Source: a virus
Taxonomy: Duplodnaviria; Heunggongvirae; Uroviricota; Caudoviricetes
Strand: one strand, 5' to 3'
Length of the DNA: 64,000 bases
IMG/VR virus record: IMGVR_UViG_3300021599_001517
Span: 18,702-82,701 of that record
In this document: positions 1 to 64,000 of the stretch, piece by piece
How the letters are laid out: the number at the start of each line of letters is the position of its first letter
How positions within the stretch are numbered: the first letter of the stretch is position 1
The notes under the pieces: model-generated
Seen by the model: only the letters and a program-made list of their open reading frames with translations
The model's database searches: none
What the model was told of the DNA's origin: nothing
Translations under genes and position numbers: made by a program

Positions 1-1592
1 TCGTAAAGAAAAATATTAAAGTTGGTCTTTATACTTCGGAACTTCTTGAATGGTATTCAGAAGATGATTGGAATAAGATGAATGATATGTTAGATCATTC
101 TAAAGATGAAGAATATTCCTATGCTGCTATTGAACAACTAATTGAAAAATATCTAGTGCGTAATCGTGCTACAAAAGAAATATACGAAACTCCTCAAGTT
201 CGTTATATGATTGCAGCAGCTACAGTATTTCATAAGGAAGAACCAAATGCTGCCAGAATGCGTTACATAAAGGAATATTATAATGCTGCTAGTGATGGTC
301 TTTTTACTCTTGCTACTCCTGTCCTTGCTGGGCTTGGCACTCCGACGAAACAATTTTCTTCTTGCGTTCTCATTAGGTCTGATGATGACCTGGATAGTAT
401 ATTCGCTAGTGGCGAGATGATGGCCAAGTATGCCAGCAAACGTGCTGGCATTGGCTTAGAGATTGGACGTTTGCGTCCTTTGGGTAGTCCAATTCGCGGT
501 GGCGAGATCATGCACACTGGCATGATCCCTTTCCTTAAGAAGTGGTTTGGTGACCTACGCAGTTGCAGTCAAGGAGGTATTCGTAATGCTAGTGCTACAG
601 TTTTTTATCCTATTTGGCATCATCAGTTTGATGATCTTATCGTCCTTAAGAACAACCAAGGCACAGACGAAACCAGAGTCCGTCATATGGATTATGGGGT
701 TGTGCTTAGTGCTTTCTTCTGGAGAAGATTTAAAAACAGAGAAAACATAACCTTCTTTGATCCTAATGAAGTACCGGATTTATATGAAGCTTTCTACAGC
801 AATACAGAACGCTTTGAAGAATTATATGTTAAATATGAAAAGCAAAAAAGTCTCCGTAAAAAAGTAATGAGTGCTGAAGAGGTATTCAAAGGAGGCATTT
901 TAAAAGAGCGCACAGACACAGGACGTATCTATCTTGTATTCATTGACAATGTAATGAATCAAGGTCCGTTTGATACAGAGTATCATACCATTTATCAGAG
1001 TAACCTTTGCTGTGAGATCCTATTACCTACGAAACCATTTAAGAGACTCGACGATCCGGAGGGCAGAATTGCTCTTTGCACCCTTGGGTCCATTAACTGG
1101 GGTGCCTTCCGCAATCCTGAAGACATGCGTCGTGCTTGCCGTATATTGCAGCGTAGTCTTTGCAATATATTGGATTATCAAGATTTTCTAAGTATACAAT
1201 CTGAGTTAAGCAATCAAGAAATACAACCGTTGGGTATTGGTGTTACTAATCTAGCCTACTGGCATGCTAAACGTAGTTTGAAATACGGTGAGAAGGATGC
1301 ACTACAAGAAGTTAAGTCGTGGATGGAACACCAAGCGTTCTATCTTACAGAAGCAACAGTGGATCTTGCTAAGGAAAGAGGCAAATGTTTAGACAGTAAC
1401 AAAACTTGGTATGGTAAGGGTGTGTTTCCTTGGGAGCGCAGAGCTCATGGTGCAAACGAGCTAGCAGATTTTACTCCAGAGTTAGATTGGGAACCTTTAC
1501 GTAAGGAGATGAAAGAACATGGTGTACGAAATGCTACTCTTATGGCTATTGCTCCAGTTGAGTCTAGTAGTGTTGTTATTAATAGTATGTAG
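1..1592 (+). CDS. nrdA: Class Ia ribonucleotide reductase large subunit NrdA, 5'-partial (frame open to window start). The body stops at 1592, well before the normal C-terminus.
   Basis: Translation has RNR-alpha hallmarks (SNLCCEILLPT catalytic N/C/E loop, ALCTLGSINW, ...LMAIAPVESSS). The frame is open from nt 3. The expected C-terminal tail lies downstream in a different frame. Confidence 0.85.
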   Translation, partial: VKKNIKVGLYTSELLEWYSEDDWNKMNDMLDHSKDEEYSYAAIEQLIEKYLVRNRATKEIYETPQVRYMIAAATVFHKEEPNAARMRYIKEYYNAASDGLFTLATPVLAGLGTPTKQFSSCVLIRSDDDLDSIFASGEMMAKYASKRAGIGLEIGRLRPLGSPIRGGEIMHTGMIPFLKKWFGDLRSCSQGGIRNASATVFYPIWHHQFDDLIVLKNNQGTDETRVRHMDYGVVLSAFFWRRFKNRENITFFDPNEVPDLYEAFYSNTERFEELYVKYEKQKSLRKKVMSAEEVFKGGILKERTDTGRIYLVFIDNVMNQGPFDTEYHTIYQSNLCCEILLPTKPFKRLDDPEGRIALCTLGSINWGAFRNPEDMRRACRILQRSLCNILDYQDFLSIQSELSNQEIQPLGIGVTNLAYWHAKRSLKYGEKDALQEVKSWMEHQAFYLTEATVDLAKERGKCLDSNKTWYGKGVFPWERRAHGANELADFTPELDWEPLRKEMKEHGVRNATLMAIAPVESSSVVINSM

Positions 1593-1834
1593 ATCAAAGT
1601 ATTAGTACCAATACATTCTACAATCCAGCACATTTTATAGATCGTAAAGTTCCAACTACATTAATTGCTAAAAACTTAATGCAAGCTCACATGTGGGGTT
1701 TAAAAACTTTCTATTATAGTTTGATTAACAAACAAGGTAGTAAAGCACAAGAAGAAAAAGTTCAGGAAGTCGTTAATTATAATGGCTACCATAATGAAGA
1801 ATTAGAAGATGATTGCGAGGCATGTAAACTATGA
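1586..1834 (+). other. NrdA C-terminal tail segment in the -1 frame (YVDQSISTNTFYNP...GLKTFYYS...EDDCEACKL*). It ends with an ATGA overlap into nrdB.
   Basis: The frame starting at 1586 encodes the conserved FIDQSIS block, the radical-transfer Tyr-Tyr pair (KTFYY) and the C-terminal CxxC redox tail of class I R1. A -1 shift relative to 78-1592 is needed to reach it. Confidence 0.55.
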
Positions 1835-2877
1835 GTACGGCACAGTATAATTTAAACACAAAAACAGACTACCTTAATCGCAAAATGTTCCTTGATCCAG
1901 CCGGACCAGTTACTATTCAAAGGTTTGAGGAAGTCAAATATAATAAAATTTCAGACTTTGAAAAAACAGCTAGGGGTTTCTTTTGGGTTCCTGAAGAAAT
2001 TAGTCTAGCTAAAGATGCAAATGATTTTAAGGAAGCCAGCGATGCAGTTAAACATATCTTCACTAGCAACCTGCTTAGGCAAACTGCTCTTGACAGTCTG
2101 CAAGGCCGCGGCCCAAGTCAAATCTTTACTCCGGTCGTAAGCCACAGTCGCAGTTACAGTCACATTATTCGTAACATTTACAATGTGCCCAAGGATGTAT
2201 TCAACACAATCCATGACACTAAAGAAATTGTCGACATGGCTAGTTCAGTAGGTAATTATTATGAATCTTTACATCGTATCAATATGCAAGTTGAACTAGG
2301 TATGGATGTCAAAAAAGAAGATCATATTAAAGCAATCTATCTAGCACTACATGCCAGTTATGCTCTCGAAGCATTCCGCTTTATGGTATCGTTCGCTACA
2401 TCACTAGCAATGGTTGAGAATAAGATCTTTATCGGCAACGGCAACATCATCAGTTTGATTCTACAAGACGAATTGCTACACAAAGGATGGACTGCTTGGT
2501 TAATCAATCAAGTGGTCAAAGAAGATCAAAGATTTGCCCAGGCAGCTCGAGAATGTCAAGAAGAAGTAATTCAAATTTACAAAGATGTTATTGCAGAAGA
2601 AAAAGGGTGGGCTGACTATCTGTTTAAGAAAGGTCCGGTGATTGGATTGAATGCTAACATTCTAAAAGACTTTGTAGACTATACTGCTGTTGGAGCATTA
2701 AAAGATATTGGTATTAAATATTGGGATGTTGCTCCTAAAACTACACCAATTCCTTGGTTCAATAAACATTCAGACACCAGTAAAAAACAAACGGCTCTGC
2801 AAGAAAATGAATCAACTAATTATGTCATTGGTGTAATGAGTGATGCTCTAAATTATGCAGAGCTTCCAGCAATTTAA
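1831..2877 (+). CDS. nrdB: Ribonucleotide reductase class I small subunit NrdB (atypical; see findings)
   Basis: Matches include ...HIFTSNLLRQTALDSLQGR..., HSRSYSHIIRNI (His118/Tyr122 block), FMVSFA...VEN... (Glu204) and LQDELLH (Glu238/His241). The stop/start overlap with nrdA is ATGA. Confidence 0.8.
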   Translation: MSTAQYNLNTKTDYLNRKMFLDPAGPVTIQRFEEVKYNKISDFEKTARGFFWVPEEISLAKDANDFKEASDAVKHIFTSNLLRQTALDSLQGRGPSQIFTPVVSHSRSYSHIIRNIYNVPKDVFNTIHDTKEIVDMASSVGNYYESLHRINMQVELGMDVKKEDHIKAIYLALHASYALEAFRFMVSFATSLAMVENKIFIGNGNIISLILQDELLHKGWTAWLINQVVKEDQRFAQAARECQEEVIQIYKDVIAEEKGWADYLFKKGPVIGLNANILKDFVDYTAVGALKDIGIKYWDVAPKTTPIPWFNKHSDTSKKQTALQENESTNYVIGVMSDALNYAELPAI

Positions 2878-3066
2878 TTAAGTAAAGATATGTATAAAGC
2901 ACAGTTTAAAAGTAAGAGTCCATACGAATCGTGGACTACTCTTGGAACATTTGGAACAGAAGCCCAAGCTATCTCTGCTGCTCTACAAAAAAAACAAAAA
3001 GGTGCTGTTATGGTTAGAGTTGTTGATAAAAACAACAGCATTGTTTATTCAAGTTAAGGAAGAAAG

Positions 3067-3306
3067 ATGAAAGCAGTAGTATGGAGTAAGTATCATTGTC
3101 CATTCTGTGATCAAGCTAAGGCACTGCTCACAGCAAAGGGCATTCAGTTTGAAGAAAAGAAAATTGGCGATGGATTTACCAAAGAAGATTTATTAGAAGC
3201 TGTTCCTAATGCAAGAACAGTTCCACAAATTTTCTTAGATGATAAGTTAATTGGTGGTTTTACAGAATTAAAAGCATATCTAGCAAAGGAACAAAATGTT
3301 AATTGA
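3067..3306 (+). CDS. Glutaredoxin (NrdH/Grx-like redoxin)
   Basis: 79 aa with a CPFC active site, glutaredoxin-like throughout, located next to nrdAB. Confidence 0.8.
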   Translation: MKAVVWSKYHCPFCDQAKALLTAKGIQFEEKKIGDGFTKEDLLEAVPNARTVPQIFLDDKLIGGFTELKAYLAKEQNVN

Positions 3307-3586
3307 TAAAGGCGTAACAGAAGGTGAAGTAGTAACTCTAAAACTATCAACTGGTGAAGAGTTAATAGCAAAATTAATTGAGGATGGTGCCCTCTATTAC
3401 AAATTAAGTAAGCCCATGGTTCTTAGTATGACACAAAAGGGTGTGGGCATGATGCCTTATCTTTTTACAGTTAATCCAGAAAAAGAAATTAAATTGTTTA
3501 AGACCAATGTAGTGGTGTTAGAAGCTACTGACAAAGATTTTGCTACTGCATATACGCAACAAACAACAGGAATAGCTCTAGCATAA
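3296..3586 (+). CDS. Hypothetical protein
   Basis: ORF with an ATG overlapping the glutaredoxin stop (ATGTTAATTGA). No recognisable motif. Confidence 0.35.
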   Translation: MLIDKGVTEGEVVTLKLSTGEELIAKLIEDGALYYKLSKPMVLSMTQKGVGMMPYLFTVNPEKEIKLFKTNVVVLEATDKDFATAYTQQTTGIALA

Positions 3587-3587
3587 T

Positions 3588-4616
3588 ATGGTAAAAGCAA
3601 TACAGAGACTCAAGGATGAAAACACATCCGGTGGTGAGATTGTCGAAACCGATGGCAACACTACTGTTTATGCTAATGATCGTTTAGTATCTGTTAATAC
3701 AAGTTTAGTTGGAGAATTCATAGAAGGCGATATACAAGCCAACGATGTAACCGCTAACGGAAGCAATGCAGTGTTTGTTCGTTTAATTGGAGTCAACTAC
3801 ACAACTAATAAAGACGAAAGTGGTGCTACTAGAATTGGTGGTAGTTCGGACGTTTTTGTTGGAGATGATGTTGATCAAGATATTCCTAGTATTAGAGAAG
3901 TTGTAACTGCCGACGATCTTGACCTCGATCCTGAAGATCCAGGAGCTGGCCGAAGAAGGTACGAAGAGCTAGTAAGAAATGGTACTATTAGCAAACGAGA
4001 ACAAGATGTTGCTTCCCCAAAACCCAGTGGAAAGAAAGATACTGCTCCTAGTAAATTTACCGGGACACCAACAACTGCCTGCGAAGGAATTGAATTAATA
4101 GTTGAACCCCCCGGTCTTCCTCCATTACAGGGATCGGTGTTAGATGCTGTTCAATTGTCACCAAGATTCACTGTTGGAAAACTAACTAGAGCTCCTAATA
4201 TAATTTTTGATCATCCCCTTAAACTTGGTGATTTAAGATTATCATTAGCAGAAACTGTGTGTAATTTAAAATTACTAGCAATCAATGTTTTAGAACCTAT
4301 TTTTTCTAAATACCCAAATGCTTTTATAACAAATACATTTAGACCTGCATCAACAAGTCAAAAAAGTCAACATGTTACAGGACAAGCGGTGGATTTGCAA
4401 TTTAGAAATGTCACTAAAGGTGATTATTATATAATTGCTCAAGATTTAAAAAATTTAGTCCCTTTTGATCAATTTTTATTAGAATATAAAACTACAGGTA
4501 CTAGATTACCGTGGATACATATAAGTTTTAGTAAATCCAACAATAGAAAACAGGTTCTTACTTTGCTTAATGATACAACATATGGTCAAGGACTAATTGA
4601 TTTACAGGCACAATAA
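3588..4616 (+). CDS. Virion-associated protein with a C-terminal peptidase M15 (VanY/LAS-type D,D- or L,D-peptidase) domain
   Basis: The C-terminal region contains SQHVTGQAVDL (SxHxxGxAxD zinc-peptidase motif) and a downstream HIS... segment. The N-terminal part is Gly/Thr/Val-rich, like an injected lysin or structural protein. Confidence 0.55.
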   Translation: MVKAIQRLKDENTSGGEIVETDGNTTVYANDRLVSVNTSLVGEFIEGDIQANDVTANGSNAVFVRLIGVNYTTNKDESGATRIGGSSDVFVGDDVDQDIPSIREVVTADDLDLDPEDPGAGRRRYEELVRNGTISKREQDVASPKPSGKKDTAPSKFTGTPTTACEGIELIVEPPGLPPLQGSVLDAVQLSPRFTVGKLTRAPNIIFDHPLKLGDLRLSLAETVCNLKLLAINVLEPIFSKYPNAFITNTFRPASTSQKSQHVTGQAVDLQFRNVTKGDYYIIAQDLKNLVPFDQFLLEYKTTGTRLPWIHISFSKSNNRKQVLTLLNDTTYGQGLIDLQAQ

Positions 4617-5026
4617 TGAAAAAATTATTTTGGAACATTTTAGGATTTTTAAGTTTGGGTATGGCCTACATAGGTTTGGTAACCCCCGGCATTCCTTACT
4701 CACCATTCATTGTATTTTCTGCATATTGTTTTAGCAAAGGCTCAGAACGTATGCATCGTTGGATCTACAATCATAAGATTTTTGGTCCGTTCTTAACCAA
4801 CTGGACAGAAAAGCGTGTGTTCCCAACTAAACTAAGATATCTCATGTTAGCCATGATGAGTCTAAGTTTAGTGCTGATGTGGACGGGAGGGGTTAAGCCT
4901 ATAGGGATAATCAGCACAGCAATATTCATGCTTTTAGTTGCAGTGTGGGCCTGGAGATATCCAGCAACACCAGAAGAACATGATCAAAGAAAATTAGATA
5001 ATAAGAGGATTGGATGGCTAAAATAA
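4616..5026 (+). CDS. DUF454 / YbaN-family inner membrane protein
   Basis: Matches LGMAYIGLVTPGIPYSPFIVFSAYCFSKGSERMHRW (YbaN signature) and is predicted to have 3-4 TM helices. Confidence 0.6.
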   Translation: MKKLFWNILGFLSLGMAYIGLVTPGIPYSPFIVFSAYCFSKGSERMHRWIYNHKIFGPFLTNWTEKRVFPTKLRYLMLAMMSLSLVLMWTGGVKPIGIISTAIFMLLVAVWAWRYPATPEEHDQRKLDNKRIGWLK

Positions 5027-5271
5027 CATTGAACGAATTAATTGACATTGCTTTTGCTGCCGAGGAAGGGGATCCAATTGAGTGGGGAATCTTTACCAAC
5101 GGTAAAGAACAAGCAATGACAATGATCGGAACTAGTATCTTAGAACAGTTCGACAAAGACATTATTACAGATGAAGATAAACTAATACTGTTAGCAACAA
5201 TTACTAAATTGGTAACAGAAAATATGGTATTAAACACAAAGCTATTGACATTGTCTAAAAAAGATAGTTAA
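5014..5271 (+). CDS. Hypothetical acidic protein
   Basis: ORF only. Confidence 0.3.
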   Translation: MAKITLNELIDIAFAAEEGDPIEWGIFTNGKEQAMTMIGTSILEQFDKDIITDEDKLILLATITKLVTENMVLNTKLLTLSKKDS

Positions 5272-5475
5272 ATAACATATGAACGATGATTTAACAAGAT
5301 TCTTAGTTGGTTTTCTTATAGTCGCGGCTGTGCTTTTTATTATACTACTATGATTTTTAATCTTTTAATTTTAGCATTTGCTGTATACTGTTTAGTAGTA
5401 TGGATCCATGCGTTAGTAACATACGATTGGACTAAATTTGAAGAGGATTCAAAAGACGACGATTTTTTGAAACCT

Positions 5476-5552
5476 TATGAATAAAGAATTGTTGTAATTC
5501 CTTCAAAGTGAAGGCATTCTGGACGCGGGTTCGACTCCCGCCAGGTCCACCA
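5476..5552 (+). ncRNA. ssrA: tmRNA acceptor piece of a permuted ssrA: T-arm plus 3' acceptor strand plus CCA, gGACGCGGGUUCGACUCCCGCCAGGUCC-A-CCA (5' boundary approximate)
   Basis: Positions 5521-5552 are almost identical to the E. coli tmRNA 3' end (GGACGCGGGUUCAACUCCCGCCAGCUCCACCA). The encoded CCA ends at 5552. Confidence 0.65.
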
Positions 5553-5673
5553 ATAGAGATGATTATGAACACTACACAAACTATAAAATTAGCAGGATTT
5601 TTTCTAGGAACGTATATTTTATACAGACTAGGATTAGAAGTTTGGTGTATAGTTTATGGACTACTTTATTGAT

Positions 5674-5892
5674 GGGCCTGACATGGTTTCGACAGGGTGA
5701 GATAATAGAGACGGCAACACGGTAGGCGATGACCGTAAATCAAGCAAATCTATAAATGCAAACGATAATGCATTTGACTTTACAGCAATGAGCTTCACCG
5801 GTAACACTGTTGCCAATGACAGCAAATTTGCTCTAGCAGCCTAAGAAACTGCAAGTCCGGGGTAGCTATACCTTGTAACCCAAAATAGTGAA
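5674..5892 (+). ncRNA. ssrA: tmRNA coding piece of a permuted ssrA: 5' acceptor strand GGGCCUG, a UGGUUUCGACAGGG D-analog, and a tag reading frame ending ...ANDSKFALAA-UAA (3' boundary approximate, at the terminator)
   Basis: GGGCCUGACAUGGUUUCGACAGGG matches the universal tmRNA 5' end GGGGCUGAUUCUGGAUUCGACGGG and pairs with the upstream CAGGUCC. It lies downstream of the CCA end, which makes the gene permuted. Confidence 0.65.
5758..5844 (+). other. tmRNA tag-peptide reading frame (ANDNAFDFTAMSFTGNTVANDSKFALAA-stop; the true resume codon is uncertain, minimal tag ANDSKFALAA from 5812)
   Basis: The GCA at 5758 lies 84 nt from the 5' end of the coding piece. The frame ends ...KFALAA-TAA (compare E. 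coli ANDENYALAA). Confidence 0.5.
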
Positions 5893-5916
5893 AAGCCCCC
5901 TTGGGGGCTTTTCTTT
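5891..5916. terminator. Bidirectional rho-independent terminator (GCCCCC-TT-GGGGGC plus T-run) between the tmRNA and the convergent lipoprotein gene
   Basis: Perfect 6-bp GC stem with a flanking A-run and T-run. Confidence 0.7.
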
Positions 5917-6379
5917 ATTGCGGATAGACTAAAACGTTTTCTTCGGTTCCGATAATAGGATCAACTATAAGTTTCCCAAATCCTAGCATGGTCTGATTAG
6001 TGTTAATAGCAATGTCTTTGTTATTGTTGCTGTTGACTATGGCAAGATCAGTGCTTTTCCCAATACCATAAATTTGAGTAAGGCTGGGCACAATTACACT
6101 AGCCCACCGCAGAGCTGTGTCGCCTGTGCTAGTAGGTTGCTGTAGCTTAGGACTGTTGTTTTCCGGTGCGCCTTGCTGTAATGCAATTACAGCGGCTACA
6201 CGAGCCGTGGTGTCGCCACTATTGGCAATAGCTTCTAATGCCTTGTATCGTGCAATTTCTGCTTCTGCTCTTGCTAGGGCAATATTTTCTTGGGTTTGGG
6301 CGTATTGTTGGTAGTTGTTAGATGCACAACCAGTTAGTGTTATGACGCAGATGGCGCCGGCGAGAATAGTTTTTCTCAT
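5915..6379 (-). CDS. Lipoprotein (signal peptide plus LTGC lipobox)
   Basis: MRKTILAGAICVITLTGCAS... No other motif. Confidence 0.55.
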   Translation of the reverse strand: MRKTILAGAICVITLTGCASNNYQQYAQTQENIALARAEAEIARYKALEAIANSGDTTARVAAVIALQQGAPENNSPKLQQPTSTGDTALRWASVIVPSLTQIYGIGKSTDLAIVNSNNNKDIAINTNQTMLGFGKLIVDPIIGTEENVLVYPQ

Positions 6380-6500
6380 AATAGTTTCCTTATAAATGAT
6401 TTTATTTGGAAACTACTTAGATCAACTTACTCCCAATATAATATTGGCATAGTTAGAATATTAAACCTAATATAGCAAAGGCTACTTCGGTAACTTTTTT

Positions 6501-6529
6501 TTGAGTTTTTATTCTAAAGACTATATAAT
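6501..6529 (+). promoter_or_regulatory. Sigma70-like promoter TTGAGT-N17-TATAAT driving the 6537 gene (very short leader)
   Basis: -35 at 6501-6506, 17-nt spacer, -10 TATAAT at 6524-6529, then ATG at 6537. Confidence 0.45.
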
Positions 6530-6536
6530 AACTCTT

Positions 6537-7391
6537 ATGAAACGTACCTCTATTAAAGAACTTTTTGGCGGTGAAGTTGCCTTCACCAAGTTCATCTCTC
6601 AAGATATTCAAACTGCCAAACGTTTGATTAATGCTATTTCTGCAGACTATGACGATGATTATACAGTCAAACCAGAGGATCATACGATTGATTCAAAACG
6701 TGTTGATCTTGTAATCCGCGATTCAGAAAACGTAGTTGCGTATGTAATTGAAAGCCAAGATTGTACTGGCTGGCTTGATTCAATTCATGCCAGCAAGATT
6801 CTTTATTATATGTACGAAAAAGAATGTTCAGAAGGTATTTTACTTTGCGAAGATGCAGATGAGCATATCAAAGGATTTGTTCGTTGGTGCAATGAAAATA
6901 CACCTGTACAGATTTGGTTGATGAGTGCTGTATGTTTTGAAGTTAATAATTCAAAGTATGTAGACTTCATTCCTTTGATTCGGCCAGGTATGCTTAAAGA
7001 TAAAAAGATTCGTCGAGTATCATCAAACGGATCTACATCAGCGTCTGTAGACTTTTCAGAAATGTTACAAGAAAAAGCAGACCAACATCCTGGTTTATTC
7101 ACGAATGTAAGATCAAGATATCTCAGTACAAATGGTGTAGGAGGATCTGGGATCAACGTAGGTATTAGTCCACGTAAGAGTGGTTACTTTATGGTTACCA
7201 TTTGGCATGCAGGCAAATGGAATAATGATAAATTTAGAAATAGTTTTAATGAATTTGTTAAAAACGAAACTAATCTAGAACCTAAGTGGCAAGATAGACA
7301 GAGTTATGTAAATGTAGATTCTTGGGACGAAGGTATAGAAGTTTATAAAAAATTTATAGATGGTTTAAAGTCTAAACAGATTGTCGGATAA
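6537..7391 (+). CDS. Hypothetical protein (possible PD-(D/E)xK-like fold: ...RVDLVIRD...VIESQD...)
   Basis: ORF from the first ATG after the promoter. The track ORF begins at TTG 6501, which is the -35 box. Confidence 0.45.
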   Translation: MKRTSIKELFGGEVAFTKFISQDIQTAKRLINAISADYDDDYTVKPEDHTIDSKRVDLVIRDSENVVAYVIESQDCTGWLDSIHASKILYYMYEKECSEGILLCEDADEHIKGFVRWCNENTPVQIWLMSAVCFEVNNSKYVDFIPLIRPGMLKDKKIRRVSSNGSTSASVDFSEMLQEKADQHPGLFTNVRSRYLSTNGVGGSGINVGISPRKSGYFMVTIWHAGKWNNDKFRNSFNEFVKNETNLEPKWQDRQSYVNVDSWDEGIEVYKKFIDGLKSKQIVG

Positions 7392-7435
7392 TTTGATATT
7401 GAAAAATCCTATTATCGTCATTGAAAAATATTAGA

Positions 7436-7453
7436 CAAAATCTATAGATTTTG
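7436..7453. promoter_or_regulatory. Perfect 18-bp palindrome CAAAATCTATAGATTTTG (operator-like) upstream of ahpC, followed by a second inverted repeat ATGTATA-N2-TATACAT at 7475-7490
   Basis: Read directly from the sequence. It sits in the ahpC upstream region, 85 nt before the RBS. Confidence 0.4.
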
Positions 7454-7537
7454 TTTGATTTATAGGATAACTAAATGTATAGTTATACATAGAACTTGTT
7501 GTTCTTTACGTTTTCAACACACACTTAAGGAGATAAA

Positions 7538-8071
7538 ATGAAAACAGTTGGTGATAAAATTGAAGCATTTGCCGTAACCGGCGTTAATCCTGGTAAAGAT
7601 GATTTCTTTACCATTACTGAAAAGTCATACGAAGGTAAGTGGAAAGTAATTGTTTACTATCCAAAAGACTTTACATTTGTATGCCCAACAGAAATCGTAG
7701 CATACGATAAATTGAATAGTGATTTTGCCGATCGTGACGCAGTATTACTAACTGGTTCAACAGATAACGAATTCTGTAAACTGGCATGGCAAGCAGCCCA
7801 TGAAGATCTTAAAAAAATCAAACATGTTCAGTTTGCTGATACACAGCGTAACGAATTGAGCCTTATTGATCAGCTTGGCGTATTCTATGCTCCAGCAGGT
7901 GCTGCACTTCGTGCAACATTCATTGTTGATCCAGAGAATGTTATCCAACACATTACTGTCAACAACTTGAATGTTGGTCGCTCACCAGAAGAAACACTTC
8001 GTGTATTAGACGCATTGCAAACAGGTGAACTTTGTGCTTGCAACCGTACAGTTGGCGGAGAGACACTGTAA
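7538..8071 (+). CDS. ahpC: Peroxiredoxin, AhpC/TSA family
   Basis: Contains FTFVCPTEI (peroxidatic Cys). Overall AhpC-like, with a C-terminal CAC. Confidence 0.85.
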   Translation: MKTVGDKIEAFAVTGVNPGKDDFFTITEKSYEGKWKVIVYYPKDFTFVCPTEIVAYDKLNSDFADRDAVLLTGSTDNEFCKLAWQAAHEDLKKIKHVQFADTQRNELSLIDQLGVFYAPAGAALRATFIVDPENVIQHITVNNLNVGRSPEETLRVLDALQTGELCACNRTVGGETL

Positions 8072-8586
8072 TGACTGCTTGGGTAGATCAAATTAAAGAA
8101 ACTATTCCGGACTATGCTAAAGACACTCGTCTTAACATTGATGCAGTAGTTAAGCGTTCTACTCTACCCCAAGAAGAAGCAGAAGCTGTTGCTATCGCAG
8201 CGGCTTTTGCCACAGGTAATAGTAAACTGTGGACTTGGATGCAGAGTCAGGCAATAGATAAGAAAGAAGCTGAAGCAGCAGTTACCGCAGCTAGTCTAAT
8301 GGCCATGAACAATGTATGGTACCCATTCGTTGAAATGGCTGAGGATCCTAATCTAACAGGATTACCGGCACAGTTGCGTATGAACGCAATTACTACACAT
8401 GGCGGCACTACTAAAGCAAGATTTGAAGCATATTCTTTATCTGCTAGTATTGTTGGCAAGTGTCATTTTTGTGTGAAAGCACATTATGAAACACTCAAGC
8501 AAGAAGGATATACAGTAGAACAATTACGTGATATTGGGCGCATAGCGGCAGTTATCACCAGTGTATCCAGAGTACTAAATAGTTAA
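8071..8586 (+). CDS. ahpD: Alkylhydroperoxidase AhpD-family protein (carboxymuconolactone decarboxylase fold)
   Basis: KCHFCVKAH matches the CxxCxxxH AhpD catalytic motif. The start is taken at the ATG in the TAATG overlap with the ahpC stop (the track ORF starts earlier, at 8032). Confidence 0.65.
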   Translation: MTAWVDQIKETIPDYAKDTRLNIDAVVKRSTLPQEEAEAVAIAAAFATGNSKLWTWMQSQAIDKKEAEAAVTAASLMAMNNVWYPFVEMAEDPNLTGLPAQLRMNAITTHGGTTKARFEAYSLSASIVGKCHFCVKAHYETLKQEGYTVEQLRDIGRIAAVITSVSRVLNS

Positions 8587-8626
8587 TCGCCGTAACAGAA
8601 CTGTAATCTTAGGTCTCTTAAATAAG

Positions 8627-8659
8627 AAGGTACAACATAGTGTTGTACCTTTCTTTTTA
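8627..8659 (+). terminator. Rho-independent terminator (AAGGTACAACA-TAG-TGTTGTACCTT plus T-run) after ahpD
   Basis: 11-bp perfect stem followed by TTCTTTTTATT. Confidence 0.65.
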
Positions 8660-8682
8660 TTCACTCACACAAGGAGATTACA

Positions 8683-9708
8683 GTGAAAAAAATCATACTG
8701 ACACTACTGGCGGCATTGACCGTTTCAGCACATGCAGCGGATCTAACAGGAGCAGGGGCAACATTTCCTTATCCTATCTATTCAAAATGGGCCGAAGCAT
8801 ATAAAGCAGCAACAGGCATCGGACTCAACTATCAATCAATTGGTTCAGGCGGCGGCATCCGTCAAATCAAAGCTAAGATTGTAGATTTTGGCGCCAGTGA
8901 CATGCCACTAAAACAAGACGAATTAGACAAAGACGGTCTAATGCAATTCCCTGCAATCATTGGCGGAGTTGTGCCGATTGTAAACATTGATGGTATTGGT
9001 GCAGGACAACTTAAACTTACCTCAGACATTATTGCTGACATCTATATGGGTAAGATCGTCAAGTGGGATCATCCCAGCATCACAGCAATCAATCCAGGAT
9101 TAAAATTACCTAATGCAAATATCTCTGTGGTTCACCGCAGTGATGGTTCAGGTACAACCTTTATATGGACTAACTGGTTAAGCAAGACTAATAAAGAATG
9201 GGCAGATAAAGTCAAAGACGGCACCGCAGTCAAATGGCCAATGGGTGTAGGTGGTAAGGGCAATGAAGGTGTAAGTGCTGTGGTCCAACAACTAAAAAAT
9301 AGTATTGGTTATGTAGAATATGCCTATGCTAAACGCAACAAGATTCCACACGCACAAGTCAAAAATCGTGATGGCAACTTTGTACAGCCTAGCGATGATA
9401 CATTCAAGGCAGCGGCAGCAGGTGCAGACTGGGCAAATGCTCCAGGGTTCTATCTATTGCTAACAGACCAAAAAGGCAAGGACGCTTGGCCTATTACAGG
9501 TGCCAGTTTCATTCTCATGCATAAGCAACAAGAGGATGCACTAACAGGTCGTGCAGTTCTTAAGTTCTTTGATTGGAGTTACAAGAACGGCGGGCAGATG
9601 GCTACAGATTTAGAATATGTACATCTTCCACAATCTGTTATTACATTAGTACAGAATCATTGGAAGACTCAGTTAAAAGATAAGGATAGCAACGCTATTT
9701 GGAAGTAA
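8683..9708 (+). CDS. pstS: Phosphate ABC transporter periplasmic phosphate-binding protein PstS (GTG start; RBS AAGGAG)
   Basis: Signal peptide, then a PstS-like sequence throughout (…GAGATFPYP…SDGSGTTFIWTNWL…). Confidence 0.9.
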   Translation: MKKIILTLLAALTVSAHAADLTGAGATFPYPIYSKWAEAYKAATGIGLNYQSIGSGGGIRQIKAKIVDFGASDMPLKQDELDKDGLMQFPAIIGGVVPIVNIDGIGAGQLKLTSDIIADIYMGKIVKWDHPSITAINPGLKLPNANISVVHRSDGSGTTFIWTNWLSKTNKEWADKVKDGTAVKWPMGVGGKGNEGVSAVVQQLKNSIGYVEYAYAKRNKIPHAQVKNRDGNFVQPSDDTFKAAAAGADWANAPGFYLLLTDQKGKDAWPITGASFILMHKQQEDALTGRAVLKFFDWSYKNGGQMATDLEYVHLPQSVITLVQNHWKTQLKDKDSNAIWK

Positions 9709-9718
9709 GCAGTACCCA

Positions 9719-9738
9719 CCGCCAGTGATCACTGGCGG
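9719..9738 (+). terminator. GC-rich perfect palindrome CCGCCAGTGATCACTGGCGG (hairpin; partial terminator/attenuator) between pstS and the porin gene
   Basis: 20-bp perfect palindrome followed by an AT-rich stretch. Confidence 0.45.
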
Positions 9739-9760
9739 ATCTATTTTATAAGGATTTAAA

Positions 9761-11173
9761 ATGAAAACATTACTTAAGGTAATGCTGGCGTCATCTGTGA
9801 CAGCATTTATACCTGCACCTGCACACGCAGACGAATACAAAGACACACTTGAAATTCTAAAAAATAAAAATATTCTTACACAGAAAGAATATGATATTAA
9901 ACTTAAAGAATATGAAGAAAAAGAAGAAAACAAAAAGTTTATTGAACAGAGAATTGACAGAGATGTCAGCGACTCAGTCAAATACAGACAGGCCAGAGTT
10001 AATGACGGATCAGTCACAGAAAACGGAATTGGACTCAAAAGCAAAGATGGCGGCAACACCGTCCAGCTTACAGGTCGACTACATATGGACTATCGTCAGT
10101 ACTCCCCGGATTACGGTACAGGTCAAACCACAGATTCGTACCAGAATACTGCTGAAGCACGACGAGCCAGATTTGGAGTAAGAGGTCAGTTTGCCAAAGA
10201 TTTCAAATATCAATTATTAGCAAACTTTGGTGCCAGTGATGGTTTTAGTTCAACATCGAGTACAGCAGATGAAATGTGGGTCAACTATGCTGCAAATCCA
10301 GAAGCACAGTTTCAATTTGGTTTATTCAAGATGCCATTCAGTCTTGAGCAGTTAACAAGTTCAAACAATCTTGACTTTATGGAACGCAGTTTAATTGGTC
10401 AAAATGATACAGAGTTTATACCTGCTAAAGAAACTGGATTTATGTTACATGGTATTCCTAAGCCTGGCTTAACATACGCTCTAGCATTAAGCAGAGGTAA
10501 GAGCAATAAGAGTGCCGAGTTTGATGGCTTTGACTACATTAGTCGTGTAACTACAAACATCGCTGAACTAACCGGAAGCAAAGCATATACAGCACATTTA
10601 GGTGCCGCTTATAGTACAGGTGAAATCAAAAGCGGTGTAGCTCCAGCAAGTGGTAGAACAGAATCACGTATGCAATCAGGATGGTTTACAGGATCTGCTC
10701 TTAGCGGTGCAACTACAAGAACACGTCAAGGCCTCGAAGCTGCATTTGCTTATAATGCATTTAAGGTGCAAGGCGAACATTTTCAATTTAATTATGATCC
10801 TGCAACAGGTAACGATCAGAAAATAAATGGATACTATGTGCAAGCTGTGTATAATCTAACAGGTGAGTCACACTCATATAAAGATGGCGCATTTGGTTGG
10901 ATCAAACCTGCTAATCCTTTGGACAAAGGTGGTCGTGGTGCATGGCAAGTTGGTGTACGTATGAGTGAGTTTGATGCCAGTGACATTACTGTAGCTACCG
11001 GCAAATCAAATCGTGCTACTGCTATGACATATGGTGTTACCTGGTTCTGCACAGACAACCTACGTTTTATGTTAAATTATGTAGACACAAAATTTGATAG
11101 TCTAGTAGGCAGTTCAGGTAGTCGTGTAAACGGCGAACGTGCTGTTATGTTTAGAAGCCAACTAAGTTTTTAA
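9761..11173 (+). CDS. Phosphate-selective porin O/P family outer-membrane protein
   Basis: 470 aa with a signal peptide (AHA-DE cleavage site), an N-terminal charged coiled segment, then an aromatic-rich beta-barrel-like sequence ending ...FRSQLSF, the C-terminal Phe typical of OMPs. The overall pattern matches OprO/OprP-type porins. Confidence 0.6.
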   Translation: MKTLLKVMLASSVTAFIPAPAHADEYKDTLEILKNKNILTQKEYDIKLKEYEEKEENKKFIEQRIDRDVSDSVKYRQARVNDGSVTENGIGLKSKDGGNTVQLTGRLHMDYRQYSPDYGTGQTTDSYQNTAEARRARFGVRGQFAKDFKYQLLANFGASDGFSSTSSTADEMWVNYAANPEAQFQFGLFKMPFSLEQLTSSNNLDFMERSLIGQNDTEFIPAKETGFMLHGIPKPGLTYALALSRGKSNKSAEFDGFDYISRVTTNIAELTGSKAYTAHLGAAYSTGEIKSGVAPASGRTESRMQSGWFTGSALSGATTRTRQGLEAAFAYNAFKVQGEHFQFNYDPATGNDQKINGYYVQAVYNLTGESHSYKDGAFGWIKPANPLDKGGRGAWQVGVRMSEFDASDITVATGKSNRATAMTYGVTWFCTDNLRFMLNYVDTKFDSLVGSSGSRVNGERAVMFRSQLSF

Positions 11174-11195
11174 TAAATAACTTGGCATTTATAAT

Positions 11196-11220
11196 GCCCC
11201 ATCTAATGGGGCTTTTTTTT
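11196..11220 (+). terminator. Rho-independent terminator GCCCCATCTAATGGGGC plus T8
   Basis: 5-bp GC stem plus TTTTTTTT. Confidence 0.7.
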
Positions 11221-11231
11221 GGACACACTAA

Positions 11232-11411
11232 ATGGAAACACACAAACGAACACTAACACGAGCAATTACATGGAGAATTACCGCAACTCTTATAACTGCG
11301 GCATGGACAGGATTGGCAGGAGCTATCGTTATTAATATTTTTATGACTGTTGCCCACTACATACATGAACGATTTTGGCTAAAAATTGAGTGGGGTAAAC
11401 AGATCAATTAG
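11232..11411 (+). CDS. Small membrane protein (DUF2061-like: RAITWRITATLITAAWTGLAGAIV)
   Basis: 59-aa ORF below the track cutoff, with 2 TM helices. Confidence 0.3.
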   Translation: METHKRTLTRAITWRITATLITAAWTGLAGAIVINIFMTVAHYIHERFWLKIEWGKQIN

Positions 11412-11519
11412 CCTATTTTAATGAATTTCACTATGGTTTTCTGGTAGTTTTTATCATATAATGCAGATACATACTGTTGCAATAGTATGTTTTTATTGTT
11501 GTTAAAAAGGAGAAGCATT

Positions 11520-11591
11520 ATGTGGACCAAGCCAGAAGCAACCGAGATGCGTTATGGTTTTGAGATCACTATGTACATCGCTAATCGCTAA
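11520..11591 (+). CDS. pqqA: PqqA-like peptide (23 aa: [23 protein letters not shown]), a putative RiPP precursor
   Basis: Near-identical in pattern to proteobacterial PqqA (MW.KPA..D.R.G.EVT.Y...R) with the E-x-x-x-Y cross-link pair. AAGGAG RBS 7 nt upstream. Its own terminator follows. Confidence 0.6.
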
Positions 11592-11607
11592 TACATAGTA
11601 TCAAAAA

Positions 11608-11632
11608 TCAAAACCCGCTCCGGCGGGTTTTT
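11608..11632 (+). terminator. Rho-independent terminator AACCCGC-TCCG-GCGGGTT plus T-run
   Basis: Read directly from the sequence. Confidence 0.7.
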
Positions 11633-11700
11633 TCTTGACTTTTATTGCAAATATGTTATACTATATGCTCAGTAACTAATTTTGGAGATATACTTTGAGT

Positions 11701-12066
11701 ATGCATTTGGAAGGTCCGTGGCTCAGTACCACAGGCAAGAAAAAAAGCAAACGTAAATTTCGTAATGCTGAAGAAGCACGTAAGTCTCGCGAGTTACAAG
11801 ATTCTTGGCAGTCGTTGTTAGAAAAGTATGATGTGCCAAAAACTAGTAAACAGAAAAAATTTGAACCATTAAAGGCCAAATCAGCACCTATAAGAGAGAC
11901 TCCAAAGATTCCTAGTCTTCCTTTTACTGCTGGACCTTGTACTAAACCAGAGCAGAAAGTTTATACTGGTACAAAAGTTAAAGGTATTGGCACTATGCAT
12001 AAAAGTAATGCTGTTCCAATTTTTTCAGACGAAGAAGCTGTAGAAATTGCCAAAATGAGGCGATAA
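11701..12066 (+). CDS. Hypothetical Lys/Arg-rich protein
   Basis: ORF from the first ATG (the track starts at TTG 11695). Confidence 0.4.
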   Translation: MHLEGPWLSTTGKKKSKRKFRNAEEARKSRELQDSWQSLLEKYDVPKTSKQKKFEPLKAKSAPIRETPKIPSLPFTAGPCTKPEQKVYTGTKVKGIGTMHKSNAVPIFSDEEAVEIAKMRR

Positions 12067-12366
12067 TACCACATTTTAGTACCAAAATGAGTGATATATG
12101 CTATATAAAAATACGTTTCGCAAAGAAACTAAGATAGTAGAACCAAAGTATGTCAAAAGCTGAAACGGTTCCGCGAGTCTTGGCCAATTGGAAACCCGTG
12201 AGATTCGGGCGGTCAAGGCTCCAAAGGCACACAAGTTATGAGATTGTGCGTCCAATGGAGACAACTACACGAACCCAGGGTTCTTCATTTAGAGCCTCGT
12301 GAAGTTTACTCCCTTAATGTAATGTAATATGAAGTTCGTATTACACCAAATGAAAGGAGATACAAA

Positions 12367-12906
12367 ATGGAAAAAGTAATAAAACCTATAATTTTGATTA
12401 TTGGGTTAGTACTAACAGTAATGTCTATTAAAGCTGTTACAGCCGTAAAACTAAATCAATTAAAACAGACAGCAGGAGTTTCTTATTCTGATGTTGTCAC
12501 AATTCGTGAACGTGAGCGTCAGTTAGATTGCTTGGCTAGAAATATCTATCACGAAGCGGCCAGCGAACCATTTGAGGGTAAAGTTGCGGTAGCACAGGTT
12601 ACAATGAACCGTGCATCCAGCGGCAAATTCCCAAATGATATTTGCGGTGTTATATACCAAAAGAATGTTTTCTATGAAAAAGTAGTTTGCCAATTTAGTT
12701 GGTACTGCGAAGGTCACGGTAAAAGCAAACCAATTCGTAGCAAAGAAATGTACGACGAATCATATCGTGTTGCTAAAAAAGTATTGTTAGAAAACTTTAG
12801 ACTTGACGTTATGAAAGAAGCCATGTATTATCATGCTGATTACGTGAACCCTCAATGGGGTAGAGAAAAGATTGGCAAAATTGGTCGTCATATATTTTAC
12901 AAATAA
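12367..12906 (+). CDS. Cell wall hydrolase, SleB/CwlJ (Hydrolase_2) family, with an N-terminal membrane anchor
   Basis: ...NIYHEAASEPFEGKVAVAQVTMNRA...QFSWYCEGH... is typical of SleB-family lytic enzymes. RBS AAAGGAG. Confidence 0.7.
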   Translation: MEKVIKPIILIIGLVLTVMSIKAVTAVKLNQLKQTAGVSYSDVVTIRERERQLDCLARNIYHEAASEPFEGKVAVAQVTMNRASSGKFPNDICGVIYQKNVFYEKVVCQFSWYCEGHGKSKPIRSKEMYDESYRVAKKVLLENFRLDVMKEAMYYHADYVNPQWGREKIGKIGRHIFYK

Positions 12907-12915
12907 GGATTAAGA

Positions 12916-13227
12916 ATGGAAAAGTTTGAGTTGTTGTTTAATAAATGCAGAGAATTTTTATCTACCAAATTAAGTCACATCAGTAGCGAAGCTTTGGGTT
13001 GGTTAGCTACTATTGTGATTCATGCATCAACCTTGCCAACGTTTCTTGCAGTTATGATGGGATTAACTGACAAGCTACCTGGCGTTGATATCATTCTAAT
13101 GGTTTGGGGTGGACTAACCTTGTTGTTCTTTAGAGCCGTGTTAATCAAAGACATGCTCAATGTAGCAACAATTGGATTTGGTTTTATTCTTCAAGCTGTA
13201 TTCATGTCACTGATTTTCTTTAAGTAA
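12916..13227 (+). CDS. Small integral membrane protein
   Basis: 3 predicted TM helices. Confidence 0.4.
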   Translation: MEKFELLFNKCREFLSTKLSHISSEALGWLATIVIHASTLPTFLAVMMGLTDKLPGVDIILMVWGGLTLLFFRAVLIKDMLNVATIGFGFILQAVFMSLIFFK

Positions 13228-13308
13228 TTTTGGTAATCACCGTAGTTGACTTTGGTCGACTGCGGTGTTATATTAGTAACTGTCTTAACACACACAGAAA
13301 GAGGCATT

Positions 13309-13785
13309 ATGAAAAAGGCAATTTTAGTAGGCTTAATGGCAGCGGCTATTACAGGCTGTTCGTCTATGAAAGATATTCCAGAACGTAAAACTTATGCTCA
13401 ACCTAGTTGGTATCAGGATTGCGCACAAGAAGGCATCAAAGGCTGGTTCTGGTGGAAAGAAGACTATGTCTATGCCTGCGGTGCAGGTGAATCAGCATAC
13501 GCACAGGCTGCTGAAGAGCAAATGGATGCAATTGCAATGAATAACTTTGCAAAACGCATTAATGGTACAGTAAACTCTGAAACTGTAATTGATATCAAAG
13601 ACGATAAGAAAACTACTCGTACACTGATTTCTTACAAAGTTACTGATACTGCTATTCGTCGTCACGTCAAGACCGAAAAAGGCCACTTTACGATGAATGG
13701 ACGCCACTACACTTATGTACGGCTTGAAATGAAAAAGTCTACATTTGAACAATTGATGAACGAAGCTAAACAGAAAGCACAATAA
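13309..13785 (+). CDS. Lipoprotein (MKKAILVGLMAAAITGCSS)
   Basis: Start taken at the ATG after an AGAGG RBS. The track ORF begins at 13246. Confidence 0.5.
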   Translation: MKKAILVGLMAAAITGCSSMKDIPERKTYAQPSWYQDCAQEGIKGWFWWKEDYVYACGAGESAYAQAAEEQMDAIAMNNFAKRINGTVNSETVIDIKDDKKTTRTLISYKVTDTAIRRHVKTEKGHFTMNGRHYTYVRLEMKKSTFEQLMNEAKQKAQ

Positions 13786-14099
13786 TGAAATTATTGATTA
13801 TTGCTGCTACCGCTGTAATTTTAGCGGGCTGTAGTTCTGCCCCTAAAATTGCAGCCGAAAAGCCGCAGTATTGTCACACTTATCAAACAATAAAATCTAA
13901 GAACGGTGATACTGTTAATAGTGAGACTACTGTCAAATGTACTGATGATCAGGTTGAACGTGTAACTTCAAAACGTCTAGGTATGGCGGACAATTGTGGT
14001 TATTTTACTAGTTATATGAAAGTTGGAGGCAAAGATGTTCCGTATCGTGCGATTAGTTGTTTTGACGGTCGTAATTGGGAAATCATTAATGTTCAGTAA
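13785..14099 (+). CDS. Lipoprotein (LAGC lipobox)
   Basis: ATGA overlap with the upstream gene. Confidence 0.5.
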   Translation: MKLLIIAATAVILAGCSSAPKIAAEKPQYCHTYQTIKSKNGDTVNSETTVKCTDDQVERVTSKRLGMADNCGYFTSYMKVGGKDVPYRAISCFDGRNWEIINVQ

Positions 14100-14454
14100 T
14101 GCATTAGCATCTGATTTTAATAATCCTAAATTTTTTGAATATTCAGGTGGTGATTTTATAAATCGTCTTTCTGATCTTAGTTTTGGATGGTTTAAAACAC
14201 TATCAACTGAAGAAAGTGTAGCTTATCACCAAAGCATAACCCATGCGATAATGTACGCAGATAATGGGCAAAGTGTACGTTGGTTTAGAGGAAATGCCAG
14301 CGGCGAATCTACCCCAATTATGACATATCCCTCAGGCAATGGTTATTGCAGAAGGATATATATTAGAGTAATTGCCCATGAAACTGAAAAACGCCTAAAA
14401 AATACGGCCTGTTATAATAAGACAAACGACAGGTGGATGTGGGTCAATGAATAA
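14035..14454 (+). CDS. Secreted protein (signal peptide ...SNALA-SD)
   Basis: ORF from the first ATG. Cys-containing periplasmic-type sequence. Confidence 0.4.
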   Translation: MFRIVRLVVLTVVIGKSLMFSNALASDFNNPKFFEYSGGDFINRLSDLSFGWFKTLSTEESVAYHQSITHAIMYADNGQSVRWFRGNASGESTPIMTYPSGNGYCRRIYIRVIAHETEKRLKNTACYNKTNDRWMWVNE

Positions 14455-14478
14455 ATATAACATTAAGGAGATATTTTT

Positions 14479-15174
14479 ATGGCCTCAGGATTCCAACAAG
14501 ACACAAACCAACTAAGTCCTAATTTTTATAGAGTAACTATTGATCTTAGTGGTTATGATTCCACAGCCGCTAATACGACTTCGGGTAGTGTTGAACCTGA
14601 TAGCGGCGATTCTTTCGCAACAATGAACACAACTTTAGCAAATTCAAGACGTCGTGCTAGAGGTAACTTACGTTGGGAAGCAATTATCAGCAACCTGTCA
14701 AAGCACAGTGATTGCCAAATTTTAGATGTTACTGCTACAGAAGCAGGCCCATCAACTCTAGATGTAGCAGATGATGTTACTACTGCACTTTCTTTCACAG
14801 TTAGATATGATCGTGATGCATTTGTATTGCCTGGTGTTCAAGCTCAGTTAATTGCCGAGGGAAGAATTTCCGGTGGAGCAGCCAAAATGACTGATCATGA
14901 AACTCTTGGCAGTGCAACTAGTTGTACCACAACTGCATTAGCTGTTAAAGAAATGATAGTTCGTGGTATTACTAAAGGATATGCCGATTATCTAACTAAC
15001 GTTTCTACTGCTGTTAATTCATCAACAGACGTATTTCAAAAGTCTGCTAGAGTTTATGACGGCATCGGTGGTGGTCAAGAAACGGTTACAGTTGCATCCC
15101 CAGTAACTCCAAAGGTTGCTCATACTGATGTGACAGTGACACTGGTTGACACAGTTACCTTGGTGAATGCATAA
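14479..15174 (+). CDS. Hypothetical Ala/Thr/Val-rich protein (possibly structural)
   Basis: ORF with an RBS. Locally higher GC. Confidence 0.4.
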   Translation: MASGFQQDTNQLSPNFYRVTIDLSGYDSTAANTTSGSVEPDSGDSFATMNTTLANSRRRARGNLRWEAIISNLSKHSDCQILDVTATEAGPSTLDVADDVTTALSFTVRYDRDAFVLPGVQAQLIAEGRISGGAAKMTDHETLGSATSCTTTALAVKEMIVRGITKGYADYLTNVSTAVNSSTDVFQKSARVYDGIGGGQETVTVASPVTPKVAHTDVTVTLVDTVTLVNA

Positions 15175-16486
15175 TAGCTTAATGCTACTAGCCTATCTAC
15201 TACTACTAACTGGTTTAACAATTTCAGCGGTCGCAATCTACTACTCAGTAGTTGGTTTGGCCGCTATTTTCTCTGCGGCTGTTATTCCTATCTATATTAT
15301 GGGAACAACGTTAGAGGTTGCCAAACTAGTTTGCGCCAGCTGGTTAAAAGCCAACTGGGAACGTGCTCCACGTTTTATGAAATACTACATGAGTATTTCT
15401 GTAGTAGTATTGATGATTATTACTTCTATGGGTATCTTTGGATTTCTGTCAAAGGCACATACCGATCAAAATTTAGTCAGCGGCGATGTACAAAGTAAGA
15501 TTGCTGTGTATGACGAAAAAATTAAAACAGAACGAGATAACATAGACGCAGCCAAGAAAGCTTTGAGCCAAATGGATGCACAAGTTGATCAAATGTTGGG
15601 TCGTACAGACACTGATCGAGGAGCAGAACGTGCTGTACAAATTCGTCGTAATCAAGCAAAAGAACGTGCAGCATTGCAAGCAGATATTGCCAAAGCTCAA
15701 AAAAATATTTCTCAGTTACAAGCAGAACGTTCTCCAATTGCAGCAGAAGTTCGTAAAGTAGAAGCAGAAGTTGGCCCTCTAAAATATATTGCTAAGTTTA
15801 TCTACGGTGATAAAGGTGCCGATGTAAACATGCTAGAGAAAGCTGTTACCTGGGTAATTATCCTTATTGTTATTGTGTTTGATCCATTGGCAGTTATCAT
15901 GTTGTTGGCAGCACAAATGACATTCCAGTGGAATCGCGAACAGAAAAAAGTCAACGATGAAATGCACGATGAGTATGACTTTTCTAATGGAGTAAAAGGT
16001 CCGGTACTTCCACCTGAAGTACCTCCAGCACCTTGGCCATTTCCTGCTAAGATAGATACTCTTGTTGAAGCCGAAGATCGTCATAATGAATCTATTGATC
16101 TAGAAAAAGTTGCGACAGAAAAACCTAACAATGTAGATCCATTTCCGGATGCAACAGTTAATCCTTTAGATACTCCAGATTTTTTGAAAAAAGCTGAAAA
16201 TCGTGTTAAAGAAAAAGTAGAAGAATTGGAAGAAACTCCAATGCCTATTGATCAATGGAATAAAATGATTGAGGAGGCAGAGAAAGCTGCAGAGGAAGAA
16301 GCCAACAGGCTTAAAGAAGAACTAATTGCAACTGAAGAAGCTAAGAAATGGGCTGAGGAAAATCCTCAAACTGAAGAAGCCGAAAAAGCTAAAGAGTGGG
16401 CGGACGAAGAAGAGACCAAAAAAAAAGAGTTGACTTGGTTCGAGAAGGAAGGCAAGGAACAGGTCAAAAAGAGCCGCTTAGAATAG
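15167..16486 (+). CDS. Membrane protein with N-terminal TM helices, a central coiled coil and an E/K-rich C-terminal low-complexity tail
   Basis: Read from the translation. Confidence 0.45.
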   Translation: MHNSLMLLAYLLLLTGLTISAVAIYYSVVGLAAIFSAAVIPIYIMGTTLEVAKLVCASWLKANWERAPRFMKYYMSISVVVLMIITSMGIFGFLSKAHTDQNLVSGDVQSKIAVYDEKIKTERDNIDAAKKALSQMDAQVDQMLGRTDTDRGAERAVQIRRNQAKERAALQADIAKAQKNISQLQAERSPIAAEVRKVEAEVGPLKYIAKFIYGDKGADVNMLEKAVTWVIILIVIVFDPLAVIMLLAAQMTFQWNREQKKVNDEMHDEYDFSNGVKGPVLPPEVPPAPWPFPAKIDTLVEAEDRHNESIDLEKVATEKPNNVDPFPDATVNPLDTPDFLKKAENRVKEKVEELEETPMPIDQWNKMIEEAEKAAEEEANRLKEELIATEEAKKWAEENPQTEEAEKAKEWADEEETKKKELTWFEKEGKEQVKKSRLE

Positions 16487-16767
16487 AAGGCTATCAACAG
16501 AACAGCGAACAAAGCAATTCTACAGTTTGGAAAAAAATTAAAGAAAGACAACCAGTAGAAGATAACTTTACCCCACGCGATAGAATATATAGAAATCTAA
16601 ACAAAGACAATTTAAGTTCTTTGGATCTAGAAATTTATAATGAAGAAGATCCCGAGCTAATTAGAATTATGACGTTTATTAAAAAATTGCGGTCTCGTGA
16701 AATAAAACCGGAAGACTTGTCAGTCGAAGATGCTGAAATCGTTGCAGAAGTATTATCTAAAATCTAA
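16396..16767 (+). CDS. Hypothetical protein (5' end overlaps the previous gene in another frame; the true start is uncertain)
   Basis: ORF only. Confidence 0.3.
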   Translation: MGGRRRDQKKRVDLVREGRQGTGQKEPLRIEGYQQNSEQSNSTVWKKIKERQPVEDNFTPRDRIYRNLNKDNLSSLDLEIYNEEDPELIRIMTFIKKLRSREIKPEDLSVEDAEIVAEVLSKI

Positions 16768-17159
16768 TGAATAAAATTACTTTGGTTACTGAGCCAGATG
16801 ATATACTGGTAGATGCTTTTAGAATATTGTGCGTAAATCTAACCGTAGATCAAACACAGTTTCTTTCTGACATCGTAAATGATATGGAATATATAGTTGA
16901 CACTGTTGTATATGTTTGGAACGATGGAGATGACGAAAAATGGTTATTTGATAAAAAGACAAAAAGTAATCTAATTGTCTTTAATGCAAGTACAGAATGT
17001 GGAGAGATAAATGGATATCTAGCTGCACAACCAAATTCGTTTTATTTTGGTCCTCTCAGAAATTTATCTCTCGTAAATATTAGAGATATATATGATGCAA
17101 CAGATTTTAAAGATACTTTATTAGAATATATCAGGAAATATGAACAAATTTACGAATAA
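16767..17159 (+). CDS. Hypothetical protein
   Basis: ORF only. Confidence 0.4.
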   Translation: MNKITLVTEPDDILVDAFRILCVNLTVDQTQFLSDIVNDMEYIVDTVVYVWNDGDDEKWLFDKKTKSNLIVFNASTECGEINGYLAAQPNSFYFGPLRNLSLVNIRDIYDATDFKDTLLEYIRKYEQIYE

Positions 17160-17379
17160 ACCTTCTGGTAGTGTAGTTACAGTTAAAGATGGCGAAGATA
17201 TTAATCGTGCTCTTAGACGTTTTAAGAAAAAAATAGAAGAATCCGGCACACTTGACACCCTCCGTAAAAAAGAATTTTACGAAAAACCTACTACAGAACG
17301 TAAGCGTAAAAAATCAGCGGCTAAGGCACGTTGGCGCAAACAATTACGTTCACAAGAATTACCACCTAAACTCTATTGA
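17140..17379 (+). CDS. rpsU: Ribosomal protein S21 (bS21)
   Basis: ...INRALRRFKKKIEESGTLDTLRKKEFYEKPTTERKRKKSAAKAR... is nearly a match to bacterial S21 (...ALRRFKR...REFYEKPTTERKR...). Confidence 0.85.
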   Translation: MNKFTNKPSGSVVTVKDGEDINRALRRFKKKIEESGTLDTLRKKEFYEKPTTERKRKKSAAKARWRKQLRSQELPPKLY

Positions 17380-17410
17380 CATCTGAAAGAAAGTAGTTTA
17401 TAATAGTACT

Positions 17411-17992
17411 ATGAACTCAGATATAATGATAGACCTCGAAACCCTTGCCACCACTCCTGATGCTGCAATTTTAAGTATTGGCGCAGTGAAATTTGATCCG
17501 TTTGGGCAAGAATTAAAAGAACCAGCAATGGAAAGTTTTTATCTACGTGTAGATATTGACAGTTGTGATCGGTTAGGATTAGCTACATCACAAGATACTC
17601 TTGAATGGTGGGCAAAACAAAGTCAAGCAGCTCAAGACGAAGCATTTGGAACCGAAGGTAGAGTTGATATTGTTAGTGCTATGAATCAACTTTATAAATT
17701 CTGTTGGGGTGCTAAACGTGTATGGAGTCACGGTGCTGGCTTTGACGTTGTTATTTTAGAAACAGTATTTCGCAAAATGGGAAAAGGTTACCCTTGGAGT
17801 TTCTGGCAAGTAAGAGATACTAGAACAATTTTTGATCTTGGTATCAATCCAGACCGCCCTGAAGTATTAGCTCACCATGCGTTACACGATTCTTATAATC
17901 AAGCAATTGGTGTGCAAAATGTTTTCCGTAGATTGCGAACATCGTCGACATTAGACGGCCAATTGCTTTCTCCATTAAAGGATTCAAGATGA
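17411..17992 (+). CDS. DEDD-family 3'-5' exonuclease (RNase T / Rv2179c-like)
   Basis: IMIDLETL...[10 protein letters not shown]...HHALHDSYN correspond to exo motifs I-III (DEDDh). Confidence 0.6.
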
Positions 17993-19068
17993 GAATCGAA
18001 GATGAAATCAAATTAGATTTCAAAGATGTTCTTATTCGTCCTAAGCGCAGTACTTTATCAAGTCGCAAAGAAGTTGACTTAACAAGGACTTACAAATTTA
18101 AACACAGTCGCGCCGAGTGGACAGGAGTTCCGATTATGGCCAGTAACATGGACGGTGTTGGTACACTAGAAATGGCTCATGCTCTATATCAACACAAAAT
18201 GTTCACTTGCCTAGTTAAGAATATCAGTACGGTATACTTTGAAACAACCGTACAAGATATAGGAGGCAATCATTTCGCAGTAAGCACAGGGACTTCCGAA
18301 AAGGACTTTGAAAGATTAAGTAACATACTTAATTCTTATTCCGAAATAAAATTTATCTGTATAGATGTAGCAAATGGATATAGCGAACACTTCGGGGACT
18401 ATGTAGAAGAAGTGCGTGAGGCATTTCCTAATCACACAATTATCGCAGGTAACGTTGTTACCGCAGACATGACACAGGAGTTAATTTTACGTGGAGCAGA
18501 TATTATCAAAGTGGGCATTGGTCCAGGCAGTGTTTGTACAACTAGGATACAAACTGGCGTCGGTTATCCTCAGCTCAGTGCTATTATTGAGTGTGCTGAC
18601 GCTGCTCATGGTCTCGGCGGCCATATTATTGCTGATGGTGGTTGTGTGTGTCCCGGTGACATTGCTAAGGCGTTTGGCGCCGGAGCAGACTTTGTAATGT
18701 TAGGAGGCATGTTAGCCGGTCATGATGAGGGCGGCGGTGAAGTTATTGAAGAAATGCACGAACTTTCAAAACTTCAAAAAGATATGTTTTCAAATGATTA
18801 TGAAATTAAAAAATATGTAGAATTCTATGGAATGAGTTCAAATACTGCTATGAACAAGCATCATGGTGGCATAGCTGAATATCGTTCATCAGAAGGACGT
18901 ACGGTAAGAGTACCGTATAAGGGCCCGGTCCAAAGTACAATTTTGGATATGTTGGGCGGACTGCGTAGTTCTTGCACATATGTAGGTGCTGCAAGTCTTA
19001 AACAATTATCTAAATGTACTACATTTATTAGGGTCAATATGCAATTTAATGATGTCTTTACGAGATAA
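17989..19068 (+). CDS. guaC: GMP reductase
   Basis: Collinear with E. coli GuaC ([24 protein letters not shown]...F..., ...[21 protein letters not shown]...), plus one short insertion. Confidence 0.9.
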
Positions 19069-19076
19069 ATAAAAAC

Positions 19077-19102
19077 GCAATTAGCACCCAATGGGCTAAT
19101 TG
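19077..19102 (+). promoter_or_regulatory. Hairpin GCAATTAGC-ACCCAATGG-GCTAATTG upstream of dnaK. Its loop motif is shared with the hsp20 and porin hairpins.
   Basis: 8-bp stem. The loop contains CCAATGGG. Confidence 0.35.
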
Positions 19103-19149
19103 TAACGAGCTCAGTGCTCATTAAATTCTTACTTTTTAAGGAGAAAAAT

Positions 19150-21063
19150 ATGTCAAAAATCATCGGTATCGATTTGGGTACCACAAACTCATGTGTAGCT
19201 GTTATTGAAAACGGCAAATCCAAAGTAATTGAAAACTCAGAAGGCGCAAGAACAACTCCGAGTATTGTTGCTTATACAGACAGCGATATTTTAGTAGGTG
19301 CTTCAGCAAAGCGTCAGGCGGTAACTAATCCCAAAAACACAATTTATGCATCTAAGCGGTTAATTGGACGTAAGTTCAATGAACAGGCTGTTCAGAAGGA
19401 CATTGACCTAATGCCTTATGAAATTGTCAAGGCAACAAATGGTGATGCTTGGATTCGCGCACAAGGAAAAGAAATGGCACCTCCACAGGTGTCTGCAGAA
19501 GTTCTTCGCAAGATGAAAAAGACTGCAGAGGACTATTTAGGGCATGAAGTTACACAGGCTGTTATTACAGTGCCTGCTTACTTCAATGATAGTCAAAGAC
19601 AGGCAACTAAAGATGCCGGTCAAATCGCTGGCTTAGAAGTTCTACGTATTATTAACGAACCTACTGCGGCTGCATTAAGCTACGGTGTTGACAAGACAGA
19701 CAAAGCTGATCGTAAGATTGCGGTGTATGACTTAGGTGGTGGCACATTTGATATCAGTATCATTGAGATTGCCAACGTCGAAGGCGACAAACAAATTGAA
19801 GTATTGTCAACAAACGGCGATACATTCTTAGGCGGTGAAGACTTTGACCAGCGCATTATGGATTATCTGGTTGAGGAATTTAAGAAAGAGCAAGGCATTG
19901 ATCTAACTAAAGATATGTTGGCACTACAACGTCTTAAGGACTCTGCTGAAAAAGCTAAGATTGAATTATCTAATTCTACACAAACTGAAGTTAATCTTCC
20001 ATACATTACTGCCGATGCTAGTGGTCCTAAACATCTAGTGGTAAAAATTACCAAGGCAAAATTGGAACAGTTAGTTGACGATTTAATTCAACGTTCATTA
20101 GAACCTTGTCGTATTGCTATGAAAGATGCCGGAGTTACCGCAGATCAGATCGACGAAGTTATTCTAGTTGGCGGCCAAACTCGCATGCCAAAGGTACAAG
20201 AAGAAGTAGAACGTTTATTTGGAAAAGCGCCACGTAAAGATGTTAACCCAGACGAAGCAGTAGCAGTTGGTGCTGCTATCCAAGGTGCTGTGTTGGGTGG
20301 TGATCGTAAAGATGTCCTATTGTTAGATGTTACTCCATTAACTTTGGGTATTGAAACAGTAGGCGGTGTAATGGCCAAACTGGTTGCTAAGAATACTACT
20401 ATTCCAACTAAGGCAAATCAAATTTTCAGTACAGCTGATGACAATCAACCTGCTGTTACTATTCGTGTGTTCCAAGGAGAACGCGAATTGGCACATCATA
20501 ACAAATTGTTAGGCGAATTTAATCTTGAAGGTATTGATCCAGCACCACGTGGTATGCCTCAAATTGAAGTTACATTTGATATTGATGCTAATGGTATTTT
20601 AAGCGTAAGTGCCAAAGACAAAAATACTGGTAAAGAAAATAAAATTACCATTAAAGCTAATAGCGGCATTACTGAAGATGAAATCAAACGTATGATCGCT
20701 GAAGCAGAACAATATGCAGAAGAAGATAAAAAAGCACGTGAAGTTATTGAAACACGTAATGGTGCATTATCTGAACTGTATACAATTCGCAGAGAATTAG
20801 AAGCAGAAAAAGATCTTGCTACAGAAGAAGAATGGAAAATAATTGAAGATGCACTAGAGGCTGCTGAAAAATTAGTCAATGATAATAGTGACATTGAAGA
20901 AATTAAGAAAGGTCCTTTCAATGTAGCCGATGCTGCAAAACCTTTGTTTGAAAAAATTAAAGCCAAACGCGAAGCTGCCAAAGCAGAACAATCTGCACCG
21001 CAGCCAACTGATGGTGAAGTGATCGATGCTTCCTTTACAGCAACTGAAGGCAAGGCATCTTAA
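19150..21063 (+). CDS. dnaK: Molecular chaperone DnaK (Hsp70), full length
   Basis: [22 protein letters not shown] and the complete NBD plus SBD. Start taken at the ATG after the AAGGAG RBS (the track starts at 19114). Confidence 0.95.
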
Positions 21064-21084
21064 GAATACACATATGTGTGTATA

Positions 21085-21113
21085 ATGTTGCGGTACCTAA
21101 TGGGCCGCAACAT
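21085..21113 (+). promoter_or_regulatory. Hairpin ATGTTGCGG-TACCTAATGGG-CCGCAACAT in the hsp20 upstream/5'-UTR region, immediately after a TATAAT (21080-21085)
   Basis: 9-bp stem. The loop contains CTAATGGG. Confidence 0.35.
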
Positions 21114-21154
21114 TGAGCATAAAGCTCATATTCTTACTTTAAAAGGAGATTAAT

Positions 21155-21592
21155 ATGAATAATAATCAGTTAGCACAAATTACAGCTCTTAACAGAGCTC
21201 TTATTGGATTTGACACACTGTTTGATCAAATGGAAAGACGTTTTTCTAATAGTGTATCTAATAACTATCCACCTCACAACATTCTTAAAACTGGTGAAAA
21301 TCAGTATGAGATTCAATTAGCAGTTACTGGATTTGATAAAACAGAAATTTCTGTTACTGTAGAGGACGGAATTCTTATTGTTAAAGGTGAAAGCATGGCT
21401 ACAGATCATGCGCCAGAACAATACATTCATCGCGGTCTTGCTACTCGCGATTTTGTTAAAGAATTTCCTCTAGCAGAACATATTGAAGTTACTGGAGCGG
21501 AAACCAAAAATGGTATGTTAACCATTAAGTTGGTCCGTAATGTTCCAGAGTCTGCGAAACCGAAAGTCATTGACATTGTAGACATTAAGTAA
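21155..21592 (+). CDS. ibpA: Small heat-shock protein (Hsp20/alpha-crystallin, IbpA-like)
   Basis: ...YPPHNILKTGENQYEIQLAVTGF...ISVTVEDGILIVKGE... matches the IbpA/B pattern. Confidence 0.85.
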   Translation: MNNNQLAQITALNRALIGFDTLFDQMERRFSNSVSNNYPPHNILKTGENQYEIQLAVTGFDKTEISVTVEDGILIVKGESMATDHAPEQYIHRGLATRDFVKEFPLAEHIEVTGAETKNGMLTIKLVRNVPESAKPKVIDIVDIK

Positions 21593-21597
21593 TATAA

Positions 21598-21623
21598 TTA
21601 AGGGGAAGGAAACTTCCCCTTAA
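21598..21623 (+). terminator. Perfect 11-bp inverted repeat TTAAGGGGAAG-GAAA-CTTCCCCTTAA after hsp20
   Basis: Read directly from the sequence. No strong T-run. Confidence 0.45.
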
Positions 21624-21641
21624 TTAACCTACAGAGGAAAT

Positions 21642-21950
21642 ATGGCAGACGTAGAAACTAAAATCAAAGAAGTAACAAAGACAGTTGAAACTCAACCACC
21701 CAATCATTGGAAGGTAGTATTCTTAAACGATGATTATACTCCCATGGAATTTGTTGTTGCTCTTTTGGTTACTATTTTTAGGCACAGTGAACAATCTGCC
21801 GAGCAGATCACAATAGAAATACACAACACGGGCAGTGCTGTTGTTGGTTTATACACACACGAAATTGCAGAACAAAAGTCTATTGATGCAACAACCGTTT
21901 GCAGACAACACGGTCATCCTTTACAAATTACAATCGAAGAAGACAAATAA
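21642..21950 (+). CDS. clpS: ATP-dependent Clp protease adaptor ClpS
   Basis: ...HWKVVFLNDDYTPMEFVV..L...F... matches ClpS. Confidence 0.85.
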   Translation: MADVETKIKEVTKTVETQPPNHWKVVFLNDDYTPMEFVVALLVTIFRHSEQSAEQITIEIHNTGSAVVGLYTHEIAEQKSIDATTVCRQHGHPLQITIEEDK

Positions 21951-22208
21951 ATGACAGCCGACGAGTTTAAGTTCATACGATATATGAACGCTGAAACTAG
22001 TCGGTTTTCTTTTTGGATAATTTTTCACGACCTTAGAAGATATAATTTGGGTAAAAAAGGAAGAAAGAATTTTATAAGCTTCTTTACAGAAATTCTAGGG
22101 CCAGTAGGTGAGCGTTGGCAATATGAAAAAACAATTCATACATTTTGTATAAAATTAGATAAAGAAATAGATGCCACAATGATGATACTGAGATACGGGC
22201 CTAAGTAA
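21951..22208 (+). CDS. Small hypothetical protein, a diverged member of the 'LKW' paralog family (C-terminus ...DATMMILRYGPK)
   Basis: Its C-terminal ERW.Y...D.EIDATMMILRY resembles the 34490 ORF tail DRDATMFMLRWGG. Confidence 0.4.
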   Translation: MTADEFKFIRYMNAETSRFSFWIIFHDLRRYNLGKKGRKNFISFFTEILGPVGERWQYEKTIHTFCIKLDKEIDATMMILRYGPK

Positions 22209-22218
22209 ATAAAAAACT

Positions 22219-22785
22219 ATGAGTTTAAAAGAAATTACCAAAGATCTTCATCACGAAGCAGAAACAACCCAATTTGCTAAGATGTTACTTAGCGGAAAAA
22301 TTACTAAAGAAGATTATGCCAACTACCTTTATCAGTTAGTATTAATTTATAATGCTATAGAGTTAGGTAATCGAGTAGAAGGCAATTTTAAAAATCTTCC
22401 TGGTTTAGAAAGAACACACGCAATCTATCAAGACTTTATTGAGATCGCAGGTGTTGATCACAATTACAAATGGTTACCTGGAACTATAGACTATTACAAC
22501 TATCTCTTAAATTTAGTTCGTGATCCTGCGCATCGTCCTAAAATCAAAGCTCATCTATATTGTCGACATATGGGAGATCTGTATGGTGGTCAAATAATTA
22601 AAAAACAAGTAGCACATATTAGCAAAGGTCGTTTTTATGATTTTAAAGATGCAGATGCATTAAAAATGTCCATACGTGCAGAACTAACTGATGACCTAGG
22701 AGACGAAGCAAGAGTTGCGTTTGAATGGGCCATTAAAATGATGAGAGAATTGTATAATGAGTCAGGTCTGGAACAGTCTAATTGA
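22219..22785 (+). CDS. ho1: Heme oxygenase (HO-1 family)
   Basis: N-terminal L..HH.AE and HLYCRHMGDLYGGQ (compare HAYTRYLGDLSGGQ). Confidence 0.85.
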   Translation: MSLKEITKDLHHEAETTQFAKMLLSGKITKEDYANYLYQLVLIYNAIELGNRVEGNFKNLPGLERTHAIYQDFIEIAGVDHNYKWLPGTIDYYNYLLNLVRDPAHRPKIKAHLYCRHMGDLYGGQIIKKQVAHISKGRFYDFKDADALKMSIRAELTDDLGDEARVAFEWAIKMMRELYNESGLEQSN

Positions 22786-23437
22786 AATACAAAAACTGTT
22801 AGAAAAAAGATTTTCAGAGACAGGCATTGAAACTTTTGAGCCCGGAATGGAAAGATTTAATCAACCGGGTTGGGTAAATAGAGTTTGGTGCAGCGATCAT
22901 TATCGCAGAGCTCATGTCGACGTAGTTGACGCCCGATCCTCAAAGGGCCTTTGGATGATGCATTGCTGCATCTTTCCTCACATACACAATCCTGCTCCTA
23001 TTTTTGGATTTGATGTAATTGCAGGAAAAAATAAAATCACAGGTTGTTTTATAGACTACAGCCCAACAGCTGATAAACAGCATCCTATGATCGAATATTT
23101 TGCTGAAGAAGTCAGTAGATACGAATGGATCCGCAAACGTGAACTACCTGAATGGGCGCAACGTATATTCAGTTCACACATGGTGGCCGCTGGCAATGTG
23201 CAAGAAGAATCAGAATTATCTCAAATTAGCGGTCTAGCGAACATTCTAGTAAATCATTATTTAGAAACAGTAGGCGAAACAAATCACAAAGTTGCAGATA
23301 CAACGTTTGAGCAAAATTATTACGCACAGAATCAAAAACAAAATCCGCACACCCCTAGAGTTATGGTTAGTTTGGGGCTTAGTGAAGAAGATGTTAAGCA
23401 TTTTATTCAAGATTGTTTATTTCCAGAAATAAACTAA
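22757..23437 (+). CDS. Ferredoxin-dependent bilin reductase (PebS/PcyA/PcyX family)
   Basis: ...YRRAHVDVVD...WMMHCCIFP...PIFGFDVIAG...GCFIDYSP... is the Fe_bilin_red pattern. It is adjacent to heme oxygenase. Confidence 0.75.
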   Translation: MSQVWNSLIEIQKLLEKRFSETGIETFEPGMERFNQPGWVNRVWCSDHYRRAHVDVVDARSSKGLWMMHCCIFPHIHNPAPIFGFDVIAGKNKITGCFIDYSPTADKQHPMIEYFAEEVSRYEWIRKRELPEWAQRIFSSHMVAAGNVQEESELSQISGLANILVNHYLETVGETNHKVADTTFEQNYYAQNQKQNPHTPRVMVSLGLSEEDVKHFIQDCLFPEIN

Positions 23438-23444
23438 ATATTCA

Positions 23445-23663
23445 ATGCGTTTTACAGAAATAGAATCAAAACCACAGCTTATCAAACTTCACTACTTTCA
23501 AGTAGATGACACGCAGGCCGCTCGGGATATTGGTATGCGTCAAGATCGTAATGGCCAATGGTTTCTTCCACAATACAATAAAAGTGGTGGCGGATTTGAT
23601 CGTAAAGTGTCATCGGCTATGAGGTTATTTGGTACACCTCGTACAATTACATTAAAAAATTAA
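23445..23663 (+). CDS. Hypothetical protein
   Basis: ORF only. Confidence 0.3.
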   Translation: MRFTEIESKPQLIKLHYFQVDDTQAARDIGMRQDRNGQWFLPQYNKSGGGFDRKVSSAMRLFGTPRTITLKN

Positions 23664-23752
23664 ATTTAATTAAGACACCATAATCTAGTGTTTTAATATC
23701 TCTCCTCTTCTCCTTAAATAATAATAACCCAATATCCCGGGAGCGAGAAAAA

Positions 23753-24583
23753 ATGAAAAAAATAATAATAACGGGCGTATTGCTGGGATCTTTAACCACC
23801 CCTGCATTTTCGCAAACAACGTATGATAGTAAAAGTTTAGTAGATACCAATAATAACTCAACAAGTACTAGCACGGTTAACAGCACCAGTACCAACACTA
23901 ATAATAATATAAACACCAGTACAGTTAACAGTAATAGTGTCAATACCAATGTAAACCAAAATACCAGTACTAGTACGAGTGTTAATACCAACAACAATAT
24001 TAATACCGGTCATACAACCAGTGCTAACACTAATACAAATAATAATACTAATGTAAACACTAGTACCAGTACAGCAACCAGTACCAATCAAAACAATAAT
24101 GTAAATCAAAATATCAACAGTGGTGATATGACCAATCGTAATATTAATGACAGTAATATTACACAAAAAGTAATTCAACCTCCACCAACTGCCATTGCAC
24201 CTGCAATGATGAGCGGTGGCAATAATGATTTATGTACTACAGGAACCAGTGGTGCTGTTCAAACACAAATATTAGGTGTCAGTAGTGGTGGTACAGTAAG
24301 AGATATGAATTGCGAAAGATTAAAAAACGCCAAGACACTTTATGATATGGGAATGAAAGTTGCTGCGGTAGCTACAATGTGTCAGGATCGTAGAGTTTTT
24401 GATGCTATGTGGAATGCTGGCACACCTTGTCCTTATGAAGGTGTGATTGGTGAACAGGCTCGTGTAGCATGGAATGAAAATCCTAACAAGTGGCCAAAAA
24501 CTGAGGAACCAAAGAGTGATGATTTCTATAAGAAAACTGGCTTCGGCGCTTTGCTTGGCGCTCTGCTTTTCGCACTATTCTAA
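23753..24583 (+). CDS. Secreted protein with a long Asn/Thr/Ser low-complexity region and a Cys-containing C-terminal domain
   Basis: Signal peptide MKKIIITGVLLGSLTTPAFS-Q. ~130 aa of N/T/S repeats. Confidence 0.5.
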   Translation: MKKIIITGVLLGSLTTPAFSQTTYDSKSLVDTNNNSTSTSTVNSTSTNTNNNINTSTVNSNSVNTNVNQNTSTSTSVNTNNNINTGHTTSANTNTNNNTNVNTSTSTATSTNQNNNVNQNINSGDMTNRNINDSNITQKVIQPPPTAIAPAMMSGGNNDLCTTGTSGAVQTQILGVSSGGTVRDMNCERLKNAKTLYDMGMKVAAVATMCQDRRVFDAMWNAGTPCPYEGVIGEQARVAWNENPNKWPKTEEPKSDDFYKKTGFGALLGALLFALF

Positions 24584-26354
24584 CGCTCAAGAACCTGGCG
24601 TTGAGTATACCACCGGCAACATAGTTCTTCCTACTGTTGCTGGTTCCGGAACGACTCCTTGGGTTGGGGGAGTGTATCAAGACAATCTCACCTGCTGGAG
24701 TTGGGGCAATCCAGGATATTGTGGACCAAACGCAATTGTTCGTCCGGGTGGAAGTATAAACTTCTCATTTGGTACGACAGACTTATATCAGAGCCAGGCC
24801 ATAGCAAATGTGTTACCTAATTCCGGTACTGGATTACAAGTTAACGGATATACTTTTAGTTTTATGGCTAAGAATGGTAATGGGTGGGACGATGGTCGCG
24901 TAGATTATCTAAACGCTTATGTGCATTTTAAAAACTCTAATGGTAGCGTAGTAGAGTATGATTCATATGATCTAAACTACAAATTTAATTGGACTAACTT
25001 TAATTTTTCAAGAAATTTTACAACACCATACTCTGCTAGTACATTAGGAAATGTTACTTATGGATTTGTTGGTCGTGATAATAATGGGTGGGCAGGACCT
25101 TACGGTCCAGAAATTAATAATGTTAATTTTAGTCTAAGATATTCAGTTGATCAATGCGTGATAAATCCTCTTAGTAGTGTATCCTGTACTGGATATGCAG
25201 AAGCATTTAAAAATTATCAATGTTCAATAAATCCCTTATATGATAGTACATGTCCGGGTTACGCACAGGCTTATTATACACAACAATGTTCAATCAATGC
25301 TTTGTATGATCCCACTTGCCCTGGTTATGCGCAGGCTTATTATTCACAGCAGTGTTCAATAAATGCATTATACGATCCAGGATGTCCAGGTTACGCACAG
25401 GCTTTCTTTAATAATCAATGTTCGTTGAATGCACTTTATAATACACAATGCCCTGGTTATGCACAGGCAAAAGTTCTTAAAGATCTGCAGGATAAACAAA
25501 CCGAATCAACGGAAACTGCAACAACGACCAGTTCGCCAATCCCTACATCTTCAACCTCAACTGCACAAGCATCGTCACCAACAGTATCATTGGCCGATCC
25601 TACTAGAACTGAAACACTTGTGACTACAGATGTGGGCGGAGTTGAATTAACTACCAGCGGTCAAATTAGCATACCCACTGGTCAAACTGCTTCTACTAAA
25701 GAAGCAATAAAAGAATCGACAAGAGAAGAAAATAAAACAGAATCCGCCAATAGAGAAACCGCCAATAGAGAATCTGACAGAAAACGTGTAGATCCTAGAG
25801 CTCTTGCTGTAGCCATGGCAGCAGTGGCAGCTACAGAACGTACAGCATTGGCTACATCAGAACAAGCAATAGTAATGAGTCAAGCTAGTATAGGTCCTAA
25901 TGACGGAACTAGTATAGCATTAGGTTCTGGATTAACTTTACAAAATAATAGATCTCAATCATTTAATGATGACAAGTTTGAAGATAAAAAGGATGAAGGC
26001 AAAAATAATACTGCACAAAAATCTTCCGGACCAACTGATAATATTAATTTACTGATAACACCAATTCAAACAGTTCCAGATACTAATCAAAAGGCAGGAC
26101 CTAGTGTAAGAAGAGGTGGAGCAGTAGAAGGTATGGAGGGAGGACCAGATCCTACCACATTAGCAAAAGCACCGATGGATTTTAATCAATATCTTAATTC
26201 ACAATTAAAAGATGCACAGTTTTATCAAAGTAAAGAAATTTATCGAGGACAGCGAACTGTTGATAATCAAAGGTTGTTAAGAGGTTTGTCTGGAGGTAGT
26301 GATGCACTACACCAAAGAATGATAGAACAACAATATAATATTTCAGGACAATAA
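24519..26354 (+). CDS. Large secreted protein with six tandem 21-aa Cys-containing repeats (QCSIN[AP]LYD.xCPGYAQAYY) and a Thr/Ser-rich linker
   Basis: Signal peptide MISIRKLASALCLALCFSHYSNA-QE at the first ATG (the track starts at 24474). Overlaps the upstream gene by 65 nt in another frame. Confidence 0.5.
   Translation: MISIRKLASALCLALCFSHYSNAQEPGVEYTTGNIVLPTVAGSGTTPWVGGVYQDNLTCWSWGNPGYCGPNAIVRPGGSINFSFGTTDLYQSQAIANVLPNSGTGLQVNGYTFSFMAKNGNGWDDGRVDYLNAYVHFKNSNGSVVEYDSYDLNYKFNWTNFNFSRNFTTPYSASTLGNVTYGFVGRDNNGWAGPYGPEINNVNFSLRYSVDQCVINPLSSVSCTGYAEAFKNYQCSINPLYDSTCPGYAQAYYTQQCSINALYDPTCPGYAQAYYSQQCSINALYDPGCPGYAQAFFNNQCSLNALYNTQCPGYAQAKVLKDLQDKQTESTETATTTSSPIPTSSTSTAQASSPTVSLADPTRTETLVTTDVGGVELTTSGQISIPTGQTASTKEAIKESTREENKTESANRETANRESDRKRVDPRALAVAMAAVAATERTALATSEQAIVMSQASIGPNDGTSIALGSGLTLQNNRSQSFNDDKFEDKKDEGKNNTAQKSSGPTDNINLLITPIQTVPDTNQKAGPSVRRGGAVEGMEGGPDPTTLAKAPMDFNQYLNSQLKDAQFYQSKEIYRGQRTVDNQRLLRGLSGGSDALHQRMIEQQYNISGQ
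25150..25470 (+). repeat. About 5 tandem copies of a 63-nt coding repeat within 24519-26354
   Basis: The CAATGTTCAATAAATCCCTTATATGA...GGTTACGCACAGGCTTATTAT unit is repeated with minor variation. Confidence 0.6.
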
Positions 26355-26355
26355 A

Positions 26356-26493
26356 ATGTTTGAAGCATTTATGATTTTTTATCTATTAGAAGTGTTAGTG
26401 CTAGTGTCAGTGGCCGTTTGGTATTATAAAGAACCTAAAAAGGTAGAAAAAAAATTACATGACCCTTGGGGTTTTTTTAGAGGAACAAAATAA
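26356..26493 (+). CDS. Small hydrophobic peptide (45 aa, single TM)
   Basis: ATG immediately after the upstream stop. Below the track cutoff. Confidence 0.25.
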   Translation: MFEAFMIFYLLEVLVLVSVAVWYYKEPKKVEKKLHDPWGFFRGTK

Positions 26494-26494
26494 A

Positions 26495-27112
26495 ATGAGC
26501 GAAGAAAAAGTAGACGTAAACAAAAAAATTGACGAAGCAGATGCAGCAATGAAAAAATATGCCAGCAAAGACACTGTTATCAGTATCGGCGGCTATGAAT
26601 TTACTCCTGCTAAACTTATGGTAGCAGCTACGCTGATTTCATCAACACTGGGTGGGTTATATGGATGTTTTGAAGTGTACAAGGATTACATGGGCATGAA
26701 GAAAAAGATTGCCGAGTATGTCACACCCGACTTAACTGAAATCTATAAGAAGATGGAAGTGTTAGATGCCAACACCAGCAAGATGGTCGAATACACTGAC
26801 AACATCAAGATTGATTTAAAGAATGATGTCCGTAGACTAGAAAATGTAGTTGAAAATGTTGAACGTAGTTCTAAACAAACTGCAAGAGATACTGACCAAA
26901 CGGTCAAGGAGATAAAGAGAGATGTTGACGGTACTCTTAAAGAAGTTAGAAGATATAGCGATCAGACTGTTAAAGAAATTAATCAAGAAATAGCTCGTAA
27001 TAATCAAGAGATGGCTAGAAATCAAAAAGAAACGCAAGCTGAAATACGTGCGTTAAGAAAAGAAGTAGATGACAAAATTAAGAAAGCATTGGACAATCCA
27101 TTGTCTCAATAA
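26495..27112 (+). CDS. Membrane-anchored coiled-coil protein, paralog A
   Basis: GAGGAA RBS plus ATG. Shares DTVISIGGY.FTPAKLM.AA..ISS..GGLYG.FEVYK.Y..MK.KIA.YV.PDL with the next gene. Confidence 0.5.
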   Translation: MSEEKVDVNKKIDEADAAMKKYASKDTVISIGGYEFTPAKLMVAATLISSTLGGLYGCFEVYKDYMGMKKKIAEYVTPDLTEIYKKMEVLDANTSKMVEYTDNIKIDLKNDVRRLENVVENVERSSKQTARDTDQTVKEIKRDVDGTLKEVRRYSDQTVKEINQEIARNNQEMARNQKETQAEIRALRKEVDDKIKKALDNPLSQ

Positions 27113-27124
27113 GGAGAGGAGCAA

Positions 27125-27589
27125 GTGGCAGAAGATAAAGATCTAAACAAAGCAGTAGATAAATTACAGGAGATTACCAGCAAGGACACAGTAATAAGCA
27201 TAGGTGGGTATAGTTTTACTCCGGCCAAACTTATGATTGCCGCGGGTATTATATCATCTGTAATTGGAGGACTCTATGGAGCATTTGAAGTATATAAGGG
27301 CTATATAGATATGAAGGAAAAAATAGCCAAATATGTAGCACCAGATTTAAGCGAGTTTGACAAGCGTCTGTCAGTAATTGAAGAAAACAGTCAAAAAACC
27401 ACAGACTACACACGTGATATTAAAAATGATTTAAAGCAGGATTTGCGTAAACTTGAACAAGTCGTAGAGACAGTAGAACGTAGTTCTAAACAACAACAGA
27501 GAGAAGTTGATCAGGATATTAGGCAGTTGCGCAAAGAAGTAGACACTAAGATACAGAAAGCCATGGATAACCCGTTAGCCAATAAATAA
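27125..27589 (+). CDS. Membrane-anchored coiled-coil protein, paralog B (GTG start, RBS AAGGAGAGGAG)
   Basis: Tandem paralog of 26495-27112, with the same TM segment and a C-terminal ...VERSSKQ...LRKEVD.KI.KA.DNPL motif. Confidence 0.5.
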   Translation: MAEDKDLNKAVDKLQEITSKDTVISIGGYSFTPAKLMIAAGIISSVIGGLYGAFEVYKGYIDMKEKIAKYVAPDLSEFDKRLSVIEENSQKTTDYTRDIKNDLKQDLRKLEQVVETVERSSKQQQREVDQDIRQLRKEVDTKIQKAMDNPLANK

Positions 27590-27611
27590 CTATATATTCA
27601 GGAGCTAAATT

Positions 27612-27944
27612 ATGAAGCCGTTACTAGATATACTAAGATTGTCGCTAGTAGCGGCTTTCTTTTCACCGTTATTTGCTCAAGCAGAAGTAGTCTATCCAAC
27701 AAAACTAGTATGTGTTACTGAACAGGAATTAACCCCTGTTTTAACAAAATATCAAGAACAACCCGTACTAAAGTTTTCCTCTATGCGAGTTATAGGAAAT
27801 AGTCAGGGTTATTTGCAATCAGTCCTGTATATGAATCCTACTACTAAAACATGGACATTGGTTGAACAATGGGATGAAAATTTATACTGTATTGTTTCCA
27901 TAGGAGTCGATGCCGAGCCAGCGATATCGGGCGATAAAATATGA
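27612..27944 (+). CDS. Small secreted protein
   Basis: Signal peptide ...FAQA-EV. Confidence 0.4.
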   Translation: MKPLLDILRLSLVAAFFSPLFAQAEVVYPTKLVCVTEQELTPVLTKYQEQPVLKFSSMRVIGNSQGYLQSVLYMNPTTKTWTLVEQWDENLYCIVSIGVDAEPAISGDKI

Positions 27945-27966
27945 ATCAATTCCTTATAGGTGTTCA

Positions 27967-28611
27967 ATGAATGGTAAAATAGGTTTATTTTTACACCAGC
28001 CAAAATGTTCCGTTCAGAGCGGGAACGGAATCATGCAAGCACTGTATCCGCACTATTCTTTTAAAATTTTCACTAAGCATGAGATAGAAGACGATTTTTT
28101 CAACAATCTTGATATGGTCTGCTTTCCCGGTGGGTTTGGGGACAGTGATGCTTTTGACTATCTTTTACCAAACCATATTAAAAGTATAAAAAAATTTATA
28201 AATCGTGGCGGAAAGTATCTTGGTATCTGCATGGGAGCATATTGGGCAGATAAAGATTACTTTGATATATTAGAAGATATTAGAGTAGAACAATATATCA
28301 AACGTCCTAACACAGATACAAAAAGACCACATGCTAAAGCCATAGATGTTAAATGGTTTAATAGATCAGAAAAAATGTATTTTTATGATGGTTGTACTTT
28401 TGTTGGGGATCGTTCAAAGTTTGAAACAGTGTCAACGTATGCTAATGGTGATCCAATGGCTATTATTAAAAATAACATTGCACTAATTGGTTGCCATTTG
28501 GAAAGCGAACGGCATTGGTACAACAGTTATAGTTGGATGCCACGTCACTGGCATAAAGGTTCTCATCACAAATTACTTTTAGAGTTTGTCGACAGATTTT
28601 TGACCAAATAA
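27967..28611 (+). CDS. Class I glutamine amidotransferase-like (DJ-1/PfpI superfamily) protein
   Basis: ...VCFPGGFGDSDAF...INRGGKYLGICMGAYWA..., with a nucleophile-elbow Cys. The start is uncertain (the track starts at 27910). Confidence 0.4.
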   Translation: MNGKIGLFLHQPKCSVQSGNGIMQALYPHYSFKIFTKHEIEDDFFNNLDMVCFPGGFGDSDAFDYLLPNHIKSIKKFINRGGKYLGICMGAYWADKDYFDILEDIRVEQYIKRPNTDTKRPHAKAIDVKWFNRSEKMYFYDGCTFVGDRSKFETVSTYANGDPMAIIKNNIALIGCHLESERHWYNSYSWMPRHWHKGSHHKLLLEFVDRFLTK

Positions 28612-28788
28612 TTCTCCGTCTTTTAAAAATTTAATCAAATCGTCTTGTTTGACCAAATACTGCCGTCCATTTACATTGACTAATTTAAAATAGTCTCCGC
28701 CCTTCCAGCCTAATCCATCTGAATCAAATTCTGGATCTAACAGAATTCCTTTTTTATTAACCACCCACTCGTATTCAAAATTTTTCAT
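28579..28788 (-). CDS. Small hypothetical protein
   Basis: ORF convergent with 27967-28611. Confidence 0.3.
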   Translation of the reverse strand: MKNFEYEWVVNKKGILLDPEFDSDGLGWKGGDYFKLVNVNGRQYLVKQDDLIKFLKDGELFGQKSVDKL

Positions 28789-28801
28789 CCTTTATTTATT
28801 A

Positions 28802-28830
28802 TTGACTTTGTCCAAACTATCTGCTATAAT
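28802..28830 (+). promoter_or_regulatory. Consensus sigma70 promoter TTGACT-N17-TATAAT
   Basis: -35 at 28802-28807, 17-nt spacer, -10 at 28825-28830, about 30 nt before the 28860 ATG. Confidence 0.5.
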
Positions 28831-28859
28831 CTACATATTATTCAGTTGGTAAATAGACG

Positions 28860-29669
28860 ATGAAAATTAGATTAGTATCAGATCTCCATTTAGAATTTTC
28901 AGATTGCTTCGATATTAAGAATGATGATAATATCGATGTCTTAATTCTTGGCGGTGACATTATGATCGCCAGTAAAGTTCTAAAACCTCAAAGTGAATAC
29001 GGTATTCGTTTTCGTGACTTTCTAAAACGAATGAGCTTTCAGTTTCCTCATGTTATCTACATAATGGGCAATCATGAATTTTATAGTGATGGTCATTGGG
29101 TAGGTAGTGTTGAACAAATGCGCATGGCTTGCGGTGTACATGATAATATCTACATGTTGGAGAGAGATACTAAAATTATCGACGATGTAGTTTTTGTTGG
29201 TGGAACATTATGGACAGACATGAATAAGTACGATCCATTAACTATGCATGCCGTCCGAGACATGATGAACGATTATCGTGCTATTCGTAATGATCAGGCT
29301 GGATATCGAAATCTTAAACCTGCCGACACTGCCGAACGTCATCGTCAAACAGTAGATTATATTAAACATGTTGTTAAAGAACACAAAGATAAACAGTGCG
29401 TAGTAGTTGGACATCATTCTCCAAGTTGGTTAAGTGTGCATGAACAATATAAGAATGATTACATAATGAACGGTGCATATCACAGTGATCTCTCTAATAT
29501 CATGTTAGATAATCCTAATATTAAATTGTGGACGCATGGCCATACACATCATTGCTTTGACTATATGATTGGAGAAACTAGGATAGTTTGTAATCCTAGA
29601 GGTTATCATCAGGCAAGTGGGTGGAGTGAAGACACTAACTGGAACCCTTCATTATGTATAGAAATTTAA
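28860..29669 (+). CDS. Calcineurin-like metallophosphoesterase
   Basis: Contains VSDLHLEF, GGDIM, GNHEFY, GHHSP and GHTHH metal-binding motifs. Confidence 0.75.
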   Translation: MKIRLVSDLHLEFSDCFDIKNDDNIDVLILGGDIMIASKVLKPQSEYGIRFRDFLKRMSFQFPHVIYIMGNHEFYSDGHWVGSVEQMRMACGVHDNIYMLERDTKIIDDVVFVGGTLWTDMNKYDPLTMHAVRDMMNDYRAIRNDQAGYRNLKPADTAERHRQTVDYIKHVVKEHKDKQCVVVGHHSPSWLSVHEQYKNDYIMNGAYHSDLSNIMLDNPNIKLWTHGHTHHCFDYMIGETRIVCNPRGYHQASGWSEDTNWNPSLCIEI

Positions 29670-30463
29670 TCTTATTAATCCTGTTGTTCCCTATTAAGAG
29701 TTGGGCCGAATCCAACTCTTATCTTTATAATATCACCAATGATAAAATTGTCATGGGCGATAGATTAGATGAAGTACGACCAATTGCCAGCATAACAAAA
29801 ATTATGACTGCTATGATTGTATTAGACTACTATAAATCGTTATCTGATAAAATTAAAACTGGCACCGGAATGCTACCTCGTAAAGAGTATACTCTCGAAC
29901 AAATACTAACTGCTATGTTGGTACGAAGTGATAATGGCGCTGCAGAAACATTGGCTAGAAATTTTCCCGGAGGTAGGAAGGAGTTTCTAATCCAGATGAA
30001 TCGCAAAGCCAATCAACTTAAAATGTATAATACCAACTTTGATGATCCAACAGGATTGAGTAGAAAAAACGTATCTTCTATTCACGATCTTAGTTTAATG
30101 ATGACAACGGCTCAAAAATATTCTAAAATTAGAGAAATTAGCATTAAGAAACAGGCATTATTTGAAACCAAATATAAAAAGAAAATTAGAACTATTCATT
30201 TGCATAATACTAATACACCAATACTTTTTGAATTTGATACTGTAGTGGTGTCTAAAACAGGGTATACCAACCCAGCTGGATGGTGTGTGGCAATGGTAGT
30301 TGAAAAGTTCAATAACACTTATGTTGTAATTGTCTTGGGTGCTAAAAACAAAGCGCATCGTATTGACAAAGTTAAGGAAATCATGTATAATCATATTGTT
30401 GATGAAAGAGTTTTTGATAAAGACATAGACTATGATTTCCAAATCCCCCATCCTATTTTATAG
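29654..30463 (+). CDS. D-alanyl-D-alanine carboxypeptidase (peptidase S11 / PBP5-like), secreted
   Basis: Signal peptide plus SITK (SxxK), SDN (SxN) and KTG motifs in the canonical order and spacing. Confidence 0.7.
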   Translation: MYRNLILLILLFPIKSWAESNSYLYNITNDKIVMGDRLDEVRPIASITKIMTAMIVLDYYKSLSDKIKTGTGMLPRKEYTLEQILTAMLVRSDNGAAETLARNFPGGRKEFLIQMNRKANQLKMYNTNFDDPTGLSRKNVSSIHDLSLMMTTAQKYSKIREISIKKQALFETKYKKKIRTIHLHNTNTPILFEFDTVVVSKTGYTNPAGWCVAMVVEKFNNTYVVIVLGAKNKAHRIDKVKEIMYNHIVDERVFDKDIDYDFQIPHPIL

Positions 30464-30905
30464 AAAAGAAGGTCGCCGTTATATTCCGGTAGCAGAATAT
30501 GACAACGAACTATTAGATAGTTTCCCCAAAGGGGATCATCTTGTGTCTGTATACCCCGGCGGCACTAGTCGTCGCTTTAAGATTGATCCAGCTTATGCTC
30601 CTATGATTGCTGCGGGTCGTGTTGCCGAAGACAAAATCTGTAGGGCTATCGCCAAAGCCGCTGAACTACGTCCTCCTCGTTCTCCAATTACTCCTCAGCA
30701 GAAGAAAGCCTGGGAAGCATTGGCCAAAGCATTTGGCGATGAACTTTGTACCTTACAAGGATTGAGCATTCATGATTGTGCAGAAGCAGGTATTAAAGCT
30801 ATGCAGGAAGAAGCAGATAAACTTTTAAAACATGAAAGTGTTCGAAAGGCGTATGATCATTTTATGTTAATGTGCGAACTTACAAAAGAAAATACAGGAG
30901 ATTAA
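30432..30905 (+). CDS. Hypothetical protein
   Basis: ORF with locally higher GC. Confidence 0.35.
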   Translation: MISKSPILFYRKEGRRYIPVAEYDNELLDSFPKGDHLVSVYPGGTSRRFKIDPAYAPMIAAGRVAEDKICRAIAKAAELRPPRSPITPQQKKAWEALAKAFGDELCTLQGLSIHDCAEAGIKAMQEEADKLLKHESVRKAYDHFMLMCELTKENTGD

Positions 30906-30906
30906 A

Positions 30907-31086
30907 ATGGCACTACCATTATTAATAATTGGATTTGCTTCTTTGTTTGGCAGTGGTTGTACCTTTATGGACTGGCGCAGTCATCGAGAAGAAACATCTA
31001 AAATTGTTTGGACTGTTGGTCTGGCTATTATTGGTATGTATATGGTAGTTGCTGTTATTGGACAGTTAGTAAGGCATTGCTCATGA
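30907..31086 (+). CDS. Small membrane protein (59 aa, 2 TM)
   Basis: ATGA overlap with the next gene. Confidence 0.3.
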   Translation: MALPLLIIGFASLFGSGCTFMDWRSHREETSKIVWTVGLAIIGMYMVVAVIGQLVRHCS

Positions 31087-31718
31087 GTTTTAATTTAGGT
31101 GATATTTGGTCATATGAAGATAAAACTAGGAATCTTCCTAGTATTCAAGTAGTACGATATCCAACTATCCATTATCAAGATTGGTTTCCAGTATCTGTAA
31201 TCAATCCTAATTTTGAAAAAGGTCCTTGGATTGCTGGCGGTGCTGGTTTACGTTGGTATCAAGGAATTCCTGTAGGGGAAAGCGACATAGATGTATATTG
31301 TTCTTCTCCCATGCAGGCAGAGCAGTTACAACAGAAAATTTTTGCTTCAATGGCCTGTACAGAAAAATACAAATCAGATAACGCTGTTACATTAGAAGTT
31401 TCAAAAGATGATCAGACATGGACTGTACAAATAATTAAGAAAAACTATTTTACTGATATGCAAAAAGTCATTGATAGTTTTGATCTATCAGTTTGTCAAG
31501 TTGCTACTGATGGAAATACCTACTTGTTAGGCAATCATACAGCCAAGGATATTCGTGAACGCAACTTAAGAATGCGTATGCCTTTACAAGCAGATGCACT
31601 CAAGCGCCTTATCAAATATTGGACCTACGGGTATCGTCCAGTAGACGGATTATTAGAAGCAATTCAACACAATCCAGTAGGTCGTTGGGAATTTAACCCT
31701 GCAGAGGATTATCTATGA
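31083..31718 (+). CDS. Nucleotidyltransferase-fold protein (minimal NTase motif GGAGLRW...GESDIDVY)
   Basis: The hG[GS]x9-13[DE]hD pattern. Start taken at ATG 31083 (the track starts at 31008). Confidence 0.4.
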   Translation: MSFNLGDIWSYEDKTRNLPSIQVVRYPTIHYQDWFPVSVINPNFEKGPWIAGGAGLRWYQGIPVGESDIDVYCSSPMQAEQLQQKIFASMACTEKYKSDNAVTLEVSKDDQTWTVQIIKKNYFTDMQKVIDSFDLSVCQVATDGNTYLLGNHTAKDIRERNLRMRMPLQADALKRLIKYWTYGYRPVDGLLEAIQHNPVGRWEFNPAEDYL

Positions 31719-32107
31719 GAGCAGAACACAGTTGGAGTTTATTAGATCCAAGACCAGTTTTAATGTATCTAGAACATCACGATGATTATATCGTCTATTG
31801 GAATGGTGTTGTTATGCCACACAGCTATGCACTTGCTATGGCAGTAGAACAGTTTGGAATTTATGCTACTCCAGAAATGAAAAATGCAAGGTTGACAAAT
31901 TATAAGAAATTATATTATACTAACGCATTTGAAACTCGAGCTTGGGACAGTAAGATAATGGATCATGATGTTTATTCATATCTAAAAAATATAATGTCAT
32001 ATCATATTACTAAAACATGTGAAGGTAAAGAACCACAAGAAATATTATCCTGGTTTGATTATAAACGAGCCAGAACAGAAAATTATCAACCAAAGGAAGA
32101 GAAGTAA
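31715..32107 (+). CDS. Hypothetical protein
   Basis: ORF only. Confidence 0.4.
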   Translation: MRAEHSWSLLDPRPVLMYLEHHDDYIVYWNGVVMPHSYALAMAVEQFGIYATPEMKNARLTNYKKLYYTNAFETRAWDSKIMDHDVYSYLKNIMSYHITKTCEGKEPQEILSWFDYKRARTENYQPKEEK

Positions 32108-32319
32108 TGGATATGAATCAAGCAGCAGTATTTTTAGCAGGTAGTGTTTTAACTATGATTGGTTTTATAGTTATAGTTGTGGGATTAGTTATTATTAACA
32201 ATATTCTTCATAGGTATTGGAAACCTGTTAAGATGTGGAAATTTGATGTATATCCTCCGCAGTTCATGCATCAAGAACCTTTAATGGATCAACCTAAAGA
32301 AAAGGAACTTAAGAAATGA
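32107..32319 (+). CDS. Small membrane protein
   Basis: One TM helix. Confidence 0.35.
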   Translation: MDMNQAAVFLAGSVLTMIGFIVIVVGLVIINNILHRYWKPVKMWKFDVYPPQFMHQEPLMDQPKEKELKK

Positions 32320-32825
32320 TTACCTTAAAACAGTTCATGGAAACCGTTGACTACCGTATCACTGAAGGTAGTGAGTATATGTGGCAATGCTACGGTCCTA
32401 ATGCTTATAGATTAGATTCATGGTCTGGCGATCAAGACGGGCATTCTGTTAGTATTGTATTCGATACTAAAACTCAAGAAGTCTACGAAGCCAGCGCATA
32501 TGATTATAAAAATCAACGTGCCTATAGATTGATTAATACTGATTATAAGACGGATCACGATGACGAATCTGAGGATCGTGGTGTGTTAGGTAATCAAGCA
32601 TGGGATGATGTTAATTATGTTGATCTAGATGTCGATGAAGACTTTTTAGAAAAAGCACAGGCAATTGTAAATGAGGAAGATTACGACACTCGGGTTCAAG
32701 TTCAAGTAGAATTTACGGATGACGAACTATTTCGTTACATGAAATTTGCACATGATAAAGATATAACATTTAATCAATTAGTTGAGGAAGCTGTAAAATC
32801 AGCAATCAAGGAACACCAAGCATGA
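32316..32825 (+). CDS. Hypothetical acidic protein
   Basis: ORF only. Confidence 0.4.
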   Translation: MITLKQFMETVDYRITEGSEYMWQCYGPNAYRLDSWSGDQDGHSVSIVFDTKTQEVYEASAYDYKNQRAYRLINTDYKTDHDDESEDRGVLGNQAWDDVNYVDLDVDEDFLEKAQAIVNEEDYDTRVQVQVEFTDDELFRYMKFAHDKDITFNQLVEEAVKSAIKEHQA

Positions 32826-33010
32826 TTAAAGTTGTACTGTCGTTCTTAGTTGTTGCTGTTGTATTTCATTTTGTAATCGAATCTTGGAGATATACTTCAG
32901 GAAAAGAACGTTGGAATAGTATAAAAACCTTGACATACAGTCTAGGTCTTGCTACACTAACTTTCATAGCATTATCGCTATTTGTTTTTTTATTTTAAGG
33001 ATTTACACAC

Positions 33011-33808
33011 ATGAAACGTATCGCAACTCTTGGCCTTATCGCTGCCGCTGTGTTGGCAACTGGCTGTACTCGTATTGAAACCGGTGAGGTTGGTGTACGA
33101 GTTGGTTTTGACAAACAGGTTCAACCTGGTGAACTATTGCCTGGTTCGTTTAATCAGGTATTGATTGGCGACGTGCTTACATTCCCTATCAAGGATGTCA
33201 ACGTCACACTAGAGAACATGACTCCTGTGGCCAAAGATAATAGCACAATGAAAGACTTTGATGCTGTGGTTGTTTACAACATCAACCCACAACAAGTATC
33301 AGAACTGTATGCTACCAAGAACAAGGCTTTCCACGCTGACTTCAAAGGCGACACTTATGTGATGTATAACTACATTGTTCAGAATGCTCGTAATGCTATC
33401 TACAAAGCCGCACGTAAGTACGAAGCCTTGGACATGGCAGACAATCGTGGCGAAATGGAGAAGTTCATCCAAGACGAGATCGTTCGCAACTTGTCAGAAG
33501 AAAAGTTGGACGGTACTATTATGATTAGTCAAGTGCTGATTCGTAATGTTGTGCCAGCAGACAGTGTGGTTGAATCAGCTAACGCATTAGTTCGTTCAAA
33601 GAACGAGTTGAAGCAGAAGGAAGTTGAAGTTAAGACTGCTGAAGCCGAAAGCCGTCGTATGGCAGCATTGGCTAACAACTCAGGTGCATCAATTGCATTC
33701 ATGCAGGCCCAAGCCATGTTAAATATCTCCGAAGGTATTAAGAACGGTCAAGTGCAGACTATTGTAGTGCCTTCAAACTTTAACGCTTTGATGTTACCCA
33801 AACAATAA
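33011..33808 (+). CDS. SPFH/band-7 (stomatin/prohibitin-like) domain lipoprotein
   Basis: Lipobox LATGCT. An SPFH-like core followed by a coiled-coil. Confidence 0.7.
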   Translation: MKRIATLGLIAAAVLATGCTRIETGEVGVRVGFDKQVQPGELLPGSFNQVLIGDVLTFPIKDVNVTLENMTPVAKDNSTMKDFDAVVVYNINPQQVSELYATKNKAFHADFKGDTYVMYNYIVQNARNAIYKAARKYEALDMADNRGEMEKFIQDEIVRNLSEEKLDGTIMISQVLIRNVVPADSVVESANALVRSKNELKQKEVEVKTAEAESRRMAALANNSGASIAFMQAQAMLNISEGIKNGQVQTIVVPSNFNALMLPKQ

Positions 33809-33976
33809 TGTAGGATTATTTCTTAGAGGTTAATTAGTGATATTAGAAATTATGATGTGGGGTTTTTTCTCCGCCTGGGGGTGGTTTGGAGCCAGTTATA
33901 TTAAAGATCAAATCTGGAAACCAGAAACTGTTGAGCAGGATAAGCAACAGAAACAAGAAAAGAAAGATTAATAATT

Positions 33977-34237
33977 ATGAATTATAATTTCAATATCACT
34001 ATGACAACTGATATATCTTCAACTATTGTAGAGGAAATAATAAAAAAAATAGTAGAAGAACAAACAGGTAAAAAAATTTCCTCTATAGAAGTTAAACTAC
34101 GCCGAGTACAAAAAGGCATAGGTCCCAATGAATCAATTGACACTGTGTTTGACGGATATAACATTGTGTTTGTTGAAGAATCCACAAAAGGAAACAAACA
34201 ACCTAATACTGGATTTAAACCTGCTGTTTATCAATGA
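33977..34237 (+). CDS. Hypothetical protein
   Basis: ORF only. Confidence 0.35.
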   Translation: MNYNFNITMTTDISSTIVEEIIKKIVEEQTGKKISSIEVKLRRVQKGIGPNESIDTVFDGYNIVFVEESTKGNKQPNTGFKPAVYQ

Positions 34238-34560
34238 CTTTAACTAATCAAAGACTTATTGAAGAAATAAAAGGAATCCGCCGAGTGGTGATTAACATTT
34301 GCCACGGCGGATTTAGCCTTAGTGATCAAGCAATTGAAAAATATCGAGAGCTCACCGGTATAACTGATGAAAAATTTTGGGATCGAGATATATCAAGAGA
34401 CGATCCCTATCTAATTCAAATAATCAATGAAATGGGCGAAAAAGCCAACGGTTCTTACGCCGAATTAAAAATCGTAGAGATTCCTGCAGATGTTGATTGG
34501 ATTGTTGAGGAATACGATGGAAGAGAATGGATTGCCGAACGACATAGAACTTGGGACTAA
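34234..34560 (+). CDS. Hypothetical protein
   Basis: ORF only. Confidence 0.35.
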   Translation: MTLTNQRLIEEIKGIRRVVINICHGGFSLSDQAIEKYRELTGITDEKFWDRDISRDDPYLIQIINEMGEKANGSYAELKIVEIPADVDWIVEEYDGREWIAERHRTWD

Positions 34561-34792
34561 ACTTAAACAAGTTTTAGCTACAAGATCTCGAGCTGTCTTT
34601 AGTTATCGTATCAACTTTGACACAATAGGATATGAATCTTTAGATCTCATGAGAAAGTGGTGTGAAGATAATTGCTCTGGACTTTGGCGATTAGAGCATG
34701 TCCACGCACTATATTTTCAATTTGAAAACGACAGAGATGCTACAATGTTTATGCTACGTTGGGGCGGAGCAGAAGGAAATAGATTGAAATGA
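34490..34792 (+). CDS. 'LKW'-family small protein (start uncertain; core ...WCEDNCSGLW...FQFENDRDATMFMLRWGG...)
   Basis: Shares the W[CM].E...F.F.NE.DA..F.LKW domain with 7 neighbouring genes. Confidence 0.4.
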   Translation: MLIGLLRNTMEENGLPNDIELGTKLKQVLATRSRAVFSYRINFDTIGYESLDLMRKWCEDNCSGLWRLEHVHALYFQFENDRDATMFMLRWGGAEGNRLK

Positions 34793-34795
34793 GAG

Positions 34796-35014
34796 GTGGG
34801 CATGACATATACTGTAGAAAAATTTTCCTTACCTAATAATTTACATGAATGGTTAATTCATGATTATGAAACGAATTTTTTAGGTCCAGGTAAACGATAT
34901 CCAAAAAATTATTCAGATCAATATAAAAAAAGATATAATTGTCATTATGATTGTCATTATTATACATTTGACTCAGAAAAAGATTATATGTTATTTTTGT
35001 TAAAATGGTCATGA
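34796..35014 (+). CDS. 'LKW'-family small protein (...DSEKDYMLFLLKWS)
   Basis: Has the family C-terminal motif. Its terminal codons embed the next gene's ATG. Confidence 0.5.
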   Translation: MGMTYTVEKFSLPNNLHEWLIHDYETNFLGPGKRYPKNYSDQYKKRYNCHYDCHYYTFDSEKDYMLFLLKWS

Positions 35015-35403
35015 TTTATTCTTGGCAAAAAGAGATATTAGAAAAAATGACGCAGTACAAAGGTAAAGGTATGACAACAATTACTGGACGCAAGTTAGGC
35101 AAGAGTGCCTTTTCTGCTCAGGCTTTTCAACGACTGTGGGAAGATCTTCATGCTCGCCCGGTGGAAGATCTTAAGCTCACAGAAGGCACAGTCTACGGTG
35201 CTAGATATTATTGTGTAGAACCAGTTGGTGGAGTATGGCGAGAAATGGAAGCGTGGTGTGTCGAAACATTTGGTTCAGTTGGGGAACACATGTGGGGTAA
35301 CGAGAAAGCACCAGACCCTGCACAGCGTTGGTACATGAACAATCGCAAGTTCTGGTTCCACAATGAAGTAGATAGAATGGTGTTTGTATTAAAATGGCGA
35401 TAA
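35005..35403 (+). CDS. 'LKW'-family protein (...EAWCVETFG...NEVDRMVFVLKWR)
   Basis: Starts at the ATG inside the upstream AAATGG. Confidence 0.5.
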   Translation: MVMIYSWQKEILEKMTQYKGKGMTTITGRKLGKSAFSAQAFQRLWEDLHARPVEDLKLTEGTVYGARYYCVEPVGGVWREMEAWCVETFGSVGEHMWGNEKAPDPAQRWYMNNRKFWFHNEVDRMVFVLKWR

Positions 35404-35771
35404 AACTTTTAAGACGAAAAGTTATTATAAGAGAGCACGACTTTAATAAAGTTGAAGCTAAATCTCGGCACCTGTCATTATATGACAGGATGTCATTTAC
35501 TCCTCTTAATCAAGATAGTTTAGAAAAATTAAAACTACAAGAAATTTTAAGAGGTAAGACTGGGCCTTTAGCAGCTATTGATACTGATCTTAAAATGCCT
35601 GCAGTTCTAGTGGCACAGTTACAAGACTTTCTCTACGACAAAAAATATCATCAATGGACTGTATCCATTGATGAAGAAGGTTACCTCTGTGTACAGTCTA
35701 GAAAGAATACACCTAGAACTAGATTAGGGTGGGGTATCTTTGAAAAAGATATAGAAAGACATTATGAATAA
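35394..35771 (+). CDS. Hypothetical protein (starts at the ATG inside the upstream LKW codons)
   Basis: ORF only. No LKW motif. Confidence 0.4.
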   Translation: MAIKLLRRKVIIREHDFNKVEAKSRHLSLYDRMSFTPLNQDSLEKLKLQEILRGKTGPLAAIDTDLKMPAVLVAQLQDFLYDKKYHQWTVSIDEEGYLCVQSRKNTPRTRLGWGIFEKDIERHYE

Positions 35772-36027
35772 TTTAGAAGAAGAAATAACTCAAGAACTAG
35801 CTACACAGATGCAAAGTGAAATGGACTTTCATATTCTTTCTGATATGTTGGTCAAATCCTGCGGATGGAAGAAAGTCACATTAACCAGATTCTTTAGTCG
35901 TAAACATTCTGTGAATATTTTAATGTGGTGCGAAGAAAATATTAAAAATCCTTTTGAACATAGAGGAAGCACTTTTGTATTTGAGAATGAAGGTGATGCT
36001 GTTAACTTTACACTAAAATGGTTATGA
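35764..36027 (+). CDS. 'LKW'-family small protein (...MWCEENIKNPFEHRGSTFVFENEGDAVNFTLKWL)
   Basis: Family motif. Confidence 0.5.
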   Translation: MNNLEEEITQELATQMQSEMDFHILSDMLVKSCGWKKVTLTRFFSRKHSVNILMWCEENIKNPFEHRGSTFVFENEGDAVNFTLKWL

Positions 36028-36248
36028 AAACTGCTAGAGATTTTCCTTACCAAACAGTTACTGATAGAACCAATCATGGAAAAGCTGCAGAATGGTGCAA
36101 GGAAAAGTTTGGTCCTAGATGGGAAGCTATAGGATATAGAGAAGGTACATGGTGTACATTTTGGCAAGGTCGAGGCGTACCGGGAAGCTATGAATGGTTC
36201 TTTCTCAACGAACAAGATTATTTGATGTTTACTTTAAAATGGTTATAA
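36018..36248 (+). CDS. 'LKW'-family small protein (...EWCKEKFGPRW...NEQDYLMFTLKWL)
   Basis: Family motif. Starts at the ATG inside the upstream AAATGG. Confidence 0.5.
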   Translation: MVMKTARDFPYQTVTDRTNHGKAAEWCKEKFGPRWEAIGYREGTWCTFWQGRGVPGSYEWFFLNEQDYLMFTLKWL

Positions 36249-36505
36249 AAACTTCTGTACACCATTGGCGTTTTGAGGACGGCAAGACAGTGCCTAACCC
36301 CAGTAGCCATTTCCCTTTAGGACCTCCTCCTCGTGGTTGGTACTGTTGGGTATATCCCGAAGACGATCATGAGTTTGAAGAATGGATGGCTAAGATGTGT
36401 CCTACGACAGATTGCACACACCGATTTAACGGTGGCGATCCCATGTACACCGTTTTTATTAAAGAAGATAAAGAAGCGACACTGTTTCAATTAAAATGGA
36501 TGTAA
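36239..36505 (+). CDS. 'LKW'-family small protein (...EEWMAKMCPTTDC...KEDKEATLFQLKWM)
   Basis: Start taken at the ATG inside the upstream TTAAAATGGTTATAA (the track starts at 36194). Confidence 0.45.
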   Translation: MVIKTSVHHWRFEDGKTVPNPSSHFPLGPPPRGWYCWVYPEDDHEFEEWMAKMCPTTDCTHRFNGGDPMYTVFIKEDKEATLFQLKWM

Positions 36506-36508
36506 TAC

Positions 36509-36904
36509 ATGGCAAGATGGTATAAGGATATCGACAGAACTTTTCAAATTAATGAATATCTTTCTGATCGATATTCTTCAAATCATAAAGACAAGATTCG
36601 TTGGCCGGTAACAAATAAGTATGTTATAATAAACACCCCCGAAGGAGATCGCGTGGAAGAAGTTAAAGAGATAATAGTTCATCAATTCTCGATGGGGGAT
36701 GTTGAAGATCCAGATCTTTACGCTGCTACTCCTCTATGGGAGTGGGAGAAAAGTGAACAAGGACAGTGGGTAATGAAAAATGCCGTGGATACCCCAACGT
36801 GGTATCGAATGGCTGATACCAGTATATTTGGTTACAAATATCAAATTAGAGCCAAGCTAATGGGTCCGGCATTAACAGAATGGTTGTTGAGGTTTGGTGA
36901 GTGA
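36509..36904 (+). CDS. Hypothetical protein
   Basis: ORF only. Confidence 0.4.
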   Translation: MARWYKDIDRTFQINEYLSDRYSSNHKDKIRWPVTNKYVIINTPEGDRVEEVKEIIVHQFSMGDVEDPDLYAATPLWEWEKSEQGQWVMKNAVDTPTWYRMADTSIFGYKYQIRAKLMGPALTEWLLRFGE

Positions 36905-37161
36905 AAGATAATCCAAAACAATTTATTACTATGGCTCACAAAAAAGTGGGTTCGGTATTATTAGAAGATGATAAACTGATGTCTATCTTAAATGGTTATC
37001 ATATTGTACGATTAGAAGGTGACGACGACTTTAATGAAAAACTCACGTGGTGTATGGAACACTGTCAAAGTAAATTTCGAGATATAAGAGAATCTAACTG
37101 CCGTGCTTGGTATTTTCAAAATGAACAGGACGCCAGTATGTTTGCCATGAAATGGTCTTAA
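36901..37161 (+). CDS. 'LKW'-family small protein (...LTWCMEHCQSKF...QNEQDASMFAMKWS)
   Basis: Family motif. Confidence 0.5.
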   Translation: MKDNPKQFITMAHKKVGSVLLEDDKLMSILNGYHIVRLEGDDDFNEKLTWCMEHCQSKFRDIRESNCRAWYFQNEQDASMFAMKWS

Positions 37162-37383
37162 ATGTTAGTAGTATATCTCGATGATTCAAAAATAGTCTAC
37201 GATAGATCCTTAGAATATTTTCAAACAGCGGCAGATTGGGCCAAAGCTCAATGTCAAAGTTTTGTTGACTATCATGTTCAAGATGTTTCAGATGTATCAA
37301 TGATGTTCGATCACGTGGCAGAATATCGATTTAAAGATTCTAAAGATGTTTTAATGTTTCAATTAAAATGGAAAACCAATTGA
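37162..37383 (+). CDS. 'LKW'-family small protein (...AADWAKAQCQSF...KDSKDVLMFQLKWKTN)
   Basis: Family motif. Confidence 0.5.
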   Translation: MLVVYLDDSKIVYDRSLEYFQTAADWAKAQCQSFVDYHVQDVSDVSMMFDHVAEYRFKDSKDVLMFQLKWKTN

Positions 37384-37439
37384 CTTTTGAAGTTAATGAG
37401 TATATAATTAACTTGTTTAATAATATATAGGTAACTTAA

Positions 37440-37850
37440 ATGAAAATTGGTTTTAGTTTTGGACGCTGTATTCGTGACATCGTTAACGGTGATGTTGAAC
37501 TCGAAGATGTTGCATTTATTATTGCAGCAACTTGTATGCATGACGAGAAGCATGTACGTAATGTTATTCTTAACTATCTAACAGAACCTAGTTATCTCCT
37601 TGGCTACAATGAAAAAGATTGCATGGAAGTAGGTCTTGCACTTTGGAATCAAAACAAAGTTCTACAACCTCGCAAACAGGGAATACCAAGACATGCCCAA
37701 CCAGAAAATGCAGTTTGGGTTGATATCTTTCCTACATCTCATTCCGACAGCGAAGCAGTAAAAACTGCTTGGGATCAATATCGCTTTATGTTACATATGG
37801 TTGAAAATGTAGACACTGAAGCTATCGATGTTTTTAAAGAACCTTATTAA
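37440..37850 (+). CDS. Hypothetical protein
   Basis: ORF only. Confidence 0.4.
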   Translation: MKIGFSFGRCIRDIVNGDVELEDVAFIIAATCMHDEKHVRNVILNYLTEPSYLLGYNEKDCMEVGLALWNQNKVLQPRKQGIPRHAQPENAVWVDIFPTSHSDSEAVKTAWDQYRFMLHMVENVDTEAIDVFKEPY

Positions 37851-37852
37851 CA

Positions 37853-38125
37853 ATGTTTAGATTATTTTTTAATATCAGCAATCCCTGGAGCGATCGTTGG
37901 GAGAACATCAAACAGTGGTCTGGAACTACTCCTTTTAAACACAAGTTTTGGGAAGCGCAGATTGATAAAACTCATGATGTTATAGGTGTTGATATACAAT
38001 ACAGTGTTCGACAAGATCATGCAGGAATATTCCTGTGCCTGGCATTTTTGGGCTATGAAGTAATTTTTAATTTTTACGATAGCAGGCACTGGGATCATGA
38101 AACCAATAATTGGGCAAAAGATTAA
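37853..38125 (+). CDS. Hypothetical protein
   Basis: ORF only. Confidence 0.35.
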   Translation: MFRLFFNISNPWSDRWENIKQWSGTTPFKHKFWEAQIDKTHDVIGVDIQYSVRQDHAGIFLCLAFLGYEVIFNFYDSRHWDHETNNWAKD

Positions 38126-38196
38126 GTGCGCAGTTAATTAAATATGTATGAAATCTAAACTCTAGATAAGTACATAGTTAATCAAATGGAGCATTT

Positions 38197-38754
38197 GTGA
38201 AAAAAATCGAGGACTTCAATGCCGAAGATCGTATTGATATCGAACTACTCGGAAACAGTATACATTTCTTAGTGGGAGAAATAAATGAGGACACGATCAA
38301 AAGTGCTATAAAATGGATTGTTTACGAAAACCTAGAGTCAAAGGAAAAAACATTAACTTTATACGTTAATTCAACAGGCGGTGATCTTTATCAAGCATTT
38401 GCCTTAATTGATGTAATGCGTAGCAGTAATCACACAATTAGAACTGTTGGTATCGGTGCTGTAATGAGTGCAGCATTTTTAATTTTTGCCAGCGGTGATC
38501 AAGGTGAAAGATACGCAGCTCGTAATACTAGTTTTATGTGTCATCAGTTTTCAGAAAGTATGGATAACAAATATCATGACCTTAAAGCTACTATGCGAGA
38601 AAATGATTTATGTAATGAAAAAATGGTACAAATATTAAAAGACGCTACAGGACTTGCTCCTAGCGTAGTCAAAAAGAAATTACTGCCCGCCAGTGATGTT
38701 TATCTATCATCCCAGGAAGTCATAGATCTCAACGTTGCAGATCATCTGTTATAA
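38197..38754 (+). CDS. clpP: ClpP-family serine protease (S14)
   Basis: Collinear with E. coli ClpP: LYVNSTGG (LYINSPGG), [14 protein letters not shown] (catalytic Ser block), MCHQF (His) and [16 protein letters not shown] (Asp). Confidence 0.7.
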
Positions 38755-38756
38755 AT

Positions 38757-38975
38757 ATGTCTAAAGAAGATATTATTAAGTTCGACGGAACTATTGTAGA
38801 AGTTCTGCCCAACACAACTTATCGTGTAAAATTAGCAGATACCCAAACAGTAGTATATGCTTATTCTAGCGGTAAAATTAGGAAGAACAACATTAAAATT
38901 CTGTTAGGTGATACAGTAACTTTGGAGTTTAGCCCCTATGACCTTTCCAAAGGAAGGATTGTTTACCGAAAATAA
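38757..38975 (+). CDS. infA: Translation initiation factor IF-1
   Basis: [72 protein letters not shown] is nearly identical in pattern to bacterial IF-1 (S1-like OB fold). Confidence 0.9.
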
Positions 38976-39606
38976 AATAATTGATCCGAATAGGGTAATA
39001 GTATATCTCACGGATAGACTGTTAACTACTGAAAAAATAAGTTCTGAGGAACTGATCAAAATCCTCAAAAAAATGTTACCTTCTAAAACTAAAATTAAGG
39101 TAACTTATCAAAGATCAAAAATTACCAAAGACTGTTTTGGAATAAATGGTTTTTTTGATTCTGATTATGTTAGAGATATAGAGTTACAGATCTGCTGCTC
39201 TAGCTTTAAAAAGAAATTCCCCATTACAGAAGATCTAAAGCAACAGTTAATTTACGATGTTGCTGATACGCTCTGTCACGAAACTATACACAGACGTCAA
39301 TTTTATCTTCGAGGAGATTGTGCAAGCATTGACGAAACTGGGGATCGTCAAAGAGATTATTATCTAGATCCAGATGAAATGTTTGCTTATTCAGTAAACA
39401 TAGCACATAATCTTCACCGTAAATATGGAGTTGATGCACTAAAACATCTTTGCGATATAAACAGCGCAGTTAAAGATGACTGTTATCTAGCGGATTATTA
39501 TTACTGGTTTTATAACGATTATCCGTTTAAACGCTTATTAAAAATGATAGCACAAAATTTAGAAGCTATAAATCAGGGTGAAGTTTGCCATCGCTCTTTA
39601 ATTTGA
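38938..39606 (+). CDS. Hypothetical protein with an HExxH motif ([10 protein letters not shown]); possible zinc metallopeptidase. The start overlaps infA and is uncertain.
   Basis: ORF plus motif only. Confidence 0.3.
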
Positions 39607-39643
39607 ATTGCGATAAATATTACATCAAAACGGATTTTTAAAT

Positions 39644-40573
39644 ATGCAACCAGTACAAATAGCTATGTCGGGAGTTACTCCCGGAACTTATGGAAACAAC
39701 ACCCAGATTCCTTCTTTCACAGTTGATGCTAGAGGTAGACTAGTATGGGCTGCAAATGTTGATATTCAATCAACATTTAAATTTAAGGTTAATGATGACG
39801 ATAGAATTGAAACCGTTAATTTAAGTAATGATTCATTCAATTTTAGAAGTGGACATGGAATCAATATAACACCGGCACCAGACGGAATTAATATTGATTT
39901 TGATAGATCAATAATTCCCGATACTAGTGACTTTGTTAGAAAATCAGAAACATCTCATCAATTTTTAGGATCTATAAGATCTCCGTTAATTTATTCTCAA
40001 GAAGGAATATTTGATTCAGTTACTACAAAAGAAATATTAATAGATGGTGTATATACTAGATTTCAAACAAAAGGGTTCCATGTAGATTTTACAGACTTTG
40101 ATGTTCTTGATTCTAAAGTTTTTCAAATCGATGGAATTTCAAAAAATACTAATACTGAAACAGCAAATTTTAATGTTGATATTACATCTTCTTGGTTAAA
40201 ATTCACCAGTCAAATTGAACTTCCTAATTCTGCTTTAAGTTTTCCAGATGGCCATGCTTTGGGAATTATTTCTTTTCAAGATGGCGGAATTGAAATGGGA
40301 TATGGTGCAGGATTAATTGCTATCAAAAATTTTAATAATGATGGATCTTCACCGACAGGAATTTGCGTTATTACTTCAAATGGGAAAGATGATATTTTTG
40401 AAAATCCAACAAAGTTTAACTTTGGTGGCGACGGAGTATTTGAAGCACCAATTTTAAAAACAAAAAGCTATACAAGTTTGCCAGATAATCCCAAAGAAGG
40501 TTGGATAGTATTTGATGGCAACAACAAACAATTTAAAGGGTGGAACGGAACTAGTTGGATAACTTTAGGATAA
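39644..40573 (+). CDS. Hypothetical protein (possibly a virion fibre/receptor-binding protein); last gene of the + strand block
   Basis: ORF. Asn/Gly/Thr-rich beta-type sequence. Confidence 0.35.
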   Translation: MQPVQIAMSGVTPGTYGNNTQIPSFTVDARGRLVWAANVDIQSTFKFKVNDDDRIETVNLSNDSFNFRSGHGINITPAPDGINIDFDRSIIPDTSDFVRKSETSHQFLGSIRSPLIYSQEGIFDSVTTKEILIDGVYTRFQTKGFHVDFTDFDVLDSKVFQIDGISKNTNTETANFNVDITSSWLKFTSQIELPNSALSFPDGHALGIISFQDGGIEMGYGAGLIAIKNFNNDGSSPTGICVITSNGKDDIFENPTKFNFGGDGVFEAPILKTKSYTSLPDNPKEGWIVFDGNNKQFKGWNGTSWITLG

Positions 40574-42107
40574 GAGGTTTAAAATAATCTCTTATTATTG
40601 TTTCTTTAAACATTTCTGTAAAATTAATAGACTTAATTAAATTTTGATATTCTTTATCTGTTAAATCTAAATTTTTTTCTCTATTGCTTAGTCTACTATC
40701 ATTAAAACTACTAATATAAAAATCTCCTCGATACGGCTTATTCTTCAATGTAGAATTTAATTCTTGCGAAAGTAATTCGGCCTGTTCGTAGCTGTTTATA
40801 TCAGTATCATCATCTTTTCTCCAACTAAAGAAATTTATATCGGGATTAGGAAAATAATAACCATACTTTGAATAATTGCGATCAATTTCACTCATATACA
40901 TGTATTTCATAATATTGTGATTACCAATAATACTTAAAGGAAATGTGTTAGCTAAATCTATTGGGCAATCTTTTCTTTTAAAAAATTCAACAGCCTTATA
41001 AATTGTATCTGTACTTTCGTAAGGTAAACCTATAATAATCCCCGAAGCAATGTAACTTCGATCTCCCCAAATTTCTTTACACTGATAGATAGTATCTATT
41101 AATCTTTCACTAGCCATCCCCTTACCAATAAACTTTGCAGTTTTTGGATTAAATGTTTCTAGACCAAAGTAAGTTTCTGCTATACCGGCATCTTTTAGTA
41201 ATTGTATTTGCTCTGGGTGTGCCGCTAATAAATCTGCTCTTAGATAACACCAAAATTTTAATTCAAAAGGCAAACTCTGACTAACATCTGCAAACATCTG
41301 CATCTTTTCTGTACTATCATTAAACGTATCATCAACAATAAAATATTTTGTTGTTCCCCATTGTTCATAATTTTCTAAGAGTTCTCTACGTATAACATCA
41401 GCTTGTTTAAGATAGTTGACTGTTTTCTGTCCTATCAAAGGATACGAGCAATAGGCACATTTAAATTTACAACCTCTGCTGACTTCTAAATTTAAAGTTT
41501 CTTGAGGTTGTATTAAATCCCAGGACGTATATGAAGTAGTACTTAATTTAAAATCCCATGTTGGATTGTGCGCCTTACGATCATGATCTATAATTCTATT
41601 AAATATCCTTTTTGTTTTTCCCGACAGAGAATCTAACAAATCAATAGTTTCAGTTTCTCCTAATCCGACTATAACATAATCTGTAGGAGCATTAAGATAA
41701 AAATCAATCCTTGCACCACCCAACATTGTTTTTGTTTTTAAATTACATTGTTTGACATAATCGATCCAGGGTTTATAATTATCTCGAGCAAACTCAGTAA
41801 CTAAACTTGGAATCTCAAATCGTTCTTTATCTGTTCCTGTTCCTTCTCCCGGATTACTGGTTCTAACACCAATATCAGGAAACTTAAAAGGCATCCATGT
41901 TGTACTATAGCCAACTAGTAATGTGTTTGGTCCAATTGCTTTATCTAATATTTCAGTGTATATTTCCCAAGTAACAAGAGAGCTAAAATTAATTACTAAA
42001 CAGCTATAACCATAATTGCGTATATGACTGGCTAATCTGTGTACACCATAACCTCTAGATTTAATATTAAATTCTACAGTGTCAGTAAAAAGAATAACAT
42101 CAAACAT
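40551..42107 (-). CDS. B12-binding-domain radical SAM enzyme (class B rSAM), paralog 1
   Basis: N-terminal Rossmann-like B12-binding region (MFDVILFTD...GYGVHRLASHIRNYGYSCLVINF) plus EVSRGCKFKCAYCSYP (CxxxCxxC). Confidence 0.7.
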   Translation of the reverse strand: MFDVILFTDTVEFNIKSRGYGVHRLASHIRNYGYSCLVINFSSLVTWEIYTEILDKAIGPNTLLVGYSTTWMPFKFPDIGVRTSNPGEGTGTDKERFEIPSLVTEFARDNYKPWIDYVKQCNLKTKTMLGGARIDFYLNAPTDYVIVGLGETETIDLLDSLSGKTKRIFNRIIDHDRKAHNPTWDFKLSTTSYTSWDLIQPQETLNLEVSRGCKFKCAYCSYPLIGQKTVNYLKQADVIRRELLENYEQWGTTKYFIVDDTFNDSTEKMQMFADVSQSLPFELKFWCYLRADLLAAHPEQIQLLKDAGIAETYFGLETFNPKTAKFIGKGMASERLIDTIYQCKEIWGDRSYIASGIIIGLPYESTDTIYKAVEFFKRKDCPIDLANTFPLSIIGNHNIMKYMYMSEIDRNYSKYGYYFPNPDINFFSWRKDDDTDINSYEQAELLSQELNSTLKNKPYRGDFYISSFNDSRLSNREKNLDLTDKEYQNLIKSINFTEMFKETIIRDYFKPLILKLSN

Positions 42108-43710
42108 TTTTATTTTTAAGATAGTTTAACAACGGTTGAAAATATTCTTTATTGGTATGATCATAAAACAGTTGATTAAAGTCTATAGAATTTATTAAAT
42201 TATTATATTCTATCTTTGGCATATCGATAGTAAACTCTCTATTTCCAAGTATTGGATGATTGAAAGAACTAACATAAAAATCTCCCTGACGTATTCTTTG
42301 ATATGATGCTAATTCTTTAGTGGTAATGTCGGCTATTTCTTGTGCTTGATAAAAATTTTTAATATCGGTATCATCTTTCTCCCAATATAACATTCCGTCT
42401 ACTCCGTCCTTAGGAAATTGATATCCAAACTTTTCGTAGTTTTCGTCAAACCAACTAGTAGGGAACCATTTATTTCTATCGGTTTTTTTAATTATATTGA
42501 GAGGATATACTGTCGAAATATCTAGCGGACAATCTCTACGCTTTAACCAATCAACGGTTTCTCTCCAACTAGCCTGGGTTTCGTGAGGAAGGCCAATCAT
42601 AAAACCCCCTTCTAACCATACTCGATCACCCCACACTTCTTTTGCTCTATATAAAGTATCCTTACGGCGACTTGATGGCATTCCCTTACCAATAGTTTTT
42701 GAGCTCTTGTCATTAAAAGTTTCAAGACCAAAAAATGTTTCTGCTATGCCTATTTCTTTTAACAGTTCCATCTGTTCGGGATGTGCGGCTAATAGATCAA
42801 CTCGGGTATAACACCAAAATTTAATTTTAAAAGGCAAGTCGCTCATTACCTTGGCCAACATTTCTAATTTTTCAGTGCTGTCATTAAATGTATCATCCAC
42901 AATAAAATACTTAGTAGTACCCCAAAGTTCGTAATTTTTTAACAACTCGTCACGAATAATAGTTGGATATTTTAAATAATCATTGACATTTTTTTGACCA
43001 ATAAGAGGAAAGTTGCAGAACGAACATTTAAATCTACATCCGCGACCTACTTCTAAGTTAAGAGTTTCTTGAGGTTGTATAAAATCATATTCTGTGTATT
43101 GTGTGCTACTTTCTCTAAAATCCCATGTAGGAGCATGAGCTTTTCTATCGTGATCGATATATTTTCCAAATATGCGTTTTGTTTTTCCCGATAGTCGATC
43201 TAATAAATCAATAGTTTCAGTTTCGGCAATTCCAAAAATAACATGATCTATATTTTTTAGATCCATATAAAAATCTGCTTTTGCACCACCTAATACAATT
43301 TTTAATTTTGAATTAATTGTTTTAGGATATAACAACCATTCTTCAACTTCATTCTTTCCAAATTTAACCACTAAATTATCTTTTCTCCAATCGTGCATCT
43401 CTGACTTTAAATGACTTAATTCATGTTGTTCCCCAATATGGTGTCCGGGAATCTGATTGGTAAATTCTCCTGGTTTTTCCGGCCATCTATAAGGTAACCA
43501 AGTTGTACTAAAACCAACCATAAGAGTTTCTGGTCCCACTGAATTATCAATAATTTCTTTATATCTATCAAATGTTAGTGCCGAACTAAAATCAATGACA
43601 AGACAAGAGTAACCATTTGTTCTAATTTGACTAGCAATTCTATGCACACCATAACCTCTAATTTTATGATGAGGATAGGGAGCATCGGTAAATAGTATGA
43701 CATTAAACAT
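42100..43710 (-). CDS. B12-binding-domain radical SAM enzyme, paralog 2 (tandem duplicate of 40551-42107)
   Basis: MFNVILFTD...GYGVHRIASQIRTNGYSCLVIDF plus EVGRGCRFKCSFCNFP. Shares ETIDLLD.LSGKTKRIF with paralog 1. Confidence 0.7.
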   Translation of the reverse strand: MFNVILFTDAPYPHHKIRGYGVHRIASQIRTNGYSCLVIDFSSALTFDRYKEIIDNSVGPETLMVGFSTTWLPYRWPEKPGEFTNQIPGHHIGEQHELSHLKSEMHDWRKDNLVVKFGKNEVEEWLLYPKTINSKLKIVLGGAKADFYMDLKNIDHVIFGIAETETIDLLDRLSGKTKRIFGKYIDHDRKAHAPTWDFRESSTQYTEYDFIQPQETLNLEVGRGCRFKCSFCNFPLIGQKNVNDYLKYPTIIRDELLKNYELWGTTKYFIVDDTFNDSTEKLEMLAKVMSDLPFKIKFWCYTRVDLLAAHPEQMELLKEIGIAETFFGLETFNDKSSKTIGKGMPSSRRKDTLYRAKEVWGDRVWLEGGFMIGLPHETQASWRETVDWLKRRDCPLDISTVYPLNIIKKTDRNKWFPTSWFDENYEKFGYQFPKDGVDGMLYWEKDDTDIKNFYQAQEIADITTKELASYQRIRQGDFYVSSFNHPILGNREFTIDMPKIEYNNLINSIDFNQLFYDHTNKEYFQPLLNYLKNKNV

Positions 43711-43733
43711 CTAGTTATTTAAGTGAGATATCT

Positions 43734-44420
43734 ATGGTAAAAAAATTTAATTCAGTTCTAGCATTTGGAGATAGTCATGTTGCTGGATGTGAATTATCAA
43801 ATCAATATACTTTTGAAGATTATACCAGAGGTAAAATAACAATAGAACAAGCAGATGATTCTGGAAAAAAATTAGCCTTTCCTCAAGTGGTTGCTGATAA
43901 ATTAAATATTCCTTGTTATAATTATGCAATGACTGGCGGAAGTAATGCTCGTAGTCTAAGATTATTAGTCAACGCATTACAAGAACATCCAAATAGTTTA
44001 GTATTGTTTGGGTATACATGTACAGATAGAACAGAATTTTACTATCCAGACGTTGGCAATTTCTTAGGTAGAGATAAAGATAAATTCATACAAGTTGGTA
44101 TGCAATGGAAAGGTAAGGTTGATGGAACCATGATTCATCCAATTAACGATCTGTTTGTTAATGAAATGCTTCGTCCTTATAATAATTTAAATGAATTAAT
44201 GTTTATAGTAGATAATTTATGTACAGGATGGGCTACTGATTTTTTACATTTACCGTTGTTTCCAGAAATTATACCAAAGGTAGATAATGTTTTTAATTTT
44301 GAAAGTTGTGAGAATTATGTAAATTGGTGTGAATTCAAAATGTATAAAAAATTACCATTTTATCATTACGATCAAGAAGCACATAATAATTTGGCTAGAT
44401 TAATTCTTGAGGAGTTATAA
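43734..44420 (+). CDS. SGNH/GDSL-like hydrolase (putative)
   Basis: N-terminal AFGDSHVAG (block I), ...TGGSNA..., C-terminal ...DQEAHN. Confidence 0.4.
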   Translation: MVKKFNSVLAFGDSHVAGCELSNQYTFEDYTRGKITIEQADDSGKKLAFPQVVADKLNIPCYNYAMTGGSNARSLRLLVNALQEHPNSLVLFGYTCTDRTEFYYPDVGNFLGRDKDKFIQVGMQWKGKVDGTMIHPINDLFVNEMLRPYNNLNELMFIVDNLCTGWATDFLHLPLFPEIIPKVDNVFNFESCENYVNWCEFKMYKKLPFYHYDQEAHNNLARLILEEL

Positions 44421-44773
44421 TGTCTTGGGGTTATCATATTATGTTAGATTGTGCCGGTTGTGATTTAAAAAAAATTAAAGATAAAGATCACATATGGGCA
44501 TTTGTATATACATTAATAAAACGTGTTGAAATGGAAGCGCACGGAAAAATGATCATTGAAAATTTATTACCAGGAACAGACAATGAAGGATATAGTGTAT
44601 TACAAATGATTACTACAAGTAATATAAATTGTCATTTTGTAAACAAGACTGCTGATGCTTATATTGATTTGTTTAGCTGTAAAGAATTTAAAGCAGAAAT
44701 AGTTATTGCTACTGTTAAAGAATTTTTTAATCCAACCAGCATCAAATTAAACTTTGTAGAAAGACAGGCTTAG
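44420..44773 (+). CDS. S-adenosylmethionine decarboxylase-like protein (SpeH / class 1b AdoMetDC fold)
   Basis: Aligns with B. subtilis SpeH (GRHVISELWGCD / GYHIMLDCAGCD; ...ESHLTIH.FPE.GYA..DV.TCG / ...TSNINCHF......AYIDLFSCK), but has Thr-Ser where the self-cleaving Glu-Ser lies. Confidence 0.5.
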   Translation: MSWGYHIMLDCAGCDLKKIKDKDHIWAFVYTLIKRVEMEAHGKMIIENLLPGTDNEGYSVLQMITTSNINCHFVNKTADAYIDLFSCKEFKAEIVIATVKEFFNPTSIKLNFVERQA

Positions 44774-45849
44774 GGATCTATCCTCATATCCTCTCTGCTA
44801 CGAAATCTATAACGTTCCGGAACGGTGTCATATAATATCATATTCTTGTTTACAGCCGCGTCACGTAGCATGATTTGATGTAGAAAATTACTAATAGGTT
44901 TATTAGGTACAAAGTCACACCACGGACCACATCGTAGCTCTTCCATATCAATGGTTTTAGGATCGCTCCATTGTATTAATCTATGTGTGATACCGTTAAT
45001 CTTAACCATATAATGATACAGATTATCATCTGCAGGTATCTTTTCCCATGTCCATCCTTTGCTGTCTACATAGTCCTTAATTGCTTTTACATGGTCACTA
45101 AGATAATAACGAGGTTCATCCGGGTTGCGACCAATGTCGCTGCCAGCACGTACACGATACTGTAAGGCATTATTTCCTAGTTTTTGTATTTCTTCTAGTA
45201 CTTCTGGAATGTGATTTAAGTTTTCTAATGTATAACCTACGTAGTAAACAACAATGCCAGCAGCCTTACAATTCTCAATACCTTGTAACTGTTTTTGATG
45301 TACAGTATCACCTTGGTACGAATGATGGTTAAGTCCTACCATCACAGCACGACATCCAGCCTTGGCTATTTCTTCAGTCCACTGCTTATCAGCGAGCTTA
45401 ACACCATTAGTTAAAATTGTAATATCCTGGTGTGTTCTGCCTAGGCGAGTTTGTACATGTCTGATGTTTCTAATTAGTTCAGGTAAGTCTTTACGTAGTG
45501 TAGGTTCAGCACCTGCAAGGATAACGCTACCAGCATCTTCAGGCCAACTTTCAATTTGTTGAAGTATTAATCCTAAGGGTTTGTCTGTTGTTGCATTTTC
45601 TGGTTCATGATAACAGTGCGGGCATTTTAAATTACAGCGATCTGTAACTTCAATCATAATACCACTGGGCACATCGTATCCGTACGGATCAAATTCTAAA
45701 CTCTTATAAAAGTCTGAATCGCGTTCTATCATATATTCACTATAACCGTGCTCCGGACACTCTTTACTCATCCACACGCTACCATCTCGTATAAACTTTT
45801 TAGCAGAAACGTGTCTATAACAATGTTCGCATAAACTTATTGTGTCCAT
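44770..45849 (-). CDS. Radical SAM protein with an N-terminal Cys/His cluster (CEHC...CPEH), then CNLKCPHC
   Basis: CxxxCxxC plus the downstream G-rich SAM motif region. No SPASM-like C-terminal Cys cluster. Confidence 0.65.
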   Translation of the reverse strand: MDTISLCEHCYRHVSAKKFIRDGSVWMSKECPEHGYSEYMIERDSDFYKSLEFDPYGYDVPSGIMIEVTDRCNLKCPHCYHEPENATTDKPLGLILQQIESWPEDAGSVILAGAEPTLRKDLPELIRNIRHVQTRLGRTHQDITILTNGVKLADKQWTEEIAKAGCRAVMVGLNHHSYQGDTVHQKQLQGIENCKAAGIVVYYVGYTLENLNHIPEVLEEIQKLGNNALQYRVRAGSDIGRNPDEPRYYLSDHVKAIKDYVDSKGWTWEKIPADDNLYHYMVKINGITHRLIQWSDPKTIDMEELRCGPWCDFVPNKPISNFLHQIMLRDAAVNKNMILYDTVPERYRFRSREDMRIDP

Positions 45850-46382
45850 CTATCTACCTTTGATAATTGATCTAAAAATATATTTTTATTAAGTTTCCAG
45901 AACGTTTGTTTATGACCTCTATAATTATGATCAAACGCTCTGGTCAGCACTCCTGTAGATTCTAATGTGGGCCCCCATATTGTATGAACTAATCTTTGTG
46001 TGCCAACTTCGCTTTCGTGACTAGTAATATACATATCATGATTGCCTACCCATTCAATACAAGTGGGCATAAAAAACTGTGCAGTAATATGTTGATGATT
46101 TTTAATTTGATTAATTGTTCTTAAAGTTATTTTAGGTAAGTGATTGGTTAATACACATGTTCTAGCACAAATCCTATATCCAAGATCGTCTAAAGTATGT
46201 GCCGCCACAGATCCAACAGGGTGGTCATTATAATATAATATCCAGATGTTCCAACGTACTTCATTTTTAAAACAATCGATCATTGCTGCTTGACTTGAGT
46301 TATTTACGAAACCTCTAGATTTTGCCTCGGCATAAAATTCAGTAAGATCTAAATCTTCCGACCATGGAACTATTTTATACAT
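45837..46382 (-). CDS. Hypothetical protein
   Basis: ORF translationally coupled to its neighbours. Confidence 0.4.
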   Translation of the reverse strand: MYKIVPWSEDLDLTEFYAEAKSRGFVNNSSQAAMIDCFKNEVRWNIWILYYNDHPVGSVAAHTLDDLGYRICARTCVLTNHLPKITLRTINQIKNHQHITAQFFMPTCIEWVGNHDMYITSHESEVGTQRLVHTIWGPTLESTGVLTRAFDHNYRGHKQTFWKLNKNIFLDQLSKVDRWTQ

Positions 46383-47074
46383 TCTTTTACACTTTCTATA
46401 AAATCTTGAGGATAGTTTGTTCTAAAACTCTCCCAACATAATTGGTCCATTATTTTCCAAGGTTGCGGTGTATGCCATTCGATGTTCAGTGTTTTTAAAT
46501 GCTTACGCATTTCTGCTTGTCTATTAGAGTGGATGTGACTTTCAACATCTTTAATGCTAATATTAGGTTCTTCTTCATGATATGTAAAAAAATAATTAAT
46601 GCTTTTAAGCTGACCGTTAACAACAAAATAACTGCTGGGATGCATACTATATTTGTGTAATCCTAAACTTTTGTGGGCTGTGATAATTTTACACATCTGA
46701 TCTTTCCAATCTGGTAATACTTTATCATAATTTTCAGTAACACATCCTGCACGATTCCAAAAGTCTAAACCATCTATAGACAAATAAATTTTTTGTTCTT
46801 TATGATTTATTTCTAATATTTTTGGAACTTTATCTTCATACTTCCGGGCCATTTCTATAAGATATTTTACTTCACGATTCCACTTAGCATTCATCAGATT
46901 CGAATCAACAACTTCATTATTCCCTTTATGATATTCACTATCATTATGATACCATTGGACAAAAGTTTTTTTATCACGACTGATCAAGCTGGTGTAAATA
47001 AGGTTGTTCCTTGTTAAACCAACTCCAGGAACATTGTTGTAATAATATTCATAATCCATACATTTAATTATCAA
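46370..47074 (-). CDS. Hypothetical protein
   Basis: ORF only. Confidence 0.4.
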   Translation of the reverse strand: MIIKCMDYEYYYNNVPGVGLTRNNLIYTSLISRDKKTFVQWYHNDSEYHKGNNEVVDSNLMNAKWNREVKYLIEMARKYEDKVPKILEINHKEQKIYLSIDGLDFWNRAGCVTENYDKVLPDWKDQMCKIITAHKSLGLHKYSMHPSSYFVVNGQLKSINYFFTYHEEEPNISIKDVESHIHSNRQAEMRKHLKTLNIEWHTPQPWKIMDQLCWESFRTNYPQDFIESVKECIK

Positions 47075-47082
47075 GAAAAATA

Positions 47083-47886
47083 ATGATCAAAGGTATAAAC
47101 GAACAACCCTACTTTAACATGGAACCATATTTGGATATGGCCAAGTTTGAGCAACTACAACCTGAAATTTTAACTGGTTTTGCTCTAGCACGAGAAAATG
47201 CTAAAGAAGGCACTTGGATGAAGCCCGGTTTTAATTTTGATAATATGAGTTATAAACTAAGCTGGAAACCAATATATCAAGCCATGGATGAATTTATGGA
47301 GTTGCCTAAAGATGATCCTATATATCAAACCGGCATAAAACTAATGCCTACAGATTTTAAAAACTTCCAACAGCGTAATAAGTTTACTCGTTATTTGAAA
47401 ATGGCAATGGGTGCCTACGATCCTTACATTTACTATTACTTGTGGGAAGAAGGCTCATGGGATGATCGAACAGCACCACGCAAACTAACTCCAGAAGCAG
47501 AACATTTTCCTAACGTAGTTAAGTGGGTTGAAAGCCTAGTAGGCACAGTGTTCAAAGACATTGGCCGTGTTATATTCTTCCATTGTGAAGCCGATGGCAT
47601 TCCGTTTGAACACAGAGACTTAGATGCTAAGAATGGTATCGATGTTGTTAAGCCACATTGCAACGAGTTTATACATGTTCGACCAAATACAAAAAAAGCC
47701 ATGTACTTATGGGATCCAGAAACAAAAAATAAAACATATCTTAATACTAGAGCCGCCTGGTGGAATGACGTAGATTGGCATGGCGGAGAACGTATTATGG
47801 AACAGAGCTATAGCCTACGCATTGACGGCAAATTTACAGAAGCATTTCGTAAACAACTAGGAGTAGATCACCTTGACAGCTATTGA
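47083..47886 (+). CDS. Cupin/Fe(II)-oxygenase-like protein of the 'W.DxDWHGG' paralog family
   Basis: FFHCEADG (HxE/D) ... AAWWNDVDWHGGE, the same C-terminal pattern as 62856 and 63416. Confidence 0.4.
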   Translation: MIKGINEQPYFNMEPYLDMAKFEQLQPEILTGFALARENAKEGTWMKPGFNFDNMSYKLSWKPIYQAMDEFMELPKDDPIYQTGIKLMPTDFKNFQQRNKFTRYLKMAMGAYDPYIYYYLWEEGSWDDRTAPRKLTPEAEHFPNVVKWVESLVGTVFKDIGRVIFFHCEADGIPFEHRDLDAKNGIDVVKPHCNEFIHVRPNTKKAMYLWDPETKNKTYLNTRAAWWNDVDWHGGERIMEQSYSLRIDGKFTEAFRKQLGVDHLDSY

Positions 47887-48448
47887 TCACGGCATATTTT
47901 CACTAGACATTGTAGATAATCTTGCAGTAATGGAATTTAATCCGGAGGGTGATAGATATCCCGATGACCTAGTTAATGAAGTATATACTAGAGAATGTAG
48001 ATATCTTGAAAGATTGTCAAGGTATTCTTGGGCACCGCAGAACATACATCTATTAAAACCATTCAGACAAATATGTTTTGAATGGTATGGTAATACCTGT
48101 GAGGATTGGTTACCGAAGGATTATAAAGAACAGTTAGAGCAAATAGTATCTGATTTGCATAAAGAACAAATATATAAACCTAGCTTTTATCCCAAGTACT
48201 TCTACTCAGATAAGAATGGACAACTACATGCATATGCATTTTATAGTTCTAGCGATTATAGCGAACAGCCCATACATATGGACTTCTATAAACCTATATT
48301 GAATCCTAGACGTGAAGAGCTTGTTAATTTCTTGCTAGGAGATAGCAAGACACTAGATATGGGTTTACTTGTTGAAAGAGCGTTTACGGACTATATTAAA
48401 TGGCCAGAAGATGCATTAAAAGAAATTTATAATAAAGTTTATAGATAG
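47873..48448 (+). CDS. Hypothetical protein
   Basis: ORF only. Confidence 0.4.
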   Translation: MTAIDHGIFSLDIVDNLAVMEFNPEGDRYPDDLVNEVYTRECRYLERLSRYSWAPQNIHLLKPFRQICFEWYGNTCEDWLPKDYKEQLEQIVSDLHKEQIYKPSFYPKYFYSDKNGQLHAYAFYSSSDYSEQPIHMDFYKPILNPRREELVNFLLGDSKTLDMGLLVERAFTDYIKWPEDALKEIYNKVYR

Positions 48449-48696
48449 TCTTTTTCTTTTTCTATCATCATTAACACAAAGGTATTAATATTTTTCCAAG
48501 ATTTAATAAATTCTTCGTTATTATCTAACCATTGTTTAAATTCATCACTTTCTAAATAATCTTTATAATCTACATGGTCAATGTTTTTTATAAATTTGCT
48601 AATGCTATACATAATATCAGCCGGAGTATCCATTTCGTTTGTCATTGCAATTATGTTATAAATTTCTTCTTGAAGATTATTCATAAGAATTAACAA
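48439..48696 (-). CDS. Small acidic hypothetical protein
   Basis: 85-aa ORF upstream of, and coupled to, a B12-rSAM gene. Confidence 0.35.
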   Translation of the reverse strand: MLILMNNLQEEIYNIIAMTNEMDTPADIMYSISKFIKNIDHVDYKDYLESDEFKQWLDNNEEFIKSWKNINTFVLMMIEKEKDYL

Positions 48697-50470
48697 TTAA
48701 TAAATTTTTTAAAGAACCTCTACGTCTCATAGAAACTAAACTTAAACCTTTAATATCTTTAATTTTTGGAACAACCTCGTAAAATACATTTTCTTTTTTC
48801 TTATTAACTATATCGCAACTGCCTTGTATTCTAATAGGATATGTATGCTCAATATCGAATATAAAAGTTGATTGAAGATCAATCACCCATTGTGGTATAT
48901 TATTAAACTTTTTTGAAAAATCAATAACTTTTCTTATCAATTCGTGACGATGATCGTATAACCATTCATTACTTCGTTTGTGTAATATGTGTCCCGGTCC
49001 GTCATCTATTTTTCCAAAAGTTAAAAACTGTCGAACAAGATTTTTCATTTTATCATATTCTTGTTTTGTTAACGGATCAGTTTTTAAAAATTCATAAAAA
49101 TCATCATAAAACTGTTGATATGAAATATCATTATTAACTCTTAAATATCTTGAAATAATTTGAGAGTATCCAGTAAAGTGAAATTTTGTTATCATCCATC
49201 CGTACATATATCCATCGACCATTTCTTCTCTGGACATCGTTTTAGTTTCGCAAATTATTTCTATAGTTTCTGAAATGCCGTCGTTCGTTTCGCTATGCAT
49301 GTCGATATAATCATGACACTTAACTGCTTTTATTCCATGCATCAGTCTGCTGGTAGCAGAAGCAAGTTCGCTATTTGTCAACAGTTGAGTCCAATACATT
49401 TCAACTACATTGTGTTGTCCTAATTCAATTACTCGAGTAAATCCCTCTTTCCAGCTCTTTAAAGTTTCATTAGGCATTCCCAGAATTAATTCTGTATAAG
49501 TGGGAACATTATATTTTGTACTCATTTCTAACAATTCTTCTAAATTGTTTGTAGGTAAATTTTTACGTTTTATGGCATCTAAAGTATCTTCATTGAAACT
49601 TTGCAATGCAATAGAAACTCCTAAATATTTTGGTCCCAAAACCTGCCCAATCATAAAAATATTTTCCGTACTATTTTTTGCAGTAATAATACTCATTACT
49701 TCTACTTTTGGGTTACTATCTGTTACTTCTCTTAATTTTTTAGCAATCTCTAAATCTCTTTCTTTGAATATTCCAAAGTTTGCATCTGCGAGATATACAT
49801 AAGAAATTGGTCGATCTCGTATCCACTCTATTTCGCTATAAATTTTTTCAAGTTCAAATTTAGCAACTTTACTGTAAGTAAGACTGCCCCAATCGCAAAA
49901 TGTGCAGGAATATGGACAACCCCGATTGGTTTCTAATGTCATAGCCCAAACTGCATTCGGATTTTCTTCTATGATTTTATCAAATATTCCTGTTGTGTAT
50001 GGACTTGGAATAACTGATAAATCCTTCATGCGTTTTTTTGGCATGAATTTTTCGATAGGTTGTTGATTTTTTATTCTTCTTAATATTTCAACAAATGTTT
50101 CTTCGCCTTCGGCCTGGACTATTGAATCAATAAAATCGTATTCTAAAAACCCAGAATTAACTTCCGGCCCCCCAAAAACAATAACACACGAAGGCCATTT
50201 TTCTTTAATTTGTTTTGCAAATTCTAAACAATAAAGGCGATTCCACATATAACAACTAAACCCACATAATGACGGATTTTCAATTTTAGATATGGCATCT
50301 TCTATTTTTTCTCTTTTAAAAATCAAACCAGCCAGCGTAAAATTTTCTGCAATTTCTGGATATTGAATAGCATAACACCAAATGGTTCCAACACTATAAG
50401 GTATCCAATGATTGGCTTGTCCGTTGATTACTGCTGTATATTGTGGTTGTAAAAGATAAACGTTAAACAT
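48677..50470 (-). CDS. B12-binding-domain radical SAM enzyme, paralog 3
   Basis: N-terminal B12-binding-like domain plus ETNRGCPYSCTFCDWGS. Confidence 0.7.
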   Translation of the reverse strand: MFNVYLLQPQYTAVINGQANHWIPYSVGTIWCYAIQYPEIAENFTLAGLIFKREKIEDAISKIENPSLCGFSCYMWNRLYCLEFAKQIKEKWPSCVIVFGGPEVNSGFLEYDFIDSIVQAEGEETFVEILRRIKNQQPIEKFMPKKRMKDLSVIPSPYTTGIFDKIIEENPNAVWAMTLETNRGCPYSCTFCDWGSLTYSKVAKFELEKIYSEIEWIRDRPISYVYLADANFGIFKERDLEIAKKLREVTDSNPKVEVMSIITAKNSTENIFMIGQVLGPKYLGVSIALQSFNEDTLDAIKRKNLPTNNLEELLEMSTKYNVPTYTELILGMPNETLKSWKEGFTRVIELGQHNVVEMYWTQLLTNSELASATSRLMHGIKAVKCHDYIDMHSETNDGISETIEIICETKTMSREEMVDGYMYGWMITKFHFTGYSQIISRYLRVNNDISYQQFYDDFYEFLKTDPLTKQEYDKMKNLVRQFLTFGKIDDGPGHILHKRSNEWLYDHRHELIRKVIDFSKKFNNIPQWVIDLQSTFIFDIEHTYPIRIQGSCDIVNKKKENVFYEVVPKIKDIKGLSLVSMRRRGSLKNLLIVNSYE

Positions 50471-51716
50471 ATTTTTTCACTAACTTTTTAATATTTAATA
50501 ATATGTTATCTGAAGAATTTAGCAGAATCATATCAAGGTTATGATTATAGTTATCATTAACATAATCTAATTCCTGATATAGTGATTTTTGATCATTTTT
50601 AAAAAAAATTAATTTTTTAATAACTGCATTTGCTCTTTCAACTGGATCTTTAATTTTATCAATTTCTAATGTTGATTTTGAAAATTTAAAATTAAATTTT
50701 TCTTCCAAAGCATGGCATAGATTATATGTAGCTAAAGGTAAGATAATTTGCCCTAGTAAAATAGGTCTTAAAATTTTTTCACTGTGTGTTATGATATTTT
50801 GAACAAAAAAGGTCTCAGTGACAACATTAATCGGCGCCATAAACATTTGATCATTGTAAAAATTTGAAACAAAATATTCGTGCGTACCGTGGGTTAATTT
50901 AAAATTTGGTATTTCTAAATTGTCTATCTTAATAGGAAGAAGTTTATTAATTTGATTTAATTCTTCCTCAGAGACATTTAAATTAAATTTTTCACATATT
51001 TTTAAAAATCTTAAATTATAATTTTTTTGATGCATGGATAAAATTCCATCGTCTAATAGATTATTTTTCCACAGTAGGTAAAATATTAATTCTCTATTCC
51101 AGCGACGCTGTCTATTAAAAGAGTTGAATAAATGTGTGTGGCGGTATTGTTTCCTAATTTCTTGGAATGTTGTTCTAAAAAACATTTCTGGATCAGAAGA
51201 AGATTTAAAAAATAACATTGTAAAATTTAATAGAACTTTTCCGTACAATAGGTTGTCAACACAAGATACTGCAAATTTAGGTTTAGTCTTTAAAGCTCTA
51301 GCCCATTTTCTAAAACTTGATTTAATTGAAAAATCATTGTCAATATACTCTAATGTATTTGGAGTAACAAGATTATGATAAACAGTTAAAAATTCATATA
51401 CTGGCTGATATTCTGGAGATTCAATAATTCTATCTTCAATAAGTTTAACCGCGGGTTCCATTCCATGAAAAAATATATGATGTTTAAATGATTTAATAAA
51501 TTCTAAATCTCTAAGGATAGTCGATGGGATGTCAATAGAAAATCCGCTAAACATATTAAAAACAATAACAGATACGTTAGTGGATAATTGTTTTATTTTT
51601 TCACTTATTATGTTATCTGTAAAAATATCATTTCCGTCAATGTCTTTTGCCGAAACAATTAATTTTCCGTTGATGTTTAGAGAATAAAAAATATATGCTG
51701 GAGTCATTGGTTCCAA
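50463..51716 (-). CDS. Hypothetical protein (417 aa)
   Basis: ORF only. Confidence 0.4.
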   Translation of the reverse strand: MEPMTPAYIFYSLNINGKLIVSAKDIDGNDIFTDNIISEKIKQLSTNVSVIVFNMFSGFSIDIPSTILRDLEFIKSFKHHIFFHGMEPAVKLIEDRIIESPEYQPVYEFLTVYHNLVTPNTLEYIDNDFSIKSSFRKWARALKTKPKFAVSCVDNLLYGKVLLNFTMLFFKSSSDPEMFFRTTFQEIRKQYRHTHLFNSFNRQRRWNRELIFYLLWKNNLLDDGILSMHQKNYNLRFLKICEKFNLNVSEEELNQINKLLPIKIDNLEIPNFKLTHGTHEYFVSNFYNDQMFMAPINVVTETFFVQNIITHSEKILRPILLGQIILPLATYNLCHALEEKFNFKFSKSTLEIDKIKDPVERANAVIKKLIFFKNDQKSLYQELDYVNDNYNHNLDMILLNSSDNILLNIKKLVKKYV

Positions 51717-52456
51717 AAAGTTTCCACTTTATCTGTAAAATCTAAACACAATCCATTTTGATAATTTTCAATGCTATGTTTTATCCAATTAAAAACTAAG
51801 GTATTTTTTATTTCCCCATCGAGGTGATTAGCTCTTTGATCTGTTTGTAAAATTTTTATATCATGATCAGTTAAACTTAAACTTAATAATGGGGGACGAA
51901 TCTCAACTCCGTGCTTCCATGTATGATGATACGTAACATTATTTGGTTTTGTACTGTCAGTAGACCAATCACTTGTTTTACCGGCAGTCCATAGATGAAT
52001 AATTTTTGTAGGTAATTTTGATAAAATTTCGTCGTCGAAATATCTTAATGCAGAAATATATTCAAGTTCCTCTTTTTCCCAATTAAACAATTCATTATAA
52101 TATAATTGAGCAGCTTTCCATACTTTCCAATATAATGGATTAAATGTATGAAATTTTGGATTAATTGCATCTGCACTATTTAGTCTTCTTACTTTTTTAT
52201 GATATAATCGACCCGGTAAACTCCATACAAATACAGATATATCGGGAACTTTATTTTGGTCTATTAATGGTTTTAGCTGTGTTAGATAACAATCCCATAT
52301 GCCCGACCCTCCATATCCAAGATTTACTATATCACAAGAATAATGTTTTTTTAATTTTTTTATATAGGTGTCATACCTAAACCATAAGCTATGATGATTT
52401 TCTATCTCTGCGCAAAAGCTATCTCCAAAGAATCCTATAGTATTATATTTTTGCAT
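51704..52456 (-). CDS. SGNH/GDSL-like protein (putative), paralogous in layout to 43734-44420
   Basis: N-terminal GFFGDSFCAE and GYGGSG. Confidence 0.35.
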   Translation of the reverse strand: MQKYNTIGFFGDSFCAEIENHHSLWFRYDTYIKKLKKHYSCDIVNLGYGGSGIWDCYLTQLKPLIDQNKVPDISVFVWSLPGRLYHKKVRRLNSADAINPKFHTFNPLYWKVWKAAQLYYNELFNWEKEELEYISALRYFDDEILSKLPTKIIHLWTAGKTSDWSTDSTKPNNVTYHHTWKHGVEIRPPLLSLSLTDHDIKILQTDQRANHLDGEIKNTLVFNWIKHSIENYQNGLCLDFTDKVETFWNQ

Positions 52457-52650
52457 CTTTTGTGTTTACATATAAGGTAAATTTTGCATCCAAGTCAACT
52501 GAACATGCTCCGGAGCAAACAAGCAATCTTCCTTCTGAAAATTTCTTAGTCCAACTCCTTTCTAGTTCTAGATAAAATTCACTGTTTAAAATATCATTCC
52601 AGTTGTGCGAAGATAATTTTAACTTATCTCCTCCGTAGGTTGTCCATAAT

Positions 52651-53394
52651 TTATAGACATTTTATACAAGACTTCTCGGAATTCTCTCCCCACTCTTCAG
52701 TTGATTTTTTATCAAGTTTTAGCAGTATTGATTTTTCTTCTTCTATGGTTGGAGGTTCTAATCTTTTTCCGTCGGCACCAAACGTTTCTCTTCCAAAAAG
52801 TTCTTCAACAAAGAATCTATTATTATAGATAGTAAAGAAATTCTTAAATCCCATTTGTTGAGAAAAATTTCTAGCTTCTTCAATTTGTTTTTCGTTATGT
52901 TTAAAAACAATAAATTGCCACCAGGCATGTCCGCCTGCATCAATAAATGCTTTCACATTCTCCATTAATTTATTCCACTTCACATTTACTCGATAAATCC
53001 AATTTGTATTTTCTAGCCCGTCAATGCCAAAAATAACTATATCAGTCCGATCTAATACAGATGCTAATTCTTTCCACCATTCGACGGATCTCAATCCTCC
53101 GTTTGTTGCTATAGTTAATTTTATATTCGGATTTTTCTTTTTTATTATTCTGCAAACATCTATAAAATTAGGTGCCGCACACGGATCTCCCATTGTTCCA
53201 CAAAAATTTATTCTTTCTAAATCATTATAAATTTGATCTGGTATTCTTTCTTCATAGAATTCTGTTGGGATATAAGTTTGTTTAAAAAAGCTATGATCTC
53301 CTTCGTACCATTCTCTGAGACATTGTGGACAGGCAGCATTACAAATCGTGCTAGTTTCAATTTGTATATTTTTAATTTTATTGTATTTGGCCAT
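52651..53394 (-). CDS. Radical SAM protein (small, about 250 aa)
   Basis: ETSTICNAACPQC (CxxxCxxC) near the N-terminus, and NFCGTMGDP (glycine-rich SAM motif). Confidence 0.6.
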   Translation of the reverse strand: MAKYNKIKNIQIETSTICNAACPQCLREWYEGDHSFFKQTYIPTEFYEERIPDQIYNDLERINFCGTMGDPCAAPNFIDVCRIIKKKNPNIKLTIATNGGLRSVEWWKELASVLDRTDIVIFGIDGLENTNWIYRVNVKWNKLMENVKAFIDAGGHAWWQFIVFKHNEKQIEEARNFSQQMGFKNFFTIYNNRFFVEELFGRETFGADGKRLEPPTIEEEKSILLKLDKKSTEEWGENSEKSCIKCL

Positions 53395-54016
53395 ATATAA
53401 TTGCTACTTGTAGAAAATCAGTATTTCCCTCGATAATTAGATTTAATTTTGTATCTAAAATCTGCTGTCTTAATTCGTCGGCATTGAATGCTGCTAAGAG
53501 CGAATTGTAATAATCGTTTTTAAATAATTCGCTATCTTTTTCAGCCAATTGACCAACAATTTTTTTTGCAATATCTTTGTTTTTAGGACGAACCAAATCC
53601 ATAATGAATACATTGTTTGAAATATTCTTTACACAGTTCCAAAAAATATTAGAATCATGTATGTGATGAAGTGTATTAGTTGATATTACGCAATCAGCAG
53701 AATCTTTAACATTTTTAAAATATTCGCATCTTAATCGTACTCCACTACTGATATTTTCTACAATAGTTTGTCCAAGTTCTATCATATACTCACTCGCGTC
53801 ATAGCCGGTTATTAATAGGTCTGGATATTGCGTCTCTAATGCAAATAGATACGATCCAGTACCACATCCCAAATCGACTACTTTACCTTTTTTGAGATTG
53901 ACATATTTTTTATAAAAGTCAAGAAATCCCTTGATTCCATAATCTCTACTACCGTGATGAAACGCCAATACTTGATTTTTTTCATTCATTATTTCTGGTT
54001 CTAAATGACGTTGCAT
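53378..54016 (-). CDS. Class I SAM-dependent methyltransferase
   Basis: VVDLGCGTGSYLF (motif I) plus downstream motif II/III-like segments. Confidence 0.7.
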   Translation of the reverse strand: MQRHLEPEIMNEKNQVLAFHHGSRDYGIKGFLDFYKKYVNLKKGKVVDLGCGTGSYLFALETQYPDLLITGYDASEYMIELGQTIVENISSGVRLRCEYFKNVKDSADCVISTNTLHHIHDSNIFWNCVKNISNNVFIMDLVRPKNKDIAKKIVGQLAEKDSELFKNDYYNSLLAAFNADELRQQILDTKLNLIIEGNTDFLQVAIIYGQIQ

Positions 54017-54603
54017 ATATTGGATCCTATAATAATTCTATCTTCATTCGAAAGATTGGGTTGAGTTTTATGATTTATATACCCGGGAAATATTATTAAC
54101 ATTCCTGTTTTCACGGTAATTTCTTGCTCAAATGATTTGTAACGCATTTGATCAAAATCATATGGCTGGTGTTTTAGCAAGATAGCATTGGGATGTTCGA
54201 ATATAATATTTCCACCATTTGTAGGATGCTGAAGATAAAAACTAGCAGTCATGTGTATAGGACTATGATTATGCATATCAATAAATGATTCTTGTTCGTA
54301 TCGATTCACCCACATTTCATAAACACCTGGTTTACCTGATTTACTATATCCTAATCTGTTCCAATATGTTCCTGCTTCTTTGTTTATAAATTCAGTTAAT
54401 TCAATAAAGGATGGATCTAAATTTAAATCTCGTTTTATGTTATATGAACATATACCTTTTCCGCGTATGCTCGATTGATTATTCTTTTTGGTTTCTTCAA
54501 ACCACGGTTGTATCTTAGGGAATAACATATTCTGAAGTTGTTTAATATCTCCAGAATACTCTGCTGTATGAATCAGTATGGGAAAAATTTCTTTAGTTGG
54601 CAT
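54001..54603 (-). CDS. Fe(II)/2-oxoglutarate oxygenase, phage-type (2OG-FeII_Oxy_5 / TIGR02466-like)
   Basis: ...FIDMHNHSPIH...SFYLQ...GGNIIFEHPN...GMLIIFPGYINHKTQPN...EDRIIIGSN fits the H.H...DP...FPS.L.H.V..N...RISISFN pattern. Confidence 0.5.
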   Translation of the reverse strand: MPTKEIFPILIHTAEYSGDIKQLQNMLFPKIQPWFEETKKNNQSSIRGKGICSYNIKRDLNLDPSFIELTEFINKEAGTYWNRLGYSKSGKPGVYEMWVNRYEQESFIDMHNHSPIHMTASFYLQHPTNGGNIIFEHPNAILLKHQPYDFDQMRYKSFEQEITVKTGMLIIFPGYINHKTQPNLSNEDRIIIGSNICNVI

Positions 54604-54620
54604 AAGTCTATAAATACCGC

Positions 54621-55253
54621 ATGTATCTTACTTATGTTGACTTACCGCCCGTACCAAAATATATTAGAGATCAAATAATTCACATAGTAGAACACCCTAT
54701 TCATAATTTTCAAAACTCGGCATCATTCGTCGAATATGCTAGAAAAAATCTAAACATAGAAGCAAGCCAAGAAATTATTGATGCTATTGTTGGTATAGAA
54801 TATAATTCGCAGGATTCTTTGGGTTATCATTTATCTGATGCTTTCAAATATTTTGATGATCTAGCAAATTTTGATTTTTTAGAAGTTAACGATGAAATTA
54901 AAAAATGGGTTAGAGAGAATATCGATCTTGATGTAATACACATTAGCATACAATCAATGCATAGTGGAAAAACAATCACCCCACACATTGATGAAATGAG
55001 AAATTACGCTTACAATTATATCATAGAAACAGGAGGAGATAAAACCTCCACATGTTTTTGGACTCCAAAGGTAGAATACAGTCATTTAAAAACATATGCT
55101 CAAACAGTATTTCCATATGACAGATTAGATTTAGTAGAAAAAATTAAAATAAAAGAATGCGCCTGGCACAAACTAGATACTAAAACTATTCATAGTGTAG
55201 AAAATTTAGATCCACATAAAAAAAGAATTTCGTTGTCACTGAGTTTTTTATGA
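54621..55253 (+). CDS. Putative 2OG-Fe(II) oxygenase-like protein
   Basis: ...HIDEMRNYAYNYIIETGG... (HxD) ... AWHKLDTKTIHSVENL ... KRISLSLSF resembles the same family more distantly. Confidence 0.35.
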   Translation: MYLTYVDLPPVPKYIRDQIIHIVEHPIHNFQNSASFVEYARKNLNIEASQEIIDAIVGIEYNSQDSLGYHLSDAFKYFDDLANFDFLEVNDEIKKWVRENIDLDVIHISIQSMHSGKTITPHIDEMRNYAYNYIIETGGDKTSTCFWTPKVEYSHLKTYAQTVFPYDRLDLVEKIKIKECAWHKLDTKTIHSVENLDPHKKRISLSLSFL

Positions 55254-56434
55254 CCAATATTATATTTCCCTATTCAAAAAATAATCAACAACCGATTCGT
55301 AAAATAGAAGAATATACTGACTATGGGTTTATCGAAAATGGTAATCAGTATTTAGATCTAAGTTTGGGTGCCTGCGGTTGTTTTCCCCTAGGATTTAAAA
55401 GAAAAGACATTATTGATTTCGTATCTCTTAGAATGATCAATAATCCATTTTGCGGCGGAGAATTCTACACAACAAATGATGCTGTGTTAGAATTAACCGA
55501 TCGAATTAGTAAAATGAGCGGAGGATACAAAAGTGCATTTGCATTGAGTGGAAGCGATGCGATCGAAGGAGCACTAAGGTTAGCTCAAATGTATAACAAA
55601 AAAAATAAATTTTTGGGATTTCGAAAATCTTATCATGGAAGTACATTTTTAAGTAGCAGTGTCAGTGATGCTACTTATATGACAGATGTATTCGGAAAAG
55701 ATTCAAGATGTGTCATCAGCGATTACAACTTAGAGATGATTACTGAAGATTTATGTGCCGTAGTTGTAGAAACTGCCAGTTGGCAAAACGGATTATACGA
55801 TCCTGGTGAAAACTTTTGGAACGGGCTTAGAGAAGAATGCACTCGCAAAAATATAGTTCTTATTGTTGATGACATCGCCGTGTGCGGAGGAAAGACTGGT
55901 TCTTTTTTTGGTTGGACTGGAAGAATAATTCCAGATATTTTTACAATGGGTAAAGCATTAACCGGAGGTTATTTTCCTCTCAGTGCCGTTTGTGCTAATC
56001 AAAAAATATTTGATAAAATTAAATATGATGTTTTTGTGCATGGCTTTAGTTACAGTTTCAATCTAAGTGGGATTTATTCTGCATTAGAATATATGAATAT
56101 ATTAGATCGAGAACAGTTATTAATTAATCAACCTAAATTAGAAAGATGGGGGAAATTAATGTGTCAGCGATTTAAAGACAAAGAATTAATTAAGGATTAT
56201 AATAATTATGGACTTTTATTTAATCTAGTATTACTAAACGAAAAGCCCATGGACAGTACATTTGAAAGATTTTTATATCAATATGGGATTAATGCCGGAA
56301 TGTGGAACGAAGGTGGAACTGGAGTTTTGTTTGTTATTCCTCTCGATGCACCTTCCGATTGGTTTGAAGACATTGAATATCGATTTTTACAAGCCTTAAC
56401 TGATTACAGATCGATTTCTACCCTCACGAGATAG
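55250..56434 (+). CDS. Class-III pyridoxal-phosphate-dependent aminotransferase
   Basis: ...LSGSDAIEGALRLA..., VLIVDDIAVCGGKTGSFFGW, FTMGKALTGGYFPLSAV (PLP-Lys block). Confidence 0.75.
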   Translation: MTNIIFPYSKNNQQPIRKIEEYTDYGFIENGNQYLDLSLGACGCFPLGFKRKDIIDFVSLRMINNPFCGGEFYTTNDAVLELTDRISKMSGGYKSAFALSGSDAIEGALRLAQMYNKKNKFLGFRKSYHGSTFLSSSVSDATYMTDVFGKDSRCVISDYNLEMITEDLCAVVVETASWQNGLYDPGENFWNGLREECTRKNIVLIVDDIAVCGGKTGSFFGWTGRIIPDIFTMGKALTGGYFPLSAVCANQKIFDKIKYDVFVHGFSYSFNLSGIYSALEYMNILDREQLLINQPKLERWGKLMCQRFKDKELIKDYNNYGLLFNLVLLNEKPMDSTFERFLYQYGINAGMWNEGGTGVLFVIPLDAPSDWFEDIEYRFLQALTDYRSISTLTR

Positions 56435-57436
56435 ATCCAAAGTTAAACAGTGGATTCCTGCTTCCCAGAATAATCCGTGGCGTTGTGGTACTACATGACA
56501 GTTAATGCTGTAACGTTCCATGACTTTAAAAATACCGGGCTGATGATTGCTGAATAAAATATTGTTGCTGTCAATAACTAAAACATTACTATCAAAAAAC
56601 ACTTCTTGTGCATACCCTTTCCATTCGGTTAGCCACTTATCGATCCAAGCATCACTAAATTTGCCTGTTGTGTTTCGATAGTCATTGATAAATTTTGTAT
56701 CGTCGAATTTCTCAAAATGATCTTGTAGCTCTACTATCTGCTTATTATGCAACGGTTCTGGTACCCAAGTTTTGTTTACGCAAAAAATTAGATCATCGTT
56801 AGTCATAAACCATCCGTGATCTATGTGTCCAAAACCTTTCTGATGTGTATTGCCTGCATCAATAATAGTATTTTCTGGAAGATTACGTTTCATCCATTCG
56901 AGTCCAAGAGTATTTCCCGGTCCTTTGATATTAGTAATTAATTTGTCTCCGCACTTAAACATTGTAGCTGTATGCCATAGAACTTGATTCTTTAATTGCT
57001 CGTGATAGACATATTCACCGTTTGCCCACCATCTATCTACTAGTGTATCTAATTTTGGTGGAGGCATGCTTATCCAATTATAACCTCTATCAAAAAATTC
57101 CTTAAAAATATGTGTGTAATTTATGCTGTCTAAATATCTATCAGGCATACTAGTATATGTTTGATAGATGGTATTTCCATAAACTAGATATTGATCTCGG
57201 GGAACAATAGGAGCAGTTGCATATTTAATTTTAAAATTGCTTAGATCAATATCTTCTTTAAAATAGGTTACATCGGGACGATATACTTTAATTCCCATTT
57301 TAATCAAATAGTCTGCTAGATTATCTAAATCTTCTTTAGTTTCGATAAAAATTTGAGATAATTTATTTCGACTATGATCAACAAAACAGTTACCTACTAT
57401 AATTTCTTTAAGCGGATCCCAATTAGTATAAATCAT
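56396..57436 (-). CDS. Amidinotransferase-superfamily enzyme (AGAT / StrB1-like)
   Basis: N-terminal TNWDPLKEIIVG, internal GFGHIDHGW, C-terminal WEAGIHCLTLDLSREG (G.HC.T.D..R catalytic Cys motif). Confidence 0.6.
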   Translation of the reverse strand: MIYTNWDPLKEIIVGNCFVDHSRNKLSQIFIETKEDLDNLADYLIKMGIKVYRPDVTYFKEDIDLSNFKIKYATAPIVPRDQYLVYGNTIYQTYTSMPDRYLDSINYTHIFKEFFDRGYNWISMPPPKLDTLVDRWWANGEYVYHEQLKNQVLWHTATMFKCGDKLITNIKGPGNTLGLEWMKRNLPENTIIDAGNTHQKGFGHIDHGWFMTNDDLIFCVNKTWVPEPLHNKQIVELQDHFEKFDDTKFINDYRNTTGKFSDAWIDKWLTEWKGYAQEVFFDSNVLVIDSNNILFSNHQPGIFKVMERYSINCHVVPQRHGLFWEAGIHCLTLDLSREGRNRSVIS

Positions 57437-58920
57437 TTGTTTAACTTTTTTTCTACATATTCTCGCTCTCTCGGACCTGTTCGATTTTTAGGAGCATCAA
57501 AATATTTTACTTTATCTAATACTTCTTGAAGAGGAATATCGGGATAGGTATAATCAGCAAAAGTCCAGATGCTAGATTTCATTATAATCTCATCTCTTAC
57601 AATTTTAACATAAAAGTCATCGACTATTTTACACGCATCTGCATAAGTCATGTTATCATTTTCCCATATAACTTTATCGTTAGCTTGCTTCACTCGTGTT
57701 TCGGCCGATCCAAAAAATTTGACTTCCTCTGGAGGTTCTGGCTCGGGTATATCTGAATGTCGATACCCATATTTTCCCATATCTTTTGATATAGTAGATT
57801 GCACATCATTAGTTTCTGATCCGTGTATTTCTAAAGGAAATGCATGGACACATTCACCTTGCCAATTTTTTTCAATCCAATTAAAAGTTTTTATCTGACT
57901 TTCTAATGTTTCGTGCGGAAGTCCTACTACTATTCCGAGTGCCCCTCTGTAAGGACCATTGCTTAAAAAATAATTTTTTACTTCGATTAATCCATCTCCG
58001 AGTTTTTCCGGTCTCATTCCCTTTCCAATAAATTTTGCTGTTTCATAATTCATAGTTTCTATACCATAAAAATGTCCAACAAATCCCATCTTTAATAAAG
58101 GTTCCCAATCTCTTCTTCTAGAAACTAAAAGGTCTGCACGAATAAATCCTGCAAAAATAGTATCAAGATTTAATTGTTGTATAGCATCTGAATATTTTTC
58201 TATTTTTTCACTATGATCATTAAAAGTTTCATCGGCCATGTAGTAATTTTTGATTCCCCACCTTTCCCAATTTTCTTTCATATCTTCCTTAAAATCTTCT
58301 GCCGATCGAGTATAATCTCCCTTAACACCAAGAACCGGATGATTACAATATGGACATTGAAATTTACAACCTCTAGAGCACTCTATCGTCAACCATTCCC
58401 AGGGTTGTAGATCATCTCGATCTTGATATTTTATTGTGAGGCGATTCATAGGAAAAGCAGGATAATGTTTATTTGCGCTAATAACTTTTTTCTTTCCAAG
58501 ATATAACGGATCAAGGGTTATTTTATTATTCGAATTTCCTACAAAAGATCTGGCAAGTTCTAATACTGCTAATTCTCCGTAGCCGTGAATATAGTAATCG
58601 ACTTTTTTAGTATTAATTAGAGGTTTACTTTGTCCTCCTACAATTATTCTAATGTAAGGATAAGAAGATTTAATCCAGTCAATAAAAATATCAACGTCGT
58701 CGCTCCATGCATTAAAAAAAGAACTGAAACCAATAAAAATAGTTTTAGAACTTATACGCATTTTAGCTACTTCTTTTAATTCTTCTAGCGTGAATGATTT
58801 AACGTAATCTATTACCTCTACATCCCATTCGTGTTCGCGAAGAAATGTGGCTATCCTATATGGGCCTGCCAATCTCCTTAATGCCAAGTCGTGAACACAA
58901 AAAATTAATGCGTGATTCAT
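57433..58920 (-). CDS. B12-binding-domain radical SAM enzyme, paralog 4
   Basis: N-terminal B12-binding-like Rossmann region plus IECSRGCKFQCPYCNHP. Confidence 0.7.
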   Translation of the reverse strand: MNHALIFCVHDLALRRLAGPYRIATFLREHEWDVEVIDYVKSFTLEELKEVAKMRISSKTIFIGFSSFFNAWSDDVDIFIDWIKSSYPYIRIIVGGQSKPLINTKKVDYYIHGYGELAVLELARSFVGNSNNKITLDPLYLGKKKVISANKHYPAFPMNRLTIKYQDRDDLQPWEWLTIECSRGCKFQCPYCNHPVLGVKGDYTRSAEDFKEDMKENWERWGIKNYYMADETFNDHSEKIEKYSDAIQQLNLDTIFAGFIRADLLVSRRRDWEPLLKMGFVGHFYGIETMNYETAKFIGKGMRPEKLGDGLIEVKNYFLSNGPYRGALGIVVGLPHETLESQIKTFNWIEKNWQGECVHAFPLEIHGSETNDVQSTISKDMGKYGYRHSDIPEPEPPEEVKFFGSAETRVKQANDKVIWENDNMTYADACKIVDDFYVKIVRDEIIMKSSIWTFADYTYPDIPLQEVLDKVKYFDAPKNRTGPREREYVEKKLNK

Positions 58921-59336
58921 GTTTCTAAAATCTCTTTTAAATATTCTTCACTCCAGTGCGTATAATAACTAGATTTAGATAATTTATCTCTCGCTTTATT
59001 CAGTTCGTCTCTCCACTGGCACAGAATTAAATTGTGTTCTCCATTATTAGTTTGTATACCATTAATGTAGGTTATTCTATTTTTAGGATCTGGTAAGAAA
59101 ACCATCTCTGGATAAATGCTGTTATATTCTTTCGCAATTTTAAATATTTCTTCTTCGGAATAGTCATTCGGTAATTTATAAATGATGAGCTCAAAATTCC
59201 AAGGAGGTGGATCGATATCTGATCCATCAGTTTCAATAATTTCATACTTAGAACCTTTAGCATACGGACAAATGCTAAATCCACCAAGTTCATCTCTAGG
59301 TTGGGTAATACGATCAATCCAATTGTCAATATCCAT
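58917..59336 (-). CDS. Hypothetical protein
   Basis: ORF coupled to its neighbours. Confidence 0.4.
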   Translation of the reverse strand: MDIDNWIDRITQPRDELGGFSICPYAKGSKYEIIETDGSDIDPPPWNFELIIYKLPNDYSEEEIFKIAKEYNSIYPEMVFLPDPKNRITYINGIQTNNGEHNLILCQWRDELNKARDKLSKSSYYTHWSEEYLKEILET

Positions 59337-59943
59337 TTTGTACCGTTATACTTGAAATAAAGTTTCTACCATTGATACTCTGTAAAATTAAATCAACAGT
59401 CTTTGTAAGATCTTCAATTGTAATTATGCTATTGGTATCCATTACCTTATTATATAATTCTATACCATTCTGATTTTCTGTGTCATAGGGATTATAAAAA
59501 TTAGTTTGACAAACACCTGGCATAATAACTATGCTTTTACATTTACTACCGCTATGATTTATATCCCAGCTGACTTTATTAATAGCATATTTTTCTTCTC
59601 CGTAGTTTTTAAGCCATGGAAAATTTTTAGGTATATCTGCTAATGGTTCTGCAGCTATAGAACTTGTACTTATAATAAAATGAGGATCATTCCAATGTTG
59701 TTGGTGCCATAATTTCATTAGTTCTACTTGAGAATAATAATGATAGGCATTATTGATAAACAAATCACAATCTTTTGTATAAGAAATAATAATATCTTGA
59801 TTAGATCTATCACCGATATCGAAACCGTTGTCTTTGCTAAATCCTTTAACTCTACAATTTAAATTAAGAAAATAATCATATAATCCTTTGCCAATCCCGC
59901 TGGTATGACCAGTAATTGCTATATTATTAAATTTCATAAACAT
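59326..59943 (-). CDS. Short-chain dehydrogenase/reductase (SDR)-like NAD(P)-binding protein
   Basis: N-terminal ITGHTSGIGKGL (TGxxxGIG) and an NNAY segment. Short (205 aa). Confidence 0.5.
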   Translation of the reverse strand: MFMKFNNIAITGHTSGIGKGLYDYFLNLNCRVKGFSKDNGFDIGDRSNQDIIISYTKDCDLFINNAYHYYSQVELMKLWHQQHWNDPHFIISTSSIAAEPLADIPKNFPWLKNYGEEKYAINKVSWDINHSGSKCKSIVIMPGVCQTNFYNPYDTENQNGIELYNKVMDTNSIITIEDLTKTVDLILQSINGRNFISSITVQNGY

Positions 59944-60472
59944 CTTCCTTAAGAAGTTCTAATAACACAACAACTCTAGGAGATGATGTGTGATTCCAAA
60001 CCGAATGAGGAGTTTCTACATCTAATAAAAAACATTCCCCCTCGAACCATCTTCCTCGATAATCTCCTTCTGAGAATCCGACATCTCCGAGAGGAATAAT
60101 TAGAGGAACGTGACAAATAACATAATTTTCGTGACCTTCTTCTGTATCAGTGTGCATCGGAACAACTCCGCCTGCGTCTAAAACACTGTAACCTGCACTA
60201 CGACAAGTATCACCAAAACTTTTAACTAGTTCAGTTAATATTGGGTATCGAGATAAATTTTTATCTTCCCATTTGCCCATAATTTTAATTACAAGCATTT
60301 TCCATTTATTTTGAGGATCTAAACTGTTTCCAATATATTCGCTGTAGAGGGGAATGTTACCAGTATCGTAACCGTGAACAGTCACAAATTCATTTTTTAA
60401 TTTTGGTATAAATTTATTAATTTTATCTTTAAAAATAAATTTGTTTATGTCATAGATCATTCCACTCTCCAT
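59927..60472 (-). CDS. Aspartyl/asparaginyl beta-hydroxylase-like cupin (Fe(II)/2OG oxygenase)
   Basis: GGVVPMHTDTEEGHE...HSVWNH (HxD...H facial triad pattern of PF05118). Confidence 0.5.
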   Translation of the reverse strand: MESGMIYDINKFIFKDKINKFIPKLKNEFVTVHGYDTGNIPLYSEYIGNSLDPQNKWKMLVIKIMGKWEDKNLSRYPILTELVKSFGDTCRSAGYSVLDAGGVVPMHTDTEEGHENYVICHVPLIIPLGDVGFSEGDYRGRWFEGECFLLDVETPHSVWNHTSSPRVVVLLELLKEDVYEI

Positions 60473-61607
60473 CCATGTGCCACGAAGGAAGTGAATCTTT
60501 ATAAATCTCCGATGCCTTATTTACAGTAACAATAATGGCATTGGGATTATATTCTTTAATTTTTTTGAACAATAGATTCTCATTATATATTCTGTGTCTT
60601 AATGGAACAAAAGGTGCTACGGGATCGTAATTAAAAATATGACTAAGATGCACAATAGTAGAAGGCACTGCATCTAGCCAATCGCTTACTTCGAGATTTT
60701 TGTTAAGAACTAAATCTTGATGAGAAAATTCGAATTTAACGACTTTACTAATGTCACTCCAAATTACAGGATCAATCCGTTGTTCAACACCAGTTAACGT
60801 TATCCACTCTTGTTTTTTATTTTTTAAAAAACTTGATCTTTTATTAACATACGTTTTTACAAATTCTAAATAATTCAACCCGTCCCAATTCTTTATAATA
60901 TATTCCATACACTCTAAAGCAAACAAATTATAATCTACAAAACGAACAACGGTATTTTTATCATATCCATATTCTAAAAGATATTCTATAAACTGCAATC
61001 CACTTGCTTGAATTACTAATTGTTGTATTGGTGTACTACAATTAATTTTTATAACTTCTTCTGTATTGTAAGGATAGAATAATGTTTGTGAGGCAACCTC
61101 GTTTTTGCCGTATAGATAATCGCACGATTTTATAAACGCAGGTTCATAATTAGGATAATAGTATCTTTTGTTTTTTCTGAAACGATCTGCAAATGGTTTC
61201 ACAAATTTATTATTAGCAAACGCAACACTAAGAATGTTCCAGCCGTGCCATTTGTGTTTATATTGACGTTCGGTATCGCCACCGGTTACCCAGATAGGAG
61301 TATAATCGTCGTGAATATTTTCTTCACTGCGTCTGGGTGCTATCTGTGTATGAGCTGAATAATATTCAAATTTTCCTATAACAGGACAACCTAATTCTTT
61401 GTAAGTTTTTAGATTGATTATGTAGCATTGTTCGTGTAATTCATAATAACCATCATCCCTATCTGGTATATGACCCCAGATAAAAAATTCTTTGCCGCTG
61501 TAGACTTCCTTTTCGACTTCATGGAAAAATTCATCACCGTTGATGAACTCTGTGCCTGTACTTAATACAACTGCATGTGTATATTCTTTGGCGGCTTCTT
61601 GTAACAT
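60450..61607 (-). CDS. Hypothetical protein (385 aa)
   Basis: ORF only. Confidence 0.4.
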   Translation of the reverse strand: MLQEAAKEYTHAVVLSTGTEFINGDEFFHEVEKEVYSGKEFFIWGHIPDRDDGYYELHEQCYIINLKTYKELGCPVIGKFEYYSAHTQIAPRRSEENIHDDYTPIWVTGGDTERQYKHKWHGWNILSVAFANNKFVKPFADRFRKNKRYYYPNYEPAFIKSCDYLYGKNEVASQTLFYPYNTEEVIKINCSTPIQQLVIQASGLQFIEYLLEYGYDKNTVVRFVDYNLFALECMEYIIKNWDGLNYLEFVKTYVNKRSSFLKNKKQEWITLTGVEQRIDPVIWSDISKVVKFEFSHQDLVLNKNLEVSDWLDAVPSTIVHLSHIFNYDPVAPFVPLRHRIYNENLLFKKIKEYNPNAIIVTVNKASEIYKDSLPSWHMDGEWNDL

Positions 61608-61654
61608 AGCATCTTCATCTAATCCTTGAATAATATTAAGATCCTTCGGGTGTA

Positions 61655-62302
61655 TTAAATTTTACCATATTGATTATTATAACATCTTACTAACATTTCA
61701 CAAAACTCGGCAGTTCTATGTCCCAATATAATGTTAGCAATCATATGCACTCTTGGTTTACTGCTACGATTAAAAACGGCATGTTTTTTGCTTATATTGA
61801 TCATAATTATCTTTCCTTCTTTCCAAGGAACTTTCTTATCTTCTATAAACATCTCGCAATTATTTGGATGAGCTATAGCAATATTAATTGGTAGAATAGA
61901 TAATAATGGATCCATATCCAGTGGAATCTCGCCGTCGGTGTGCCAGTTTATATTACTCCACGGTGCCAATTTCATAAAACGTATTCTTGTATATCTTTCT
62001 GCAGGAAATTGATTCTTCCAAAAATCTGTAATTACAGGACACTTGTATGCTAGATCAGTATATTGATAAGGAGCATGATATTCATTATAACCATACCTGT
62101 CGGCAGTGTATGTTTTATCAATACCCAATCCGTGTAAACAACAACCGCTCCATCCTTCGCTATATCCTTCTCTATATTCTTGATAATGAGGCTCTGCTTC
62201 TAATGCCTGTTGTTTCCAGATATCTGCATTAAAAGAAATATCTAATTCTAACCAAGGTATATCTGATCTTAATATTTTACGTGCTTGTTCTATGCTATCC
62301 AT
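61655..62302 (-). CDS. Aspartyl/asparaginyl beta-hydroxylase-like cupin
   Basis: NINWHTDGEIPLD...KKHAVFN. Confidence 0.5.
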   Translation of the reverse strand: MDSIEQARKILRSDIPWLELDISFNADIWKQQALEAEPHYQEYREGYSEGWSGCCLHGLGIDKTYTADRYGYNEYHAPYQYTDLAYKCPVITDFWKNQFPAERYTRIRFMKLAPWSNINWHTDGEIPLDMDPLLSILPINIAIAHPNNCEMFIEDKKVPWKEGKIIMINISKKHAVFNRSSKPRVHMIANIILGHRTAEFCEMLVRCYNNQYGKI

Positions 62303-62868
62303 GATTTAAAAATTTCTAAAGATTCTGCTATTGTTAGTCCCGCTTCTGGATTCTCTTTCCTACTAATGTCACAACTAATTAACCAACGCGGTTCCCAAAC
62401 ATTATTGTGAATGTTATGTGGAATGCCAGTTTGCACGATTGTAGGCCATTTAACCACGTGAGAATATAAATGATTAACTTGGTTAGGGTGGTATTGTATG
62501 TAAGGTGTACCTGCTTGGGTATCCGTAGTTTCAAATGGTTGCTCGCCCTCTTTAAGTTTGTACCAATGCATCATACTACCAGCACCCTGTACACACCAAT
62601 TCATAACAGCACGGTCTGCGTCAGGAGAATGTCCGTCAATGTGTATACCGCATTGCTTGCCTTTAGGTGTGTAAAAAATAAGAGGAGGATAAGTTATTAC
62701 TAATCCTAAACTATCAAGCCAGGATCGAAACTCATCAGATACGTCACTATGATTAGCAAACCATATTTCTGTTTGGTCGCCTGTTTGATTTAATATAGCA
62801 GGGTTTACTAACGGATGAGATATCGGTATAGATAAATCGATAGCATAATTAGTGTTCACTTTTGCCAT
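62290..62868 (-). CDS. Cupin-like protein (CGIHIDGHSPD... HxD)
   Basis: Motif only. Confidence 0.35.
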   Translation of the reverse strand: MAKVNTNYAIDLSIPISHPLVNPAILNQTGDQTEIWFANHSDVSDEFRSWLDSLGLVITYPPLIFYTPKGKQCGIHIDGHSPDADRAVMNWCVQGAGSMMHWYKLKEGEQPFETTDTQAGTPYIQYHPNQVNHLYSHVVKWPTIVQTGIPHNIHNNVWEPRWLISCDISRKENPEAGLTIAESLEIFKSWIA

Positions 62869-63419
62869 CCAAAGAAATTAAACATATATTTTGTTTCAAG
62901 TCCCATATTCAGTCCGCCATGCCAATTTTGCCAATCATCCCAACGATAAACATCTCCTTGTTTAGGATCGTATATAGCATGATTTTCAATTATTGATACC
63001 TGACCAAAGCTAGGCTCGCATATATAGCAAGTATAATGAACAATTGGTCCTTTTGATAACCATTCTTTTTCCTGGTTGGGCATCTTATAATCGGGATGCC
63101 AAGGAACTATATACCCTGGAGGAACGGCACTAACCCAACAGCCTGCAGGTTCACAATTTATCCATTTAGAAAAATTTTCAACCCATACATTAGAAAAATG
63201 CTCATAAGGCAAATAATCAATCCATTTTGCTGCGGCATTATTTTTATCATAACCTGCATTTTCCCAAATCTTAATTAGTTTTTCTACTTTGGGATTTCCT
63301 AAATGTATATCATCTTCCTGATCGTTTCCTCTTAATCTAGGAGGTATTAATTTAAGATGATTTATTAAATCTTCCCATTTCATTGTTTTATTTGAATTTC
63401 CAATGTATGTGGCCATCAC
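62856..63419 (-). CDS. Cupin/Fe(II)-oxygenase-like protein, 'WHGG' paralog family
   Basis: VPWHPDYKMP ... YRWDDWQNWHGGLNMGL...FNFFGW. Confidence 0.4.
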   Translation of the reverse strand: MMATYIGNSNKTMKWEDLINHLKLIPPRLRGNDQEDDIHLGNPKVEKLIKIWENAGYDKNNAAAKWIDYLPYEHFSNVWVENFSKWINCEPAGCWVSAVPPGYIVPWHPDYKMPNQEKEWLSKGPIVHYTCYICEPSFGQVSIIENHAIYDPKQGDVYRWDDWQNWHGGLNMGLETKYMFNFFGWQK

Positions 63420-63961
63420 TTTATTCCTAAAAAATGAAACATAAATTGATCATGGAGCCCGCAGTTACCACCTGCATGATAATCTAAGTAATGGTCCCAC
63501 TGATATGTATTACCAGAAAGTTCGCAATGAAAACATTGATTTTTACAAACAAAAACTCCTCCCGGATAAGGGTGACTGATAAAAGTACTGAACCGAATTA
63601 CTTCTCCCTGAGATAGATATTCTTCAATGTTATCATCGATGTCTTGATGTATTGGAGCATATTTTCCTGGACGTATTTTACTAATCCATGCTCTAGCACA
63701 TTTCATTCCAACAAATTTTTCAAATTCTATAACACACGAATTATCAAAATGTTTTATAGGATAATAATTAAACCACTCAACAGTGTCAACTTTATCATAG
63801 CCCGCATCAATCAACATTTGGATGTTATTGTCAAATCGACCATCAAAGTTCTTATAAAAGTCTACACCAAACGCTCTCCGATCGCCTTCTTCAATACATA
63901 AAGAGTCAATTATACTATCCCATTTTCCTGCAAAAAAATTACCTATAAACTTAATTGACAT
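63416..63961 (-). CDS. Cupin/Fe(II)-oxygenase-like protein, 'WHGG' paralog family
   Basis: APIHQDIDDN ... YQWDHYLDYHAGGNCGL...FHFLG. Tandem paralog of 62856-63419. Confidence 0.4.
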   Translation of the reverse strand: MSIKFIGNFFAGKWDSIIDSLCIEEGDRRAFGVDFYKNFDGRFDNNIQMLIDAGYDKVDTVEWFNYYPIKHFDNSCVIEFEKFVGMKCARAWISKIRPGKYAPIHQDIDDNIEEYLSQGEVIRFSTFISHPYPGGVFVCKNQCFHCELSGNTYQWDHYLDYHAGGNCGLHDQFMFHFLGIK

Positions 63962-64000
63962 TTAATCCTCATATCTTATTACATATTCTTTAAATTTATT

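Follow-up and report, generated by a model that had tools for sequence, protein, structure and literature searches.

A layered island of chemical-tailoring enzymes in a large T4-like freshwater phage

Streptidine biosynthesis (StrI, StsC, StrB1) carries a hydroxyl through a ketone and an amine to a guanidine. Among phages, pelagimyophages hold radical SAM (rSAM) cassettes within a hypervariable host-recognition cluster, beside LPS-type glycosyltransferases (PMC7029224), 12 rSAM genes have been noted in one T4-like viral genome (PMC5332604), and the virion proteome of cyanophage S-SCSM2R includes both an amidinotransferase and a prolyl hydroxylase (PMC12801897). Here we analyzed a window of 64,000 nucleotides (positions 18,702 to 82,701 of IMG/VR record IMGVR_UViG_3300021599_001517) from a large T4-like freshwater phage that carries an island of about 31 kb of chemical-tailoring enzymes.

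Positions 40551-63961 of the window are filled by 28 ORFs, 22 on the minus strand and the others arranged as three plus-strand pairs. Adjacent ORFs overlap or lie no more than 48 nt apart, the sole exception being a 194 nt gap (52457-52650). The initial annotation described an almost gap-free, operon-like block; given six strand switches and parts that differ greatly in phylogenetic spread, a single such block is not supported. The suggestion that the block might run past the window was correct, as the island extends about 8 kb farther, to roughly window-equivalent position 71,960. This extension holds another five rSAM genes together with a PIG-L deacetylase, and the island ends at a tRNA array of at least 14 genes. 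Because at least six independent assemblies share exactly the same junction at 40.5 kb, and the backbone carries a tmRNA, a tRNA array and a T4-like NrdA, the island is phage-borne. A bacterial capsule locus joined by misassembly, raised earlier as a possible refutation, is ruled out by that shared junction. The phage host is probably a proteobacterium. The window contains no tail-fibre gene, which counts against the explanation favored below.

Profile and PDB searches support the proposed tailoring island, with six rSAMs, an amidinotransferase, an aminotransferase, an AdoMetDC homolog, a methyltransferase and oxygenases, and all the sequence motifs quoted for it lie where they were placed. 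Co-occurrence across 80 IMG/VR viral loci shows that the island is layered, with a core, a second tier and lineage-specific additions. Five genes make up the core. Three encode distinct rSAM types, one an AspH-like oxygenase and one M444, a methyltransferase-like protein of 444 aa. Each of these families is found in 71-80 of the 80 loci, and the arrangement around M444 is fixed. In locus L032 the cassette recurs with its genes reordered and 22-44% identical, and two family members carry an M444-AspH fusion. The anchor family has one matching locus among 185,579 species genomes and zero matches in deposited phages; the cassette is virus-restricted, common in uncultured phages and absent from cultured ones. 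It is flanked by a Peptidase_G2 protein of tail-fibre type in 28/80 loci and, in 45/80, by a protein in which we recognized a PP-loop SGGxDS motif by eye.

M444 (60450..61607, minus strand) joins an N-terminal domain to a C-terminal class I methyltransferase fold. Directly upstream of it, in 71/80 loci, is the core AspH-family dioxygenase (215 aa; 61655..62302, minus; Pfam Asp_Arg_Hydrox 4.8e-14). The core rSAM types, each present in two copies in this phage, are viperin/MoaA-like (305/328 aa), BlsE-like with a Cys-rich C-terminus (351/353 aa) and N-terminal-twitch (NF033640, the only rSAM subfamily match not far under its curated cut-off). The 351/353 type (52457..53394, minus; Pfam Radical_SAM 9e-13; 73/80 loci) has a SPASM/twitch-like Cys-rich C-terminal part, and its closest PDB relative is BlsE (3e-8). 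Two window genes have been damaged by deletions. Compared with the undamaged 353 aa gene of L020-L023 and L030, a frameshifting 110 bp deletion at 52656 leaves ORF 52651-53394 (247 aa), and a 116 bp deletion shortens the M444 gene to ORF 60450-61607, with about 59 N-terminal residues missing. The same genes were struck by independent deletions in sibling contigs. Damage to two island genes in the window copy counts against the explanation that we favor below.

It is possible, though we consider it unlikely, that the SPASM/twitch rSAMs, AspH hydroxylases and methyltransferases modify a RiPP precursor, or a phage structural protein like a tail fibre, after translation. Modification of proteins and peptides is classic chemistry for both AspH enzymes and SPASM/twitch rSAMs, many peptide-maturase families appear among the weak NCBIfam matches, and the structures nearest to the core rSAMs include SkfB and CteB; the tail-fibre-like neighbors of the cassette (28/80 loci) and the two enzymes in the S-SCSM2R virion proteome (PMC12801897) agree with such a role. 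However, the 80 loci yielded no conserved, free-standing small ORF within or adjacent to the cassette, and Pfam and NCBIfam searches found no RRE/PqqD domain, no protease such as a leader peptidase and no exporter. With no precursor peptide recovered, the RiPP reading is weak, and with it the proteusin-type pathway of the initial annotation. Kinship of the core rSAMs does not rescue it, since viperin, MoaA and BlsE figure among their closest solved relatives no less than peptide maturases do. One proposed precursor (48439..48696, minus) is a real gene for a small acidic protein (81-85 aa; dN/dS 0.05; homolog in 0/80 loci) and is not precursor-like. Moreover, the amidinotransferase, omega-transaminase and SDR do not belong to the protein-modification toolkit.

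These last three enzymes form the second tier, carried jointly by about 12 relatives (49-72% identity), and their co-travel makes an aminated or guanidinylated small molecule, or a hypermodification, the better-supported branch of the initial interpretation, which overall is partly supported. The SDR-like protein (205 aa; 59326..59943, minus; 33/80 loci) was called from its TGxxxGIG and YxxxK motifs, to which we add a weak Pfam Epimerase match. The class III (omega) aminotransferase (394 aa; 55250..56434, plus; Pfam Aminotran_3 2e-40) is nearest in the PDB to amine:pyruvate, putrescine/polyamine, GABA, acetylornithine and BioA transaminases. The amidinotransferase (346 aa; 56396..57436, minus; 16/80 loci) has no Pfam match; its place in the AGAT/StrB1/HsvA superfamily is confirmed by PDB matches to HsvA (3e-21), StrB1 (2e-19), SxtG and AGAT (E from 3e-21 to 1e-13) and by H204, D206 and the G-x-H-C330 motif (H329, C330), which do not vary within its clade. 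More than 365 environmental homologs of it exist. The homologous enzyme of S-SCSM2R sits amid KdsA/B, many glycosyltransferases and 2OG oxygenases. Other second-tier genes are u139 (58917..59336, minus; no family name), which in 13/80 loci always accompanies the SDR, amidinotransferase and aminotransferase, and two cupin-like proteins with an HxD...H motif, c192 (62290..62868, minus; 13/80 loci) and c210 (54621..55253, plus; WHGG family profile 7e-5), the latter accompanied in relatives by the aminotransferase and amidinotransferase. The window has just two TATAAATA sites, and one of them is 5 nt upstream of c210.

In the third tier, the B12-rSAMs and a GT-B-like protein have a sporadic distribution. 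Six window genes match Pfam Radical_SAM, and four of them have class B (B12-type) architecture. Those four had been annotated as B12-rSAMs; the rSAM assignment stands for all, but B12-binding passes its Pfam cut-off solely in the 597 aa protein (48677..50470, minus; 34.9 bits, cut-off 32.1). This enzyme is nearest to KedN5-type C-methyltransferases (NCBIfam KedN5 family, 177 bits, cut-off 700). The 495 aa protein (57433..58920, minus; CKFQCPYC; Radical_SAM 8e-12) has a B12-binding score of 20.4 bits, under the cut-off, and NCBIfam PhpK and HpnR alignments that span its N-terminal domain. The 518 aa protein (40551..42107, minus; CKFKCAYC; Radical_SAM 1.2e-16) has no sequence match in the PDB, and its top NCBIfam matches are all B12-rSAM families, far under their cut-offs; it is 28% identical to the 495 aa paralog and 53% to its tandem paralog of 536 aa (42100..43710, minus; CRFKCSFC), for which an 82% identical homolog occurs in just 1/80 loci. 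An hhalign match of the 495 to the 597 aa protein (96.8% probability) links its group to the latter, and from this and their paralogy the 518 and 536 aa proteins probably have a B12-binding domain as well. The remaining two rSAMs, listed apart from those four in the initial annotation, are the damaged core copy and a 359 aa protein (44770..45849, minus; Radical_SAM 3e-19; about 10/80 loci), whose N-terminal Cys/His cluster is a zinc ribbon (Zn_ribbon_HMPTM, 7e-15; HMPTM/TrsS/Tes-like, with NCBIfam TrsS and Tes matches under cut-off).

Three Fe(II)/2OG oxygenases are confirmed by Pfam, and seven more proteins have HxD...H motifs. Both AspH-like proteins of the initial annotation hold up, the core enzyme and one of 181 aa (59927..60472, minus; Asp_Arg_Hydrox 1.3e-21; weak NCBIfam matches to OlsC and LpxO). 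Of two predicted 2OG-FeII_Oxy_5 proteins, one was recovered (200 aa; 54001..54603, minus; Pfam 4e-16; TIGR02466 59.6 bits, cut-off 62.5), and the exact WHGG motif is present in two proteins rather than four. One with the motif is a cupin-like protein of 267 aa (47083..47886, plus; 18/80 loci; dN/dS 0.02 against L030). The WHGG family contains a 187 aa protein (62856..63419, minus; 34/80 loci; best PDB match a beta-hydroxylase, E 0.03) and its 181 aa paralog (63416..63961, minus; 30% identity), which has a YHAGG variant. H108, D110 and H167 are invariant in the family. The cupin status of the proteins beyond the Pfam-confirmed three comes from HxD...H motifs, family profiles and that one marginal PDB match.

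Several other genes are conserved in viral loci: u181 (45837..46382, minus; 11/80), with no family match in Pfam, PHROG or NCBIfam, and the paralogs k234 (46370..47074, minus; 29/80) and k191 (47873..48448, plus; 33/80; dN/dS 0.17), which match one profile, c22 (3.5e-75 and 1.4e-54), and have no family name. Two SGNH-like proteins keep the status of motif-based calls, one of 228 aa (43734..44420, plus; FGDSH by eye; nothing in Pfam, PHROG or NCBIfam) and one of 250 aa (51704..52456, minus; FGDSF; 17/80 loci; 42% identity in L032; dN/dS 0.12). Pfam supports, besides the aminotransferase, the annotated AdoMetDC (SpeD/SpeH-type pyruvoyl decarboxylase) homolog (117 aa; 44420..44773, plus; AdoMet_dc 1.2e-17; NCBIfam SAM_DCase_Bsu 39 bits, cut-off 76) and class I methyltransferase (212 aa; 53378..54016, minus; Methyltransf_25, _31, _12 and _11; dN/dS 0.085). 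About 10 ORFs gave no fold or family match, which weighs against our best explanation.

The putative glycosyltransferase (417 aa; 50463..51716, minus) has a GT-B-like fold whose best structural match is T4 DNA beta-glucosyltransferase, with alpha-glucosyltransferase also listed. On a T4-like backbone this could indicate hypermodification of nucleic acid, either a phage DNA base that is glycosylated or decorated with polyamine or guanidino groups, or the phage's own tRNAs, whose array adjoins the island. The nucleotide-acting enzymes viperin and MoaA are the nearest relatives of the 305/328-type rSAM, with QueE on the list, the PP-loop protein flanks many cassettes, and the AdoMetDC homolog, transaminase and amidinotransferase could yield a polyamine-like side chain. 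We nevertheless regard this as improbable. Neither Pfam nor NCBIfam finds a base hydroxymethylase, 5-hmdU DNA kinase, pyrophosphorylase-type transferase or transglycosylase (DpdA/TGT) in the island, the core cassette homologs adjoin tail-fibre rather than replication genes, T4 BGT tends to match any GT-B fold, and the GT-B-like gene is confined to the lineage of this phage.

The island had been thought native in composition; in fact it is more AT-rich than the backbone (GC 0.324 vs 0.380; GC3 0.231 vs 0.279, p = 6e-5) and differs in codon use (RSCU r = 0.88, baseline 0.98), with per-gene GC from 0.23 to 0.39. Near 54.0 kb, identity to L030 changes abruptly from about 99.5% to about 85%, in a pattern that marks a recombination mosaic. 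Together with the strand switches, the very different spread of the three tiers, the independent deletions in sibling contigs and the presence of 597 aa B12-rSAM homologs (44-50% identity) in six further viral contigs that have no other part of it, this might mean that no single pathway exists, only a hyperplastic region accumulating unrelated auxiliary genes and duplicates, some already decaying. That, too, seems improbable: the five core families stay together even in the reshuffled, divergent locus, M444 and AspH can be fused, the second-tier genes travel as a group, and island genes, unannotated ones included, evolve under strong purifying selection (dN/dS 0.02-0.17 at dS 0.55-1.9).

Starting from the enzyme classes, layered co-occurrence, phage residence and purifying selection that the analysis established, we favor tailoring of a sugar- or amine-type moiety, which is unproven. 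Our leading explanation, tentative and given slightly less than an even chance as a whole, is that the island builds or decorates a non-ribosomal sugar-, cyclitol- or polyamine-like moiety transferred to a surface or virion glycoconjugate, and that it is a flexible, horizontally reshuffled part of a large T4-like freshwater myovirus. The reaction order, substrate class and destination that we infer are as follows. In the second tier, the SDR would turn a hydroxyl into a ketone, the omega-aminotransferase the ketone into an amine and the amidinotransferase the amine into a guanidine, the same logic as in streptidine, with several small HxD...H oxygenases accompanying them. The four class B rSAMs would likely C-methylate unactivated carbons, and a second methyltransferase, two SGNH-like esterases, the AdoMetDC homolog, the GT-B-like transferase and, just past the window, the PIG-L-type N-deacetylase are further lineage-specific additions. 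The moiety would thus be heavily hydroxylated, methylated, aminated and guanidinylated.

A carbohydrate or amine direction is suggested because of the GT-B-like fold and the PIG-L deacetylase, the nearness of the amidinotransferase to HsvA (a polyamine enzyme) and StrB1 (an inosamine-phosphate enzyme), of the transaminase to polyamine and amine transaminases and of the core rSAMs to viperin, MoaA and BlsE, and the genes beside the S-SCSM2R amidinotransferase. Several points count against our explanation. The aminotransferase is of class III, whereas sugar amination usually employs the DegT type; apart from NF033640, the rSAM subfamily matches fall far short of their curated cut-offs; and searches of the island with Pfam and NCBIfam turned up no substrate-defining enzyme, be it a sugar-nucleotide synthase, a sugar-phosphate cyclase or a nucleotidyltransferase.

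The initial annotation recognized no described phage system here, which is only partly correct. Phage rSAM genes had already been noted (PMC7029224, PMC5332604), but neither study defines or explains the cassettes. The flanking Peptidase_G2 protein and the combination of rSAM cassettes with LPS-type glycosyltransferases in pelagimyophage host-recognition clusters (PMC7029224) point to a host-recognition context. A glycosyltransferase-like enzyme would transfer the moiety, plausibly onto a cell-surface or virion glycoconjugate, where it may serve in host recognition or superinfection exclusion.

The loci that surround M444, a 444 aa methyltransferase-like protein encoded in the island at 40551-63961, provide strong evidence that five core genes would act together: M444 itself, an AspH-type protein (AspH-215), and three types of radical SAM (rSAM) enzyme, which we call the 305/328, 351/353 and N-terminal-twitch types. 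Our scan for the M444 family covered 185,579 species genomes, IMG/VR and 50,697 deposited phage records; it gave 283 confirmed matches in IMG/VR, a single locus in the species genomes, on an 11 kb MAG contig, and none in the deposited phage records. Co-occurrence was counted in 80 IMG/VR loci fetched around M444, where the 305/328 type is present in 79, the N-terminal-twitch type in 75, the 351/353 type in 73 and the AspH-215 type in 71. M444 is directly preceded by AspH-215 in these loci, and the rSAM types are mostly multi-copy; in the phage studied here each is doubled (328/305, 351/353 and 432/411 aa). The sole 'cellular' match (NYWG01000113.1; 11 kb, GC 0.35) was binned as Verrucomicrobiales and is likely a mis-binned viral fragment with a phage-type cassette. 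It holds the core families at 22-44% identity in a different order, and additionally carries an amidinotransferase, a homolog of the SGNH-250 protein and a protein of the cupin-like WHGG family. In two relatives an AspH domain is fused to M444. The co-occurrence, the reshuffled order of the probably mis-binned locus and the fusions together suggest that the five core genes work together, and weigh against the alternative of an unlinked assortment of genes, which we consider improbable.

A second tier, consisting of the amidinotransferase, an aminotransferase, an SDR, the WHGG proteins and three small proteins named by their lengths (c210, u139 and c192), travels together in about 12 closer relatives (M444 identity 49-72%). 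These relatives often also carry a Zn-ribbon rSAM, u181, k234/k191 and the cupin-like WH267, and the remaining genes are sporadic. Across the 80 loci the amidinotransferase occurs in 16, the aminotransferase in 12 and the B12-binding rSAMs in 5-7, while the GT-B-like protein and PIG-L occur in none. Shared synteny was also sought around homologs of the 597 aa B12-binding rSAM on six viral contigs, which had in common only that gene and at most one neighbour. A protein carrying the tail-fibre intramolecular-chaperone domain Peptidase_G2 lies upstream of the cassette in 28 of the 80 loci; no tail-fibre gene is in view beside the island within this window. The 80 loci, both marine and freshwater, contain further neighbours that are all absent from this phage's island: a protein that combines a PP-loop SGGxDS motif with a cluster of Cys residues at its C-terminus (45 loci), a protein with a GT8-like DxD motif (39 loci) and a tryptophan halogenase (10 loci; Pfam 2e-88). 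Five N-terminal-twitch rSAM paralogs are also found in the cultured 255 kb jumbo Vibrio phage K566 (~9300-26700), where they adjoin RNR genes and a PagP-like gene and are annotated only as hypothetical or radical SAM.

In the window, the 28 ORFs that fill 40551-63961 overlap or lie no more than 48 nt apart, with the sole exception of a 194 nt gap at 52457-52650, and 22 of the 28 are on the minus strand. The initial annotation read them as a single operon-like block, a description contradicted by the ORF table: plus-strand gene pairs at 43734-44773, 47083-48448 and 54621-56434 bring six strand switches, which indicate several transcription units rather than one operon. Sigma-70-type promoters and intrinsic terminators are at chance level in the sequence. 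The T4-type late-promoter octamer TATAAATA is strongly depleted in the window (2 sites against 11.6 +/- 3.5 expected); the two sites, at 38750-38757 and 54609-54616 (+), directly precede plus-strand gene starts, those of an IF1-like gene and of the c210-aminotransferase pair. Past the window edge come two further small HxD...H proteins and then more rSAM genes, comprising two of the N-terminal-twitch type (432 and 411 aa), two of 305/328 aa and one of 351 aa, along with a PIG-L family deacetylase and a 287 aa unknown. Directly after the last rSAM gene, the island is bounded by a tRNA array with no fewer than 14 genes, and is therefore about 31 kb long with 11 rSAM genes. The array lies just right of the window end (942-3116 of related sequence L024 and 32-119 of L022) and includes tRNAs of the types Leu, Phe, His, Gln, Arg, Ile, Met, Lys, Asp, Ser, Cys, Glu, Trp and Tyr.

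The junction at 40.5 kb is present at 99.6-100% identity in contigs of JGI, ENA and NCBI assemblies and is shared by at least six assemblies from four data sources, which rules out a chimera. We therefore reject the possibility, raised with the initial annotation, that a bacterial capsule or LPS locus had been joined to phage DNA by misassembly near this point. The longest sibling contigs reach 138 kb and 212 kb. The backbone is T4-like by its NrdA, whose nearest counterparts (56-61%) come from T4-like myoviruses infecting Ralstonia, Xanthomonas and Stenotrophomonas; these relatives would point to infection of beta- or gammaproteobacteria. Near relatives among deposited phages were not found by megablast, and protein searches returned scattered matches only. 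No link was established to the amoC phages, which likewise encode an oprP porin and, according to a preprint report, do not occur in Lake Erie. The island had been described as matching the rest of the window in codon usage and AT-richness and so looking native, which its composition does not support: GC is 0.324 in the island versus 0.380 in the backbone, GC3 is 0.231 versus 0.279 (Mann-Whitney p = 6e-5), and RSCU correlates at r = 0.88 between island and backbone versus r = 0.98 between the two backbone halves. The median GC of the 80 related viral loci is 0.34, and the island behaves like a flexible island common to AT-rich phages.

Window positions 1-40573 form a single-strand (+) 40 kb block of host-like auxiliary genes, in which no structural genes were seen; neither a capsid nor a terminase gene came up in the part of the genome covered. 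The block encodes NrdA and NrdB, a peroxiredoxin and a CMD protein, PstS and a phosphate-selective porin O/P, a SleB-like hydrolase, S21, the IF1-like protein, an Rv2179c-like exoribonuclease, an IMPDH/GMP-reductase-like protein, DnaK, HSP20, ClpS and ClpP, heme oxygenase and bilin reductase, a GATase, a metallophosphoesterase, an S11 DD-carboxypeptidase, an SPFH protein and a Gad2-family protein. At the position of the last of these (~31083-31718, +), the gene of sibling contigs has Pfam PF26128 (Gad2), an anti-Gabija counter-defence family. A permuted two-piece tmRNA at 5454-5914 (+) scores 152.6 bits with Rfam tmRNA_permuted and 135.9 bits with beta_tmRNA, and its tag peptide is predicted by ARAGORN as ANDNAFDFTAMSFTGNTVANDSKFALAA; a phage tmRNA might help identify the host.

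Pfam confirms six rSAM proteins within the window, along with the AdoMetDC homolog, the class I methyltransferase, the class III aminotransferase, two Asp_Arg_Hydrox proteins and one 2OG-FeII_Oxy_5 protein. The enzyme classes first proposed thus stand for the six rSAM proteins, the B12 domain of the 597 aa protein, the methyltransferase and the aminotransferase, and each motif quoted was found in the ORF named; of the two phage-type 2OG-FeII_Oxy_5 proteins proposed, only one was confirmed. The 597 aa protein matches Pfam B12-binding (34.9 bits; cut-off 32.1) and Radical_SAM, and the 495 aa protein scores 20.4 bits for B12-binding, under the Pfam cut-off. For the 518 and 536 aa proteins a B12 domain is not matched directly; both are paralogs of the 495 aa protein, beginning at residue 16. 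The group profile, aligned with the 597 aa protein, covers its residues 67-362 (96.8% probability), a stretch that overlaps the B12 region. The predicted architecture, an N-terminal, Rossmann-like B12-binding domain ahead of a CxxxCxxC rSAM domain, is that of class B rSAM enzymes, and cobalamin binding is predicted. The amidinotransferase (56396-57436) has no above-threshold match in Pfam, Pfam's own model included, and it matches HsvA, StrB1, SxtG and AGAT in the PDB (phmmer, E 3e-21 to 1e-13). Residues H204, D206, H329 and C330 (G-x-H-C330 motif) are invariant in 23 diverse clade members, and the homology, together with this Asp-His-Cys set whose Cys lies near the C-terminus, places the protein among the AGAT/StrB1/HsvA amidinotransferases of pentein fold. 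The 432 and 411 aa proteins beyond the window are members of NF033640 (N-terminal twitch rSAM), scoring 419 and 331 bits, above the curated full-length NCBIfam cut-off of 170.

The SGNH and SDR calls rest on sequence motifs only, and the 'cupin' calls on HxD...H motifs, invariant H/D/H residues in the WHGG family, weak cross-matches between family profiles and a PDB match of marginal strength (E 0.03) with a small beta-hydroxylase. Using hhalign, no relation was found between the WHGG profile and the Oxy_5 protein. Among solved structures, the 305/328 type comes nearest to viperin-like enzymes and MoaA (1e-13 to 1e-11), the 351/353 type to the nucleoside-sugar decarboxylase BlsE (3e-8), and the N-terminal-twitch type to the lipid-coupling GDGT-MAS, followed by SkfB and MoaA; such matches are read as core-fold similarity and give no functional assignment. 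PDB sequence and profile searches gave nothing significant for the 417, 444 and 518 aa proteins, PHROGs gave nothing useful for ten ORFs that lack an assignment, the 417 aa (GT-B-like) family has zero matches in IMG/VR, and a BFVD fold search returned only uncharacterised proteins of uncultured phages.

Gene order is conserved in L030, a divergent relative that comes from a different, unrelated series of samples. In comparison with it, genes at 47083-54016 have dS of 0.55-1.9 and dN/dS of 0.02-0.17, a range that covers the GT-B-like protein, SGNH-250, an 85 aa ORF and WH267. Identity to this relative is 83-89% over 47083-54016 versus more than 99% (~99.5%) over 54001-60472, a jump that marks a recombination boundary near 54.0 kb, inside the island. 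Two core genes are damaged in the window: the 353 aa rSAM is truncated by a 110 bp frameshifting deletion (52656), and M444 has lost its start to a 116 bp deletion (61639/61640). Compared with the window, siblings from the older JGI assemblies of Lake Erie samples show no SNPs, yet have distinct deletions of 56-246 bp; several, of 56-234 bp, strike the same two island genes and others lie at 16129-16274 and 34793-35037. Both genes are intact in newer assemblies. The deletions are either an assembler artefact or real population microheterogeneity.

What the island makes was initially framed as a choice between a RiPP and either an aminated or guanidinylated small molecule or a hypermodification of DNA or virion components. 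Proteusin clusters resemble the island in combining several class B rSAM methyltransferases with hydroxylases and a class I methyltransferase; unlike them, the island has no detected precursor, epimerase-type rSAM, protease or transporter. A search for a precursor peptide among the small ORFs had been suggested, and de novo clustering of all ORFs of at least 35 aa in the 80 loci found no conserved free-standing, precursor-like gene within the cassette or close to it; what emerged were shadow ORFs and two small families unrelated to it. The 85 aa ORF, whose sequence is acidic and looks helical, is without homologs in the 80 loci. Across all island proteins, Pfam and NCBIfam detected no RRE domain, epimerase-type rSAM, leader protease or exporter. 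With no precursor-like gene and no RRE, protease or exporter, the RiPP reading is weak, and there is no support for a proteusin/polytheonamide-type cluster, for which neither a precursor (NHLP/Nif11-type leader and core) nor the epimerase, protease and exporter were found.

The guanidinylated alternative is favoured. The SDR would oxidize a hydroxyl to a ketone, the omega-transaminase would convert the ketone to an amine, and the amidinotransferase would turn the amine into a guanidine. This order of steps is the logic of streptidine biosynthesis, and the trio fits that known hydroxyl-to-guanidine sequence. Further tailoring classes are the PIG-L deacetylase, two SGNH-like proteins, two methyltransferases, about ten putative Fe(II)/2OG-type oxygenases and the four class B rSAMs. 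As a set, these classes parallel aminoglycoside or modified-sugar tailoring, exemplified by streptomycin StrI-StsC-StrB1, gentamicin GenK/GenD1, GenN and GenD2/GenS2, BtrN, and PIG-L-type deacetylases. Aminoglycoside clusters contain the same classes as the island (dehydrogenase, aminotransferase, amidinotransferase, class B rSAM C-methyltransferases, N-/O-methyltransferase, twitch-domain rSAM, GT-B transferase and PIG-L deacetylase), a match that holds at the enzyme-class level only. Unlike in those clusters, the island aminotransferase is class III, and all subfamily scores fall far under cut-offs. No domain of a scaffold enzyme (2-deoxy-scyllo-inosose synthase, inositol-phosphate synthase or sugar-phosphate cyclase) is present in any island ORF, about ten of which have no assignment. 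The aminoglycoside comparison describes how the island may work, not what it belongs to. Our preferred reading, at somewhat below an even chance, is that the enzymes tailor a moiety of non-ribosomal origin, resembling a sugar, cyclitol or polyamine, which would end on a surface or virion glycoconjugate or be released as a metabolite. DNA or tRNA hypermodification is rather improbable: of the enzymes that mark phage DNA hypermodification systems (T4 glucosyl-hmC, thymidine hypermodification, 7-deazaguanine), no base hydroxymethylase, 5-hmdU kinase/pyrophosphorylase-type transferase or DpdA/TGT transglycosylase was detected in the island or the annotated part of the window.

Related cassettes have been published, which qualifies the initial view that the gene combination matches no described phage system, and each was left without a definition or a mechanism. 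In pelagimyophages, rSAM cassettes lie in a hypervariable host-recognition cluster with LPS-type glycosyltransferases (Zaragoza-Solas et al. 2020, PMC7029224); they are only mentioned there, with no gene set defined and no function proposed. Like this phage, pelagimyophages are AT-rich, T4-like aquatic myoviruses with variable islands in which rSAM cassettes come and go, and S21 and an AspH-type hydroxylase are typical of them; the backbone here likewise encodes S21. Their cassettes sit beside glycosyltransferases and tail fibres, and a tail-fibre-type gene is beside the cassette in 28 of the 80 related loci. The cultured pelagimyophage lacks the M444 family, as do all other deposited phages, and unlike the pelagimyophage clusters the island here is flanked by a block of auxiliary genes on one side and a tRNA array on the other. 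Measured against a hypervariable host-recognition island, the backbone is T4-like by NrdA, the variability between relatives is clear, there is only one glycosyltransferase-like gene, and a tail fibre adjoins the cassette in 28 of the 80 relatives but not in this window, so that the island may be of this kind. The T4-like environmental genome TARA_ERS488813_N000010 has 12 rSAM genes, which were counted in connection with Fe-S cluster supply, their arrangement and partners being left undescribed (Nishimura et al. 2017, PMC5332604); compared by gene count, the single island here has 11. The hyperplastic region of Synechococcus phage S-SCSM2R, like the island, encodes an rSAM 'maturase', an aminotransferase and many 2OG oxygenases, and its amidinotransferase (31% identity over the C-terminal third) sits among KdsA/B, glycosyltransferases and 2OG oxygenases. 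The balance is the reverse of that in the island, S-SCSM2R being dominated by KdsA/B, sugar-nucleotide enzymes and glycosyltransferases that can be recognised as such; it lacks the M444 family, and neither class B nor N-terminal-twitch rSAMs were seen in the region compared. S-SCSM2R exemplifies cyanomyoviruses with LPS-type surface-glycan regions, and three 'antibiotic synthesis genes' were noted in it without a mechanism (PMC12801897).

We rate the island as belonging with the flexible auxiliary islands of T4-like aquatic myoviruses. The context in relatives points to host recognition, because of the Peptidase_G2 neighbours, the pelagimyophage rSAM cassettes and the neighbourhood of the S-SCSM2R amidinotransferase. 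That the enzymes modify a protein or the virion is, in our view, unlikely. The layered structure, the virus-restricted five-gene core and the combination of four class B rSAMs with a guanidinylation module are not described in the literature searched, and the core cassette has a substantial chance of being a new enzyme system. We tentatively propose, at little short of even chances, that the five-gene core is an undefined, essentially virus-restricted enzyme system, extended in this phage by the guanidinylation module and the four cobalamin-type rSAM methylases into a complete pathway that, during infection, would make a natural product or macromolecular decoration which is both new and heavily tailored. 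If so, the candidates are a glycan unit, a metabolite resembling a nucleoside or aminoglycoside, and a modification of the virion or of DNA.

Phages are known for single auxiliary metabolic genes, and cyanomyoviruses and pelagimyophages for surface-glycan clusters. An island of 31 kb with 11 rSAMs, about ten oxygenases and a guanidinylation module would rank among the most elaborate phage biosynthetic inventories reported. Its compact five-gene cassette, found in hundreds of uncultured viral contigs, in one contig among 185,579 species genomes and in zero cultured phages, is a defined target through which the unexplained 'radical SAM cassettes' of aquatic myoviruses become testable by heterologous expression. 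Moreover, the island implies that infection depends on the supply of Fe-S clusters, SAM and cobalamin, a dependence that bears on the economics of B12 and iron in lakes, and it could reveal new radical chemistry in host recognition, superinfection exclusion or the evasion of host defences.
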